Of a stretch of 24,000 bases of DNA, positions 1 through 24,000 are shown piece after piece. Numbering within the stretch: position 1 is the first letter of the stretch; each line of letters opens with the position of its first letter. The notes below the pieces were generated by a model. It was not told the origin of the DNA, did not search any database, and worked only from the letters and a program-made list of their open reading frames with translations. Position numbers and translations under genes: made by a program. The stretch comes from Alphaproteobacteria bacterium (lineage in GTDB: Bacteria > Pseudomonadota > Alphaproteobacteria > DSM-16000 > Inquilinaceae), in assembly GCA_028281925.1 (NCBI GenBank), contig JANQIX010000110.1, positions 46,271 through 70,270 of the forward strand. The letters are read 5' to 3'.

Positions 1-412
1 AGGCGATTCCTACAGGATCTGAGGCTTCGTTGCGGGCCGGAGCGGCCAGATGCCGCAACAGCCGGTCGGCCGCACGCGGCAGCAGTGCCGCCGCATCCTC
101 CAGCGATCCCGGTTCAGGCAGATCCAGCGCATCGGCCAGGCCGCGCGGCGTCGGCAGGCAGAAGCGTGCCGGATGGACGAAGGCGAACAGCTCCAAGAGA
201 TCCAGAGCCGGCACAAAGGCCCGGCCTGCGCGGCGGGCCATGGCACGGGCGTGGCAGACATAGACCGGCGGCCCCTGCAGACGCTCGGCCAGCCCGTCGC
301 CGTCGAGCGTCGTCAACTCACCGTCGGCCGTCAGCAGCACCCCGCCCGTTGTGCCGAGGACCAGGGCGTCGGCGCGCGGCAAGAGGATCCGGGGATGGGG
401 ATGGTCATCCAT
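1..412 (-). CDS. 5' portion of a gene that runs off the left edge; the N-terminus resembles alphaproteobacterial DinG-family ATP-dependent DNA helicases
   Basis: Absent from the ORF track because it leaves the window. Manual translation from the ATG (complement of 410-412) gives 137 uninterrupted codons: [32 protein letters not shown]...[14 protein letters not shown]...[32 protein letters not shown]... The frame is strongly GC3-biased and divergent from lysS. The product name comes from memory of similar N-termini, not from a search. Confidence 0.45.
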
Positions 413-542
413 GGCCGCAGCCTACACCCCAGCGGACGCCGGCGGGGCACCGCAATGCAAAAGCCCGGTCGGACCGGTTCAAAAAGCCGTATCCCGGCCC
501 TATAGTGCGCGGCCTTTTGCCCCGCAAACGTTCGAAGCGCCC

Positions 543-2060
543 ATGTCGTCCAACCCCGAAGACTTAGCCGAGACCCATCTTCCGCCGCATCACGCCGACT
601 CGCCCTTCAAGGCATCACGGCTGGAAAAGCTGCGCGCCTTGCGCGCGGCCGGTATCGACCCCTATCCCTACGGTTTCGACCGAACGGACATGGCCGCCGA
701 GCTGCATGAGCGGTATGCCGAACTGCCCGCCGATACCGAGACGGCGGACGTCGTGCGCGTCGCCGGGCGCATTCGGGCCATGCGCAACAACGGCATGTTC
801 ATCGACCTGCACGATGTGGGCGGGAAGATCCAGGTCTTCAGCCATCGCGACAACCTGGATGAAGCGCAGCTAGAGATCCTGCGCTGCCTGGATCTCGGCG
901 ACATCCTTGGGGTTGAGGGCATCGTGCGCCGCACCAAGCGGGGCGAGCTGTCGGTCAGTGCCAGCAGGCTTACGCCGCTGTGCAAGACCCTGGAGACGCT
1001 GCCGGAGAAGTATCACGGGCTGGTGGACATCGAGGCGCGCTATCGCCAGCGCTATGTCGACCTGATCATGAACGAAGAAAGCCGGGTGACGCTGCGGCGC
1101 CGCGCCGCCGCCTTGTCCGCCTTCCGCGCGGAGTTGGGGGAGCGCGGGTTTCTGGAAGTCGAAACCCCGATGCTGCATGCCATCTATGGCGGCGCGGCGG
1201 CGAAGCCGTTCGAAACCCATCACAATGCGTTGGACCTGGACCTCTATCTGCGCATCGCGCTTGAGCTCTATCTGAAGCGGCTGATCGTCGGCGGGCTGGC
1301 CGACGGCGTCTATGAGATCGGCCGCTGTTTCAGGAATGAAGGGCTGTCGCCGCGCCACAACCCGGAATTCACCATGATGGAGTGCTATCGGGCCTATGCC
1401 GATTACAGCGACATCATGGACCTGACCGAGGCCCTGCTGGCGCGCGCCGCAAGAGAGATCCACGACGGCACACAGGTCACCTATGACGGCAAGACCATCG
1501 ACTTTGCCGGCCCCTACCCCCGCAAGTCCATGGCCGGTCTAGTGCACGAGGCGACGGGCGTCGACTTTCTGGCAATCGACGGGGCAGAAGCCGCCCGCGC
1601 GGCCGCTCGCGACCTGGGTGCGGAGGTCACAGGCAAGGAGACCTGGGGGTCGGCCCTGGAACTGGCGTTCGAGCACACGGTCGAGGCCAGCCTGGTCCAG
1701 CCCACCCATGTGATCGACTTCCCGCGCGACATCTCCCCCCTGGCGAAGGCCCATCGCACCGACCCGCGGCTGACGGAACGGTTCGAGACCTTCGTCAACG
1801 GCTGGGAGGTCGCCAACGGATTTTCAGAGCTGAACGATCCGCAGGACCAGTACGAGCGCTTCGAGGCCCAGGTCACGGCGCGGGCGGCCGGCGACGAAGA
1901 GGCGCCGCCCATGGACCGCGACTTCGTGACCGCCCTGGAATTCGGCATGCCGCCGACCGGGGGGCTGGGCATCGGTATCGACCGCGTGACGATGCTGCTG
2001 ACCGACAGCCCGACGATCCGCGAGGTGATCGCCTTTCCGACCTTGCGTCCCAAACGGTGA
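543..2060 (+). CDS. lysS: Lysine--tRNA ligase, class II
   Basis: Part of ORF 351..2060; the likely true start is the ATG at 543 ([10 protein letters not shown]...). Class II aaRS motifs are present: [18 protein letters not shown] (motif 2) and [15 protein letters not shown] (motif 3). There is also an OB-fold anticodon-binding N-domain ([21 protein letters not shown]) and the typical YRQRYVDLI block. Confidence 0.95.
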
Positions 2061-2074
2061 CACCGCGGGTGGCG

Positions 2075-2791
2075 TCAGTCCTCGCGCACGAACACGCCGT
2101 CCATCTCCAGCATCCGGGCCGTGCGCTTGTTGAAATAGCCCGGGAGGAACAGCACCGGCTGGAACCCCCACCCGTCGAGGCGCTCGATCATCGCGCGATA
2201 GTCAAGCTGACCGCGATAGACCGGGATAATGGAGAGTTCCACCTGAACGGCCGCGAGGCGGCTCATGACGCCACGGGCACCGGCCAGCACGCGGTCATCG
2301 TAGCCCTGGGTGTCGACCTTGAGGAAGACGCGGTCGTCGGACCTGACATGCTTGGCGAAGACGGCATCCAGCCGGGCCTGGGAGACGCTTTCGCTGGCGA
2401 TGAAGGCGGAGCTGTCCAGCAGAGTGGCCATCTCAGCCGTGAAGTCCAGCGGCGAGCTCATGTCGCTTTCGGCAGAGACGTTGATGGCCAGCGGTGTGTC
2501 GCTGTCGCCAAGCGCGATCCGGGGGGCGACCTCCCAAGCATGATCGTCCACCGCCGCGTTCATCAGCTCAAGATGCGCGGCCGAGACCGGTTCGAAAGAG
2601 ACGATCCGGCCGGCATAACCCGCCCGCCTGAGACGTTGGGCGTACTGCCCGGTATTGGCGCCGACATCCAGCACCGCGGTGATGCCGAGATGCTCGATCA
2701 CGCGGGCGAGCCGCCGTGTCCCCTCGCTGACGGGCCGGTCCGGCGTCTCCGGACCGGCCGATCGCTCAGCCGGCTCAGGCGGCGTGGGCAT
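2075..2791 (-). CDS. FkbM-family SAM-dependent methyltransferase
   Basis: 238-aa ORF starting at ATG 2789-2791. Carries VLDVGANTGQYAQRLRRAGYAGRIVSFEP (SAM-binding G-x-G-type motif, typical of the FkbM family) and FLKVDTQGYD. Overlaps the upstream aminotransferase stop by 17 bp on the same strand. Confidence 0.8.
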   Translation of the reverse strand: MPTPPEPAERSAGPETPDRPVSEGTRRLARVIEHLGITAVLDVGANTGQYAQRLRRAGYAGRIVSFEPVSAAHLELMNAAVDDHAWEVAPRIALGDSDTPLAINVSAESDMSSPLDFTAEMATLLDSSAFIASESVSQARLDAVFAKHVRSDDRVFLKVDTQGYDDRVLAGARGVMSRLAAVQVELSIIPVYRGQLDYRAMIERLDGWGFQPVLFLPGYFNKRTARMLEMDGVFVRED

Positions 2792-3620
2792 AGTCCCAAT
2801 AAAGCTTGCGCGCCTTGTTGAAGAACGGCCCCGGCTGAAGGTCGCGGTCTTCGATGCGTGAGAACGACATCACCTTGCCGTAGTTGCCGGTGGAGAATAC
2901 CTCGTCCGCCTCCAGCACCTCAGCCGGTGTCACCGCCCTCTCCTGCACCTCGACGCCGTCATCGCGCAGCAGCTTGATCACCCGCCGCCGCGTGATGCCG
3001 TCGAGGAACGTGCCGTTGGGCGCCGGTGTGGCCACCGCACCGTCCTTGGCGACGAAGATATTGGCCGTGGCGAATTCCGCCACATTGCCGATCTGGTCCA
3101 GCATAACGGCGTTCTGAAAGCCGCGGCGCTTGGCCTCCTGCAGTGCCAAGCCGGACTGCGGATAGAGGCAGGACGCTTTCGCCGATGTGGGCGCCACCTC
3201 AGGGCTCGGCCGGCGGCGCGTCGAAAGGCAAGCCGTGGATCCCGTTGCCGGGGGCATCGGCACTTCGTACACCGTTGCCACGAACTGCGTGCTCTCCGGG
3301 TCGGGGTCGACCCACCCATCCTCGGCGAAGAACATGGGACGTATATAGAGGTCGGACCCGCGGCGGAAGCGGTGCACGCCGTCCAGCGCGATCTCAAACA
3401 CCTCGCCGGCCGTCACCGGCGGAGCGAGGCCGAGATTGCGGGCGGAGTCGATGACGCGAGCGCAGTGCTGGTCGAGATCCGGCGTCACGCCCTCAAACGC
3501 CCTGGCGCCGTCAAAGACGATCGACGACAACCACAACGCGTGTGTCAGCGGCCCGACCAGTCGCGGATTCCCCTCAATCCACTGTCCGCAATGATATGTC
3601 CATGCCTTGCCCTTCGCCAT
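2775..3620 (-). CDS. Class-IV (branched-chain amino acid) aminotransferase
   Basis: Part of ORF 2775..3659. The preferred start is the ATG at 3620 (MAKGKAWTY...), preceded by GGAGGAG (complement of 3624-3630). Fold-type IV features include SSIVFDGARAFEG, DLYIRPMFF and ATANIFVAKDGAVATP...FLDGITRRRV. Confidence 0.85.
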   Translation of the reverse strand: MAKGKAWTYHCGQWIEGNPRLVGPLTHALWLSSIVFDGARAFEGVTPDLDQHCARVIDSARNLGLAPPVTAGEVFEIALDGVHRFRRGSDLYIRPMFFAEDGWVDPDPESTQFVATVYEVPMPPATGSTACLSTRRRPSPEVAPTSAKASCLYPQSGLALQEAKRRGFQNAVMLDQIGNVAEFATANIFVAKDGAVATPAPNGTFLDGITRRRVIKLLRDDGVEVQERAVTPAEVLEADEVFSTGNYGKVMSFSRIEDRDLQPGPFFNKARKLYWDYAHAA

Positions 3621-3772
3621 GGGCTCCTCCATCGGCGCGGAAACGAAGACGCTTGTCAAAATGGAAGCATAGACCCTCGCCGCCGCAGAGCGCCAGCAAA
3701 AGCGGTGCTGCGGCGGTCGTGGCAGATCGTCCGTTCCGCCGGATGAAACGCAGGTGGCGTCGCCTGACGAAG

Positions 3773-4405
3773 CTACTGGCTGGCCCAGATGATGCGCGCG
3801 ATCCAGTCGATATCCGCGCGTCGCAGAGAACGGTCCTCGAAGGCGGGATTGAGAGACTTCAGATCGACCAAATTGGCGGTCATGCGCGCCAGTTCCTTTG
3901 CCATCACCTCGCCGCCGCGCGTCTTCACCACGACGCGATCGCCGCGCCGGATATCGGCCGCCGGCGACACGATGATGCGATCGCCGTCCCGGAACACCGG
4001 CTGCATGCTGTCGCCGCTGATCTCAAGGGCATAGGCGTGGGGATCGGAGAGATCGGGAAACTCCACCTCGTCCCACCCGCCCCCGGCCGGAAAACCGGCG
4101 TCGTCGAAGTAACCCTCCGATCCTGCCTGTGCATAGCCGATGACCGGCAGCCGCTGCGGACCAATCCTTCGCGGCGCATCGTCCAGCAACGTTATGAATT
4201 GGTCGATCGGCGTCGATGTTGCGTCCAGGATCTTCGCAAGGCTCTCGGTCGACGGCCACCGCGTGCGGCCTTCCGCCGTCTGCCGCTTCGACGGGTTGAA
4301 GGTCGTCGGGTCAAGCCCGGCCCGGCGGGCCAGCCCCGACGGAGACAGGCCTTGCGACCGAGCCAATCGGTCGATCGCGCGCCAGATATTTGCGTGTCTG
4401 AACAT
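3773..4405 (-). CDS. LexA/phage-repressor-like transcriptional regulator (N-terminal HTH, C-terminal S24 peptidase domain)
   Basis: 210 aa. The N-terminus, IWRAIDRLARSQGLSPSGLARRAGLDPTTF, looks like an HTH. The C-terminus has the S24 Ser motif EISGDSMQPVFRDGDRIIV and a downstream Lys (VVVKTRGGEVMAKEL). Confidence 0.8.
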   Translation of the reverse strand: MFRHANIWRAIDRLARSQGLSPSGLARRAGLDPTTFNPSKRQTAEGRTRWPSTESLAKILDATSTPIDQFITLLDDAPRRIGPQRLPVIGYAQAGSEGYFDDAGFPAGGGWDEVEFPDLSDPHAYALEISGDSMQPVFRDGDRIIVSPAADIRRGDRVVVKTRGGEVMAKELARMTANLVDLKSLNPAFEDRSLRRADIDWIARIIWASQ

Positions 4406-4470
4406 GGGAACATCGTCTCATACATAAGGCCGCGGCGTCCCTGCCAAAATGCGGCCGCCAAGTCCCGCGA

Positions 4471-5436
4471 CTATCGCAACCTCAATGCCGAGAAGACGCG
4501 GTCGACAGACAGGTCGGCGAGCTGTGCCTGCTGAATCAACCCGACATCGTGACCGACCGGCGCATGGCGCGCGGGGTCGGAAGACGCGGAAAACAGGACC
4601 AGCGAGGGACAGCCGACCAATGCCGCAAGATGCATCGGCCCGGTGTCATTGCCGACCGCCCCGTCAGCCCGCCGGGCAAGTGCCGCCAGTTGATCGAGCG
4701 ACGTCCGCCCCGTTAGATCGACGACCGAGGCGCTGGCCGCGGCGATCTCTCGATTGGCCTCCGCCTCCGCACGGGTCCCGACCAGGACCGACGCCAGGCC
4801 TCGGTCGGCCAACCTGTTGGCAAGTCTGGCAAACCGGCTGTGCGGCCAGCGCTTCTCCGGCCGGCCGGGTGAACTGCCCGTCACCAGAAGAACGAACCGA
4901 TCCGGCAGCTGCGGATCGTCGAGCGTGGCGTCCATCCAGTCGAGATCAGGCCGGGTTACGCCGTGGACGCCGGCTGCGGCGAGCTGTTCGGCCATGCGGT
5001 CGAGCGCATGAATTTGACGCCGCCGCGGATTGGCGTGGGGGTACGAGCAACCGCGGGCCGTTCCCGACCATTCCGGCCGGCGTCCCGGGCCCATCATCCG
5101 GTAGTAGAGGGCCGTGCGGTCGTTGGTCTGCAGGTCGTAGACACGGCTAAATCGGGCGGAACGCAGCCGTGCGCGCAGGTCCAGCACAGCTCCGATGTGC
5201 CATAGGCGAGGCCGGCCATCCGTCCACACCTCGGCCACTTGCCCACTTCTGCGGAACAGATCGCCGAAGGGCGGCGTGGTCAGAACAGTGATCGCCGCCT
5301 GCGGGTGATGGCGGCGGATCGCCGCCAGCGGACCGAAGGACACGATCACATCGCCCAGTGCGCCGAGCTTGATGACCAGGATGCGCTCGTCAGCGGCCTC
5401 CGCCGCGGCTGGATCCGGCACGATCTCGGCCACCAT
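4471..5436 (-). CDS. Glycosyltransferase family 9 (LPS heptosyltransferase-like)
   Basis: 321 aa. Begins with ILVIKLGALGDVIVSFGPLAAIRRHHPQAAITVLT (typical GT9 N-terminus). The C-terminal part has DLTGRTSLDQLAALARRADGAVGNDTGPMHLAA (GT9 ADP-heptose-binding region). Confidence 0.85.
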   Translation of the reverse strand: MVAEIVPDPAAAEAADERILVIKLGALGDVIVSFGPLAAIRRHHPQAAITVLTTPPFGDLFRRSGQVAEVWTDGRPRLWHIGAVLDLRARLRSARFSRVYDLQTNDRTALYYRMMGPGRRPEWSGTARGCSYPHANPRRRQIHALDRMAEQLAAAGVHGVTRPDLDWMDATLDDPQLPDRFVLLVTGSSPGRPEKRWPHSRFARLANRLADRGLASVLVGTRAEAEANREIAAASASVVDLTGRTSLDQLAALARRADGAVGNDTGPMHLAALVGCPSLVLFSASSDPARHAPVGHDVGLIQQAQLADLSVDRVFSALRLR

Positions 5437-5517
5437 CGGCCCTGGTTGCTCCGGCGTTTCGGATGGGATGGTCAGCGAACCTGCGGCCGCGTGCTTAGCG
5501 AGCGGCTCAGGGAGTCG

Positions 5518-6672
5518 TCAAGCGCTACGCCGCTCCGCCCGATCGGCCAGCAGTTCGTCATAGACATCGATAGTCGCATCGGTCATCTGGCGCCGGTCGA
5601 AATGCGTGCGCACGAAGGCGATCGCCCGGTCGGCCATCGCCGATCGTTCGTCGGGTTCCAGGGACAGGGCATTGGCCAGCGCTTCCGTCAGTGTGGCCGG
5701 GTCGCCCGGTGCCGTCAGCCAGCCGGTGCTGCCATGCTGCAAGTTCTCCGAAGGGGCTCCGAGATCGCTGGCGATCACGGGCCGTCCCATGGCCTGTGCC
5801 TCGACGATGACACGCCCGAACCCCTCCGGATCGGTCGAAGCATGCACGACGACGTCCGACAGCATGTAAGCCGCCGGCATGTCGCTGCACTCTTCGTCGA
5901 TGCGCACCACGCTTCCCAGGCCGAGATCGACCGCCCGGCGCTCCAGCTCCCGCCGGTAGGCCGTCCGCCCCTGGGCCGATCCGACCAGCACACAGCGGAT
6001 ATCCTGCCGACCGAGCCGCGCCAGCGCTTCGAGCAGGACCATCTGCCCCTTCCAGCGCGTCAGCCGCGCCGGCATCAGAATGACGGGCACGCCGTCGGGC
6101 AGGCTCCAGCGTCGCGAGAGCTGAACCACGCGTTCCGCGCTGACCATATCCGGTGCGAATCGATCGAAATCAATGCCACGCGGAATGACACGGACCTTAC
6201 TGTCGTCGACACTGTAGTTGGAAACGATGTAGCGGCGGACGTGGTCAGAGATGGCGATCATGCGGTCGCCGCGTGCCATTACAGAATTGTACCAGCGCTT
6301 GAGAGGCGACGTGATGCCGTACGGCGCGTGGAAAGTTGTGACAAAAGGCGTTCCGGTATCACGGCAGGCGAGGAACGCGCTCCACGCCGGGGCGCGGCTG
6401 CGTGCGTGCACAATGTCGACGCCGCGCGCGTGGACGATTTCCGCAAGATGGCGGGCGTTGCGGCGGATGGCCCAGGGTCGCTTGGTGGCCAGCGGCAGGG
6501 TGATGTGCTCCACCTCAGCCCGAATCAGTTCGCGAACCATGGCGCCACCGGACGATGCCACCAGAGCCGTGCCGCCCGCCTCGGCGACGGCCAGCGCAAC
6601 ATCCACGCAGCCGCGTTCCGCACCCCCCGTTACCAGTGACGGCAGCACCTGCAGGATGACGGGACCGGACAT
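5518..6672 (-). CDS. Glycosyltransferase family 4 (GT-B, LPS/core or EPS glycosyltransferase)
   Basis: ORF 5518..6783. The start is uncertain, with candidates at 6672 (MSGPVILQVLPSLVTGGAERG), 6714 and 6783. The 6783 start would overlap the divergent hydrolase gene and its strong RBS. Motifs: GGAERGCVDVA near the N-terminus and the C-terminal EGFGRVIVEAQAMGRPVIASDLGA (the E-x7-E region of GT4). Confidence 0.8.
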   Translation of the reverse strand: MSGPVILQVLPSLVTGGAERGCVDVALAVAEAGGTALVASSGGAMVRELIRAEVEHITLPLATKRPWAIRRNARHLAEIVHARGVDIVHARSRAPAWSAFLACRDTGTPFVTTFHAPYGITSPLKRWYNSVMARGDRMIAISDHVRRYIVSNYSVDDSKVRVIPRGIDFDRFAPDMVSAERVVQLSRRWSLPDGVPVILMPARLTRWKGQMVLLEALARLGRQDIRCVLVGSAQGRTAYRRELERRAVDLGLGSVVRIDEECSDMPAAYMLSDVVVHASTDPEGFGRVIVEAQAMGRPVIASDLGAPSENLQHGSTGWLTAPGDPATLTEALANALSLEPDERSAMADRAIAFVRTHFDRRQMTDATIDVYDELLADRAERRSA

Positions 6673-6744
6673 CTCGCCATGATCGATGGAAGCGACAGCT
6701 GGGCCGGTCGTCATTGAGTCTATGTCGGCGAGAAGGAGGGAAGG

Positions 6745-7623
6745 ATGCAGTCCTTCAGCGACGATAGCGCCCCACCGGAGCAAACGCTAGAGCGACCCGG
6801 GGGTATTGCGCTTGCCTACCATCGCGTGCAAGCGGACAACGCCGCGTCCGGTCCGGGGGTGGTGTTCCTGACGGGCTACCTGTCGGACATGAGCGGATCC
6901 AAAGCCCTGCACCTGGAAGGGCATTGCCGGGACCGCGGCCAGGCCTTCGTGCGCTTCGACTATCGCGGCCACGGCCGTTCGGGCGGCCGCTTTGAAGACG
7001 GCACGATCGGGGCCTGGCGCGACGACGCGATCGCCGTTCTAGACGCGCTTACGGAAGGCCCGCAGATCCTGGTGGGGTCGTCCATGGGCGGCTGGATCGC
7101 CGTGCTGGCGGCTCTGGCGCGGCCCGACCGGGTGGCCGGGCTGATTACGGTCGCAGCGGCGGTCGACATGACGGCCGACATGATCTGGCCACAGCTCGAT
7201 GGTCGCGATCGGGCGACGCTGCGCCGCGATGGCCGTCTGGAGCGCCCCTCGCCCTATGGCGACGCCCCGTTCGTCGTCACCTGGGCGCTGATGGAGGAGG
7301 CGGAGCGCCATGTGTTGCTGCGCGCGCCCATCGAGATCGCCTGCTCGGCCCGGCTGCTGCACGGCATGCGCGACCCGGACGTACCTTGGCGCCAGAGTGT
7401 GCGGCTGATGGAACGCCTCGCCGCGGAGGATGTGCGGCTGCTGCTGATCAAAGATGGCGGCCACCGGCTTTCGGACCCGGAACACTTGGCCTTGCTGACC
7501 GGAGCGGTGGACGAACTGAGCGCGATCGCAACGCCCCAGAGCGCGTCAATGGAGCAGCCTTCGCCGGCGGCGGCGGCGGAACAGGAGCAGGATGAGAAGG
7601 CCGGGCACGGCGAAGACAACTGA
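6745..7623 (+). CDS. Alpha/beta-fold hydrolase
   Basis: ATG at 6745 preceded by AAGGAGG (6733-6739). Carries VVFLTGYLSDMSG, RFDYRGHGRSGG and the nucleophile elbow GSSMGGWIA, with a late GGHRLSDP (catalytic His region). The last ~26 codons overlap the convergent membrane-protein ORF. Confidence 0.8.
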   Translation: MQSFSDDSAPPEQTLERPGGIALAYHRVQADNAASGPGVVFLTGYLSDMSGSKALHLEGHCRDRGQAFVRFDYRGHGRSGGRFEDGTIGAWRDDAIAVLDALTEGPQILVGSSMGGWIAVLAALARPDRVAGLITVAAAVDMTADMIWPQLDGRDRATLRRDGRLERPSPYGDAPFVVTWALMEEAERHVLLRAPIEIACSARLLHGMRDPDVPWRQSVRLMERLAAEDVRLLLIKDGGHRLSDPEHLALLTGAVDELSAIATPQSASMEQPSPAAAAEQEQDEKAGHGEDN

Positions 7624-7896
7624 GGCCGGCGCGAGCACGACATACAAGAGGCCTTGATCCCACACCGCCGGATGCAGATAGCGCTGGACGATGGCCTGGA
7701 CGAAGTTCGGGGATTCGGGGCTGAGCATGTACCACAGCTCACCGAACGTGATGGGCACCTCGCCGGAGGTGATGGAGAACACGCCGGGGCTGACCACAGT
7801 TGTCTCAACCGCCGTGGCCCATATCCACACATCCCGTCCGAGGGTCGCCAACGCTAACAGAAGCAACGCCCAGCCGATGGCGCGAACGACGAACAT
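7546..7896 (-). CDS. Small hypothetical membrane protein (two predicted TM segments, poly-Arg tail)
   Basis: Part of ORF 7546..7950, whose listed start is a TTG. The first ATG is at 7896 (MFVVRAIGWALLLLALATLG...). The second hydrophobic stretch is LLYVVLAPASVVFAVPGLLILLLF, followed by RRRRRRR. No family recognised. Confidence 0.45.
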   Translation of the reverse strand: MFVVRAIGWALLLLALATLGRDVWIWATAVETTVVSPGVFSITSGEVPITFGELWYMLSPESPNFVQAIVQRYLHPAVWDQGLLYVVLAPASVVFAVPGLLILLLFRRRRRRRLLH

Positions 7897-8043
7897 GATG
7901 CGGGGGGGCTCCGAGAGCAGGGCGACCGGATCTCCATTAGACACAACCAAGCTGGAGAATGCAAAGCTCCGCCCCGCAAATCGGCCGGATCGTGCGCATT
8001 GCAGGCGACGGATCGGCCCGCTAAGTATAGGCCGTACCTAAGC

Positions 8044-8134
8044 GGAGGGGTGGCCGAGCGGTTGAAGGCGCACGCCTGGAAAGTGTGTATACGTTAATCG
8101 CGTATCGTGGGTTCGAATCCCATCCCCTCCGCCA
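8044..8134 (+). tRNA. tRNA-Ser (anticodon GGA), class II with long variable arm, CCA encoded
   Basis: Acceptor stem GGAGGGG/CCCCTCC, discriminator G and encoded CCA (8132-8134). Anticodon stem CACGC/GTGTG with loop CTGGAAA, giving anticodon GGA. Long variable arm ATACG-TTAATCG-CGTAT. T arm GTGGG-TTCGAAT-CCCAT. Confidence 0.93.
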
Positions 8135-8712
8135 CTATGCCACGGTTTCTCTGGCGTTTTTGACTGTTCGCACATCTATCCCATACATTTTCCCTACACA
8201 TTGGACCGGGATTGAACTTGCATGCATGCCACATGCGACCACCTAGAGGTCGGTGTTCTATTAATGAGTGATTGCGCACTTCTTTAAGCTTGCACCCTTG
8301 CCAGTTTGAATCCTTAGGCTTAGCGCCACTCGATCGTGCGCAAAGTGCGCGGGGAGTAGCAGAAAGTCTAATATGTGCATATGCACTACAAAACGGCTTC
8401 CCTAGCGATTTTCACTGTGCCCCAATTACCCAAAATGAGTGACCATTCACTTTTCTGTCCTCCAATAGGCAGGTCAGTGACCGGTGAAGCCCAGCTTTGC
8501 GATCGCGAGATCCAGTGCCCCTATCTCACGGCATGGCCCAGCCAAATCGAGGTCAGCCCCACTATCTTGATTAGACGAAAACAAGAATGACAGCGCAGTT
8601 AGGCCTCGAAGCATACTATGGATGCTTGACGACGCCCAAGAAGCAGGTTGCAGTCAATCCCATCGACTGGTACCAAATCAACACGCGGTCAACAGAATTA
8701 CAGTGATGTGAT

Positions 8713-10113
8713 ATGCGCCGTCTGATCCTTCCCGCTCTGCTCTCATCGGCAGTTGCAATACCGCTTCCGAACACAGCGTGGGCGACGAGTGCGGACGAGA
8801 TCAGACGCCTCGAACAGCAGTTGCTGGAGCAGCGCGAGTTGCTCGAAGCCCAAAGGGCAGTTATTGAGGCCCAACAGGAGCAGCTTGATAGCCAGTTGCG
8901 CCAGCTGCAAGACCTGCAGACCAGCCTCTCAGCTGAGCCTCTGTCGGACGACGAGCTCGGCGAGGCTCGCGGCGGAGTGGGCCAGATGGTCTCGGCTCCG
9001 CTCATCTTGAGTTTTCCGTCGCTGGATGGTCAGAGTTTCCAGCCGTCGACGATCACGGCCAGCGTCTTCCCGGCTGCGTTCCCGGAGACCGTGACGGCCG
9101 ACCAGCTGCTGAGCCAGCAGACACCAGGGCAAGCACCGACGACGGAACCAGGCGGCCAAGGCACACCTCCTGGGGACGTCGACTCGGAAGACACCCCGCC
9201 AAGCGTGGAGCTGTTCCCCGAACGCGGCGGCGCACTTCTGCCACAGGGAACTTTAGTGTTTGAGCCTTCTGTTGAATACAACCTTTCGAATGTTAACCGA
9301 GTCGAGGTCGCGGGCTTCAGTGTCCTGCCTGCGATTCTTGTCGGTGAGTTCGCGGTGGAGTCGGTGGAGCGCGAAAACATTACCCCCGCCGTCTCTCTGC
9401 GCTACGGCATCACTGACCGTCTGGATGCCCAGGTTCGTATCCCCTACGTGTTTCGCAGCGAAGACTCCAGCCGACGACCAATTGGCGTCGGCGCTGATGA
9501 GGCCGAGCAGTTCAACACCACCGGCAACGGGCTCGGCGATATTGAGTTCGCGACCAACTATCAGATCAATCGAGGATTGGACGATTGGCCCTTCTTCATT
9601 GCCAATCTTCGCGTGCGCGTGCCAACCGGGCGGGACCCGTTCGAGATTGAGCGGGACGAAGACGGAAATGAATTGGAGCTCGCAACCGGCACAGGGTTTT
9701 TTGGTATACAGCCGAGCTTCACGGTGCTCTATCCGAATGATCCGGCCGTGTTATTCGCGAACCTCGGTTACACCTGGAACTTGGAGCGGGATGTCGGCGA
9801 CGAGTTCGGAGTCATCGATCCCGGCGATATTGTCAACCTCAGCGGTGGCGTCGGCATCGGGCTGAACGAACGCACATCCATTACCCTTGGCTATGATCAC
9901 CAGGTCGTGGGACGCACGAGCCAGGATGGCCAGATCGTCGATGGATCGCGGGTCCTCAACATCGGGCGGCTTCTGTTCGGCGCCTCGTTTCGCGTTTCTG
10001 ACAGTGTCGGCGTCAATCTGACGGTCGCCCCCGGCGTGACTGAAGACGCGCCCGACCTGACCGCGACCTTGCGCGTGCCGATCACCTTCCAAGATCTTTT
10101 CGGAAGCGATTAG
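8713..10113 (+). CDS. Outer-membrane beta-barrel protein with an N-terminal coiled coil (FapF-like architecture)
   Basis: 466 aa. Signal peptide MRRLILPALLSSAVAIPLPNTAWA|TS. Heptad-like coiled coil at about aa 27-72 (EIRRLEQQLLEQRELLEAQRAVIEAQQEQLDSQLRQLQDLQ). LSDDELGEARGG at aa 77-88. A P/T/Q/G-rich linker runs to about aa 175, followed by ~290 aa of alternating-polarity beta-strand sequence (e.g. VSLRYGITDRLDAQVRIPYVF, GLGDIEFATNYQI, FFIANLRVRVPTG, SITLGYDHQV, LTATLRVPITF). Confidence 0.8.
   Translation: MRRLILPALLSSAVAIPLPNTAWATSADEIRRLEQQLLEQRELLEAQRAVIEAQQEQLDSQLRQLQDLQTSLSAEPLSDDELGEARGGVGQMVSAPLILSFPSLDGQSFQPSTITASVFPAAFPETVTADQLLSQQTPGQAPTTEPGGQGTPPGDVDSEDTPPSVELFPERGGALLPQGTLVFEPSVEYNLSNVNRVEVAGFSVLPAILVGEFAVESVERENITPAVSLRYGITDRLDAQVRIPYVFRSEDSSRRPIGVGADEAEQFNTTGNGLGDIEFATNYQINRGLDDWPFFIANLRVRVPTGRDPFEIERDEDGNELELATGTGFFGIQPSFTVLYPNDPAVLFANLGYTWNLERDVGDEFGVIDPGDIVNLSGGVGIGLNERTSITLGYDHQVVGRTSQDGQIVDGSRVLNIGRLLFGASFRVSDSVGVNLTVAPGVTEDAPDLTATLRVPITFQDLFGSD
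8941..8976 (+). other. Double-glycine (C39-type) processing motif LSDDELGEARGG inside the barrel protein
   Basis: The codons CTG TCG GAC GAC GAG CTC GGC GAG GCT CGC GGC GGA were read directly. The block fits LSxxELxxIxGG at positions -12, -11, -8, -7, -2 and -1. Confidence 0.55.
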
Positions 10114-10401
10114 GCATCAACCACGCAACCGCGGGTGATCGATTGTTCTTTTGGGGGACTAGAGGCGCATCCTCAGGCTACAGGCAACCGATGTGCCTAC
10201 AAGCCTTGAACACGTCAGATGGATTAGGCCAGGTTTGATTAAGCCAGGGACCGATCAAGCCGCTGGGAAGCGAACGATACTTCCGCTCCGGCTGGCACCA
10301 CATTCCTTCAGGCGCATGCCTGTTTAGGCCGAACGACTTCGCACCACGACTTCGCACCGTGCTGACAACTCGGCGATTCCCTCCCAACGTGAACCTGCTC
10401 T

Positions 10402-10926
10402 TCAGCGGTCCCTGACTCTGGGCAGGGACAGAACCTCAGTGGTGTCGGCTGTCGTCGATGCGGATCGCGCGGGCCTCTCCGCCAAGACGACTCGGTGATT
10501 ACCATCGCGCCAGTGGTCATCGAAGCCACTCGCCGGGGACATTGCCTCGAGTGCCGTGATCGGCGCGCCGAGTGGCAACACGGCATGCTCCGGGATCACC
10601 TCTCTGCCGGAGGCTGTCGCCACCGCCACTCCCTGATATCCGGCCGCCGCGCCTGACCCGGCAGCGGTTGCAATGACGGCATCGTCCTCATTTTCGATGC
10701 AGATATCACCCCAAGTCACCGCCCGCCACATCGCGCAGTCTTCATCGGCGACGGCGGAGAGCGCGTGGTCCATGATCATCTTGTCTGTGGCGACCAGCAC
10801 GGCCCCATCGATCGCATAGCCGGCAACAATCATGGGCAATGGCAGGGCACAGGCTGTGAGGGCCGCCGCCCCGAAGACAGCGGTGGCGGCAGGCAGATAG
10901 GGTCGTCTCTTCACTTGGGCCTCCAT
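10402..10926 (-). CDS. Hypothetical lipoprotein (last gene of the repeat-protein operon)
   Basis: Part of ORF 10402..11004; the start is taken at ATG 10926 (MEAQVKRRPYLPAATAVFGAAALTAC|ALPLP). A lipobox-like L-T-A-C follows a hydrophobic h-region. No family recognised. Same strand as the 182-aa gene, 67 bp downstream of it. Confidence 0.55.
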   Translation of the reverse strand: MEAQVKRRPYLPAATAVFGAAALTACALPLPMIVAGYAIDGAVLVATDKMIMDHALSAVADEDCAMWRAVTWGDICIENEDDAVIATAAGSGAAAGYQGVAVATASGREVIPEHAVLPLGAPITALEAMSPASGFDDHWRDGNHRVVLAERPARSASTTADTTEVLSLPRVRDR

Positions 10927-10993
10927 GTTCCTGGAGGTCCGACGATGCTCTGCCGGCCTCCAGTTTGTTATCGTGATGCCATGTGAGTTGCCA

Positions 10994-11542
10994 TCACAGG
11001 CCAAGTAAGCCGGCTTCGATCAGTGCGTTGGCGAGGTTGTTTGCTTGGATGCTCGACATGTCGAGATCGAGCGTCAACTCGATGCCGGTGTTCTGCTGTA
11101 TGATGATGTTGTCGAGATTGTTTTGGATAACGGAGAACAAGCCGGACCCGGCGATATCGCCAAGCATGTTGCTGTCGGGGGTGCCCCCCTGCAGGCTGAC
11201 GATGATGCTGCTGTTGGTTTGCTCGATTGCGGTGGTCACCTGACTGCCGAGGACATTGTTCACCTCCGGATCCCCGACCAGCACCCCATTCTCCAGAACC
11301 GCCTGGAAAGTGAAGCTGCTGAGCTCGCTGCCGTCCGCGCCGGCAACCAACCCGGTCATGTCGATCCCGAAGCTCACGAAACCGGCGCTGGTCAGGAAGC
11401 CACCGCGCAGATCCGCCAGCTCTTCGTTCGAGAGCCGCCGCTGCGACCACAAATCGTCTTCGGCCATCGCCGGAGCCAGCTCTGCCAGCAACGGCGTTGC
11501 CATGACCCAGAGCGCTAACGCCAAAGTGCTTTTGCCACGCAT
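10994..11542 (-). CDS. Secreted accessory protein with a GG-leader motif and degenerate IQNN-type repeats
   Basis: ORF 10994..11551 starts on a GTG. The ATG at 11542 has GGGAGG 10 nt upstream. Signal peptide MRGKSTLALALWVMATPLLAELAPAMA|ED, then LSNEELADLRGG. The C-terminal half has AIEQTNSSIIVSLQGG and FSVIQNNLDNIIIQQNT (nt 11087-11137). Confidence 0.7.
   Translation of the reverse strand: MRGKSTLALALWVMATPLLAELAPAMAEDDLWSQRRLSNEELADLRGGFLTSAGFVSFGIDMTGLVAGADGSELSSFTFQAVLENGVLVGDPEVNNVLGSQVTTAIEQTNSSIIVSLQGGTPDSNMLGDIAGSGLFSVIQNNLDNIIIQQNTGIELTLDLDMSSIQANNLANALIEAGLLGL
11399..11434 (-). other. Double-glycine processing motif LSNEELADLRGG
   Basis: The reverse complement reads CTC TCG AAC GAA GAG CTG GCG GAT CTG CGC GGT GGC. 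This fits the LSxxELxxIxGG consensus, including Leu at -4. Confidence 0.55.
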
Positions 11543-11560
11543 GGCTTCCACGCCTCCCGG

Positions 11561-12283
11561 TTAGAATGTGAATTCGTTCAATCCCGGCATCAGCAGCGTT
11601 ATGTCCGACAGGTTCTGTACGGTCAGCGCCGAGCCCAGCGGGGCCAGAGCGCGAATGCGCCAATCTGCTGCCACGTTGAACCGCTGCTGCCCGCTCTCCA
11701 TTGCATTCGTCACGACGAAGAGGATGCCGTTCCACATTGCCTCAAACTGATCTCTTGGGATGATCTTCATGCCGAAGGCCGGATCACCCACCAGGACCTC
11801 GTTTTCGGTCACGCCCTTGATCACCACAAAGTGCAAGTAGCCGTTCAGGTTTATCAGCGTGACCCCGGGGATGCCAACTTCGACCAACTGATCCAGCGAC
11901 GCCTCGAACCCATCGGACTCGAGCCCGATCGTTGCAAGGTAGGTCTTCATGTCGAGCATGGAAAAGCCGCGGGTCCGGATGGCTTCCTGATCGCCGTTCT
12001 CCCACATGTGCTCGAACACGGCCTGCTCGGTCGTCGGAACGCCGTAATGGTAGGTGAGCAAGGTTGCGACCGAGGCCGAGCCGCAGCTGAAGTCGTACTG
12101 CTGCGGCACGACGGCGTTGTACCGCGCCTCTCGGATACTGGTGACCGTCGTGTTGAACGAGAAACCGCCGACGATCGTGGTGACGTCGGCGGCGGTCGCC
12201 TTGTGCGGTCCGGCCGCCGCGGCAACGAGGGCGACGGCGGCCAGCCTGCACAGCCCCAGCCTTGTCTTTGACAGTGTGATCAT
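11561..12283 (-). CDS. Stand-alone C39-family cysteine peptidase with a Sec signal peptide (predicted periplasmic, FapD-like)
   Basis: 240 aa. Signal peptide MITLSKTRLGLCRLAAVALVAAAAGPHKATA|AD. C39 signature VVPQQYDFSCGSASVATLLTYHYG has Gln 6 residues before Cys67 (codon 12083-12085). LHFVVIKGVTENEVLVGDPAFG contains His151 and Asp167, 16 residues apart. Its ATG overlaps the TGA of the upstream 115-aa gene (ATGA). Confidence 0.88.
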   Translation of the reverse strand: MITLSKTRLGLCRLAAVALVAAAAGPHKATAADVTTIVGGFSFNTTVTSIREARYNAVVPQQYDFSCGSASVATLLTYHYGVPTTEQAVFEHMWENGDQEAIRTRGFSMLDMKTYLATIGLESDGFEASLDQLVEVGIPGVTLINLNGYLHFVVIKGVTENEVLVGDPAFGMKIIPRDQFEAMWNGILFVVTNAMESGQQRFNVAADWRIRALAPLGSALTVQNLSDITLLMPGLNEFTF

Positions 12284-12627
12284 TGCACGATAACGCTCAG
12301 CATTGTGTTCACCTGGATGATCGAGTTGTTGCCGTTGTTCTGGATCACCGTGAACGCGCCGGCCGCATTCTGAAACGCATCTGCGGCGATGGAATTGCTG
12401 GCATTGAACGGGCCCGTGATGTTTGAGGTCACGTTGCTGATCTCCGCCGACAGTGCGGCAAAGTCGGCATCGAGACCTTGCAGCGAGCCGCCGCGTGCCT
12501 CCGCCAGTTCTTCCGTAGAGATCGGGTTCCCGCCAAGAAGCCGGCTGACCTCTTCTTGGGCCTTAGCCGTATGTCCCGTGCCTGCGATGGCTAACGCCGC
12601 GACACAGAGAATTATACCCTTGGTCAT
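12280..12627 (-). CDS. Small secreted protein: signal peptide + GG-leader motif + a single QNNG-family repeat (candidate nucleator/cap)
   Basis: Part of ORF 12280..12648. The ATG at 12627 is preferred, with GGGAGG 5 nt upstream (complement of 12633-12638). Signal peptide MTKGIILCVAALAIAGTGHTAKA|QE, then ISTEELAEARGG. The mature ~68 aa end in DAFQNAAGAFTVIQNNGNNSIIQVNTMLSVIVQ. Confidence 0.75.
   Translation of the reverse strand: MTKGIILCVAALAIAGTGHTAKAQEEVSRLLGGNPISTEELAEARGGSLQGLDADFAALSAEISNVTSNITGPFNASNSIAADAFQNAAGAFTVIQNNGNNSIIQVNTMLSVIVQ
12487..12522 (-). other. Double-glycine processing motif ISTEELAEARGG
   Basis: Codons were checked one by one on the reverse strand (ATC TCT ACG GAA GAA CTG GCG GAG GCA CGC GGC GGC). 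Confidence 0.55.
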
Positions 12628-12668
12628 CAAAGCCTCCCGAAACAGCATACTTAACCGAAGAGCGTGAA

Positions 12669-12696
12669 CCGGGGGTCGCTGTCACTCGACCCCCGG
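12669..12696 (-). terminator. GC-rich 10-bp-stem hairpin between the giant gene and the downstream accessory genes (possible attenuator or mRNA-stabilising stem-loop)
   Basis: CCGGGGGTCG (12669-12678), loop CTGTCACT, CGACCCCCGG (12687-12696). It lies 37 nt downstream of the giant gene's TAA (12733-12735). On the minus-strand transcript no clean U-tract follows (TTCACGCTCTTCGG), so it is not a canonical intrinsic terminator. Confidence 0.35.
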
Positions 12697-12732
12697 CCCC
12701 GTTTTGGCTCCCTACAGAGCCTCCCGTTACTC

Positions 12733-15700
12733 TTACGGCCGCGTGAAGCTTGCCGTAACCGAGATGGACGAGCTGATCACGTTGCCCGAACCGTTGTTCT
12801 GGGTGACCGACACAACCCCAGCCGCTCCGTTGAACGAGTCGGTGATCGTGTTGTTGAGCCCAGTGGAGCCGGCCGGGATGACCGTATCGACCGTGACGTT
12901 GGAGGTCGCACCGGCCAGTGTCGCGGTCGACACCGCAGTGCCAAACCCGACGTCACCGCTCGGCGCACCGCCAGAGCCCACCTGCTCCGCACCGACGCTG
13001 ACCGCCGTTCCCAGCACATTGGCATCGCCGTTGTTCTGGGTCACGGTCGCCACGCCCTGGAAGCTCTCGAACGAGTCGCTGATCGTGTTGTCGGGGCCGA
13101 CAGCACCCAGCTGCTGATAGATCTCGATCGGAGCCCCAGGCGCCCCAACGGTACCGGTCACGTCAGACGAAACCGTGCTGGAACCTGCCACGTCCGCGTT
13201 GTCACCCAGCGTGGCCGATACGCCGATGGCCGTTGTCGCCACATTGCCGTTCCCGTTGTTCTGGAACACGGCGAAGATCCCCTCGGCACCATCGAACGAG
13301 GCGTCGATGAAGTTCGACCGATTGCCGAAGAACTGCCGGTCACCCGGCGCACCGAACACCAGACCGCTCACATCGCCGCCGGCCTCGACCACCGAGGCGA
13401 CCGTGTCGATATCGTCTGCATCGACCAGGGCCACCACGCCAATCGAAGTGCCGATGACGTTGCCGGTACCGTTGTTCTGCTGAACCGAGACCACACCGCT
13501 CGCGCCGTCGAAGGAGTCGGCGACGATGTCGTTGTCTCGGAGGTTGCTCTCCAAGATCGCGCCATCGTCAACCTCGCTGACCGTGCCGAAGGCGCGGATC
13601 AACGATTGCGTGGAGCTCTCTGCGGCAGGAGTGGCGCCAGCCTGGCCCGTGCGAACGTCGGCCGACACGGCGATGGCGGAGAACATGGCGTTACCGTCGC
13701 CATTGTTCTGCTGGACCGTCAGCGTGCCGGTATACGAGTCGAACGAGTCAGTGATCGTATTCAACCGCGGGCTTTCCGTATCGACGAAGGTGATGATGTC
13801 TTCGATGTCCACGGACATGTCGACCGACTGGGTGACGTTGTTCGCGGTCGCACCGGGCCCGCTGCCGAACACCGCGGTACCGGAGAAGATGAAGTTTCCG
13901 CCACCGTTGTTCTGCTGAGCCGTGACGATGCCCGAAGCGTCGTCGAACGCCCCACCGACGAGGAGGTTGGTACGAGCCCCGTCCGGCGTGGCGGCGGACC
14001 CGAACGTGAGCCCCGACAGCGTCGGCGGGACACCGTCCAGGCTGATCGTCTGATCAACCGTCAACGTCTCTTCGTCGTCCGCATCGCCGACCAACGCCGT
14101 TGCCGCCGCCAGAACGTTGCCGTCACCATTGTTCTGCTGAATGGTGGCGACACCTGAGTACCCGACGAATGCCGAGGTCAGGTCGTTCAGACGCAGGCTG
14201 TTGTCGGAGAGCACCGTGAGATCGCTGACCTGGTTCGTACCGGACGCGGCATCGATCGTCTGGTCGACGTTCTCCGGGCCGTTACCCACATAGGCCAGCA
14301 CCGCCACGTCTTCGATCATCACGTTGGCGTCGCCGTTGTTCTGCTGAACATCGACCACACCCGCGAAGCCGTCAAACGCGCCCGGTTCGACCCTATTGGT
14401 GCGCACGTCATCGGCTGCCGACACGAGCGCGAACGAGACCACTGTTTCAACGAATGTGATCTCTTGGGCCGCGTCACTGAGGAACCCGGTCGATCCCACA
14501 ATGGCGTTGTTGGCCGTCATCACGTTCACATCGCCGTTGTTCTGCTGAACCGTGGCAATGCCGCCGGTGCCCGGGCCCGTGAAGGCGCCGCCACCGATGG
14601 TGTTCGTCCGCGTTCCGCCAGCGCTGATCAGGTTCAGATCGAAGGTCAGGTTCCCGGCGACCGTTCCGGCCGACCCGATGGTCTGGGTCACCGTGCCAGT
14701 CGGGCCGAGCAGCAGGCCATCAGCCGACCCCAGCACCGCATTGTTGATCTGCATGGCGTTGAGGTTGCCGTTGTTCTGCTGAACATTGGCGATCCCCGCC
14801 GAGCCGGAGAAGGCCGTGCCGCCCACCAGGTTGGTGCGTGTCTCACCGCTAATCAGGATGTCGATATCGGCATCCAGCGTCGCGATGATATCCGCATCCG
14901 ACGTGATCGTCTGATCGACCGGCAGCCCCGCCGCCTGCAGCAGGACACCACCAGCCAAGCCGACCACGGCGCTGTTCGCCCCAATCGCGTTCAGGTTGCC
15001 GTTGTTCTGCTGAACCGTGGCAATCCCGTTCGAGCCGGAGAAGGCACCGCCGTCGATCGTGTTGGTCGCAACCTCTGTTCCCAGCGTCAGGAACTCGAGA
15101 TCCACTGTCGCATCCAACAGGTGCAGCGTGTCGGACGACACGACCTGATCGACTTCACCGACCGCACTGAGGGCGAACCCGGCCGCGCCGAGCACCGCGG
15201 TGTTGGCGGTGATCGAGTTCAGGTCACCATTGTTCTGCTGAACCGTGGCGACGCCGTCCGAGCCCGAGAACGCGCTGCCAGTGATCGTGTTGGTATCCGT
15301 ATCACCGAGCAGCAAGGAGATATCGATCCCCGCCTCGAACACGTGGGCAGCGCTGGAGCTCACGCTCTGATCCACGCTTCCCGCGCCGATGGCGGCAAGA
15401 CCTGACACACCGACGATCGCATTGTTGATCGTCATGGCATTGATGTTGCCGTTGTTCTGCTGAGCATTCACGACACCGGCGGACCCTGCGAAGGCCATGC
15501 TGTCGATCAGGTTCTCCCGATCGCCGCCGGACAAGATGTTGATGTCGAACGCCGCGTTGAGCGCCAGCAAGTCGGCCGAGGTGATGCTCTGGACCACCGT
15601 TCCCGTCGCGTTGAACGAAAGCCCAACTGCACCGACAACCGCGTTGTTGATGGCGAGTGCATTGATGTCGCCGTTGTTCTGCTGAACGCTGGTCAGACCC

Positions 15701-18700
15701 GCTGCACCTTCAAACGCTTCGTCGCTGATCAGGTTGTCGCGGCTGCTGTCCGCGATGCCCAGATCGATGGCCAAGTCGAGTGCCAGTGTGGCTTCCGACG
15801 TGACCGTCTGCGTGATGCTATCGGTCAGCCTGAAGTCGAAGCCACCGACCCCGATGATCGCATTGTTGATACCGAGACCGTTCACGTTGCCGTTGTTCTG
15901 CTGAACGCTGGTCACGCCTTCGACACCCTCGAACGCGTCGTCGGTGATCGTGTTGGCACGCGCACCAAGGACATTGAGGTCGGCATCGAGAGCCAGGTTG
16001 AAGATGATGTCGGTGCTGGAGCCGGCCACCTGCGTGACGTCGCCGAACGGCCCCAGTTGGGCTCCGCCGGCCACGCCGACGACCGCACTGTTGATGTCCA
16101 GCGCGTTCACGTCGCCGTTGTTCTGCTGCACGCTGGTCATGCCGGAGATGCCGTTGAACGACCCCGCGTCGATCGTATTCGTGCGGAAGCCGAGGATGTC
16201 GATCGCACCGTTGGCGGTGAGGTCGACTTCCGACATGGCCGTCTGGGTCACATCCGCGCCGATCGCCAGCGCCCCGTCGGTCAGGCCGACCACGGCGTTG
16301 TTGATGCCGAGCGAATTGACGTTGCCATTGTTCTGCTGCGCGGCGATCAGGCCCGACGTCGCGAGGAACGCCGCATCCGTGATCGAATTCGTCCGTGCGC
16401 CGCCCAGGACGTCAGCATCTACCACGAAGCTGCCATCGATGCTGACGGTCGACGTGGCCTCTTGATCCACGAAACCGACTGCACTGAGCGAGAACCCGGC
16501 CACACCCACGACGGCGTTGTTGATGCCCATCGCATTGATGTCGCCGTTATTCTGCTGGGCGCTGACGATGCCGCTCGCGAAGGCGAACGCCCCCGCATCG
16601 ATATCGTTGTCCCGCACGCCGCCGAAGAACAGGGTGACATCTGCGGCCGTGTTGTCCAGCAGGCTGACATCAGACGTGGCGTCCTGGAACACGAAGCCGG
16701 TCGCGCTGAGCGCGATGCCTGTGGTCCCGGAAACCGCATTGTTGATGCTGAGCGCATTCACATCGCCGTTGTTCTGTTGAACGCTCAGCAGACCGGCTGC
16801 AGCGACGTTGGCGATGTCGCTGATGTCGTTGGTGCGCGCACCACCACCGAAGATGCCCAGATCGATGGCCGTGTTGCTGTCCAGCTCTACGAGCGAGCTG
16901 GCCGACTGGACGATAGCGAAGGTCGCGCTCGCCGACAGCCCAACCGTTCCCATCACTGCGTTGTTGATGTTCAGCGCATTGATGTTGCCGTTGTTCTGCT
17001 GGGCATTGATGACGCCAGCCGCCGTCGCGAAGGCAGCGCCATCGATCGTGTTGTCCCGGTCACCGCCGCCCAGGGCGCTGACGTCAAGCGCGCCACCCAG
17101 GGTCAGGTCCGTGTCGGAACTCGCCGTCTGGAACGCCACGCCAGTCAGGCTGGCAGAGGCGCCGACACCGCCGATCACCGCATTGTTGGCGCTGATGGCA
17201 TTCAGGTCGCCATTGTTCTGCTGAACATTGACAACTCCAGCGAAGCCAGCGAAGGCGCCGTCCGTCAGTGTGTTCGTGCGGTCACCGCCAAACACGCTGC
17301 CGTCCACGGCCAGCGTGAAGACAGTGTCAACTGACGAGGTGGCGTCCTGATCCACAAGGCCATTGGCCGTGAGGGTCAGGCCGTTGGCGCCGACGACCGC
17401 ATTGTTAACGTCCATCGAGTTCAGGTTGCCGTTGTTCTGCTGAACGCTGGCGATCCCGCTGCCGCCTGCGAAGGCAGCGTCGTCGATGGTGTTGGTCCGC
17501 GTACCCTGGATGTCGATCGCAGCCGCGATGGCGTTGACGACAGTCGAGGATGCATCTTGCGTGATGAAGCCGAGCTGAGCCAGAGCGCCGGCCGACACGC
17601 CAACCACCGCATTGTTGGTGCTGATGGCATTCAGGTCGCCGTTGTTCTGCTGAACGTTGACGATGCCGTTTGCGCCGGTGAAGGCAAGGTCGGTGAGGGT
17701 ATTCGTCCGATCACCGCCCAGGATCTCCAGATCCACCGCCACGTTGAAGGCGAGCCCGCTGTCTGAGTCGGCAGTCTGGATCACCGGACCACTGGCGCTG
17801 GCGCCGAAGCCCGCAACGCCAACGACGGCACTGTTCACGCCCATGACGTTCACGTTGCCGTTGTTCTGCTGGACAGTGGTGATCCCGTTGGCCACCAGGA
17901 AGGCGCCAGCGTTGACCACGTTCGCGCGATCACCACCCCCGATCTGCACATCCAATGCTGCATCGAACAGCAAGAAGGCATCCGATTCGGCCACCTGCGT
18001 AACGATGCCCGTTCCCGTCAGGCCGAGGCCCGCTGTTCCGAACACCGCTGTGTTGGCAGAGATCGAGTTCAGATCGCCGTTGTTCTGCTGAACATTGACG
18101 ATGCCGTCCGACGCGATCGAGGCGATGCCCGTGATCGTGTTCAGGCGATCGCCACCACCCAGCAGCCCGACATCGATTGCCGTGTCGCCCAGGAGCGTTG
18201 CCGTGGAGGTCGCCGACTGATCCAACGTCCCGGAGAGGCTTACGCCGGCGCCGGACGCACCGACGATGGCGTTGTTGATGCCCATGGCGTTCAGGTCGCC
18301 GTTGTTCTGCTGAACGTTGACGACACCATCCACCAGCGCAAAGGCAGCACCACCGACTACGTTGCTGCGTGCGCTGCCGCCGAGGAAGTCGAAGTCGACG
18401 GTCGTGCTGAGAGCGATATCCTGATCCGAGCCGGCGGTCTGCGTCGTCGCCCCAGCAGCACTGATCGAGATACCCACGGCACCCATAACCGCGTTATTGA
18501 TGCCGAGTGCGTTCAGGTCGCCGTTGTTCTGCTGAACGTTGGCGATACCGTCGAAGACCGAGAACGCTGTACCGGTGATCACATTGTCTCGGCCACCGCC
18601 GCCTAGGAGATCCAGGTTCAGCGTCGCACCCAGGGCCAGATCGACATCGGAAGTCGCGCTCTGGTCGACGGTCGAATTCAGGCCCAGGTTGATCCCGATC

Positions 18701-21700
18701 GCGCCGACCACGGCGGAGTTGGCGTCGATCGAGTTCAGATCACCGTTGTTCTGCTGCACGCTTGCGAGGCCGGCTGCTCCGGAGAAGGCCGATCCGCTGA
18801 TGGAATTGTCGCGGGCGCCGAACCCAAGAGCATCGACATCGATCCCCGCATTCAAAGCGGCATCGACGGTCGAGCTAGCGGACTGATCGATAGCGCCGAG
18901 CACAGCCACGTTGATACCGCCGCTGGAGCCAACGACGGCATTGTTGATGTCCATGCTGTTGAGGCTGCCGTTGTTCTGCTGGATAGCCGCGATGCCGTTG
19001 GCACCGGCAAACGCCGCACCGTCGATCGTGTTCTCCCGATCGCCGCCCAGATCGATAGCCAAGTTGATCAGGAAGTCGACGTCGGAAGCCGCCACCTGGC
19101 TTATGCCACCGATCGCACCCGTGAGGCTTGGCGCCGTGGCCCCGAGCACCGCGTTGTTGATCTGCAGCGCATTCAGGTCGCCGTTGTTCTGCTGGATGTT
19201 CGCGATACCTGCGGCGCCGGTGAAGGCACCCGTGATCGTGTTGCTGCGGTCACTCAGCAGGTCAAGCGTCGCGTTGACGGTCAAGAGAGCGGTCGAAGTG
19301 GCCGACTGCACGACCGGCACACCTGACAGCACGATGGCCGGGCCGATCGAGCCCACCACGCCGTTGTTGGTCTCAAGCGTGTTCAGCGTGCCGTTGTTCT
19401 GCTCGATATTGGCGATGCCCGTGGCACCAGCGAACCCACCGGGAATCGTGTTGGTGCGCGAACCGAACAGATCGGCCGTGGCGCCGAAGGCCACGATCGC
19501 CGGGCTGTTCACATCCTGCGTGACGCTGGTCGCGACACCAAGCGCACCGACCACGGCGTTGTTGATCTGCAGCGAGTTGAGGTCACCATTGTTCTGCTGA
19601 ACGTTGATGATCCCGCTCGCGCCATCAAACGCACCGGCGGCGATCGTGTTCGTCCGCGTCGTGGCAATGCCGATCTCCAGATTGCCAGCCAGCGTCGTCA
19701 GCTCAATCGTCGAACTCGGGGTCTGCGTGATCGCACCGGTCGCACCGGTCACGCCCACCACCGCGCTGTTGATGTCCATCGCATTCAGGCTGCCATTGTT
19801 CTGTTGAACGCTGGCCACGCCCGTGAAGCCGTCGAAGACGGGATCGGCGATGAAGTTGTCGCGGGTACCCGCGATGTCGACGGCCAAGTTGCCCAGGATC
19901 GACACGGTCGTGCCGACGTCCTGATCGATGGCACCGGTGGAGCTAGCCACACCGACGATCGCAGTGCCGATTGAGACAATGTTGGCGTCACCGTTGTTCT
20001 GCTGGACGTTCGCCACGCCCGCGGCCCCATTGAAGCCGTCTTCCAGCAGGTTGGACCGGACGTCGCTCGGGTCGACCGCGACCGAGCTCAGGATATCCGC
20101 CGTCTTGACGATGTCCTGATCGATGGCGCCAGTCGCGCCGACGATGCCGACAATGGCATTGCCGATGACGATGGCATTACCGCTGCCATTGTTCTGCTGA
20201 ACGTTGAGAACGCCGGTCGCACCGTTGAAGGACCCACCGGCCAGGCCGATGTTGTTGTCCAGCGTGGAGGAACCGACGCGGATCACCTCAACATCGTCGA
20301 CTTCGGCATCCAGCGTGACGGCCTGCGTGATGCTGCCGGAACCGCCGAGGCCCGCGCCGAGAGCGGCCGCATCGCCGGCGATCGCGCTGGCGACCTGGAT
20401 GGCATTCGCATGGCCGTTGTTCTGCTGAACGGTGACCACGCCGGCGGCATCGGTGAACGCTTGGTCGATGTCGTTGCTGCGGTCGGCGCCGCTGCCCGAA
20501 ACATCGATGTCGACGATGAAGCCATCGAGCGTGGCGAAGGCATTCGTGGTCTGCGAGATCGCCCCGCCCACTGACGCCGTCGCACCGATGACCGCATTGG
20601 CCACGTCCATCGCGTTGGCGTGACCGTTGTTCTGCTGCACGGTCAGAACACCCGACGCGTCGCGGAACGACCGTTCGATCAGGTTGATTGCCGTCGGGAA
20701 GCCGATATCGTCAACATCGGTGCTGCCCAGAACGGTGGAGAAACTGCCAGCCGTCTGATCGATAGACCCGATCGTGCCGCCAGGTGACGCCAGCCCCAGA
20801 ACCGCATTGGCGTTGGAGATGGCATTGCCATCGCCGTTGTTCTGCTGGGCCGTAAGGACACCGCTGAAGCGGTCAGCGGAGTTGATGGTCAGGTTCCGAT
20901 AGTCGGTTGCATTGGAATCCGCGCTGGTCAGGAGGATCGTCGAAGCCGACGTCGCGTCCTGTGTGACCGCGCCGTCCACGCCGCCGGTGATACCCGCAAT
21001 GGCGTTGGCGATCCCCATCGCATTGCCATCGCCGTTATTCTGCTGGACAGCCGCGAGACCGACTGCGTCGTCGAACGCCCGGCGGATCACATTGTTTCGA
21101 TCCAGCGCAAACGCAAAGCTGCCGGGCTGCGTGTTGGTCGTGTTCAGGGCTATGGTGCCGCCGGTCAGGGCCGACTGCGTAACGGCGTCCGTGTCTTCCG
21201 GCGAACCCAGAAGGACGGCCGTCCCGCCGACGAGACCGGTAACTGCATTGGCAATGCCCATGGCGTTGCCGCTGCCGTTGTTCTGCTGAACCGCCATGAT
21301 GCCGGCGGTGGAATCGAAGGAGTCGCGGATCCTGTTCCGGCGATCGGTACCTTGATCAACCGTGTCAACGAGGACCGAAAGGCCGACGGTCGAAGCGGTG
21401 TTGGTGATGGCGCCGACATCCGCGATGGCTGCAACGATGCCGTGCGCTGCCGTTGCAACGCCCATCGCATTGATGTCGCCATTGTTCTGCTGCACATGGA
21501 TGATGCCGGCAGCGCCATTGTAGGAGCTGTCTTGGACGAAGTTCTGCCGCTCCCGCGTGGCGTCGGAGCCGTCGCCGATTGCGGTCGCACTGCCAAAGGC
21601 GACGATATCGGTGACCGCAGCCACGGTCTCGATGTCAGCGCCGTCGGGTGCCAGGTCGCCATTCACCGCGATGGCGCTACCGAGCACGTTCCCGTCGCCA

Positions 21701-21924
21701 TTGTTCTGCTGGCTGACCAGGACACCTTCCGCACCCAGCGTGAACGAATTGAGGATCGTGTTGAGCTCACCGCCCGATCCGCCCGCAGACTGATCATCCA
21801 CGACGACACCGGAGGCGGAAGACGCCGTGACAGAGGCACTCGCCAAACTCTGCGCCTGTGCAGCGGCGCCGAAGCCGATCGTCAGAGCCAGGAGGGACAC
21901 GCCCCCTAAAAGAGTATTCCTCAT
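12733..21924 (-). CDS. Giant (3,063 aa) Sec-exported repeat protein with 42 QNNG-core repeats; candidate fibre/adhesin or functional-amyloid-like subunit
   Basis: One uninterrupted 9.2-kb ORF. ATG at 21922-21924 with GGGAGAGG upstream. Signal peptide [24 protein letters not shown]|QS. I counted 42 occurrences of the core x(V/I/A)(Q/T/E/F)QNNGxxN, each inside a ~65-77-aa unit such as (D/T)R(T/D)N(T/x)Ixxx(A)Fxg(A/x)xG(I/V)xxVQQNNG(D/N)xNAxxINNAVVGxxG...(T/D)Q...D. The composition is dominated by A/G/N/V/S/T/D/I/L/Q, and I saw no Cys or Trp on reading. The protein ends right after a repeat (...GVVSVTQNNGSGNVISSSISVTASFTRP). Confidence 0.9.
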   Translation of the reverse strand: MRNTLLGGVSLLALTIGFGAAAQAQSLASASVTASSASGVVVDDQSAGGSGGELNTILNSFTLGAEGVLVSQQNNGDGNVLGSAIAVNGDLAPDGADIETVAAVTDIVAFGSATAIGDGSDATRERQNFVQDSSYNGAAGIIHVQQNNGDINAMGVATAAHGIVAAIADVGAITNTASTVGLSVLVDTVDQGTDRRNRIRDSFDSTAGIMAVQQNNGSGNAMGIANAVTGLVGGTAVLLGSPEDTDAVTQSALTGGTIALNTTNTQPGSFAFALDRNNVIRRAFDDAVGLAAVQQNNGDGNAMGIANAIAGITGGVDGAVTQDATSASTILLTSADSNATDYRNLTINSADRFSGVLTAQQNNGDGNAISNANAVLGLASPGGTIGSIDQTAGSFSTVLGSTDVDDIGFPTAINLIERSFRDASGVLTVQQNNGHANAMDVANAVIGATASVGGAISQTTNAFATLDGFIVDIDVSGSGADRSNDIDQAFTDAAGVVTVQQNNGHANAIQVASAIAGDAAALGAGLGGSGSITQAVTLDAEVDDVEVIRVGSSTLDNNIGLAGGSFNGATGVLNVQQNNGSGNAIVIGNAIVGIVGATGAIDQDIVKTADILSSVAVDPSDVRSNLLEDGFNGAAGVANVQQNNGDANIVSIGTAIVGVASSTGAIDQDVGTTVSILGNLAVDIAGTRDNFIADPVFDGFTGVASVQQNNGSLNAMDINSAVVGVTGATGAITQTPSSTIELTTLAGNLEIGIATTRTNTIAAGAFDGASGIINVQQNNGDLNSLQINNAVVGALGVATSVTQDVNSPAIVAFGATADLFGSRTNTIPGGFAGATGIANIEQNNGTLNTLETNNGVVGSIGPAIVLSGVPVVQSATSTALLTVNATLDLLSDRSNTITGAFTGAAGIANIQQNNGDLNALQINNAVLGATAPSLTGAIGGISQVAASDVDFLINLAIDLGGDRENTIDGAAFAGANGIAAIQQNNGSLNSMDINNAVVGSSGGINVAVLGAIDQSASSTVDAALNAGIDVDALGFGARDNSISGSAFSGAAGLASVQQNNGDLNSIDANSAVVGAIGINLGLNSTVDQSATSDVDLALGATLNLDLLGGGGRDNVITGTAFSVFDGIANVQQNNGDLNALGINNAVMGAVGISISAAGATTQTAGSDQDIALSTTVDFDFLGGSARSNVVGGAAFALVDGVVNVQQNNGDLNAMGINNAIVGASGAGVSLSGTLDQSATSTATLLGDTAIDVGLLGGGDRLNTITGIASIASDGIVNVQQNNGDLNSISANTAVFGTAGLGLTGTGIVTQVAESDAFLLFDAALDVQIGGGDRANVVNAGAFLVANGITTVQQNNGNVNVMGVNSAVVGVAGFGASASGPVIQTADSDSGLAFNVAVDLEILGGDRTNTLTDLAFTGANGIVNVQQNNGDLNAISTNNAVVGVSAGALAQLGFITQDASSTVVNAIAAAIDIQGTRTNTIDDAAFAGGSGIASVQQNNGNLNSMDVNNAVVGANGLTLTANGLVDQDATSSVDTVFTLAVDGSVFGGDRTNTLTDGAFAGFAGVVNVQQNNGDLNAISANNAVIGGVGASASLTGVAFQTASSDTDLTLGGALDVSALGGGDRDNTIDGAAFATAAGVINAQQNNGNINALNINNAVMGTVGLSASATFAIVQSASSLVELDSNTAIDLGIFGGGARTNDISDIANVAAAGLLSVQQNNGDVNALSINNAVSGTTGIALSATGFVFQDATSDVSLLDNTAADVTLFFGGVRDNDIDAGAFAFASGIVSAQQNNGDINAMGINNAVVGVAGFSLSAVGFVDQEATSTVSIDGSFVVDADVLGGARTNSITDAAFLATSGLIAAQQNNGNVNSLGINNAVVGLTDGALAIGADVTQTAMSEVDLTANGAIDILGFRTNTIDAGSFNGISGMTSVQQNNGDVNALDINSAVVGVAGGAQLGPFGDVTQVAGSSTDIIFNLALDADLNVLGARANTITDDAFEGVEGVTSVQQNNGNVNGLGINNAIIGVGGFDFRLTDSITQTVTSEATLALDLAIDLGIADSSRDNLISDEAFEGAAGLTSVQQNNGDINALAINNAVVGAVGLSFNATGTVVQSITSADLLALNAAFDINILSGGDRENLIDSMAFAGSAGVVNAQQNNGNINAMTINNAIVGVSGLAAIGAGSVDQSVSSSAAHVFEAGIDISLLLGDTDTNTITGSAFSGSDGVATVQQNNGDLNSITANTAVLGAAGFALSAVGEVDQVVSSDTLHLLDATVDLEFLTLGTEVATNTIDGGAFSGSNGIATVQQNNGNLNAIGANSAVVGLAGGVLLQAAGLPVDQTITSDADIIATLDADIDILISGETRTNLVGGTAFSGSAGIANVQQNNGNLNAMQINNAVLGSADGLLLGPTGTVTQTIGSAGTVAGNLTFDLNLISAGGTRTNTIGGGAFTGPGTGGIATVQQNNGDVNVMTANNAIVGSTGFLSDAAQEITFVETVVSFALVSAADDVRTNRVEPGAFDGFAGVVDVQQNNGDANVMIEDVAVLAYVGNGPENVDQTIDAASGTNQVSDLTVLSDNSLRLNDLTSAFVGYSGVATIQQNNGDGNVLAAATALVGDADDEETLTVDQTISLDGVPPTLSGLTFGSAATPDGARTNLLVGGAFDDASGIVTAQQNNGGGNFIFSGTAVFGSGPGATANNVTQSVDMSVDIEDIITFVDTESPRLNTITDSFDSYTGTLTVQQNNGDGNAMFSAIAVSADVRTGQAGATPAAESSTQSLIRAFGTVSEVDDGAILESNLRDNDIVADSFDGASGVVSVQQNNGTGNVIGTSIGVVALVDADDIDTVASVVEAGGDVSGLVFGAPGDRQFFGNRSNFIDASFDGAEGIFAVFQNNGNGNVATTAIGVSATLGDNADVAGSSTVSSDVTGTVGAPGAPIEIYQQLGAVGPDNTISDSFESFQGVATVTQNNGDANVLGTAVSVGAEQVGSGGAPSGDVGFGTAVSTATLAGATSNVTVDTVIPAGSTGLNNTITDSFNGAAGVVSVTQNNGSGNVISSSISVTASFTRP
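12775..21715 (-). repeat. Array of 42 diverged tandem coding repeats, period about 195-240 bp
   Basis: On the + strand the 12-mer (G/A)TTGTTCTGCTG (the reverse complement of Q-Q-N-N codons) recurs at, for example, 13471, 13702, 13906, 14128, 14335, 14536, 14770, 15001 ... 21276, 21481 and ~21701. The flanking sequence is diverged, so these are imperfect repeats rather than recent identical copies. Confidence 0.9.
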
Positions 21925-22161
21925 TTAGCCTCTCCCGTTTCGCGTTGGCCGTCTGCCGACGGGGTTTACACTTCGGTTTCCGCTCGATCTGAGCGCGCTC
22001 ACCCCTGAATCGCTCGGAAACCGGGGCCGCACCGGCGGCCCCCTTCGGGCATCCCGATGCACTTGCGCTCTGAACTAGCAAGTCGCATGCCAGAACGGGC
22101 TACACGCTTTAGGAGATTGATATTGTTGGGAAATTGCGCTCAAGAACCGAGGAGATCGGCC

Positions 22162-22178
22162 GTTAACTCTTTGTTAAC
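22162..22178. promoter_or_regulatory. CtrA-type box 1 (GTTAACTCTTTGTTAAC = TTAA-N7-TTAAC, matching on both strands)
   Basis: Read directly: TTAA + CTCTTTG + TTAAC. Lies 238-254 bp upstream of the giant gene's ATG, in a locally AT-rich intergenic region. Confidence 0.5.
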
Positions 22179-22257
22179 CTGTTCACATTTGCGAGGACAG
22201 CGAATCGATCGGCTGGCTCGGTGAGCGGAAAACCAAGGGATTCCAACGGGGCAATTA

Positions 22258-22274
22258 GTTAACAAAGTGTTAAC
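22258..22274. promoter_or_regulatory. CtrA-type box 2 (GTTAACAAAGTGTTAAC)
   Basis: TTAA + CAAAGTG + TTAAC, also matching on the opposite strand. Forms a 16/17-nt inverted repeat with box 3, separated by 13 bp. Confidence 0.5.
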
Positions 22275-22287
22275 GGCACCGGTAGGC

Positions 22288-22304
22288 GTTAACACTTTGT
22301 TAAT
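22288..22304. promoter_or_regulatory. CtrA-type box 3 (GTTAACACTTTGTTAAT; perfect TTAA-N7-TTAAC on the minus strand)
   Basis: The reverse complement is ATTAACAAAGTGTTAAC, i.e. TTAA + CAAAGTG + TTAAC. Confidence 0.5.
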
Positions 22305-22511
22305 AAGTAGGAGTCCTATCTAAGTGCCGAGTCTAAATGCCGAGAGGAGCAATCGCGCCTGCCCGGGCAGACCGCATGGCAGGAGAGGATCTCGCCTTGC
22401 ATATCGAGGAGATTCAGAAATCCGTTGATCGGCTTGTCGGCTGATGGCACCCACCGATCGCCGGCAACTGAAGGGCGCCGCCTGTGCCGACGACGCCCTT
22501 CGTGGTCTTCC

Positions 22512-23117
22512 TCAGCTTTGCGGAACCAGCAAGGCGACCAAGGTTGTCAGATCGGGCAACCCGGTTGCCTCGAGCTCGTTCTGCTCTTGAAATTCCGAAA
22601 TGGCGGCTTGCGTTCCCGGGCCGAACACGCCGTCAGCCTCGCCGTCATAGAGCTCAAGCTCGGCCAGTCTCTCTTGGGCGCGGCGCAACAGCTCAACGGG
22701 CAGGCTTACGCTCTCTTCTCCGGAAACGACGTCCACTCGCTCGGACTGTTCGGCCAGCGCCAATGGACGAAGCAGCGAAGCCGTGGCGGTCACGGCCTCG
22801 CCAAAGCGCGCCTGGGGCGTTCGATCGCAGATATTGGCGACTATGGCCGTCAGGGCGTCGATGTTGTGCACGGGGCTGATGTCGTAGACGCCCTCCGTCA
22901 GCAGGTTCACCGCCGAGAAGTGGCCATTAATCCAAGACCGGAACGCCAGCACCAAGGGATCGCTGTCCTCCAGCGCCTGCGTGAAGGTCTCGCAAGTCTC
23001 AAACCCCTCTCCCTTGATGACGTAGTTTCCGTCTGTGTCCGCGGCTTCGACGGTAGGTACAGAGATCGCCGCAGTGCCGAGGAGAGCGGCCAACAGAGCT
23101 GAGCCGTAGTGACGCAT
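22512..23117 (-). CDS. Secreted protein with a C-terminal peptidoglycan-binding (PG_binding_1-like) domain
   Basis: Part of ORF 22512..23441. The start is taken at ATG 23117 (MRHYGSALLAALLGTAAISVPTVEA|AD), preceded by a perfect AAGGAGG (complement of 23123-23129). The C-terminus, RAQERLAELELYDGEADGVFGPGTQAAISEFQEQNELEATGLPDLTTLVALL, matches the LxxLGxYxGxxDGxFGxxTxxAVxxFQ pattern. The N-domain is unassigned. Confidence 0.72.
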   Translation of the reverse strand: MRHYGSALLAALLGTAAISVPTVEAADTDGNYVIKGEGFETCETFTQALEDSDPLVLAFRSWINGHFSAVNLLTEGVYDISPVHNIDALTAIVANICDRTPQARFGEAVTATASLLRPLALAEQSERVDVVSGEESVSLPVELLRRAQERLAELELYDGEADGVFGPGTQAAISEFQEQNELEATGLPDLTTLVALLVPQS

Positions 23118-24000
23118 GACAGCCTCCTTAGATGTCACAAGGTTGTATTGTTCAACGATGCGTCGCGCGCCCTCACCATCGGCACGCCTGCGGCGGGAGC
23201 AATTGCCACTATCCCTGCAAATTCGCAATCTCTCATTGTCGGCAACAAAGTTTCGCGTACTTGTCGTGGACGACGTTGACTGGGACGCTTGCCGTAAGAT
23301 CGCCTTCAGATTGACCGTCGCTCCGGTCGGCTCCTCCGCCGGGCCACCCCAGGCACATTGTCGTTGGGTCGCGAGCGTTGGGGGGTCGGACGGAGGAGCG
23401 GGTTGGAGCCGCCTCCACCACAGGTGACGACGCTCTAGCACCTAACGCTGGATCAATTGAGGGATGCGAGCGCGTCAGAGTTGTCAAGCCTCAAGCCTGC
23501 TCCCTCGCAACGCGCAAGGCGAACAAGATGCCGACGATAGCTGACGCTCTGAGGGTCAACCAAGTAAGCGACCGTACTGCATGTAAATCGGAGCCGCCTG
23601 CGGCTAAGTAGATGCGCCTTGCGGAAAAGCTCGAGAAGCCGTGCTAGCAGCATGTCCATTATCGCCATAACTCGTTGAATTCCTGTGTATGCGTTGTCCG
23701 ATTTTCCCTTTATGATTTTACATATGGCGCGTCATGTTTACGATTTTAACGAATTCTTCTGCAAGCAATTGGCTGCATCCCAGCGTGTGCGCAAGATTTT
23801 CATTGAATCTGACGAAAGCTTGTGCATAATCAGAGGTAATGCTGGGGTCTTAAGGTGCCCAGCTCGTTCGGAGAAACCGGGCTAAGAAAGGGTTAGGGAC
23901 GGGTCACCGCCACATCGGCGCTAATTCAAAACATCCCAAAAAAAATCTACTACCCAGGCTGAACCATGCTCCACGGACTGATTGTGGAGAGGGCGTAGCG

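Follow-up and report, generated by a model that had tools for sequence, protein, structure and literature searches.

The Fap system of Pseudomonas (fapABCDEF) comprises Sec-exported components, among them a periplasmic C39 peptidase (FapD), an exporter composed of coiled coil and β-barrel (FapF), FapE with its processed N-terminus, and the subunits FapB and FapC built from imperfect repeats. Described Fap systems are limited to Beta-, Gamma- and Deltaproteobacteria and three repeats are nearly universal (PMC3792158, PMC12392863, PMC12822426), 94 % of FapC proteins having three and 4–16 being the reported maximum (PMC12392863, PMC3792158). FapD is needed for secretion, FapE is processed at its N-terminus, and a cut in the FapF linker is suspected (PMC5557850). 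The same study quotes the canonical form of the double-glycine leader, a motif that does not occur in Pseudomonas Fap (PMC5557850). Colocalised fapD/fapF pairs outside Fap were noted earlier (PMC6173800). Among other systems, natural curli variants have 4–62 repeats (PMC12822426). In the curli subunit CsgA, imperfect repeats rich in Q/N/G likewise stack into a β-solenoid (for the present locus a predicted model), whereas the export machinery CsgG/E/F is unrelated and repeat length and fold differ. The putative Fil pilus of Acinetobacter also combines a C39 peptidase with a related barrel (NCBIfam FilB, E = 7e-33; FilC, E = 3.5e-10), but is more distant than Fap, and its subunit families have no match here.

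The locus reported here lies in a 24,000-nucleotide stretch of alphaproteobacterial DNA (the window), i.e. outside the three classes from which Fap is described, and probably represents a divergent alphaproteobacterial surface-fibre system of the Fap type. ORF calling yielded the seven-gene set of the first description, a sequence-only reading. Its Fap-like interpretation is supported by profile matches of the barrel to FapF, of the peptidase to FapD and of a 182-aa protein to FapE, as well as by repeat homology, even though the NCBIfam equivalog cut-offs were missed (FapF, 139 vs. 700; FapD, 160 vs. 330; FapE, 21 vs. 250; FapB, at most 16.5 vs. 190). Its claim that the locus is undescribed holds within the literature searched, in which reviews leave Alphaproteobacteria out of Fap. 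The order D-E(-F) is shared with Pseudomonas. In contrast to Pseudomonas Fap, the locus has neither FapA, the lack of which had been recognized before, nor a three-repeat FapB, and possesses canonical double-glycine motifs, an additional 115-aa one-repeat subunit with a predicted cleavable leader, a peptidoglycan (PG)-binding accessory, a lipoprotein and a sigma-54 promoter.

All seven products display an N-terminal signal pattern (basic, hydrophobic, small residues; assigned by eye and hydropathy), in agreement with the Sec or lipoprotein signals originally ascribed to them. None of the window ORFs tested gave a profile match to an ABC/MFP, POTRA or autotransporter domain, so that T1SS, TpsB and autotransporter routes are as unsupported as first stated. 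The PG_binding_1 domain (54.6 bits, Pfam) is located at the C-terminus of a periplasmic 201-aa protein (22512..23117, minus strand) encoded, as the earlier reading had it, upstream of the giant gene. In loci L002, L005, L008, L013, L014 and L089 the repeat-protein gene has a homologue (E = 1e-31 to 1e-48) as its neighbour, so that the protein counts as a conserved accessory of the alphaproteobacterial clade. The lipoprotein gene (10402..10926, minus strand; 174 aa) is present together with its signal and lipobox LTAC, whereas its belonging to the system, as earlier assumed, is uncertain: it is specific to this locus, no homologue being found among 86 related loci except on a contig of the same organism. 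Profile searches gave no family match for it.

The giant repeat protein

The gene for the FapC-like putative fibre protein (12733..21924, minus strand) encodes 3063 aa, consisting of a signal peptide followed by 42 units of ~73 aa. Each unit comprises RxNxIxxxAFxGAxGIxxVQQNNGDxNAxxINNAVVG and a structured spacer of ~34 aa, and the QNNG cores, exactly 42 as previously counted, are spaced by 65–81 residues. The contrast drawn at the outset between 42 repeats and the three of Fap was thus correct, and extends to the structured spacers, which in Pseudomonas Fap are flexible linkers. No DNA tandem repeats were registered in the gene, the units being too diverged. The length of 42 units is no assembly artefact, because a second assembly (strain) contains a gapless 3063-aa counterpart of 99 % identity. 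The repeat profile matches only 158 among 1.84 billion (1.84e9) representative proteins, of which the giant is the longest, the second having 21 units; in the related loci surveyed, only the alphaproteobacterial clade has multi-repeat QQNNG proteins.

The assumption that the repeat core is of a different kind from that of Fap had to be abandoned. The QQNNG unit aligns with the FapB/C imperfect repeat (hhalign, 95.5 %, E = 1.6e-8), with three-repeat FapB/C-like proteins forming a bridge, and the repeat profile retrieves three-repeat proteins to which NCBIfam gives FapB/FapC scores of 1e-10 to 1e-31. Precomputed matches to Pfam FapBC fall on some relatives, and FapB was the sole recurrent, albeit weak, NCBIfam match of three-unit fragments of the giant (at most 16.5 bits); Pfam Curlin_rpt had no match in the protein. 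These comparisons identify the unit as a remote homologue of the FapB/C repeat. An AlphaFold2 model of five units (pLDDT 90.5) is all-β with six strands per unit, predicting a continuous solenoid that includes the structured spacers. Its nearest Foldseek neighbours among solved structures are β-solenoids including CsgA and FapC, none of them significant (FapC, E = 0.33); the 15-repeat CsgA structure 8c50 ranks first, and adhesins and β-helix enzymes are among the top neighbours.

With the same export machinery, the giant could alternatively be a monomeric β-helical adhesin or surface coat, i.e. a finished, non-amyloid rod anchored by the small proteins. Such a role would agree with the confidently modelled continuous solenoid, with the adhesins and β-helix enzymes among its neighbours and with the extreme acidity of the protein (net charge −237, a single lysine), as in many secreted adhesins; moreover, intermolecular stacking would be dispensable with 42 covalent layers. 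It is nevertheless rather unlikely, since the unit is homologous to an amyloid-forming repeat and since the giant, like all substrates of the family, has its last unit at the extreme C-terminus, an arrangement suggestive of end-to-end templating. Furthermore, curli subunits of up to 62 repeats still make fibres, according to the part of PMC12822426 that cites Sleutel et al.

Exporter, peptidase and conserved gene neighbourhood

The outer-membrane exporter gene (8713..10113, plus strand; 466 aa) is convergent to the minus-strand genes and codes for a signal peptide, a coiled coil (aa ~26–75), a linker, a plug and a β-barrel (aa 157–459). The N-terminal coiled coil proposed initially was confirmed, aa 25–81 matching only coiled-coil families; the opposite orientation of the gene, regarded as a difference from Fap, was also confirmed, but is common in the family and not peculiar to this locus. 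The protein matches NCBIfam FapF (E = 2.1e-40, 139 bits), and aa 157–459 align with the FapF structure 5o65 over the whole barrel (E = 2.7e-26), which identifies it as a FapF homologue.

The C39 peptidase gene (11561..12283, minus strand; 240 aa) overlaps the gene of the 115-aa protein by ATGA, as first described. Its product matches Pfam Peptidase_C39 (68 bits, cut-off 22) and NCBIfam FapD (E = 7.1e-47, 160 bits), aligns with C39 domains of PCAT in the PDB and has an intact Gln/Cys/His/Asp set, with Q61, C67, H151 and D167 invariant in 34 relatives; it is a stand-alone, periplasmic FapD homologue. It shares the C39 fold, the catalytic residues and the leader consensus LSxxELxxIxGG with PCAT/ComA transporters. 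In those, however, the peptidase is fused to an ABC exporter, whereas here it is free and periplasmic, with leaders placed behind a Sec signal peptide and one motif inside an outer-membrane protein.

Genes for repeat protein, one-repeat protein, C39 peptidase, FapE-like protein and barrel recur together in loci L002, L005, L007, L008, L013, L014 and L089; L010 and L020 have the same gene order and contain no barrel within the DNA examined. Preceded by the PG-binding gene, this arrangement recurs in about ten alphaproteobacterial loci. In one genome, none of the eight paralogous repeat-protein genes has a C39 gene within 10 kb. Uncharacterised FapD/FapF-linked operons of Beta- and Gammaproteobacteria and Geobacterales (L021–L087) share the one-repeat leader protein, C39 peptidase (44–55 % identical), FapE-like protein, barrel and LxxxRGG leaders, but differ in their large upstream protein, which has 290–500 aa, is Gly/Ser/Thr-rich and bears a single repeat at its extreme C-terminus.

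This neighbourhood bears on a second, very improbable explanation, namely that the barrel is an uptake channel of the COG4313/Phenol_MetA_deg type, taking up small hydrophobic molecules, that the peptidase cuts a small peptide and that the giant is merely encoded nearby and exported by an unrelated route. Pfam indeed assigns the barrel to Phenol_MetA_deg (30.8 bits, cut-off 22), a PTG motif (here at aa 304) is common to FapF and COG4313 channels (PMC6173800), and the motif scan revealed no double-glycine leader in the giant. The FapF score, however, lies far above that of the generic family, the coiled coil is FapF-specific, and the window contains no alternative exporter. C39 partners are unreported for COG4313 operons (PMC6173800), whereas 68 of 80 genomes have a barrel homologue beside C39, and this conserved linkage favours the initial Fap-like interpretation. 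Homologues of the giant, for which linkage to T1SS or TPS genes had been considered, are instead linked to C39 and barrel genes: the repeat protein is encoded beside C39 in 9 of the 11 related loci holding one (10 of 12 counting the locus itself), and the barrel is found within the DNA examined in 7 of these 9.

Small leader-bearing proteins

Substrates of C39 peptidases carry the bacteriocin leader consensus LSxxELxxIxGG. Scanning all six frames of the window with [ILVM]S..EL..[AILVM]RGG revealed exactly three copies of a double-glycine leader [IL]SxxELxx[AL]RGG, one each in the 115-aa and 182-aa proteins and one in the linker of the barrel. The 115-aa one-repeat subunit (gene at 12280..12627, minus strand) consists of a signal peptide, the leader ISTEELAEARGG (12487..12522, minus strand; predicted C39 cut after GG) and a mature part of ~68 aa with one Fap-type repeat at its end, which aligns with the giant unit (hhalign, 94.8 %, E = 4.8e-8); structure prediction gave no usable model of the protein (pLDDT 37). 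Within its family, LxxxRGG followed by TGxNxIxxGAFxNxSGxxTVIQNSGxNVLIQN is conserved, four close homologues all have LAEARGG, and 49 of 80 genomes encode a homologue immediately upstream of C39.

The FapE-like 182-aa protein (gene at 10994..11542, minus strand) likewise has a signal peptide and a leader, LSNEELADLRGG (11399..11434, minus strand; predicted C39 cut after GG), which fits the consensus at positions −12, −11, −8, −7, −4, −2 and −1. Its leader region (aa 11–76) weakly matches NCBIfam FapE (E = 1.1e-4, 21 bits). Near its C-terminus one degenerate Fap-type repeat was found, so that both this stretch and the single repeat of the 115-aa protein are present as anticipated. In related loci its homologues are encoded directly downstream of the C39 gene, 16 of 22 having ELDxxRGG(F/Y), and the strict leader motif occurs in the ORF downstream of C39 in 28 of 74 loci. 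The third copy, the leader-like LSDDELGEARGG (8941..8976, plus strand), lies in the barrel linker just past the coiled coil; it is present in just 7 of 74 barrel homologues, and a related L(D/E)xxRG(G/A) occupies the same position in barrels of Ralstonia, Lysobacter and Woeseiaceae.

A reading of the 115-aa protein as a secreted peptide of bacteriocin or signal type that C39 matures, with the repeat proteins as unrelated cargo or immunity factors, is hardly credible despite its canonical leader, the weak match of that leader to Pfam Lactococcin (E = 0.041) and the translational coupling to the C39 gene, since a Sec signal precedes the leader, and cleavage would therefore be periplasmic, unlike in PCAT systems, the mature part is a repeat homologous to the giant unit, an ABC transporter is absent, and the FapE-like protein and the barrel contain the leader as well.

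Promoter elements and proposed assembly

The giant gene is preceded, at a distance of ~150 nt, by a sigma-54 type −24/−12 promoter, TGGCATGCGACTTGCT (22077..22092, minus strand). Copies that are perfect or have one mismatch precede the major-subunit gene in L005, L008, L010, L002, L003, L059 and L025, and sigma-54 activator genes flank related loci. Three palindromes GTTAAC-N5-GTTAAC (22162–22178, 22258–22274 and 22288–22304), candidate activator-binding sites, all lie in the region upstream of the giant gene, vs. 0 expected (100 shuffles); similar half-sites occur in L002 at 6499–6525. Promoter and upstream activator sites would drive expression.

For export, cleavage sites, stacking or amyloid nature and the parts played by the individual small proteins in the Fap-type system, we infer the following course. 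Sec would carry all components into the periplasm, where the PG-binding protein may act as a clade-specific accessory. The barrel of Pseudomonas FapF is a trimer; here, the FapF-type barrel with its periplasmic coiled coil would export unfolded substrates through the outer membrane. The FapD-type peptidase would license export through cleavage behind the Gly-Gly of the leaders in the 115-aa and 182-aa proteins, and possibly also cuts the linker of the barrel itself. Export of the long chain would be driven by sequential folding outside the cell, where the Fap-type repeats would fold and stack as cross-β layers, and the small leader-bearing proteins may serve as primer, anchor or cap via the common repeat. 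The 3063-aa protein would supply 42 covalently linked layers, and hence a long single-chain β-solenoid rod is proposed, which would measure ~20 nm with one layer per unit, as in FapC, or ~40 nm with two.

Gene content, neighbourhood and genomic setting

The ORF map agrees with the gene layout claimed in the sequence-only reading. The gene for the barrel protein (466 aa; 8713–10113, + strand) is convergent to five genes on the − strand, which code for a lipoprotein (174 aa, lipobox LTAC; 10402–10926), a FapE-like protein (182 aa; 10994–11542), the C39 peptidase (240 aa; 11561–12283), a one-repeat protein (115 aa; 12280–12627) and the giant repeat protein (3063 aa; 12733–21924). A PG_binding_1 protein (201 aa; 22512–23117, − strand) is encoded upstream of the giant gene, as had been proposed. 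The genes for the 115-aa protein and the peptidase share the ATGA overlap claimed for them, and an N-terminal pattern of basic, hydrophobic and small residues was found in seven out of seven products, in line with the export signals attributed to all of them. The lipoprotein was rejected as a core component, a homologue being absent from every related locus.

The peptidase belongs to a very large family: there were more than 4000 matches, and the genome loci numbered at least 587 at species level. ORFs were called in the best 80 of these and searched with the window's proteins. A barrel homologue was present in the DNA fetched for 68 of the 80 loci, the exceptions being mostly short contigs, and in 49 loci the gene immediately upstream of that for the peptidase codes for a homologue of the 115-aa protein; many of the surveyed loci encode the barrel on the opposite strand. 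Multi-repeat QQNNG proteins were, among these best 80, limited to the closest, alphaproteobacterial loci (Paracoccaceae, Azospirillaceae, Sneathiellales, Limimonas, Rhodospirillaceae and others). There, the relatives of the giant comprise 586–1684 aa with 5–20 units, the gene order is as in the window, and a PG-binding gene and a sigma-54 activator gene often adjoin. One metagenomic genome harbours eight QQNNG paralogues of ~660–810 aa in two arrays (related loci L088, 1–15249, and L003, 10001–14596), six of them (~785–808 aa) in tandem and two elsewhere; these arrays represent an alternative to one giant gene, and no C39 or barrel gene was found within 10 kb of them.

In Beta- and Gammaproteobacteria and in Geobacterales, the gene upstream of that for the one-repeat protein codes for a Gly/Ser/Thr-rich protein of 290–500 aa with a single repeat copy at its extreme C-terminus. 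Such Gly- or Ser/Thr-rich secreted proteins are encoded in Ralstonia (L059, 8101–9399), Variovorax (L049, 7914–9419), Halomonas (L086, 8073–9383), Methylobacter (L050, 8302–9456) and Geotalea (L025, 8547–9416), and their final ~30 residues form one Fap-type repeat, e.g., ...GVMVANQNSGFASLIQQSINVQANLNVGK. This position suggests that the Fap-type repeat acts as a C-terminal tag. Aidingimonas halophila possesses two C39 and barrel gene pairs not more than 10 kb apart (L073, 9932–12493 and 16907–19865).

A sigma-54 −24/−12 element, TGGCATGCGACTTGCT, is located ~150 nt upstream of the giant gene, and in seven related loci perfect copies of this type or copies with one mismatch precede the gene for the major subunit. 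Three GTTAAC-N5-GTTAAC palindromes lie 70–212 nt further upstream of the element (0 expected by chance). The sigma-54 promoter of a Paracoccaceae locus is also preceded by GTTAAC half-sites (L002, 6499–6525), which were not found in the other loci checked. No sigma-54 activator gene is present within the window.

The GC content amounts to 0.65–0.68 over the housekeeping genes (1–7600) and to 0.55–0.64 across the whole Fap-like locus, which may reside on a tRNA-associated island. A gene for tRNA-Ser(GGA) (8044–8134, + strand) is positioned exactly at the GC drop (profile 1–24000), and integrase and IS genes flank the related locus L005. The backbone (351–7623) codes for a class II aminoacyl-tRNA synthetase (Asp/Lys/Asn type), a class IV aminotransferase, an alpha/beta hydrolase and glycosyltransferases of the GT9 (heptosyltransferase-like) and GT4 types; no connection between these genes and the Fap-like locus was seen.

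The giant protein and its repeat

Exactly 42 QNNG cores were counted in the giant at a spacing of 65–81 residues, the number the sequence-only reading had given. The unit consensus, xxRxNxIxxxAFxGAxGxxxVQQNNGDxNAxxxNNAVVG, is followed by a ~34-residue spacer, and the last unit closes the protein. The 42-unit length is genuine, since a second assembly contains a 3063-aa protein which is 99% identical to the giant over a gap-free alignment. Tandem Repeats Finder detected no DNA-level tandem repeats in the gene, the units being too diverged. The composition of the giant is unusual, with 1 Lys, 0 Cys, 0 Trp and 243 Asp in 3063 residues, and its net charge is close to −237; all proteins of the locus are acidic, and halophiles (Limimonas, Halomonas) are among the relatives.

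The full giant matched no Pfam or NCBIfam family, including FapC, and neither a six-unit fragment nor a 40-unit profile matched a PDB sequence even at E<=10. A profile of 40 units, searched against 1.84 billion representative proteins, yielded 158 matches headed by the giant itself with 42 matched stretches, the runners-up having 19–21. Lower among the 158 are proteins of ~200–250 aa with three matched stretches, and nine out of ten of these tested score as FapB and/or FapC (1e-10 to 1e-31, NCBIfam); their repeats align residue for residue with the giant unit, e.g., 'RSDIIENSFHDRAGVIGVHQAAGNLNVQRNTLVMVIG' with 'RTNTIDDAAFAGGSGIASVQQNNGNLNSMDVNNAVVG'. Profile-profile comparison of the giant unit with the FapB/C-type repeat gave a probability of 95.5% (E=1.6e-8, 35 columns). 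For three-unit fragments of the giant, FapB was the sole recurring NCBIfam match, weak at 16.5 bits at most, and precomputed Pfam FapBC matches are present on several relatives. Judged by these comparisons, the QQNNG unit is a diverged Fap repeat of the FapB/C module and not the different repeat core that had been claimed.

An AlphaFold2 model of five units, calculated from an alignment of disjoint windows and homologues, reached a pLDDT of 90.5 and a pTM of 0.91; it is all-beta, has six strands in each unit and shows no disordered linker. Foldseek found no significant PDB match to this model; the neighbours are beta-solenoids, with CsgA (8c50) ranking first at E=4e-3 and FapC (9u4u) seventh at E=0.33, both insignificant. 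The main rival explanation concerns this protein: it leaves the export machinery unchanged, but regards the giant as a non-polymerising adhesin rod. The preferred reading, i.e., a Fap-type export and assembly system, assigns it stacked repeats.

Putative exporter, peptidase and double-glycine leader motifs

By family model and by alignment with a solved structure, the barrel is clearly homologous to FapF, yet not an equivalog. It scores 138.8 bits against NCBIfam FapF (E=2.1e-40) without reaching the equivalog cut-off of 700 bits, and its residues 157–459 align over the full length of the FapF barrel construct PDB 5o65 (E=2.7e-26). Coiled-coil families were the sole matches to residues 25–81 (Pfam, NCBIfam), and no POTRA domain was found in the protein (Pfam). 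An uptake channel is an unlikely alternative. The barrel has a weak Phenol_MetA_deg match (30.8 bits, above the Pfam cut-off of 22) and keeps the PTG motif (aa 304). These Phenol_MetA_deg/COG4313 criteria cannot separate uptake from export, because FapF itself is in the superfamily, and an uptake function fits poorly with the synteny and architecture of the locus. In Magnetospirillum sp. UT-4, the ORF of the barrel homologue comprises 1054 aa (L017, 10713–13877), either from a fusion or as an over-extended ORF in high-GC DNA.

The peptidase exceeds the Pfam Peptidase_C39 cut-off of 22 with 68 bits and matches NCBIfam FapD with 159.5 bits (E=7.1e-47), the equivalog cut-off of 330 bits not being reached. 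Its catalytic Gln/Cys/His/Asp set (Q61, C67, H151 and D167) is invariant in 34 relatives. The catalytic cysteine of Pseudomonas FapD is required for secretion, the target of the enzyme "remains unclear" and the Pseudomonas Fap proteins are devoid of canonical C39 motifs; FapE in vivo is missing the first ~70 residues, and the FapF linker is suspected to be cut (PMC5557850, PMC6173800, PMC12822426).

A six-frame scan of the window gave three occurrences of the 12-residue pattern [ILVM]S..EL..[AILVM]RGG: as ISTEELAEARGG in the 115-aa protein, as LSNEELADLRGG in the 182-aa protein and as LSDDELGEARGG in the barrel linker. Across 87 loci (1.25 million ORF residues) there are seven occurrences, each at one of these three gene positions, namely the one-repeat protein, the ORF immediately after the peptidase gene or the barrel. 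The pattern is that of the bacteriocin double-glycine leader consensus (LSxxELxxIxGG); cleavage is predicted in the two small proteins and possible in the barrel linker. No C39 leader motif is present in the giant or its homologues, and the giant was rejected as a C39 substrate on this account. A bacteriocin system, whose exporters have C39 domains aligning with the peptidase (solved structures), is a reading that fits poorly with synteny and architecture.

The 115-aa family shares a design of signal peptide, LxxxRGG, ~25 residues and a terminal repeat (TGxNxIxxGAFxNxSGxxTVIQNSGxNVLIQN), which is homologous to the giant unit (94.8%, E=4.8e-8). A word-indexed search with the 115-aa protein retrieved five near-identical proteins and no others, and its AlphaFold2 model, based on five close homologues, was uninformative (pLDDT 37). 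The 182-aa protein matches NCBIfam FapE weakly and over residues 11–76 only (21.5 bits, E=1.1e-4; equivalog cut-off 250 not reached). ELDxxRGG(F/Y) is found in 16 out of 22 members of the FapE-like family, and in 28 out of 74 loci the ORF next after the peptidase gene carries the strict leader motif.

A second RGG in the barrel (ELFPERGG, aa 166–173; 9208–9231) is situated at the junction before the barrel and plug, where (D/E)RGG(V/A)L is common to alphaproteobacterial barrels. In the alignment with the FapF crystal construct, this RGG falls at the construct's start, where GG/GA motifs were noted in Pseudomonas (PMC5557850).

Relation to known systems and proposed function

Type 1 secretion, Type 5 secretion and curli were rejected for want of their defining parts, as the sequence-only reading had argued for the first two. 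ABC/MFP and RTX-type domains of Type 1 secretion were not found in the window or related loci, and the giant carries a Sec signal, which runs against the Type 1 criterion of no Sec signal. Type 5 secretion lacks its POTRA and TPS domains as well as a C-terminal autotransporter barrel on the giant, and curli its Curlin repeat and CsgG/E/F (Pfam, NCBIfam). Matches to the Acinetobacter Fil system stay below the cut-offs (FilB, 114.2 bits versus 475; FilC, 39.8 bits versus 630), and the literature searched yielded nothing useful on FilB/FilC or on FapD-like/FapF-like proteins.

A FapBC repeat accompanied within 5 kb by no fewer than three further Fap homologues has been used to delimit the broad Fap superfamily (PMC12392863). 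A repeat gene and homologues of FapD, FapE and FapF all occur in the present locus with intergenic gaps below 5 kb, the FapE and repeat matches being weak (NCBIfam). FapA was indeed unrecognisable, with 0 NCBIfam matches among the seven locus proteins; even canonical operons have often lost fapA (PMC3792158). Since no score reaches the NCBIfam equivalog cut-offs and FapA is unmatched, the locus proteins are, by these family models, homologues rather than members of the canonical Fap families. Canonical FapB and FapC have three imperfect repeats, in contrast to the 42 units of the giant; three repeats were reported for 94% of FapC, with maxima of 4–16 in earlier surveys (PMC12392863, PMC3792158). 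The window locus further differs from canonical Fap by structured spacers, an extra one-repeat subunit, explicit leader motifs, accessory genes and host class.

The feature is real, and its Fap-like interpretation is supported by the FapF, FapD, weak FapE and repeat homologies together with the conserved neighbourhood. A Fap-type export and assembly system is the best reading, with functions deduced from homology, synteny and motifs. The peptidase would cut the double-glycine leaders off the two small repeat-bearing proteins (115 and 182 aa) and perhaps also the linker of the exporter; the barrel would pass unfolded chains outward, and the repeats would stack outside the cell, with the giant supplying 42 covalently joined layers.

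A wider joint reading is possible, if rather doubtful. FapD/FapF pairs would form a general, very widespread outer-membrane secretion/assembly pathway (at least 587 species-level genomes matched), in which one Fap-type repeat at the C-terminus both addresses diverse cargo and tags it for stacking. The peptidase substrates, which prime each export cycle, would be small one-repeat proteins that are exported by Sec and bear true double-glycine leaders, and the exporter would be switched by the linker cut. The giant would then be an extreme in which 42-fold amplification of the tag has produced an amyloid rod pre-polymerised within a single chain.

What FapD cuts, and where, has been in question since 2017, and the present locus renders the substrate question directly testable. 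Canonical double-glycine motifs occur in the locus and its relatives at both Pseudomonas suspects, the FapE N-terminus and the FapF linker, and a third in the previously unnoticed one-repeat subunit. FapC is held to have "almost invariably" three repeats; the 42 repeats of this stable relative, together with the 7–21 of other members of its clade, show that an expansion as in curli is tolerated by the Fap fold. As a predicted natural single-chain amyloid of defined length, the giant offers a scaffold for structural work and biomaterials. The locus extends Fap-type systems to the Alphaproteobacteria and connects them with the uncharacterised C39-barrel operons, a far larger set.

What the first reader, a model, noticed from the sequence alone, without database searches (positions are those of the whole stretch)
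8941..12522. Canonical double-glycine leader motifs placed after Sec signal peptides in three proteins, next to a periplasmic C39 peptidase
Three proteins share a 12-residue block ending in Gly-Gly:
- barrel protein: LSDDELGEARGG (8941-8976)
- 182-aa protein: LSNEELADLRGG (11399-11434)
- 115-aa protein: ISTEELAEARGG (12487-12522)

Aligned on the GG, all three fit the classical bacteriocin/peptide-pheromone leader consensus LSxxELxxIxGG. The fit holds at -12 (L/I), -11 (S), -8 (E), -7 (L), -2 and -1, with L or A at -4. That consensus is the recognition element of C39 peptidases, and an apparently active C39 gene lies between two of the motif-bearing genes.

Unusual points:
1. The motif sits 10-20 residues after a normal AxA signal-peptidase site rather than at the N-terminus of a cytoplasmic precursor. 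This implies sequential Sec export and then periplasmic C39 cleavage.
2. In the barrel protein the motif lies exactly between the coiled coil and the linker/barrel. Cleavage there would detach the coiled-coil domain from the channel.
3. The giant protein itself lacks the motif. Its N-terminus has only SAGGSGG, without E-8/L-7.
Basis: partly seen in the sequence, partly recalled or inferred. Interest (0 to 1): 0.88.

Follow-up and report, generated by a model that had tools for sequence, protein, structure and literature searches.

The report
Periplasmic double-glycine leaders, Fap-like system
Three exported proteins of a Fap-type (Pseudomonas functional-amyloid-like) secretion locus carry a bacteriocin-style "…L..xRGG" leader next to a secreted C39 peptidase. 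The same leader sits beside this peptidase family in most related genomes, so it gives a concrete, testable candidate for the still-unknown cleavage site of FapD-type proteases.

Summary
The three 12-residue blocks are exactly where stated, and they are the only matches in all six frames (0.015 expected).

The locus is a distant relative of the Pseudomonas Fap system. It holds:
- a FapF-like barrel with a coiled coil;
- a secreted FapD-like C39 peptidase with Cys/His/Asp intact;
- a FapE-like protein;
- a small one-repeat subunit;
- a 3063-aa subunit of 43 repeats.

Across 80 related genome loci:
- the gene just downstream of the peptidase carries [LM]xxxRGG[FYML] in 75 of 80 (0.012 expected per window). 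Positions −12, −7 and −4 are hydrophobic, as in classical double-glycine leaders;
- the small upstream gene carries an RGG leader in about 39 of 80;
- the barrel motif is a minority feature, found in 23 of 121 barrels (3.8 expected).

AlphaFold puts a short helix before RGG and disorder after it, in both proteins modelled.

Classical Pseudomonas FapE has the homologous block but reads RGR, never RGG (77 of 80). That probably explains why no canonical site was seen there.

Sec export followed by FapD processing of FapE and FapF is already the field's working hypothesis, with the site unknown. Cleavage remains untested. Verdict: a new variant of a known system, of moderately high interest.

The parts
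8713..10113 (+). FapF-like outer-membrane barrel (466 aa). Layout: signal peptide, coiled-coil helix 26-74, leader-like motif 77-88, disordered linker to about residue 170, plug region, 12-strand-type barrel from residue 181.
   Evidence: NCBIfam FapF E=2e-40, below the equivalog cutoff; Pfam Phenol_MetA_deg. PDB FapF 5O65 E=2.7e-26 over residues 157-459. AlphaFold mean pLDDT 78.8.
8941..8976 (+). Leader-like motif LSDDELGEARGG at the end of the coiled coil.
   Evidence: A comparable Phi..xRG[GA] motif occurs in the same region of 23 of 121 barrels, against 3.8 expected. It is identical in the near-identical locus L087.
9208..9231 (+). Second EL....GG element (ELFPERGG), just before the barrel.
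   Evidence: It aligns to the FapF plug-helix segment. It is part of a conserved PPEVxxxx[DE]RGGVL block found in alphaproteobacterial barrels. It has an acidic residue at -4, so it is probably a structural plug element rather than a leader.
10402..11004 (-). Unannotated gene of about 170 aa between the FapE-like gene and the barrel (gene call 10402-10914). Possible lipoprotein (…AALTAC…).
   Evidence: Called as a gene in L082 and L087. No Pfam or NCBIfam hit. No homologue in L001-L080.
10994..11551 (-). FapE-like protein (182 aa from Met at 11542). Layout: signal peptide, leader, RGG, beta-rich core, C-terminal VIQNN..IIQQN strand motif.
   Evidence: NCBIfam FapE matches the N-terminal region only, E=1e-4. 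In the family alignment A3, RGG is invariant. AlphaFold: helix 39-46, low confidence 45-54, beta domain from residue 55.
11399..11434 (-). Leader motif LSNEELADLRGG, followed by Phe.
   Evidence: [LM]..xRGG[FYML] lies within 1.3 kb downstream of the C39 gene in 75 of 80 loci, against 0.012 expected.
11561..12283 (-). Secreted stand-alone C39 cysteine peptidase (FapD-like, 240 aa).
   Evidence: Pfam Peptidase_C39 E=9e-19. NCBIfam FapD E=7e-47 (below cutoff) and FilB E=7e-33. Q61/C67/H151/D167 are invariant. PDB LahT150, PCAT1 and ComA match.
12280..12648 (-). Small subunit (115 aa from Met at 12627). Layout: signal peptide, leader, then one copy of the giant protein's repeat at its C-terminus.
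   Evidence: The repeat HMM hits residues 84-115 (E=0.007). phmmer finds homologues in 50 related loci.
12487..12522 (-). Leader motif ISTEELAEARGG.
   Evidence: Upstream-class leaders (FGxPVxxxxLxxxRGG[TSA]) lie within 0.9 kb upstream of the C39 gene in about 39 of 80 loci. Weak match to the leader part of Pfam Lactococcin (E=0.017).
12733..21924 (-). Giant repeat protein (3063 aa). Signal peptide plus 43 repeats of about 73 aa, consensus GG.R.NTI...AF.GA.G...VQQNNGD.NA..INNAVVG. It has no leader motif and is the presumed major secreted fibre or adhesin subunit.
   Evidence: No hit in my Pfam or NCBIfam scans. The near-identical orthologue in L087 has a precomputed weak PF27129 FapBC hit.
22512..23441 (-). 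Protein with a C-terminal peptidoglycan-binding domain. Possible accessory component.
   Evidence: Pfam PG_binding_1 E=2.5e-14. PG_binding_1 genes also flank the large repeat genes in L083 and L084.

Best explanation
**What the locus is.** It is a Fap-type two-step secretion system in an uncultured, probably marine alphaproteobacterium. All components are exported by Sec.

**What the motif is.** In the periplasm, the FapE-like protein and the small one-repeat subunit still carry an N-terminal propeptide. Its last 12-16 residues form a short amphipathic helix ending in Arg-Gly-Gly. This is a double-glycine-type leader, with hydrophobic residues at -12, -7 and -4.

**How it most likely works.** The adjacent secreted C39 peptidase (a FapD homologue) binds this leader and most likely cuts after Gly-Gly. 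This is how C39 domains of peptidase-containing ABC exporters treat bacteriocin leaders. Processing would license these minor subunits, and with them the leaderless giant repeat protein, for passage through the FapF-like barrel.

**The barrel copy.** In this genome the barrel carries the same leader at the junction of its coiled coil and disordered linker. There it would act either as a cleavage site that detaches the coiled coil or as a docking site that holds the peptidase at the channel.

**Shown versus inferred.**
- Shown: the anatomy, the homology to Fap components, the family-wide conservation and placement of the motif, and the intact catalytic residues.
- Inferred: binding, cleavage after GG, and the consequence for secretion.
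For: 1. **Fap homology.** The barrel matches the FapF structure at E=2.7e-26. The peptidase matches FapD at E=7e-47. The FapE-like N-terminus matches FapE at E=1e-4.
2. **Active peptidase.** The catalytic Gln/Cys/His/Asp are invariant and the protein has an N-terminal signal peptide.
3. **Downstream gene.** The motif lies just downstream of the C39 gene in 75 of 80 loci, against 0.012 expected. With a hydrophobic -12 also required, it is 66 of 80.
4. **Upstream gene.** A leader is present in about 39 of 80 loci.
5. **Logo of the FapE-like class (n=65).** Hydrophobic residues at -12 in 98% and Met/Leu at -4 in 92%; -7 is Leu/Met, but the collecting pattern required that. Ser at -11 in 43%, Glu at -8 in 38%.
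6. **RGG is invariant.** RGG accounts for three of the five invariant columns in the fast-diverging FapE-like family.
7. **Modular behaviour.** The same leader precedes three unrelated downstream sequences: the FapE core, the small-subunit core and the barrel linker. It always abuts the conserved FapE core, whatever the length of the N-terminal region (20 to about 400 residues). That includes apparently membrane-anchored coiled-coil forms in L015 and L037, which would need cleavage to be released.
8. **Structure models.** AlphaFold puts a short helix before RGG and disorder after it, in both proteins modelled.
9. **Leader resemblance.** All three window leaders weakly hit the leader positions (10-24) of Pfam Lactococcin, at E=0.017-0.17.
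10. **Experiments in Pseudomonas.** The FapD catalytic Cys is required for secretion. No FapE peptide is detected before residue 72. Peptide coverage is absent over the FapF linker.
Against: - No experimental N-termini or cleavage assays exist for any member.
- Pseudomonas-type FapE has RGR[YF] at the homologous place in 77 of 80 loci. Arg at -1 is not a known C39 site.
- Fixed Arg at -3 and near-invariant Phe at +1 are not features of classical leaders. They could mean the block is part of a folded or binding element.
- In L084 the small upstream proteins read …TRAA or …ARAT instead of RGG.
- Only about 19% of barrels have the motif, and the next-closest relatives below about 65% C39 identity lack it.
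- The matches to bacteriocin-leader models are below their thresholds.
- The FapE-like AlphaFold model is of modest confidence (mean pLDDT 66.6, 14-sequence alignment).
Confidence: 0.6

Rival explanations
1. The motif is a recognition or targeting signal that is bound but not cleaved at Gly-Gly. It would dock substrates, and the barrel's own periplasmic arm, onto the FapD-like protein or the FapF coiled coil. This would resemble the inactive C39-like domains of haemolysin-type exporters, which only hold their substrate. Any cleavage would occur elsewhere, for example in the linker after the FapE N-domain, as Rouse et al. suggested.
For: - Pseudomonas FapE keeps the whole block but has RGR instead of RGG.
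- Conservation continues past the GG into F..G...FGI..NG.
- Rouse et al. placed the likely FapE processing at the boundary between the N- and C-terminal conserved regions, and the first peptide seen starts at residue 72.
- The barrel copy would make sense as a tether.
Against: - The catalytic triad is invariant across the family, and the Cys is required in Pseudomonas.
- The Gly-Gly pair itself is the most conserved feature in non-Pseudomonas members, as expected for a scissile site.
- The membrane-anchored long-pro-region forms need release.
Confidence: 0.22
2. The block is a structural element unrelated to the peptidase, for example a helix-turn that starts the fold of FapE-like and small-subunit proteins or a chaperone-binding site. 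Its likeness to bacteriocin leaders would then be coincidental, and the barrel copy in this genome a chance or lineage-specific oddity.
For: - Arg at -3 and Phe at +1 are atypical for leaders.
- Matches to leader HMMs are sub-threshold.
- The barrel motif is absent from most barrels.
Against: - The motif appears in three non-homologous contexts, always beside a C39 gene. Enrichment is more than 1000-fold downstream and about 6-fold in barrels.
- The unconstrained positions -12 and -4 follow the leader rule.
- AlphaFold places RGG in a disordered stretch outside the folded domain.
Confidence: 0.13

Closest known systems
Pseudomonas Fap functional-amyloid system (FapA-F; Dueholm 2010/2013, Rouse 2017)
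   Same: - FapF-type barrel with an N-terminal coiled coil, disordered linker and plug.
- Periplasmic C39 peptidase (FapD).
- FapE-like protein directly after the peptidase gene, with a homologous N-terminal block.
- Asn/Gln-rich repeat subunits.
- A major subunit without N-terminal processing.
- The working hypothesis that FapD processes FapE and the FapF periplasmic region.
   Different: - All matches fall below the NCBIfam equivalog cutoffs.
- No FapA was found.
- The major subunit is a 3063-aa, 43-repeat protein not recognised by the FapBC model in my scans.
- The barrel gene is on the opposite strand.
- The small subunit and the barrel also carry the leader.
- The leader ends in RGG here but in RGR in Pseudomonas.
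Double-glycine leader peptides and peptidase-containing ABC transporters (PCAT1, ComA, LahT; class II bacteriocins, e.g. lactococcin A)
   Same: - C39 fold with the Cys/His/Asp triad.
- Leader with Gly-Gly at -2/-1 and hydrophobic residues at -4, -7 and -12. Ser at -11 and Glu at -8 are frequent.
- Helical leader followed by a flexible GG.
- Weak HMM match to the lactococcin leader.
   Different: - The peptidase is a free secreted protein, not the cytoplasmic domain of an ABC exporter.
- The leader follows a Sec signal peptide (or a long pro-region) rather than starting the precursor.
- Arg at -3 is fixed in the sequences collected.
- Cargo leaves through an outer-membrane barrel with no known energy source.
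Curli (CsgA/B/E/F/G)
   Same: - Sec-exported, unfolded Asn/Gln-rich repeat subunits are secreted through a dedicated outer-membrane channel.
- A minor nucleator and a minor anchor subunit are involved.

   Different: Curli has no peptidase and no leader cleavage. Its channel (CsgG) and repeat family are different.
Acinetobacter 'Fil' putative pilus system (NCBIfam FilB/FilC)
   Same: The C39 peptidase and the barrel give secondary hits to FilB (E=7e-33) and FilC (E=3.5e-10).
   Different: Both hits are far below the cutoffs. I found no literature on it in the library, and Fil substrates were not examined.
LapG/LapA (periplasmic cysteine protease trimming a giant repeat adhesin at a di-alanine site)
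   Same: A periplasmic Cys protease acts on the N-terminal part of an outer-membrane-associated giant-adhesin system. This is an analogy from my own knowledge.
   Different: The protease family is different and secretion is type I. There the giant protein itself is cut; here the giant protein lacks the motif.

Membership tests
Fap system (Pseudomonas type) | FapF: trimeric 12-strand barrel with a plug helix and an N-terminal periplasmic coiled coil. | tested here: met
   PDB FapF E=2.7e-26 over residues 157-459. The AlphaFold model has a long helix at 26-74, disorder, then the barrel. The NCBIfam FapF score of 138.8 bits is below the 700-bit equivalog cutoff. Trimer state is not testable here.
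Fap system (Pseudomonas type) | FapD: Sec-exported stand-alone C39 peptidase with a catalytic Cys. | tested here: met
   NCBIfam FapD E=7e-47, 159.5 bits against a cutoff of 330. Cys67, His151 and Asp167 are invariant.
Fap system (Pseudomonas type) | FapE encoded directly after fapD. | tested here: inconclusive
   Only the N-terminal 65 residues match the FapE model (E=1e-4, 21.6 bits against a cutoff of 250). Gene position and the leader/FGI block are shared with Pseudomonas FapE.
Fap system (Pseudomonas type) | FapB/FapC amyloid subunits (Pfam FapBC repeats). | tested here: not met
   The giant protein and the small subunit have no FapBC hit at E<=10. The only signal is a precomputed 'weak' FapBC hit on the near-identical L087 orthologue. 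My repeat HMM does not hit Pseudomonas FapB or FapC.
Fap system (Pseudomonas type) | FapA chaperone and a fapABCDEF single-operon order. | tested here: not met
   No FapA-like gene was found. The order is giant - small - D - E - unknown on the minus strand, with the barrel on the plus strand.
Double-glycine (C39-processed) leader peptides | Gly-Gly (or GA/GS) at -2/-1 with hydrophobic residues at -4, -7 and -12 (consensus LSxxELxxIxGG). | tested here: met
   Window motifs confirmed. In two of the three, position -4 is Ala. Family logo.
Double-glycine (C39-processed) leader peptides | The leader is the extreme N-terminus of a cytoplasmic precursor without a Sec signal. | tested here: not met
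   All three motifs follow N-terminal hydrophobic signal sequences: about 10-13 residues after the predicted cleavage sites in the small proteins, and after a 50-residue coiled coil in the barrel.
Double-glycine (C39-processed) leader peptides | The processing peptidase is the N-terminal domain of an ABC exporter. | tested here: not met
   The peptidase is a 240-aa stand-alone protein with its own signal peptide. No ABC transporter was found among the window's annotated ORFs, most of which were scanned against Pfam.
Double-glycine (C39-processed) leader peptides | Cleavage after Gly-Gly by the cognate peptidase. | not testable with these tools
   This needs N-terminal mapping or an in vitro assay.

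The most novel reading that the evidence does not exclude
The RGG leader may be the general address tag of a very widespread but uncharacterised outer-membrane secretion pathway. The pathway would consist of a stand-alone periplasmic C39 peptidase plus a FapF-type barrel. More than 4000 peptidase homologues were found across many phyla. It would work as a periplasmic counterpart of peptidase-containing ABC exporters. Leader binding and cleavage by the peptidase would select substrates and gate the barrel. Copies of the leader on the barrel's own arm would make the channel itself a substrate or tether of its peptidase, giving self-regulation. The pathway would export giant repeat adhesins as well as amyloids. 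Pseudomonas Fap would then be a derived member (RGR) that has obscured the rule.
Probability: 0.35. Interest if true: 0.78.

Novelty: new variant of a known kind. Interest (0 to 1): 0.62.

Why it matters
FapD is essential for Fap amyloid secretion, yet reviews from 2018 to 2025 still say its substrate and site are unknown or only 'thought' to be FapE and FapF.

This window, and the roughly 75 loci that share the motif, supply a specific and falsifiable site: after …L..[ML]RGG, before Phe. They also explain why the site was missed in Pseudomonas, where it reads RGR.

If correct, the finding does three things:
- it defines how substrates are selected in a widespread two-step secretion route for fibres and giant adhesins;
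- it extends double-glycine leader biology from the cytoplasm to the periplasm;
- it gives a simple sequence tag for finding the cargo of thousands of unannotated C39-barrel loci.

The Fap system is also a biofilm target in Pseudomonas aeruginosa.

Tried and rejected
1. **Strict acidic -8 pattern on barrels.** [ED]Φ....G[GA] matched only 3 of 70 barrels and first suggested the barrel motif was unique. A pattern based on the family logo (Φ..xRG[GA]) showed it recurs in 23 of 121.
2. **Second EL....GG in the barrel (9208-9231).** Rejected as a leader. It aligns with the FapF plug helix and has an acidic -4.
3. **Single-sequence search of 1.84 billion representatives with the FapE-like protein.** It gave only 14 hits, because the family diverges fast. 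One hit, a 3058-aa repeat protein (P0128), looks spurious.
4. **Foldseek of the FapE-like model against the PDB.** No significant match.
5. **Retrieving full Pseudomonas FapE from published peptides.** This returned only fragments, and two contig look-ups lacked the N-terminus. It was solved through the P. synxantha locus and a metagenome scan with FapD.
6. **Recent duplication of the motif.** Excluded by DNA alignment.
7. **Literature searches.** Searches for a defined FapD site, for periplasmic C39 leaders and for the Fil system found nothing beyond the hypotheses cited.
8. **Peptidase-leader complex prediction.** Not possible, because only single window or database sequences can be submitted.

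Full report
**1. The observation**

The three blocks translate exactly as reported. LSDDELGEARGG is at 8941-8976 on the plus strand. LSNEELADLRGG (11399-11434) and ISTEELAEARGG (12487-12522) are on the minus strand.

They lie in ORFs of 466, 185/182 and 122/115 aa. The strict pattern [LIVM]S..EL....GG occurs only at these three places in the six-frame translation, against 0.015 expected from shuffled sequence. DNA similarity between the sites is limited to the motif codons, so they are not a recent duplication.

The C39 gene (11561-12283, minus strand) lies between the two small genes. All five proteins of the cluster start with a basic and hydrophobic segment followed by an AxA-like site. This was judged by eye.

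**2. What the locus is**

The locus is a distant relative of the Pseudomonas Fap functional-amyloid system.
- **Barrel.** It matches NCBIfam FapF (E=2e-40) and the FapF crystal structure (E=2.7e-26 over residues 157-459).
- **Peptidase.** It matches FapD (E=7e-47) and aligns over its catalytic core with the LahT150, PCAT1 and ComA peptidase domains.
- **182-aa protein.** Its N-terminal 65 residues match FapE (E=1e-4).

All scores are below the equivalog cutoffs, so this is a relative, not an orthologue.

The 3063-aa protein consists of 43 repeats of about 73 aa, with consensus …AF.GA.G…VQQNNGD.NA..INNAVVG. The 115-aa protein ends in one such repeat. The FapE-like family ends in a related VIQN.LDN..IQQ strand. 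The giant protein got no Pfam or NCBIfam hit from me. Its near-identical orthologue in L087 carries a precomputed weak FapBC hit.

A near-identical syntenic locus exists in GCA_028285185.1 (L087), with all three motifs unchanged. A 72%-identical FapE-like protein comes from a Tara Oceans contig. The best peptidase relatives are alphaproteobacterial MAGs. An alphaproteobacterial, marine origin is therefore inferred, not shown.

**3. What is published about Fap**

- FapD is periplasmic, and its catalytic Cys is required for FapC secretion.
- FapE is the only Fap protein lacking N-terminal peptides over its first ~70 residues.
- GG/GA motifs precede the FapF barrel construct (PMC5557850).
- The published peptide table shows the first FapE peptide starting at residue 72.
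[quoted passage not shown] I found no paper that defines a site or a motif.

**4. Conservation of the motif**

*The peptidase family.* It is very large: 4112 hits at E<=1e-5, mostly secreted proteins of about 230 aa. Gln61, Cys67, His151 and Asp167 are invariant.

*The comparison set.* I fetched 80 genome loci spanning alpha-, beta-, gamma- and delta-proteobacteria, Nitrospira, a Chloroflexota MAG and a Bdellovibrio-like MAG. A FapF-like barrel is co-located in 68 loci (the count includes the window).

*Downstream gene (FapE-like).* The pattern [LM]..xRGG[FYML] occurs within 1.3 kb downstream of the peptidase gene, on the same strand, in 75 of 80 loci. The background is 0.012 per such window. 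With a hydrophobic residue also required at -12, it is 66 of 80.

*Upstream gene (small subunit).* An RGG leader followed by T/S/A/E lies within 0.9 kb upstream in 39 of 80 loci.

*Logo of the downstream class (n=65).* RGG and a hydrophobic -7 were required by the collecting pattern; the other positions were free.

| Position | Content |
|---|---|
| -12 | V/L/I/A, 98% hydrophobic |
| -11 | Ser 43% |
| -8 | Glu 38% |
| -7 | Leu/Met |
| -4 | Met/Leu, 92% |
| -3 | Arg |
| +1 | Phe 83% |

The upstream class adds Phe-Gly at -16/-15 and has a variable -4.

*Other checks.*
- In an independent alignment of 14 FapE-like proteins, RGG is invariant and accounts for three of only five invariant columns.
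- None of these proteins outside Pseudomonas matches any NCBIfam model.
- All three window leaders weakly match the leader positions (10-24) of Pfam Lactococcin, at E=0.017-0.17, below threshold.

**5. The motif behaves as a module**

The leader always abuts the conserved FapE core (F..G…FGI…NG), however long the preceding region is. Some loci have pro-regions of 190-400 residues. L015 and L037 appear to have a membrane anchor plus a long coiled coil before …KLGEMRGA|ISFG and …ELDRMRGG|FSVG. Such forms could reach the outer-membrane channel only after proteolytic release.

AlphaFold of the window's FapE-like protein (mean pLDDT 66.6) gives a helix at 39-46, low confidence at 45-54 (RGG is 46-48) and a beta domain from residue 55.

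The barrel model (mean pLDDT 78.8) gives a helix at 26-74, a short helix at 79-84, disorder at 84-170 and the barrel from residue 181. This confirms that the barrel motif (residues 77-88) sits exactly at the end of the coiled coil.

**6. The barrel motif is not universal**

With the family-derived pattern Φ..xRG[GA], 23 of 121 non-identical barrels carry it in the periplasmic arm, against 3.8 expected from shuffles.

Examples:
- Ralstonia: …GRLDTVRGAG…
- Lysobacter: …ERLEGERGAG…
- Pelagibius and Kiloniellaceae: …QLLSQSRGGR…
- P0203 and P0185: …DLGEIRGAG…, close to the window's …ELGEARGG.

The barrels of the next-closest loci (L084, L085) lack it. It is therefore a recurrent accessory feature, not a family rule.

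The second EL....GG in the barrel (9208-9231) aligns with the FapF plug helix. It belongs to a conserved PPEVxxxx[DE]RGGVL block. I do not count it as a leader.

**7. The Pseudomonas comparison**

In the P. synxantha fap locus (L081) and in 77 of 80 Pseudomonas-type metagenomic loci, FapE begins …FKPIELKDsEMAELRGR[YF]VMPGRIISFG. This is clearly the homologous block, but it ends in Gly-Arg, never Gly-Gly. Neighbouring gammaproteobacteria such as Halomonas-type loci have RGGF.

This probably explains why no canonical site was seen in Pseudomonas. It is also the main argument against an obligatory cut after a Gly-Gly pair. In L084 the small upstream proteins have also lost GG.

**8. Mechanism and probabilities**

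*Best explanation (0.6).* The RGG block is the recognition element, and most likely the cleavage site, of the FapD-like peptidase on Sec-exported minor subunits. Processing primes secretion of these subunits and of the leaderless giant subunit through the barrel. The barrel's own copy acts either as a cleavage switch that detaches the coiled coil or as a tether for the peptidase.

*Rivals.* Binding without cleavage at GG (0.22). A structural element unrelated to the peptidase (0.13).

*Shown:* anatomy, homology, conservation, placement and intact catalytic residues. *Inferred:* binding, cleavage and the functional consequence.

**9. Novelty**

The pathway logic (Sec export, then a periplasmic C39, then a FapF barrel) and the two suspected targets (FapE and FapF) are already in the literature as hypotheses.

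New here:
- a defined leader of double-glycine type;
- its conservation next to this peptidase family far beyond Pseudomonas;
- its presence on a second class of subunit and on a minority of barrels;
- a giant 43-repeat cargo.

I rate this a new variant of a known kind, with interest 0.62.

Noticed in passing
window 22512-23441 (-): A 309-aa protein with a C-terminal PG_binding_1 domain lies next to the giant gene. PG_binding_1 genes also flank the big repeat genes in L083 (4700-5296) and L084 (5854-6474). This suggests a conserved accessory component of this alphaproteobacterial locus type.
   Followed up: partly
window 10402-11004 (-): An unannotated gene of about 170 aa lies between the FapE-like gene and the barrel. 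It may be a lipoprotein (…AALTAC…). It has no family hit and no homologue in the 80 related loci, but is conserved in L087.
   Followed up: partly
window 9208-9231 (+); L001, L002, L007, L012, L044, L046, L070 barrels: A conserved PPEVxxxx[DE]RGGVLxxxG block lies immediately before the barrel in alphaproteobacterial FapF-like proteins. It aligns to the FapF plug helix and also contains Arg-Gly-Gly. Rouse et al. speculated that FapD cuts near this junction.
   Followed up: partly
window 12137-12166 (-), peptidase residues ~40-49: The mature N-terminus of the C39 peptidase itself has a conserved G-G-x-F-N-V segment (…TTIVGGFSFNT…; Gly40 nearly invariant in alignment A1), about 9 residues after its signal-peptide site. 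It could be a structural strand or a self-processing or pseudo-substrate element.
   Followed up: no
L015 10687-11979, L037 10593-11744, L026 10683-12251, L016 10755-12107: These FapE-like proteins have N-terminal extensions of 270-400 residues before the RGG/RGA/RAG block. The extensions include an apparent membrane anchor plus coiled coil in L015 and L037. L016 has an R-A-G variant and L015 an R-G-A variant.
   Followed up: partly
L081 7646-8387: fapE in the P. synxantha assembly CP027757.1 is split over two reading frames (N-terminal ORF 7646-8056, C-terminal ORF 7989-8387). This is either a frameshift or a sequencing error, and the gene was called as a 128-aa fragment.
   Followed up: no
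L084 2959-4023, L085 4268-5449, L088 3106-4290, L081 9791-11113: Sigma-54-dependent activator genes accompany many related loci, including Pseudomonas fap. None was seen within this window.
   Followed up: no
L084 6922-15639: This locus holds two tandem sets, each made of a large repeat protein (853 or 862 aa), a 106-aa small protein and a FapE-like protein, but only one peptidase. Both of its small proteins have lost the Gly-Gly pair (…TRAA…, …ARAT…).
   Followed up: partly

Follow-up and report, generated by a model that had tools for sequence, protein, structure and literature searches.

Genes of the locus

The window (the whole 24,000-nt stretch of DNA that was analysed) carries, on one strand, a gene for a 3063-aa repeat protein, here called the giant, followed by genes for a 115-aa small protein (s115), a C39 peptidase and a 182-aa small protein (s185), with a FapF-like gene nearby on the other strand. 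The features, in the reading direction of the minus strand, are as follows.

12733..21924, minus strand: giant gene, encoding a secreted protein of 3063 aa with 42 Fap-type repeats (repeat HMM)
12666..12699, minus strand: GC-rich 13-bp stem-loop in the 105-nt spacer between the giant and s115 genes (folding compared with shuffles)
12280..12627, minus strand: s115 gene (ORF and translation; family alignments A1 and A3)
12559-12627, minus strand: Sec signal of s115 (residues 1-23)
12487-12558, minus strand: double-glycine leader of s115, QEEVSRLLGGNPISTEELAEARGG (residues 24-47)
12283-12486, minus strand: predicted mature product of s115, 68 aa
12283..12402, minus strand: Fap-type unit at the C-terminus of s115 (residues about 76-115; giant-repeat HMM, hhalign)
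11561..12283, minus strand: FapD-like C39 peptidase gene, 240 aa, periplasmic, with its own signal peptide (Pfam and NCBIfam matches)
10994..11542, minus strand: s185 gene, FapE homologue (NCBIfam FapE, BLASTP, family alignment A5)
Residues 1-27 of s185, minus strand: Sec signal
11399-11461, minus strand: double-glycine leader of s185, EDDLWSQRRLSNEELADLRGG (residues 28-48; mature part from F49)
11081..11155, minus strand: Fap-type unit of s185, SGLFSVIQNNLDNIIIQQNTGIELT (s115-family unit HMM; hhalign of A5 against A3)
10402..10914, minus strand: putative lipoprotein gene, 170 aa, lipobox LTAC (called as a gene; downstream of s185)
8713..10113, plus strand: FapF-like outer-membrane beta-barrel with an N-terminal coiled-coil region (NCBIfam FapF, Pfam)

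Both small ORFs are real genes, on the minus strand. The s115 start codon (ATG at 12627) is preceded by a GGGAGG ribosome-binding site, the s115 stop codon overlaps the start codon of the C39 gene (ATGA), and s185 starts 19 nt past the C39 stop codon. The small-protein genes lie directly downstream of the giant gene, which is the first of the operon, and the fapF-like gene, less than 1 kb away from s185, is convergent with this operon. The 170-aa lipoprotein gene is probably in the same operon as s185; its product matches no Pfam or NCBIfam family, and among 81 loci compared the gene is present in this genome alone. The region is GC-rich and contains numerous overlapping spurious ORFs.

A promoter and terminator scan of positions 10100-12800 called neither. 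The spacer stem-loop was missed by the terminator scan because it has no T-run; the 113 nt around it (12628-12740) fold at -53 kcal/mol (z-score -3.8), and none of 200 shuffles folds as stably.

A unit shared by the giant and the small proteins

The giant has a repeat period of about 73 aa, its last unit ends four residues short of the C-terminus, it carries no double-glycine leader, and no curated Pfam or NCBIfam family matches it. An HMM of its 42 repeat cores matches s115 at residues 77-108 with 16-18 bits, as high as none of 5000 composition-preserving shuffles (shuffle maximum, 14.3 bits), and the s115-family profile aligns with the 42-repeat profile over 33 columns (hhalign probability 95%, E 2.2e-8). 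In the opposite direction, each of the 42 giant repeats scores between 5 and 27 bits against a unit HMM made from s115 proteins of other species. The proposal, made in a preliminary description of this DNA, that s115 carries the giant's repeat therefore stands with composition controlled.

The same proposal for s185 survives by a different route. Against the giant-repeat HMM s185 scores 1.7 bits, which 266 of 5000 shuffles equal, and the s185-family profile against the giant profile gives an hhalign E of 0.07; neither is significant, and the idea that s185 is linked directly to the giant was rejected. Against the s115-family unit HMM, the s185 unit scores 18.3 bits (independent E 5e-8), and the s185 family (A5) aligns with the s115 family (A3) at 97.7% and E 1.4e-12. 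Since the direct match to the giant is not significant and the match to the s115 family is strong, s185 belongs to the repeat family solely via the s115 family. The two small proteins also align end to end (BLASTP E 1e-5). The preliminary description had placed the key peptides correctly, FTVIQNNGNNSIIQVNT at 12304-12354 in s115 and FSVIQNNLDNIIIQQNT at 11087-11137 in s185; the weaker second copy that it saw in s185, AIEQTNSSIIVSLQGG, scores no better than shuffles and was discarded.

The giant-repeat HMM reaches 14 bits on the third repeat of FapB (0 of 1000 shuffles). The unit of s115 and s185 is homologous to the 42 repeats of the giant and to the FapB repeats. The variant in the small proteins had been thought private to them; its signature, FTVIQN(S/N)GNNVxIQxxT, is instead the consensus of a widespread family, of which an exhaustive profile search found 446 cluster representatives, multi-repeat proteins included. 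Word-indexed homologue searches returned 5 and 2 close relatives, and the family is visible only by the exhaustive search.

Both small proteins have one layout: a Sec signal, a double-glycine leader, a disordered region and one Fap-type unit at or near the C-terminus; in s185 a conserved tail (about 28 aa, alignment A5) comes after the unit. As a reference for s185 we used a canonical fap operon with NCBIfam matches to FapB, C, D, E and F. The NCBIfam FapE model (NF058559) matches s185 with 21.6 bits (E 1e-4; equivalog cut-off, 250 bits) at residues 14-79 alone, which correspond to the N-terminal region of the profile (positions 5-68), and the N-terminal region of s185 aligns with the canonical FapE at a BLASTP E of 3e-5. 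This N-terminal alignment is combined with the C-terminal unit, and the gene lies in a FapE-like position, directly downstream of the fapD-type peptidase gene and near fapF. s185 is a FapE homologue.

s115 is a member of a widespread, unannotated sister family of the FapE-like proteins, with no entry in Pfam or NCBIfam. The s115 of the window matches neither FapB (NCBIfam NF058557) nor Curlin_rpt, and among 22 members of its family the FapB model gives one weak match (E 0.003). It holds just one unit, where FapB has three repeats.

AlphaFold2 gives s115 a helix at residues 38-44 and leaves the remainder disordered, as expected of the mature part of an amyloid-type subunit. The last four giant repeats, predicted from an alignment of non-overlapping four-repeat blocks, form an all-beta model (pTM 0.71, pLDDT of unit cores 82-89), whose best Foldseek match in the PDB is the FapC fibril. 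That match is weak (probability 0.38, TM-score 0.15-0.23) and is consistent with a FapC-type fold; profile searches of PDB sequences gave no relevant match.

Leaders, peptidase and the conserved cassette

The strongest mechanistic clue, which the preliminary description left undeveloped, is the pairing of double-glycine leaders with an adjacent C39 peptidase. Class II bacteriocin leaders have the consensus LSxxELxxIxGG. Behind the Sec signal, the leaders of the two small proteins (ISTEELAEARGG, LSNEELADLRGG) fit this consensus: both end in GG (-2/-1), have S at -11 and the pair EL at -8/-7, and carry a hydrophobic residue at -12 and A or L at -4. They show the features of double-glycine leaders, namely the terminal GG, hydrophobic side chains at -12, -7 and -4 and an acidic one at -8. 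Within the FapE-like family, glycine occupies -2 in 60 of 66 members and -1 in 56 of 66, with F or Y at +1 in 54 of 66, and RGG followed by F/Y is nearly invariant. The s115 family is looser: GG is found in 38 of its 56 motif-bearing members, and R, M, K and T are also seen in place of the -1 glycine. Canonical Halomonadaceae FapE has RGR instead of RGG. The two leaders of one locus are more alike than leaders taken across loci (48 of 10000 permutations reach the observed value, phylogeny uncorrected). None of the curated leader models reaches its threshold, and NCBIfam has no leader or bacteriocin match for the small proteins.

The peptidase matches Pfam Peptidase_C39 (9.4e-19) and NCBIfam FapD (7.1e-47; 159.5 bits, below the equivalog cut-off of 330), and its catalytic residues Q61, C67, H151 and D167 are invariant across 26 homologues. 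From sequence, s115 and s185 are likely substrates of this enzyme. Literature searches on double-glycine leaders in Fap systems and on Fap systems of alphaproteobacteria gave no papers beyond the two known ones, of 2016 and 2017.

The FapF-like protein matches NCBIfam FapF (2.1e-40; 138.8 bits, cut-off 700) and Pfam Phenol_MetA_deg (3.8e-7), with weak coiled-coil family matches at residues 25-81. The identity of the system rests on the FapD, FapE and FapF matches, all far below equivalog cut-offs; no FapA or FapB gene was found at this locus. The earlier analogy with Fap and curli pointed to the right system, given these neighbouring genes; the curli genes (CsgG, CsgE, CsgF) are absent.

A scan of genomes matched roughly 600 loci in all. 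We compared 80 related loci from several phyla, some of which end at contig ends. Of the 80, 69 have an s115-type gene upstream of C39 and 63 a FapE-like gene downstream of it; FapF is within 7 kb in 66, and all four genes are present in 48. The order s115, C39, FapE-like, FapF is a conserved cassette. A multi-repeat protein was found in only six of the 80 loci, all of them alphaproteobacterial. Since the gene order recurs and multi-repeat proteins are so few, the conserved core lies in the small proteins, and the giant is an expansion of the same unit that is specific to its lineage. The small proteins are accordingly not satellites of the giant, and their ancestral role cannot be to serve a multi-repeat protein, because most cassettes have none. 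The canonical fap operon and the s115-type cassette co-occur in Halomonadaceae genomes, so the two are paralogous systems.

Interpretation and comparison with known systems

We consider it somewhat probable that the locus encodes a divergent Fap-type secretion and assembly system in which the two small proteins are conserved leader-bearing subunits, working as follows. Sec would carry all components into the periplasm, where the FapD-like C39 peptidase would cut the leaders of 21-24 residues after GG, releasing products of 68 aa from s115 and of about 134 aa, with Phe first, from s185. Passage out through the FapF-like pore would be coupled to this cleavage. Once at the cell surface, s115 and s185 would each contribute one beta-arch rung, formed by their single unit and stacked in register on the Asn/Gln ladder of the beta-solenoid-like repeats in the giant. 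In line with such stacking, the last four giant repeats are predicted all-beta, 'QNN' occurs in small proteins almost only where the locus has a QQNNG multi-repeat protein, and the last unit of multi-repeat proteins tends to be closest to the small-protein signature (statistics below, phylogeny uncorrected). The FapE-like s185 may be an anchor near the cell or a primer of secretion; s115 may be a terminal subunit or a template (nucleator) of one rung. Having no leader, the giant would stay uncleaved, in parallel with Pseudomonas FapB and FapC, neither of which is processed. The small proteins may have the roles first suggested for them, as nucleator, cap or adaptor; a role as nucleator or anchor we infer to be plausible.

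A wider proposal is offered tentatively, as possible but somewhat doubtful. The four-gene cassette may be an old and widespread export machine for amyloid-type units, in which leader removal in the periplasm would gate export through the pore. The small proteins would be its original substrates, serving here also as the one-rung template and the anchor for stacking of the giant, with RGG-F/Y as the FapD cleavage site; canonical Fap and the giant would be later elaborations of the same unit.

The alternative closest to the preliminary description has the small proteins as dedicated minor subunits of the CsgB or FapB kind that nucleate or cap polymerisation of the giant. The common unit of s115 and the giant (HMM, hhalign) and the position of the small genes directly 3' of the giant gene speak for it, as does a lineage-specific likeness: 'QNN' replaces 'QN(S/T)' in small proteins almost only in loci with a QQNNG multi-repeat protein (Fisher p about 0.001 per family, phylogeny uncorrected), this lineage included. 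It has to accommodate, however, small genes in most cassettes with a multi-repeat protein in so few. The assignment to the CsgB/FapB type also does not suit the proteins themselves, s185 being a homologue of FapE rather than FapB, and s115 being one unit behind a leader, its family nearly devoid of FapB matches. CsgB is a multi-repeat protein and FapB has three repeats, against a single unit in each small protein. We think this alternative doubtful.

It is unlikely, in our estimate, that the C-terminal unit is mainly an export signal recognised by FapF, with the small proteins as secretion primers or plug-openers and their likeness to the giant that of a shared targeting element. What suggests it is that all putative substrates, namely s115, the low-complexity proteins described below and the multi-repeat proteins with their last repeat, end in a unit of the same flavour. 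The terminal repeats of the giant score only slightly higher than the internal ones against the full unit model, and across multi-repeat proteins the last unit tends to be closest to the small-protein signature, a modest trend mainly in the C-terminal half of the unit (Fisher's method over seven ranks, p about 0.03, phylogeny uncorrected). In Pseudomonas, moreover, secretion of FapC depends on both FapE and FapD (PMC5557850). In s185, however, the conserved tail lies behind the unit, which is therefore not terminal, and homology to the same unit extends to repeats inside the giant. Roles in export signalling and in co-assembly are compatible with each other.

A still less likely arrangement makes s115 the main fibre subunit, its 68-aa single-unit product polymerising between molecules; s185 would then be the anchor, and the giant would share the pore as an extra cargo or adhesin. 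Next to C39 and FapF, most related loci encode no unit-bearing proteins other than s115 and s185. In some gammaproteobacterial and betaproteobacterial loci, proteins encoded upstream combine a long low-complexity stretch with a single unit at the C-terminus, which suggests a system that accepts any cargo with a terminal unit. Here, by contrast, the 42-repeat protein is encoded first in the operon, and a stable fibre from a one-unit peptide is an assumption of this arrangement.

That the small proteins are bacteriocin-like or microcin-like peptides, which the C39 peptidase matures and which have no part in fibre assembly, is very improbable. A double-glycine leader beside a C39 peptidase is the hallmark of class II bacteriocins and microcins, and Pfam Lactococcin matches the s115 leader weakly (E about 0.048; 14.2 bits, cut-off 23.1). 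Against this, the window genes examined include no recognisable ABC transporter or immunity gene, the partners are FapE- and FapF-like, and the mature parts, homologues of structural repeats, show conservation that spans phyla. The remaining idea, that N/Q/G-rich composition produces the similarity or that the small ORFs are not genes, could appeal to the base composition and spurious ORFs of the region and to the Asn/Gln-rich units, but it is refuted by shuffles that never reach the s115 score, profile-profile E-values of 2e-8 and 1e-12 and orthologues that are syntenic across phyla.

With double-glycine/C39 systems at large (class II bacteriocins, microcins, competence peptides) the locus shares the motif, the predicted helical leader and a neighbouring C39 peptidase with a Cys/His/Asp active site. 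It differs in that the leader follows a Sec signal rather than standing at the extreme N-terminus, that the peptidase is a free, signal-bearing protein of 240 aa rather than the N-terminal domain of an ABC exporter, and that the products are structural repeat units rather than toxins or pheromones. The putative FilB/FilC pilus system of NCBIfam resembles it in the C39 peptidase (6.8e-33) and the FapF-like barrel (3.5e-10), with scores lower than those of FapD and FapF; the Fil models do not match the small proteins.

Like FapB and CsgB, the small proteins are smaller products of the same operon that bear the repeat of the major subunit (hhalign 95%, E 2.2e-8). Unlike FapB, with three repeats and no double-glycine leader, they have one unit and a leader; unlike CsgB, they occur outside the curli system of CsgG, CsgE and CsgF. 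Unlike either, they have a far wider distribution than the giant.

The Pseudomonas Fap system (fapABCDEF) resembles the locus in its periplasmic C39 peptidase, in a FapF-type outer-membrane pore whose N-terminal part is a coiled coil, in a FapE-like protein that has a conserved N-terminal region and is encoded immediately after the peptidase, and in N/Q-rich repeats, those here being homologous to the FapB repeats. Its peptidase is FapD, whose active-site cysteine is required for FapC secretion; mass spectrometry does not show the first ~70 residues of FapE, whose C-terminal part resembles the repeats in being N/Q-rich (PMC5557850; PMC6173800). FapE is thought to anchor the fibril, and literature of 2025 has FapD 'thought to process' FapE (PMC12822426), while Rouse et al. 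(2017) described Pseudomonas Fap proteins as having no canonical C39 sites (PMC5557850). The present locus differs in having 42 repeats in 3063 aa against three repeats in FapC, an additional leader-bearing single-unit protein (s115) in the place of fapC, leaders near the canonical double-glycine motif, and a convergent fapF.

Set beside that system, RGG followed by F/Y in FapE-like proteins becomes a concrete candidate for the FapD site, and the s115 family a second, unannotated set of predicted C39 substrates; many small 'hypothetical' proteins beside C39 peptidase genes could be named accordingly. The view of Fap changes as well, to a conserved core, spread over several phyla, of a peptidase, a pore and two leader-bearing single-unit proteins, to which multi-repeat fibre proteins, from the three repeats of FapC to the 42 found here, are attached in particular lineages.

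Gene content and relation to Fap

The giant secreted repeat protein is encoded in an operon together with the two small secreted proteins, s115 (115 aa) and s185 (182 aa), a peptidase and, probably, a putative lipoprotein, and a FapF-like gene is convergent with this operon.

Genes of the Fap-like locus (coordinates in the window)
21924-12733, minus strand: giant secreted repeat protein, 3063 aa; operon member
12627-12280, minus strand: s115, 115 aa; operon member
12283-11561, minus strand: C39 peptidase, 240 aa, with Pfam and NCBIfam matches; operon member
11542-10994, minus strand: s185, 182 aa, with FapE match; operon member
10914-10402, minus strand: putative lipoprotein, 170 aa, lipobox LTAC, directly after the FapE-like gene; probable operon member
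8713-10113, plus strand: FapF-like gene, 466 aa; convergent with the operon

The 115-aa start of s115 is supported by a GGGAGG site preceding the ATG at 12627, and the s115 stop codon overlaps the start of the peptidase gene (ATGA). The giant and s115 genes are separated by a spacer that holds a GC-rich hairpin (12666-12699, minus strand), its 13-bp stem perfectly paired and its loop 8 nt long. A terminator scan misses this hairpin because it has no T-run; a 113-nt stretch spanning the spacer folds at -53 kcal/mol (z-score -3.8). The hairpin could set how strongly the giant is expressed relative to the genes that follow it, or make the transcript more stable. A 309-aa ORF (22512-23441, minus strand), located upstream of the giant, matches peptidoglycan-binding-type segments in its C-terminal region (SleB and HxsA models, E 1e-7). 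Housekeeping genes (lysS, an aminotransferase) of higher G+C occupy the left flank; G+C is 0.65-0.68 there (1-8000) and 0.55-0.63 across the Fap-like locus (8001-12000), a drop that fits either a different origin or N/Q-rich coding content.

Pfam identifies the 240-aa protein as a C39 peptidase (9.4e-19), and its nearest model is FapD (7.1e-47, below the curated equivalog cut-off), with FilB next; its catalytic Gln, Cys, His and Asp are invariant among homologues. The 466-aa protein is FapF-like (2.1e-40), with weak coiled-coil family matches close to its N-terminus, and the N-terminal region of s185 matches FapE (E 1e-4). As a canonical reference we used the fap operon of two Halomonadaceae loci, with NCBIfam matches to FapB, C, D, E and F. 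Its FapE aligns with s185 across the leader and following region (E 3e-5), and its third FapB repeat matches the giant-repeat model (~14 bits, 0 of 1000 shuffles), which found no match in its FapC. From the FapD-, FapE- and FapF-like matches and this comparison we take the locus to be a divergent Fap-type system, a variant of the Fap kind. The putative lipoprotein has no family match, nor a counterpart in the other 80 loci counted below.

A window-type cassette (about 9.4-12.5 kb) and a canonical fapABCDEF-like operon (about 14.5-19.9 kb) occur a few kb apart in the same Halomonadaceae genomes (loci L061 and L081), and are thus paralogous; the canonical operon there adjoins sigma-54-type activator-like genes. 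At its FapA position are genes for small proteins (L061 14556-15086, L081 15007-15402) with the motif (I/L)DxxxLxxVRGRY, a leader-like motif shared with FapE of the respective operon (MRGRF, IRGRY). HMM support is weak (3.4 bits; 65 of 2000 shuffles as high), and FapA might correspond to the s115-type protein in degenerate form.

The repeat unit in giant and small proteins

The preliminary description read s115 and s185 as carriers of a private variant of the giant's repeat, candidate nucleators, caps or adaptors; its peptides lie exactly where it placed them. The giant has 42 repeats of period ~73 aa with the core RxNxIxxxAFxGAxGxxxVQQNNGDxNAxxxNNAVxG. Against an HMM of these cores, residues 77-108 of s115 score 16-18 bits, reached by 0 of 5000 composition-preserving shuffles of its mature part (maximum 14.3), and hhalign of the s115 family (22 members) against the 42 repeats gives a probability of 95.3% (E 2.2e-8). 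A unit model built only from s115 members of other species scores all 42 repeats positive (5-27 bits). Kinship with the giant's repeats is thus direct for s115, whereas s185 is not significant against the giant profile by shuffle test or hhalign and joins through the s115 family: its unit scores 18.3 bits against the s115-family unit, the two family profiles align at E 1.4e-12, and s115 and s185 themselves align over their full length (E 1e-5). These comparisons show the units of s115, s185 and the giant to be homologous at the sequence level, confirming that the small proteins carry a unit of the repeat family.

The proposed weaker copy in s185, AIEQTNSSIIVSLQGG, scores no higher than shuffles; the s185 family alignment has another upstream motif, L(V/I)QNGxGN, degenerate in the window's s185. 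The supposedly private sub-signature is the family consensus, FTVIQNSGNNVxIQxxTIxNV. The earlier interpretation is supported in part, by the FapD/E/F-like context, and loses the privacy of its signature.

The last four giant repeats, folded with an alignment of the giant's own repeat blocks, give an all-beta model (pTM 0.71) whose conserved cores (pLDDT 82-89) form strand, NNG turn and strand. The top PDB fold match is the FapC fibril 9u4u, a weak one (E 2e-3, low TM-score); the others are beta-helices. The model is consistent with, though no proof of, a stacked beta-arch architecture, to which a single-unit protein could add one rung.

Leaders, cassettes and C-terminal units

After a typical Sec signal, both s115 and s185 have a double-glycine-type leader, ISTEELAEARGG and LSNEELADLRGG respectively, and both fit the established consensus LSxxELxxIxGG; the giant lacks one. 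In the FapE-like family this site hardly varies (G at -2 in 60 of 66 and at -1 in 56; M/L at -4 in 52; F/Y at +1 in 54), and most s115-family members with the motif have GG (38 of 56), the others being variants. Leader similarity is higher within a locus than between loci (48 of 10000 permutations), and especially high in the window pair. AlphaFold2 predicts a helix at the s115 leader and a disordered mature part. Judged by alignment, the leaders are conserved and the peptidase active site is intact.

Close homologues of s115 and s185 are rare. Exhaustive profile search returned 446 cluster representatives, many of 105-125 aa matching over their full length, others multi-repeat proteins with 5-16 matches each to the C-terminal part of the profile; small s115-type proteins have no family in Pfam or NCBIfam. 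Peptidase homologues exceed 4000, and a genome scan confirmed at least 585 peptidase loci, of which 80 were kept for cassette counts. Of the 80 loci, 69 have an s115-type gene immediately before the peptidase gene, 63 have a FapE-like gene immediately after it and 66 have FapF within 7 kb; 48 have all four genes, and only six, all alphaproteobacterial, have a multi-repeat protein. The kept loci span Alpha-, Beta-, Gamma- and Deltaproteobacteria, Nitrospira, Acidobacteria, Bdellovibrionota and one Chloroflexota assembly. The four-gene cassette is conserved, and the small proteins are not private to the window locus.

Upstream of the s115-type gene, some gamma- and betaproteobacterial cassettes encode proteins of 290-440 aa composed of a signal peptide, a long S/N/D/G/T low-complexity region and, at the extreme C-terminus, a single Fap-type unit, an arrangement suggesting that the system is open to any cargo with such a unit at its end.

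Low-complexity single-unit proteins (by peptidase-scan locus)
L018, 190-1404
L037, 110-1300
L038, 7986-9314
L060, 8436-9356
L072, 7599-8489
L020, 7663-8538

In multi-repeat proteins the last unit tends to be closest in flavour to the small and low-complexity proteins (rank 2 of 42 in the giant; elsewhere 1 of 9, 1 of 20, 2 of 10, 2 of 6, 3 of 7 and 5 of 11).

The window leaders (12487-12522 and 11399-11434) read V/I-S-x-x-E-L-A-x-A-R-G and the first half of the unit I-S-G-G-A-F-A-N-A-S-G, with a common spacing: hydrophobic residue, S, three residues, F or L, three residues, x-G.

Proposed roles and comparison with known Fap systems

The leaders of s115 and s185 would be cleaved after GG in the periplasm, cleavage would be coupled to export through FapF, and the small proteins would co-assemble with the giant. 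Co-assembly is indirectly supported by the co-occurrence of 'QNN' for 'QN(S/T)' with a QQNNG multi-repeat protein (s115, 3 of 7 with such a protein versus 0 of 53 without; s185, 4 of 7 versus 1 of 40), counts that phylogeny confounds. By homology, s115 would be the better candidate for a one-rung template; s185 would be the better one for a secretion primer or anchor, as has been proposed for FapE. Since most cassettes are without a multi-repeat protein, s115 may ancestrally have been the fibre subunit itself. The leader might be derived from half a unit.

In Pseudomonas, FapD is periplasmic, FapC secretion requires its catalytic cysteine and no substrate of it has been established; mass spectrometry misses the first ~70 residues of FapE, and the Fap proteins are without canonical C39 sites (PMC5557850; PMC6173800). 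A 2025 review still has FapD 'thought to process' FapE (PMC12822426). That homologues of fapD and fapF lie together in other phyla received a passing mention in 2018, and our literature search found no description of double-glycine-type leaders in Fap systems or of alphaproteobacterial Fap-type systems. For FapD-type peptidases, the present comparison adds two testable things: a defined candidate cleavage site, and two families of candidate substrates.

Follow-up and report, generated by a model that had tools for sequence, protein, structure and literature searches.

Introduction

The closest described relatives of the locus studied here are the Fap systems, by which Pseudomonas polymerises FapC into the amyloid fibres of its biofilms. 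In Pseudomonas (fapABCDEF; FapC structures PDB 9u4u and 9nqd, FapF structure 5O65), FapC has three imperfect repeats of about 37 aa separated by long variable linkers, and each of its layers is made of five strands (PMC12392863). A minimal expression for the repeat, X15-G-X4-N-X3-G-X6-N-X7, was given by Dueholm in 2013 (PMC3792158). Mass spectrometry showed that FapE alone loses its N-terminus (PMC5557850), and Rouse et al. found no canonical C39 sites in Pseudomonas Fap.

Fap systems vary in both repeat number and gene content. Vibrio and Acidithiobacillus combine a FapC of 4-16 repeats with a FapB that has shrunk to one or two, and pairs of a multi-repeat FapC and a single-repeat FapB have been on record since 2013 (PMC3792158). 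Among known fap operons, loss of fapA is the deviation seen most often. Higher copy numbers are reported for curli, with CsgA homologues of up to 52-62 repeats (Sleutel et al., as cited in PMC12822426).

Here we analyse a window of 24,000 nucleotides, the whole stretch of alphaproteobacterial DNA under study, which encodes a protein of 42 repeats (Table 1). We consider it probable that the locus is a divergent Fap-type cluster and that the giant protein is its major fibre subunit, a predicted equivalent of FapC.

Table 1. Features of the cluster, with positions in the window
Feature	Position	Strand	Basis or remark
FapF-like outer-membrane export pore (predicted), 466 aa	8713..10113	+	PDB 5O65 2.7e-26 over aa 157-459
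Leader LSDDELGEARGG, FapF-like linker, aa 77-88	8941..8976	+	motif match
Lipoprotein-like ORF, cluster end	10402..10926	-	membership doubtful
FapE-like protein, 185 aa	10994..11551	-	NCBIfam FapE N-terminal region 1e-4, below cut-off
Leader LSNEELADLRGG, FapE-like protein, aa 40-51	11399..11434	-	motif match
FapD-like periplasmic C39 double-glycine peptidase (predicted), 240 aa	11561..12283	-	Pfam Peptidase_C39 9e-19
Small single-repeat protein, 122 aa (115 aa from second Met)	12280..12648	-	first-ATG start
Leader ISTEELAEARGG, small protein, aa 43-54	12487..12522	-	motif match
Giant FapC-like subunit (predicted)	12733..21924	-	intact ORF, 3,063 aa, 42 imperfect QNNG units
Predicted Sec signal peptide of giant protein	21850..21924	-	aa 1-25, ending ...AAAQA before Q, judged by eye
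Secreted protein, ~201 aa, C-terminal PG_binding_1	22512..23117	-	Pfam PG_binding_1 2.5e-14

Results

An intact gene encodes 42 imperfect repeats

The giant protein contains no Cys, no Trp and a single Lys, and its mature form has a mass of about 298 kDa and a pI of about 4. It carries 42 QNNG cores spaced 65-81 aa apart, compared to about 0.2 expected from composition by our own arithmetic. The resulting unit is about 74 aa long; N37, G49, Q55, N56, N57, G58 and N61 are invariant across the unit alignment, and the last core is followed by only 9 residues to the C-terminus. Mean pairwise identity is 46% among units 10-34, 37% among units 1-9 and 32% among units 35-42, and no two units are more than 60% identical. 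What is new here is a structured 74-aa unit without long linkers and the number of its copies: 42 repeats, against 3 normally, 16 as the highest number in the literature consulted and 21 in the database.

A preliminary description of this DNA had claimed 42 QNNG-core repeats in a Cys-free protein of 3,063 aa, with terminal repeats (1-9 and 35-42) more divergent than the central ones, and our counts and identities agree on every point. The flanks, (D/T)RxNxIxxxAFxGxxG(I/V)xxV upstream and xxINNAVVG downstream, agree with those that it proposed, the giant protein and the 115-aa form of the small neighbour do each end right after a repeat, and the Sec signal that it called corresponds to a Sec-type N-terminus, judged by eye.

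Long repeats on a metagenome-type contig could reflect a mis-assembled array or a decaying pseudogene, a possibility to which we give almost no credence. Tandem Repeats Finder detected no repeats in the DNA of the giant gene; repeats that cannot be seen at the DNA level must be old and imperfect, and are therefore no assembly artefact. Furthermore, a second, independent assembly that is 97% identical also encodes a giant protein of exactly 3,063 aa, and the dN/dS between the two copies is 0.087 (2,618 codons), which indicates purifying selection. Equal length in the related genome together with the low dN/dS establishes that the giant gene is real.

Profile comparisons link the QNNG unit to the Fap repeat

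Searched against Pfam and NCBIfam, including the AmldFbnFapC and FblAmlydFapB models, the giant protein has no match at E<=1. This fits the earlier statement that RTX, TPS and barrel domains are absent. A 300-aa fragment likewise has no match in Pfam, and the repeat profile gave nothing meaningful against PDB sequences. With the 300-aa fragment as a query, a homologue search returned only 12 relatives, at about 35% identity. In precomputed annotation, Pfam PF27129.1 is assigned to two homologues.

Of 1.84 billion proteins, the QNNG repeat profile matched only 186. Those at the weak end are three-repeat proteins of 220-260 aa, which the NCBIfam FapB/FapC models recognise at 1e-10 to 1e-18. Using hhalign, the QNNG unit aligns with the repeats of these proteins at 96.1% probability (E 3.1e-9), with RxNxI..F.G..G(I/V)..V(Q/N)Q..G.LN as the aligned residues. 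The intermediate profile, in turn, aligns with Pseudomonas FapC (PDB 9nqd) so that each of the three repeats is in register, at a non-significant E of 9.8. The strict Fap expression has one match in the giant protein against 42 units, while its relaxed form, G-x4-[NQ]-x3-G-x2-N, has 38: compared to the strict form, Gln takes the place of the first Asn and the last Asn is one residue off. The core G(I/V)xxV(N/Q)QxxGxLN is common to this protein and to Pseudomonas Fap. Nonetheless QQNNG replaces the NVAAG/NQxxG found there, and the curated FapC and FapB HMMs of NCBIfam therefore miss the giant protein.

These results support the QNNG unit being a divergent form of the Fap imperfect repeat, by a transitive link that runs through intermediates below the NCBIfam cut-offs. 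In the database, the QNNG branch has about 90 members of 2-21 repeats; the 42-repeat protein is an outlier with twice the repeats of the largest other member (20-21). The C-terminal repeat is specially conserved across the family. Judged by its sequence, the giant protein is a very divergent relative of FapC and by far the longest known.

The repeat logic was earlier said to recall that of curlin and FapC, and the resemblance to FapC holds as homology at the profile level. What the preliminary description inferred about structure and function stands. By the refuting condition that it set itself, a match to a repeat family whose secretion route is known, the novelty is lower than first estimated.

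The neighbouring genes resemble fapD, fapF and, weakly, fapE

The preliminary description had missed the published pairing of a multi-repeat FapC with a one-repeat FapB, and also a recognisable secretion route, made up of the predicted FapF-like pore and the predicted FapD-like protease. In the pore ORF, a signal peptide is followed by an N-terminal coiled coil (a heptad-rich N-terminus, read by eye), a linker with LSDDELGEARGG and a beta-barrel. It matches the NCBIfam FapF model at 2e-40, short of its equivalog cut-off (700 bits), as well as Pfam Phenol_MetA_deg, and orthologues 40-50% identical are found in 8 related loci (here and below, related loci were found with a degenerate two-repeat DNA pattern). 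The peptidase, which has a signal peptide (read by eye), matches NCBIfam FapD at 7e-47, under the equivalog cut-off, and aligns with the double-glycine protease PDB 6mpz (5e-7) with Cys67, His151 and Asp167 in place. Its orthologues are 44-62% identical in 12 other loci, in addition to a 99%-identical copy in a near-identical relative (L011).

Two small proteins each carry one repeat. The FapE-like protein starts with a signal peptide, followed by LSNEELADLRGG, a single degenerate repeat (LFSVIQNNLDNIIIQQ) and a tail at the C-terminus; this domain logic, a leader-bearing N-terminus and a repeat-like C-terminus, fits the description of FapE in PMC5557850. The weak match to the FapE N-terminal model (~1e-4) is also seen for 2 of 4 orthologues taken from other loci, and a homologue search found only two close relatives. 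Paralogous to it is the 122-aa protein, with a signal peptide, the double-glycine-leader-like ISTEELAEARGG and a single C-terminal repeat (AFTVIQNNGNNSIIQ...). Since that only repeat resembles the conserved C-terminal repeat of the family, the earlier proposal of a templating element shared with the giant protein is borne out at the level of resemblance, and we regard the 122-aa protein as a candidate single-repeat FapB-like nucleator or adaptor. Its orthologues adjoin QNNG genes in eight related loci.

Just upstream of the giant gene, the PG_binding_1 gene recurs in these clusters as an additional conserved gene, with orthologues (30-45% identical) adjoining QNNG genes in seven loci. The lipoprotein-like ORF has no family match in Pfam or NCBIfam and has a counterpart in the near-identical relative alone, where its amino acid identity is 81% compared to 98% for its neighbours.

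The cluster shares with Pseudomonas Fap the Sec-exported Asn/Gln-rich imperfect repeats and a periplasmic C39 protease. Its candidate FapE-like protein likewise has an N-terminus that looks processed and a single C-terminal segment resembling a repeat, and its pore has a FapF barrel of the trimeric type preceded by a coiled coil. The cluster differs in its 42 contiguous structured units, in the peptidoglycan-binding gene, in having the fapF-like gene on the strand opposite to the giant gene, and in lacking both FapA (no match among the neighbours in Pfam/NCBIfam) and a three-repeat FapB. As loss of fapA is so common a deviation in fap operons, a missing FapA is compatible with Fap membership. 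Going by the published description, the Vibrio and Acidithiobacillus variants have likewise lost fapA and separated fapF (PMC3792158); compared to these, 42 repeats is 2.6 times the published maximum and the host is alphaproteobacterial. Next to QNNG proteins, the cluster is found again in many MAGs of Alphaproteobacteria and in Thermithiobacillus tepidarius, where the same QNNG-type repeats occur and subunit, small protein, FapD and FapE follow in the same order.

The NCBIfam Fil models also match the protease (FilB, 7e-33) and the pore (FilC, 3.5e-10), although with clearly lower scores (159 bits for FapD vs 114, 139 bits for FapF vs 40), and the Fil subunit models do not match the repeat proteins here. 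The Acinetobacter Fil putative pilus therefore appears as another branch of an export theme that joins a C39 protease to a FapF-like pore.

A conventional beta-helical adhesin, secreted by a type I or type V system and merely adjoining a Fap-like cluster, might have the size and the acidic, repeat-rich composition seen here, and generic beta-helix proteins do appear in the lower Foldseek ranks of the structural model described below. We nonetheless hold this to be highly improbable: the repeat shows homology to those of Fap, many unrelated genomes have QNNG proteins together with FapD- and FapF-like genes, and neither an ABC transporter nor a TpsB lies near the giant gene. RTX/T1SS and TPS/T5SS were rejected because RTX, TPS, autotransporter-barrel and T1SS-signal families are all absent from the giant protein and its neighbours in Pfam/NCBIfam.

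Double-glycine leaders mark three candidate substrates

Within the window, LSxxELxxxRGG leaders are confined to three places, the small protein, the FapE-like protein and the FapF-like linker, with about 0.15 expected by chance (our own estimate). In orthologues the motifs again follow the signal peptide; none occurs in 115 large members of the QNNG family. Leaders in the small proteins and FapF but none in the large subunits match the mass-spectrometry report of N-terminal loss in FapE only. Canonical leaders of this kind are new to Fap-type clusters, in contrast to the lack of canonical C39 sites in Pseudomonas, and point to the two small proteins and the FapF linker as FapD substrates. Since 2017 the FapD substrate has been described as undetermined, and the three leader-bearing proteins here amount to a testable prediction of the cleavage site.

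The same leaders could belong to a bacteriocin-like or contact-dependent aggregate system, in which the C39 protease would mature toxin or signal peptides and the giant protein would act as a scaffold. Canonical LSxxELxxxxGG leaders, a weak Lactococcin-family match on the 122-aa protein and the alignment of the protease to PCAT/AMS double-glycine proteases all go in this direction. Nevertheless, the protease carries a signal peptide itself and lacks an ABC transporter domain, the proteins with leaders also bear Sec signals and finish in Fap-type repeats, there is no evident immunity gene, and homology to FapD, FapE and FapF accounts for the same features. We therefore rate such a system as very unlikely.

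Structure prediction and covariation

For six units, the best AF2 model is all-beta with five strands per unit (pLDDT 84.9, pTM 0.89), the same number of strands per repeat layer as in Pseudomonas FapC. The other four of the five models reach only 65-71, and three units only 55. The six-unit alignment was built from non-overlapping windows plus homologues; overlapping windows were staggered by MAFFT. Compared with the PDB by Foldseek, the model has CsgA and FapC as its top two matches, both non-significant (E 0.015 and 0.067, TM <0.3; for CsgA 8c50, E 0.015 with a TM of 0.08).

Covariation gives intra-unit contacts at 53-64, 43-52 and R34-D58. Between adjacent units (lag 1), coupling of the same position is about double that at lags 2-4. 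Because the repeats share ancestry, about half of this signal persists at lags 2-4, and we rejected same-position covariation as clean evidence of stacking. The covariation is consistent with in-register stacking and is partly explained by shared repeat ancestry.

These features could also describe a rod rather than a fibre: a monomeric, Fap-exported beta-solenoid of set length (~20 nm) acting as a surface adhesin or spacer, with the divergent terminal repeats capping its ends instead of joining chains head-to-tail. Forty-two covalently joined layers are already a long stack, units 1-9 and 35-42 are distinctly the more divergent, the C-terminal repeat of the family is specially conserved and the cluster is without a three-repeat FapB nucleator. 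Yet the characterised relatives, FapC and FapB, all polymerise, the single-repeat partner looks like a template of the terminal repeat, and Dueholm et al. read repeat expansion as self-nucleation with polymerisation retained (PMC3792158). A rod of this kind is, in our judgement, rather unlikely.

Discussion

The preliminary description had proposed either a beta-solenoid with Asn/Gln ladders or an amyloid-like fibre, and this gains support from the repeat homology, the FapD/FapE/FapF-type cluster and the templating-type small protein. The matching export pore, protease and helper genes lie alongside the giant gene, and the locus is therefore an extreme version of a known system and not a new kind of fibre.

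Taking the giant protein as the FapC equivalent of the cluster, we propose the following mechanism. Sec would bring all components into the periplasm, from where the trimeric FapF-like barrel would thread the unfolded, Cys-free and very acidic giant subunit. Outside the cell, each ~74-aa unit may fold into one five-strand cross-beta layer, which Asn/Gln ladders (VQQNNGxxN, INNAVVG) together with an Arg-Asp pair would stabilise. Consecutive units would stack in register, so that one chain forms a solenoid of ~20 nm with 42 rungs, and the solenoids would presumably extend head-to-tail into fibres. The FapD-like protease would cut behind LSxxELxxxRGG in the FapE-like and small proteins, and probably in the FapF linker, and this cleavage may license secretion. 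The single-repeat protein, mimicking the conserved C-terminal repeat, would template or anchor the giant subunit at the surface. A role of the giant protein in biofilm or adhesion is plausible.

A more specific version combines three ideas: a 'single-chain amyloid' of defined length, a C-terminal repeat templated by the one-repeat partner, and leaders that mark FapD substrates and act as a safety catch. The leader would then hold the system in check in the periplasm, and only after its cleavage would the pore open and assembly begin. We put this combination forward tentatively, as it is doubtful that all three hold jointly.

For the extreme copy number, the closest analogues are the many-repeat CsgA homologues, which are also functional amyloid subunits, with a long beta-solenoid of many imperfect Q/N/G repeats; they are exported in unfolded form, and their nucleation takes place at the surface. 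Their repeat (~22 aa, strand-turn-strand) and their export machinery, CsgG/E/F, are unrelated. Curli itself was rejected as an identification of the locus, as Pfam Curlin_rpt (PF07012) does not match the giant protein and no neighbour is CsgE/F/G-like.

A Cys-free, linker-free stack of 42 layers and 298 kDa provides a test case for how repeat number relates to nucleation, fragmentation resistance and stiffness, and may serve as a template for engineered cross-beta materials. For experiments on this branch of the family, Thermithiobacillus tepidarius DSM 3134, a cultured organism with a related cluster, provides a way in.

A giant repeat gene under purifying selection

The giant gene is open without interruption and its translation gives 3,063 residues (298 kDa, pI 4) with no cysteine, no tryptophan and a single lysine. 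The protein contains 42 QNNG cores, the number counted in the preliminary description, compared to roughly 0.2 expected from composition alone. The cores are spaced 65-81 residues apart. Splitting the protein at the cores and aligning the pieces defines a unit of 74 positions, 7 of them invariant, with the consensus G-x-V-x-Q-x-A-x-S...D...G-x-R-x-N-x-I-x-x-x-A-F-x-G-A-x-G-x-x-x-V-Q-Q-N-N-G-D-x-N-A-x-x-x-N-N-A-V-x-G. The terminal units are indeed the more divergent, as had been claimed: mean identity is 46% among units 10-34 compared to 37% for units 1-9 and 32% for units 35-42. No pair of units exceeds 60% identity and Tandem Repeats Finder detects no DNA-level repeats in the gene. The array is accordingly old, imperfect and beyond assembler inflation.

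The window is part of an 89-kb NCBI contig. A sister contig (JANQQD010000254.1), with 97% identity, carries a giant gene whose product is exactly equal in length. Across 2,618 codons the two genes differ by 164 synonymous and 43 non-synonymous changes (dN/dS = 0.087): the giant gene is genuine, and strong purifying selection acts on its minus-strand frame. Several ORFs of up to 497 aa overlap it in antisense. High GC and periodic codon structure are the best explanation for these, and the selection on the minus-strand frame speaks against their being genes.

The sister contig carries the label 'Anaerolineae bacterium'. The lysyl-tRNA synthetase of the window is closest to Rhodospirillales-type Alphaproteobacteria, with ~70% identity to homologues from Rhodospirillaceae, Azospirillaceae and Stellaceae, and an LPS heptosyltransferase gene lies in the flank, both indicating an alphaproteobacterial host. 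The label is probably a binning error.

QNNG repeats as a divergent branch of the Fap family

The giant protein matches no Pfam or NCBIfam model, nor does its repeat profile have a match among PDB sequences. Searching the profile against 1.84 billion representative proteins, as the preliminary description had advised, returns 186 matches. The strong matches are QNNG-repeat proteins, with two or more QNNG in at least 88 of the 142 retrieved sequences, amongst which the next largest proteins have 20-21 units. The weak tail (E 1e-6 to 1e-9) consists of 220-260-aa proteins with three matched stretches each, and 9 out of 10 tested score as FapB/FapC relatives with NCBIfam (1e-10 to 1e-18). Their repeats, R-x-(D/N)-x-I-x-D-S-F-x-G-x-x-G-(I/V)-x-x-V-N-Q-x-x-G-x-L-N, are visibly the same as the QNNG motif R-x-N-T-I-x-x-x-A-F-x-G-x-x-G-I-x-x-V-Q-Q-N-N-G-D-L-N, and profile-profile comparison aligns the two with 96.1% probability (E 3.1e-9). 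The three repeats of Pseudomonas FapC (PDB 9nqd) all fall in register with the intermediate profile, but at an E-value that is not significant.

The strict Fap-repeat regular expression of Dueholm et al. matches the giant protein once, compared to 38 times for a relaxed form. The strict form fails on most of the 42 units because Gln stands in place of the first Asn and the last Asn lies one residue off. By these sequence comparisons the link to FapC is real though transitive, with QNNG as a divergent branch of the Fap family. Family and secretion route are both recognisable, making the giant protein less novel than the preliminary description implied. A recent Pfam entry, PF27129.1, may already cover the QNNG repeat; this precomputed accession is found on two QNNG-repeat homologues (P0001 and P0008).

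Predicted structure and covariation

With 13 alignment rows, AlphaFold2 predicts units 15-20 as an all-beta fold in its best model (pLDDT 84.9, pTM 0.89; 65-71 for the other four models). Every unit has five strands, and their positions are identical from unit to unit. A three-unit construct gives the same strand pattern at a pLDDT of only 55. The top two Foldseek hits in the PDB are a many-repeat CsgA (E 0.015) and FapC (E 0.067), neither significant and both with low TM-scores, followed by generic beta-helices. In the cryo-EM structure of FapC, each repeat forms one cross-beta layer of five short strands with Asn/Gln ladders (PMC12392863).

Covariation across 501 units of the family reveals couplings within the unit (53-64, 43-52, 46-50 and the conserved Arg34 with Asp58) that fit beta-arches in the Fap-homologous half. 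Between adjacent units, 25 of the top 50 pairs join identical positions. Same-position coupling is about two times stronger between neighbours than between units two to four apart, and thus reflects partly stacking and partly shared ancestry. At an inferred one unit per 4.8 Å layer, each chain would form a rod of ~20 nm. The main alternative to a polymerising FapC-like subunit is that the giant protein acts as such a single-chain rod.

A Fap-like gene cluster

Four ORFs follow the giant gene on the same strand and a 466-aa outer-membrane protein is encoded convergently on the other.

Features of the window and double-glycine leader motifs
Feature	Position	Strand	Length	Remarks
Housekeeping flank	351-7623			lysyl-tRNA synthetase, FkbM methyltransferase, class IV aminotransferase, S24 (LexA-like) peptidase, heptosyltransferase, GT4 glycosyltransferase, alpha/beta hydrolase
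tRNA-Ser(GGA)	8044-8134	+		marks GC step
FapF-like outer-membrane protein	8713-10113	+	466 aa	NCBIfam FapF 2e-40, under equivalog cut-off
Leader motif, FapF-like protein	8941-8976 (aa 77-88)	+		LSDDELGEARGG; between coiled coil and barrel
Lipoprotein-like ORF	10402-10926	-		…AALTAC…; poorly conserved, no family match
FapE-like protein	10994-11551	-	185 aa	signal peptide, one degenerate repeat (…LFSVIQNNLDNIIIQQ…)
Leader motif, 185-aa protein	aa 40-51			LSNEELADLRGG; behind signal peptide
FapD-like C39 peptidase	11561-12283	-	240 aa	NCBIfam FapD 7e-47, under equivalog cut-off
Small protein	12280-12648	-	122 aa (115 from second Met)	signal peptide, one C-terminal repeat (…AFTVIQNNGNNSIIQVNTMLSVIVQ, stop)
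Leader motif, 122-aa protein	aa 43-54			ISTEELAEARGG; behind signal peptide
Giant gene	12733-21924	-	3,063 aa	42 QNNG units
Antisense ORFs	12664-14157, 14464-15405, 16057-17334	+	up to 497 aa	over giant gene
Secreted protein	22512-23117	-	~201 aa	C-terminal PG_binding_1; directly upstream of giant gene

The FapD-like peptidase aligns with a solved 'double glycine motif protease' at the catalytic Cys, His and Asp, and the FapF-like barrel matches the sequence of the Pseudomonas FapF crystal structure (2.7e-26). By eye, the N-terminal segment of the latter is heptad-rich, as expected for the FapF coiled coil. The N-terminus of the 185-aa protein has a weak NCBIfam FapE match (1e-4, under the equivalog cut-off). 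The lipoprotein-like ORF shares only 81% identity with that of the sister genome, compared to 98% for its neighbours, and has no counterpart in the other QNNG loci. Either it evolves fast or it is no genuine gene. The PG_binding_1 gene is kept beside QNNG genes in 7 other loci and possibly serves anchoring or local wall remodelling; to our knowledge no peptidoglycan-binding gene belongs to the canonical fap operon.

At the tRNA, GC falls from ~0.67 in the flank to 0.55-0.63 in the cluster. The sister contig matches at 90% in the flank to the left of the tRNA and in the FapF-like gene, but at 95-97% from 10356 on. Possibly the cluster is an island that inserted at tRNA-Ser(GGA).

A degenerate DNA pattern of two QQNNG cores one repeat apart identifies 27 stretches among 185,579 species genomes, mostly in alphaproteobacterial MAGs (Limimonas, Sneathiellales, Azospirillaceae, Kiloniellales, Rhodospirillales and Paracoccaceae). 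Beside the QNNG genes of related loci we found orthologues of the FapD-like (44-62% identity), FapF-like (40-50%), peptidoglycan-binding (30-45%) and small single-repeat proteins. The stretches also include one from the cultured Thermithiobacillus tepidarius DSM 3134 (NZ_CP133759.1), with the same gene order as the window: subunit, small protein, FapD, FapE-like. The T. tepidarius locus has two genes for proteins with QNNG repeats, of which one product is 328 aa long and has four repeats, together with genes for small single-repeat, FapD-like, FapE-like and FapF-like proteins, and a sigma-54-type activator gene adjoins fapF.

Double-glycine leaders and the substrate of FapD

The canonical double-glycine leader reads L-S-x-x-E-L-x-x-I-x-G-G. 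Among ORFs of 80 or more codons in the six-frame translation of the window, this pattern matches only the three accessory proteins listed in the table, with roughly 0.15 matches expected by chance. Five other loci also have the motif behind the signal peptide of small and FapE-like ORFs; in the first 110 residues of larger family members it is found in 0 of 115. The FapF-like motif is limited to the window genome and a close relative, and is not clearly seen in the linkers of five other FapF-like proteins (loci L001, L003, L007, L015 and L018). Its agreement with the pattern of the two small proteins suggests that the pore itself may be cut by FapD.

Rouse et al. showed that secretion requires the catalytic Cys of FapD (PMC5557850, PMC6173800) and that an N-terminus of ~70 residues is lost from FapE only (PMC5557850). 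They described GG motifs in FapE and the FapF linker, no canonical C39 site and an unclear FapD target (PMC5557850, PMC6173800). Compared to these motifs, the present locus offers a much cleaner version of the FapD-substrate hypothesis.

Discussion

In the mechanism that we consider most likely, the giant and accessory proteins would be exported by Sec and cross the periplasm unfolded. FapD would process the leader-bearing accessory proteins, perhaps including FapF, and the giant chain would be threaded through FapF. Outside the cell it would fold into a cross-beta solenoid of 42 layers, for which the small proteins would serve as anchor or nucleus.

The C-terminal repeat of the family is unusually conserved (…VQQNNGNNNAIQSAISVxANF/Y) and closer to the single repeat of the small protein than internal repeats are. 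This likeness fits the templating or recognition element proposed for that end in the preliminary description. Many family members end in …SV(T/V)ANF or …ANY, and the terminal aromatic recalls outer-membrane-protein C-terminal signals and the …KLAF of FapC. The giant protein, unlike many of them, ends in …SVTASFTRP.

The Fap system is well known, including variants with expanded repeats, with fapA lost or with fapF set apart, and a 2018 account already placed it in some Alphaproteobacteria. In the work of Dueholm et al., FapC carries 4-8 repeats in Acidithiobacillus and 16 in Vibrio, the partner FapB has two or one, and self-nucleation by expansion is proposed (PMC3792158). The giant protein carries this trend much further: its 42 copies are new, as published proteins reach at most 16 and other database members at most 21. 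A 2025 survey stated that three repeats are almost universal. Also new are the QNNG form, missed by the curated NCBIfam FapB/FapC models tested; a 74-aa unit whose 'linker' half is conserved and predicted to be structured; explicit, canonical double-glycine leaders; and a peptidoglycan-binding gene conserved in these clusters. Within limited literature coverage, we found no paper describing the QNNG branch.

The giant protein is a naturally occurring extreme on which amyloid design rules could be examined, and its locus offers a concrete test of the substrate of FapD. The T. tepidarius DSM 3134 cluster is a possible experimental model.

Follow-up and report, generated by a model that had tools for sequence, protein, structure and literature searches.

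Three exact CtrA-like boxes upstream of a giant FapC-like gene are probable enhancer elements of a sigma-54 promoter

What binds the three near-identical 17-bp boxes that stand in front of a giant fibre gene in an uncultured alphaproteobacterium, each of them an exact match to the CtrA consensus TTAA-N7-TTAAC? The original prediction, made for the 24-kb stretch of DNA analysed here (the window), took them primarily for sites of CtrA and named two fallbacks, a stem-loop in a 5′ leader and a different dimeric regulator. It is the last of these that the evidence favours, namely a sigma-54 promoter, a linked gene for a sigma-54 activator (bEBP) and a family of GTNAC-type sites. We propose that the boxes are the UAS, or enhancer, of a sigma-54 promoter that would drive the giant FapC-like gene and then the fapD-like operon, and that they are bound by the locus-linked bEBP; from the sequence comparisons described below we give this reading a probability of about 0.72. 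That they also match the CtrA motif is probably coincidental.

The giant gene belongs to a Fap-like locus

Judged by homology the locus is Fap-like, with homologues of FapF and FapD and a giant FapC-like protein. The genes concerned are the following.

8713..10113, plus strand: FapF-like outer-membrane amyloid transporter (PDB 5O65 FapF, 2.7e-26)
11561..12283, minus strand: FapD-like C39 peptidase, in the same operon as the giant gene (Peptidase_C39, 9e-19)
12280..12648, minus strand: small conserved operon protein of 115-122 aa, recognised by synteny
12733..21924, minus strand: giant FapC-like fibre gene, whose product of 3063 aa has a signal peptide and 38 QQNNG-type repeats of period ~73 aa
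22512..23117, minus strand: peptidoglycan-binding protein (201 aa) just upstream of the box region, a position kept in other alphaproteobacterial loci

Both the FapF transporter and the FapD C39 peptidase of a Fap system are present as homologues. The FapF-like protein matches the NCBIfam FapF model at 2e-40 with 138.8 bits, and since 139 bits compare with an equivalog cut-off of 700 it is a homologue, not an equivalog; the FapD-like protein matches C39_FapD at 7e-47 with 159.5 bits, under the cut-off of 330. The best FapD identity among homologous loci is 63%. The giant protein has no match in the Pfam copy used, and its N-terminus gave nothing by PDB sequence search, Pfam or NCBIfam; precomputed matches to PF27129 (FapBC), weak or faint, exist for its homologues and for a 3063-aa homologue from the same 90% cluster in a related genome. 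No family matches were obtained for the small proteins of the operon (115-122, ~182 and ~176 aa), and a metagenome scan with the peptidoglycan-binding protein found no relatives.

Three oriented boxes in the control region

The three 17-bp boxes exist as the original prediction had described them, 238-380 bp 5′ of the ATG of the giant gene (21924). Each is embedded in an oriented 20-nt unit.

22162-22178 (box 1): GTTAACTCTTTGTTAAC; unit 22159..22178, minus strand, GTTAACAAAGAGTTAACGGC; promoter-proximal, putative UAS element
22258-22274 (box 2): GTTAACAAAGTGTTAAC; unit 22258..22277, plus strand, GTTAACAAAGTGTTAACGGC; putative UAS element
22288-22304 (box 3): GTTAACACTTTGTTAAT; unit 22285..22304, minus strand, ATTAACAAAGTGTTAACGCC; putative UAS element

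Each box fits TTAA-N7-TTAAC exactly, box 3 carrying the full motif on the minus strand alone, as the prediction had implied. Over both strands of the 24-kb window the motif has five matches, all of them within boxes 1-3, where 0.04 are expected; five or more were reached in 0 of 100 shuffles. The looser TTAA-N7-TTAA has three matches (0.00 expected) and the boxes are the only such sites in the 24 kb. GTTAAC itself occurs seven times in the window (0.91 expected), five of these within the boxes, and a search for GTTAAC-N5-GTTAAC at up to 2 mismatches across the window and the overlapping 12.7-kb contig L001 finds boxes 1-3 alone.

The resemblance among the boxes exceeds 17 nt. All three read RTTAAC-AAAGW-GTTAAC-GSC in one orientation, and thus the nominal ‘N7’ spacer is conserved too; boxes 1 and 2 have in common a 20-nt arm at 95%. 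In dyad-symmetric form the sites read GTTAACA-N3-TGTTAAC. The inverted repeat predicted for boxes 2 and 3 is present, with dimensions that needed correction: instead of 16 complementary positions of 17 and a 13-nt spacer, we find 17-nt arms (22259-22275 and 22287-22303) that are 100% complementary and 11 nt apart. The two boxes are spaced 30 bp apart, ~3 helical turns. The view of the boxes as non-random, repeated elements of the protein-binding type, standing in the giant gene's control region, is supported.

A sigma-54 promoter-like site between the boxes and the gene

Three further features of the intergenic region lie between the boxes and the ATG.

22092-22077, minus strand: sigma-54 (-24/-12) promoter-like site TGGCATgcgacTTGCT, 1 mismatch to TGGCAC-N5-TTGCW
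22110..22122, minus strand: possible IHF-like bend site TATCAATCTCCTA, one mismatch to WATCAANNNNTTR, a weak candidate picked by eye between box 1 and the promoter
21925..22066, minus strand: predicted 5′ leader of ~142 nt, its length following from the promoter position

The promoter-like site, which has TGGCAT in place of TGGCAC, is the sole match at 1 mismatch to TGGCAC-N5-TTGCW in the non-coding DNA of the window. A -24/-12 element (GG-N10-GC) is thereby found downstream of the boxes, on the strand of the giant gene and 168 bp 5′ of its ATG. At up to 2 mismatches the background of such sites is ~2% per 300 bp, while such a site stands 130-240 bp 5′ of 8 of the 11 alpha-type FapC-like genes (P ~4e-12). 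Transcription is predicted to start near 22066, ~12 nt past the GC at 22079-22078. Because the promoter-like site lies between the boxes and the ATG, the boxes are placed at enhancer (UAS) distance, their centres at ~-104 (box 1), ~-200 (box 2) and ~-230 (box 3) relative to the predicted start site; counted from the -24 element, the dyad-symmetric sites lie at -86, -182 and -211. There are, then, multiple dyad-symmetric sites ~80-250 bp 5′ of the promoter. No other strong dyad in the region could serve as an alternative UAS.

Within 21850-22600 no terminators were called and a simple consensus scan, indicative in nature, detected no sigma-70-like promoters. An Rfam scan of the entire window gave one tRNA and no match in the intergenic region, and blastn of the intergenic region against a plasmid collection gave no match. 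An inverted repeat (21974-21988 / 22009-22023) lies inside the predicted leader. A 35-codon ORF on the plus strand (22338-22445) was set aside, with no family match and no convincing ribosome-binding site by eye. GANTC (CcrM) sites are 3-fold depleted across the window and 7-fold clustered in the intergenic region of the boxes; such clustering recurs in just 2 of 16 other loci checked.

A linked gene for a sigma-54 activator

The gene for a bEBP lies on the overlapping contig L001 (5544-6617), ~2.3 kb beyond box 3 and just outside the window. It encodes 357 aa with a Sigma54_activat domain (4e-68), an AAA_lid and a Fis-type HTH_8; the AAA+ sigma-54 interaction domain, a GAFTGA-type loop (here GSFTGA) and the HTH are all present. 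Fap-linked bEBPs of beta- and gammaproteobacteria carry a VpsR N-terminal domain, which is absent from the window's bEBP and from the alphaproteobacterial proteins. Since the window's bEBP lacks this VpsR-type domain and retains the GAFTGA-like loop, it is expected to act through sigma-54.

A homologous bEBP is encoded within 10 kb in 43 of the 84 FapD-type loci, or 31 of the 48 with full flanks, frequently no more than a few hundred bp from the fapF-like gene, and the linkage to this type of locus spans alpha-, beta-, gamma- and deltaproteobacteria. We infer that the linked bEBP is the cognate protein of the boxes. Its dimers would bind them as dyads whose half-sites are 11 bp apart and whose centres fall at ~-104, -200 and -230; the bound dimers would oligomerise and loop to the sigma-54 holoenzyme at the promoter-like site (22092-22077), and the promoter would be opened via ATP hydrolysis. 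For the start site, the looping or IHF involvement and the activating signal, too, we infer rather than observe.

A family of sites at homologous loci

An unbiased count of spaced dyads was made in 32 UAS windows and 1693 control windows. GTCA-N8-TGAC ranked top (8/32 versus 3/1693, p 9e-13) and the next distinct dyad was GTTA-N7-GTTA (6/32 versus 5/1693, p 1e-8). The generalised pattern GTNA[AC]-N6-GTNA[AC]?C, found in 15 of 32 UAS windows versus 11 of 1693 controls (p 1.5e-21), was written after looking at the sequences and has the spacing alone as its internal control; its specificity for the 11-bp register is sharp. In about half of the bEBP-linked loci the generalised motif did not show up.

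Family members occur in betaproteobacterial loci (e.g. GTCAACGAAACGTGAC and GTCACAAAAGTGTGAC) and in deltaproteobacterial ones, and their distances from the -24 element fall into two clusters, -85 to -140 and -180 to -245. A betaproteobacterial example reads GTCAAC-N5-GTGAC, and half-sites of the GTNAC type, spaced 11 bp apart, are common to the UAS regions. The half-sites of the beta loci stand as true inverted repeats (GTCAC...GTGAC) and in no case as direct ones, which favours a symmetric HTH dimer. Other alphaproteobacterial loci have, at the same position, TGTAAC-N5-TGTAAC (L010, L013), TGTGAC-N4-GTCACA (L002) or GTGACA-N3-TGTTAC (L045). Among the alphaproteobacterial control regions, L004, L008a and L012 retain the TTAA half-sites, L002, L010, L013 and L045 have GTAAC or GTGAC instead, and L058 is mixed. 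Boxes, promoter-like site, linked bEBP gene and Fap-like identity all recur in homologous loci. The contig of the one close relative (GCA_028285185.1, same 90% protein clusters) begins 145 bp 5′ of the giant gene, a span that excludes promoter and boxes.

The half-sites appear to vary with the protein. The bEBPs with ...SRVTLY... pair with GT[A/T]AC-type half-sites (the window, L010, L012, L058 and the deltaproteobacterial L027), and those with ...SRMTLY... pair with GT[C/G]AC in seven betaproteobacterial loci by pattern (L038, L042, L044, L055, L075, L076, L089) and, by eye, also in the betaproteobacterial L064 and L073 and the alphaproteobacterial L045. The covariation of the bEBP HTH with the half-site is suggestive; the loci are phylogenetically related and neither the locus counts nor the paired cases are independent events.

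Some alphaproteobacterial loci also have TTAAC-type boxes where no sigma-54 site is detectable: in L004 (5′ of a FapC-like gene, ATTAACGGTTCATTAACCAT), in L015, and upstream of fapF-like genes in L057 and L058. In these loci, therefore, either the box-binding protein can act without sigma-54 or another protein, for example CtrA, owns the sites.

Alternative explanations

That phosphorylated CtrA binds the boxes at TTAA-N7-TTAAC and makes fibre expression dependent on cell cycle or cell type is the reading with which this work started, and we now consider it unlikely. Its attraction is evident: three perfect consensus sites stand where ~0.04 are expected, and the host, to judge by the best named matches of its LysRS, is an alphaproteobacterium near Rhodospirillales and so presumably encodes CtrA. 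Moreover, across ~340 kb of alphaproteobacterial loci TTAA-N7-TTAAC sites fall nearly all in Fap-locus control regions, as against 4 sites in 1.07 Mb of non-alphaproteobacterial loci; L004 has TTAA-N7-TTAACCAT with neither a sigma-54 site nor a linked bEBP; and the GANTC pattern described above would fit. The consensus itself is well established via ChIP-seq (PMC7200025). Against it stands the position, which is wrong for classical activation. A CtrA site is expected at or near the -35 region of a sigma-70-type promoter or at an origin; the boxes lie ~-100 to -230 from a sigma-54 promoter, and the indicative consensus scan shows no sigma-70-like promoter. A CtrA site does not require the conserved ‘N7’ spacer or the 17-20-nt oriented dyad seen here. 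Some homologous loci, including those of beta- and deltaproteobacteria with the same architecture, have at equivalent positions variants that break TTAA and do not match CtrA (GTAAC, GTGAC/GTCAC), and a sigma-54 activator gene is linked to this type of locus in four proteobacterial classes; CtrA is not known from beta- or deltaproteobacteria. The sole OmpR-family regulator encoded nearby is not CtrA (100 bits versus a cut-off of 350), nor do homologous loci conserve it. Equally improbable in our estimate is a dual use, in which enhancer sites would, in this alphaproteobacterial lineage, have taken on the exact CtrA consensus, with the bEBP as activating ATPase and phosphorylated CtrA competing or cooperating, possibly together with CcrM methylation of GANTC. 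Were it true, production of the giant amyloid fibre would be restricted to a single cell type or cell-cycle stage, and the boxes without sigma-54 sites in L004, L057 and L058 would be the CtrA-only version.

Binding of some other dimeric or tandem regulator, a co-activator or repressor of, for example, the OmpR type, seems to us a little less probable again. Half-sites 11 bp apart also fit tandem binding by OmpR/PhoB-type proteins, L001 encodes an OmpR-family regulator with a HAMP kinase ~6 kb beyond box 3, and a few alphaproteobacterial loci have box-like elements without sigma-54 sites; but the regulator/kinase pair is found in just ~4-5 of the 84 loci, at 28-36% identity, and that regulator was rejected both as box binder and as CtrA. 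The inverted beta half-sites favour, as noted, a symmetric HTH dimer, and a sigma-54 promoter needs a bEBP site, for which the region offers no other candidate. An RNA hairpin of boxes 2 and 3, whether as terminator or processing signal after the upstream gene or as a structure of the giant-gene leader, would fold at -21.5 kcal/mol (z = -6.6 versus shuffles) with perfectly complementary arms, although any two inverted copies of a protein site would fold equally well. We regard it as very unlikely, and the originally predicted stem-loop in a 5′ leader as unlikely, since transcription is predicted to start downstream of the boxes; in addition, no T-run follows the hairpin and no terminator is called, box 1 has no partner, and in homologous loci box-like sites are tandem or single rather than hairpin-forming inverted pairs. 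Least credible is a dispersed repeat or a chance cluster that plays no part in regulation, for which the repetition itself speaks and nothing more: even at 2 mismatches no further copies exist in the window or in the 7.2 kb of L001 past the window end, the plasmid collection has no match, and in unrelated genomes this class of motif turns up again at the same position relative to the promoter.

Significance

Annotation based on motifs alone would be led astray by three perfect matches to a famous motif; here the promoter class, the linked activator and the homologous loci point to another regulator. Read as sigma-54 enhancer elements, the boxes would carry the recently described role of RpoN and BrfA in Fap amyloid control beyond Pseudomonas, to a far broader range of Fap-like loci across four classes of proteobacteria, with GTNAC-type half-sites 11 bp apart as a proposed shared enhancer architecture, and would offer a testable handle on the timing of production of a 3063-residue amyloid-like fibre. 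The gains are incremental and of interest to specialists in sigma-54 regulation and functional amyloids.

Comparison with known systems

Control of Fap by sigma-54 and a bEBP is of a kind already known from Pseudomonas. In P. fluorescens PF07 the fapA-E operon has a RACE-mapped -24/-12 promoter, its expression is down in rpoN and brfA deletion mutants, and brfA, which adjoins fapF, encodes a Fis-type RpoN-dependent regulator (Guo et al. 2022, PMC9207406). BrfA has been reported to be a bEBP that senses c-di-GMP and regulates fapA directly (Guo et al. 2024, Microbiol Res 287:127864, as cited in PMC13101488 and in a 2026 bioRxiv preprint). The window resembles this system in having FapD, FapF and a putative FapB/C-like subunit, a -24/-12 promoter-like site before the first fibre gene and a linked Fis-type bEBP. 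It differs in its alphaproteobacterial host, in a subunit of 3063 aa with 38 QQNNG-type repeats, in a short bEBP (357 aa) without the N-terminal VpsR-type domain, in the place of the bEBP gene, which is upstream of the operon past the peptidoglycan-binding gene instead of adjoining fapF, and in FapD and FapF scores under the NCBIfam equivalog cut-offs.

The geometry recalls the NtrC enhancer at glnAp2 and other bEBP UAS: 17-bp dyads of 6-N5-6 form, several sites with one pair ~3 helical turns apart, and a location ~100-230 bp upstream of a sigma-54 promoter. The half-sites of the NtrC enhancer are TGCACC/GGTGCA, whereas the window has GTTAAC, and the activator proposed here has no receiver domain. 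With CtrA boxes (PMC7200025) the sites share the exact match, three times over, in an alphaproteobacterial host, and they are unlike them in their sigma-54 context at enhancer distance, their conserved spacer, their dyad and the TTAA-breaking variants at some homologous loci; their class also extends to bacteria from which CtrA is not known. VpsR/FleQ-type c-di-GMP-responsive regulators, finally, also regulate biofilm-matrix genes, and the Fap-linked bEBPs of beta- and gammaproteobacteria carry the VpsR N-terminal domain; the window's bEBP differs from them in being without that domain and in retaining the GSFTGA loop.

The three boxes upstream of the giant fibre gene

The three GTTAAC-N5-GTTAAC boxes upstream of the giant fibre gene lie exactly where the original prediction placed them (box 1, 22162-22178; box 2, 22258-22274; box 3, 22288-22304). 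Each contains TTAA-N7-TTAAC, as had been claimed, and the five matches to this motif over the two strands of the window all fall inside the boxes (0.04 expected); TTAA-N7-TTAA occurs three times versus 0.00 expected. Neither the window nor the overlapping contig L001 contains a further GTTAAC-N5-GTTAAC site, even with two mismatches permitted, which agrees with the earlier scan by eye and excludes a dispersed repeat within these ∼31 kb.

Read in a single orientation, all three boxes conform to RTTAAC-AAAGW-GTTAAC-GSC, and every box has the form of a near-palindrome, GTTAACA-N3-TGTTAAC. Boxes 1 and 2 have a 20-nt arm in common (95%), while boxes 2 and 3, spaced by 30 bp, make the 17-nt inverted repeat noticed earlier, which is perfect, with 11 nt separating the arms. 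The mutual likeness of the boxes exceeds what the CtrA motif requires. A different regulator might bind the tandem direct repeat directly distal to box 3 (TCTAAGTGCCGAG / TCTAAATGCCGAG, 22319-22344).

A distant Fap-like locus

The giant protein carries a signal peptide, and a QQNNG-type motif occurs in it 38 times with a period of ∼73 residues; it had no match in the Pfam copy used or by PDB sequence search. Its homologues (33-38% identity) are 550-870 aa long, about one-fourth of its length. Precomputed matches to PF27129 ‘FapBC’, weak or faint, are present on homologues and on a 3063-aa protein of the related genome GCA_028285185.1, which belongs to the same 90% cluster as the giant protein.

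Features of the locus
22512-23117, minus strand, directly upstream of the giant gene: peptidoglycan-binding protein, 201 aa
12733-21924, minus strand: giant FapC-like fibre gene, 3063 aa
downstream, same strand: small protein
downstream, same strand: C39 peptidase (NCBIfam FapD, 7e-47)
downstream, same strand: two further small proteins
convergent to the operon: beta-barrel protein (FapF structure 5O65, 2.7e-26; NCBIfam FapF, 2e-40)

Since the FapD and FapF scores are both under the NCBIfam equivalog cut-offs, we class this functional-amyloid locus as Fap-like, though distantly so. Encoded upstream of the fibre gene, the PG_binding_1 protein is also conserved as a neighbour in other alpha-type loci (30-42% identity; L002 8916-9551, L012, L015 and L016); its N-terminal domain, where DGN, NG..A and two Cys are invariant, matches no known family. 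A tRNA-Ser(GGA) gene (8044-8134) stands at the boundary where GC content falls from 0.65-0.68 to 0.55-0.64 (8135-24000), and the whole locus may be part of an island that integrated beside it. By LysRS, the host is one of the uncultured Alphaproteobacteria near Rhodospirillales (66-72% identity to best matches).

A predicted sigma-54 promoter and a linked activator

Between the boxes and the giant gene, TGGCATgcgacTTGCT (22092-22077, minus strand) has one mismatch to TGGCAC-N5-TTGCW, preserves its invariant GG and GC, and is a predicted sigma-54 promoter. Transcription would start at ∼22066, giving a leader of ∼142 nt and placing the box centres at about −104, −200 and −230; the promoter scan found no sigma-70-like promoter in the control region. 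The predicted leader holds a 15-nt inverted repeat (21974-22023; 87% complementary, 20-nt loop); homologous genes typically have leaders of 130-240 nt, and a conserved leader segment is common to loci L010 and L013. A weaker second sigma-54-like site, TGGCAACGCCGTTGCT (11487-11502, minus strand, two mismatches), inside the operon just 3′ of the fapD-like gene, is probably due to chance.

The Logan contig L001 carries an identical locus and runs past the end of the window. About 2.3 kb past box 3 it encodes a 357-aa Sigma54_activat protein (4e-68), a bacterial enhancer-binding protein (bEBP) with a GSFTGA loop, an AAA lid and a Fis-type HTH_8, and lacking an N-terminal sensory domain. A kinase and a response regulator of OmpR type are also encoded on L001; the regulator was ruled out as CtrA (100 bits, cut-off 350), and related loci do not conserve it. 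Two relaxed box-like matches on this contig, GTTAACTGACAGTGAC at 3981, between the divergent genes of a 168-aa and a TPR protein, and GTGAATTGCCAGTAAC at 6997, upstream of the bEBP gene, have no sigma-54 site close by; chance alone would give ∼0.3 matches of this kind.

Homologous loci were collected via FapC-like homologues and a FapD-alignment scan of 185,579 species genomes, yielding 84 loci of FapD type, distributed over alpha-, beta-, gamma- and deltaproteobacteria. Of the 84 fetched loci, 43 encode a homologous bEBP (as do 31 of the 48 whose 10-kb flanks are complete), often within a few hundred bp of the fapF-like gene, and the HTH regions of these proteins are closely alike (...LG[VI]SR[VM]TLYRL...). 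Eight of 11 alpha-type FapC-like genes have a sigma-54 site 130-240 bp upstream (P ∼4e-12, based on a background of ∼2% per 300 bp); overall, ∼30 loci have such a site in the non-coding DNA that precedes the operon. The N-terminal VpsR domain (PF20161) of beta/gamma Fap-linked bEBPs (L038, L025 and L089) is absent in the alpha bEBPs scanned (L001, L010 and L012 are N-terminally short; L058 gave no VpsR match), and thus the activating signal of the alpha proteins may differ.

Putative enhancer-type sites across Fap-type loci

All 4-mer/gap/4-mer dyads were counted in 32 upstream activating sequence (UAS) windows (−330 to −30); as controls, 1693 windows of the same loci were used. The top dyad, GTCA-N8-TGAC (8/32 versus 3/1693, p 9e-13), and the next distinct one, GTTA-N7-GTTA (6/32 versus 5/1693, p 1e-8), both consist of GTNA(A)C-type half-sites spaced by 11 bp. 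The generalised GTNA(A)C pattern is present in 15 of the 32 UAS windows versus 0.6% of controls (p 1.5e-21); as this pattern was written after the data were seen, the fair part of the test is the spacing control, which gave 1-5 of 32 at other spacings.

Loci with the generalised pattern
alpha: window, L008a, L010, L012, L013, L058
beta: L038 (GTCACAAAAGTGTGAC), L089 (GTCAACGAAACGTGAC), L044, L055, L042, L075, L076
delta: L023, L027

Half-sites in alpha loci
TTAAC: window, L012, L008a, L004
GTAAC: L010, L013
GTGAC: L002, L045

Relative to the −24 element, members of the pattern fall into two intervals, −85 to −140 and −180 to −245; the sites of the window are at −86, −182 and −211. In beta loci the halves are inverted in every case (GTCAC...GTGAC), which points to a symmetric HTH dimer as the binder rather than a tandem-binding protein of OmpR/CtrA type. 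The alpha half-site varies at its first base and centre. Locus bEBPs with an SRV helix pair with A/T-centred half-sites and those with an SRM helix with C/G-centred ones, a pairing that crosses phylogeny at alpha L045 (by eye) and delta L027; as the loci are related, this covariation is suggestive only. An identical 16-mer, GTTAACAGATCGATAC, was seen in the UAS regions of alpha loci L010 (∼9598-9613) and L016 (∼7528-7543).

Which protein binds the boxes?

We consider it probable (about 0.72) that the boxes serve as enhancer to a sigma-54 promoter driving the giant Fap-like amyloid gene, and that the linked, BrfA-like bEBP binds them. The original prediction had assigned them to CtrA and named a different dimeric regulator as an alternative; the alternative is now favoured by the linked bEBP and the dyad half-sites 11 bp apart. 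In favour of CtrA, the boxes match its well-documented consensus (PMC7200025) perfectly, the host is an alphaproteobacterium, and in ∼340 kb of alpha loci nearly all TTAA-N7-TTAAC sites fall in Fap-locus control regions. On these grounds we retain CtrA, acting alone or sharing the boxes with the bEBP, as an improbable but serious reading. Among the alpha loci compared, the half-site is kept as TTAAC at L012, L008a and L004 and gives way to GTAAC or GTGAC at L010, L013, L002 and L045, variation that would be expected of a locus-specific regulator and not of the conserved CtrA specificity.

The CtrA reading also draws on alpha loci with TTAA-N7-TTAAC where no sigma-54 site was detected (L004, L015 and, at L057 and L058, the region upstream of the fapF-like gene). 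The exact matches at L004 (ATTAACGGTTCATTAACCAT, 9781-9797, upstream of a FapC-like gene, with no bEBP nearby), L057 (∼4521) and L058 (∼7210) are the strongest contenders for genuine CtrA sites, or else for the locus regulator acting without sigma-54. A further point for CtrA concerns the CcrM methylation motif GANTC: it is depleted three-fold across the window (40 sites versus 120 expected; all shuffles higher), yet the 587 bp that make up the control region of the giant gene contain six sites, clustered at 22007-22415 (P 2.6e-4); elsewhere such clustering was seen at L013 and L058 only (two of 16 upstream regions checked). The proposal that boxes 2 and 3 form a stem-loop in a 5′ leader appears very improbable: the hairpin would be stable as RNA (−21.5 kcal/mol, z −6.6), but it sits upstream of the predicted start, has no T-run and its form is not conserved in other loci.

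Comparison with Fap control in Pseudomonas

Enhancer control by a linked bEBP would be of a known kind. In P. fluorescens PF07, a −24/−12 promoter of the fapA-E operon was mapped by 5′-RACE, the operon is down-regulated in both rpoN and brfA deletion mutants, and brfA, which adjoins fapF, encodes a Fis-family RpoN-dependent regulator (PMC9207406). In later work, BrfA is described as a c-di-GMP-sensing enhancer-binding protein and direct regulator of fapA (Guo et al. 2024, as cited in PMC13101488 and in bioRxiv 10.64898/2026.01.27.702051). The new elements in the present case are a host among the Alphaproteobacteria, a fibre gene of this size and the proposed cross-class site architecture.
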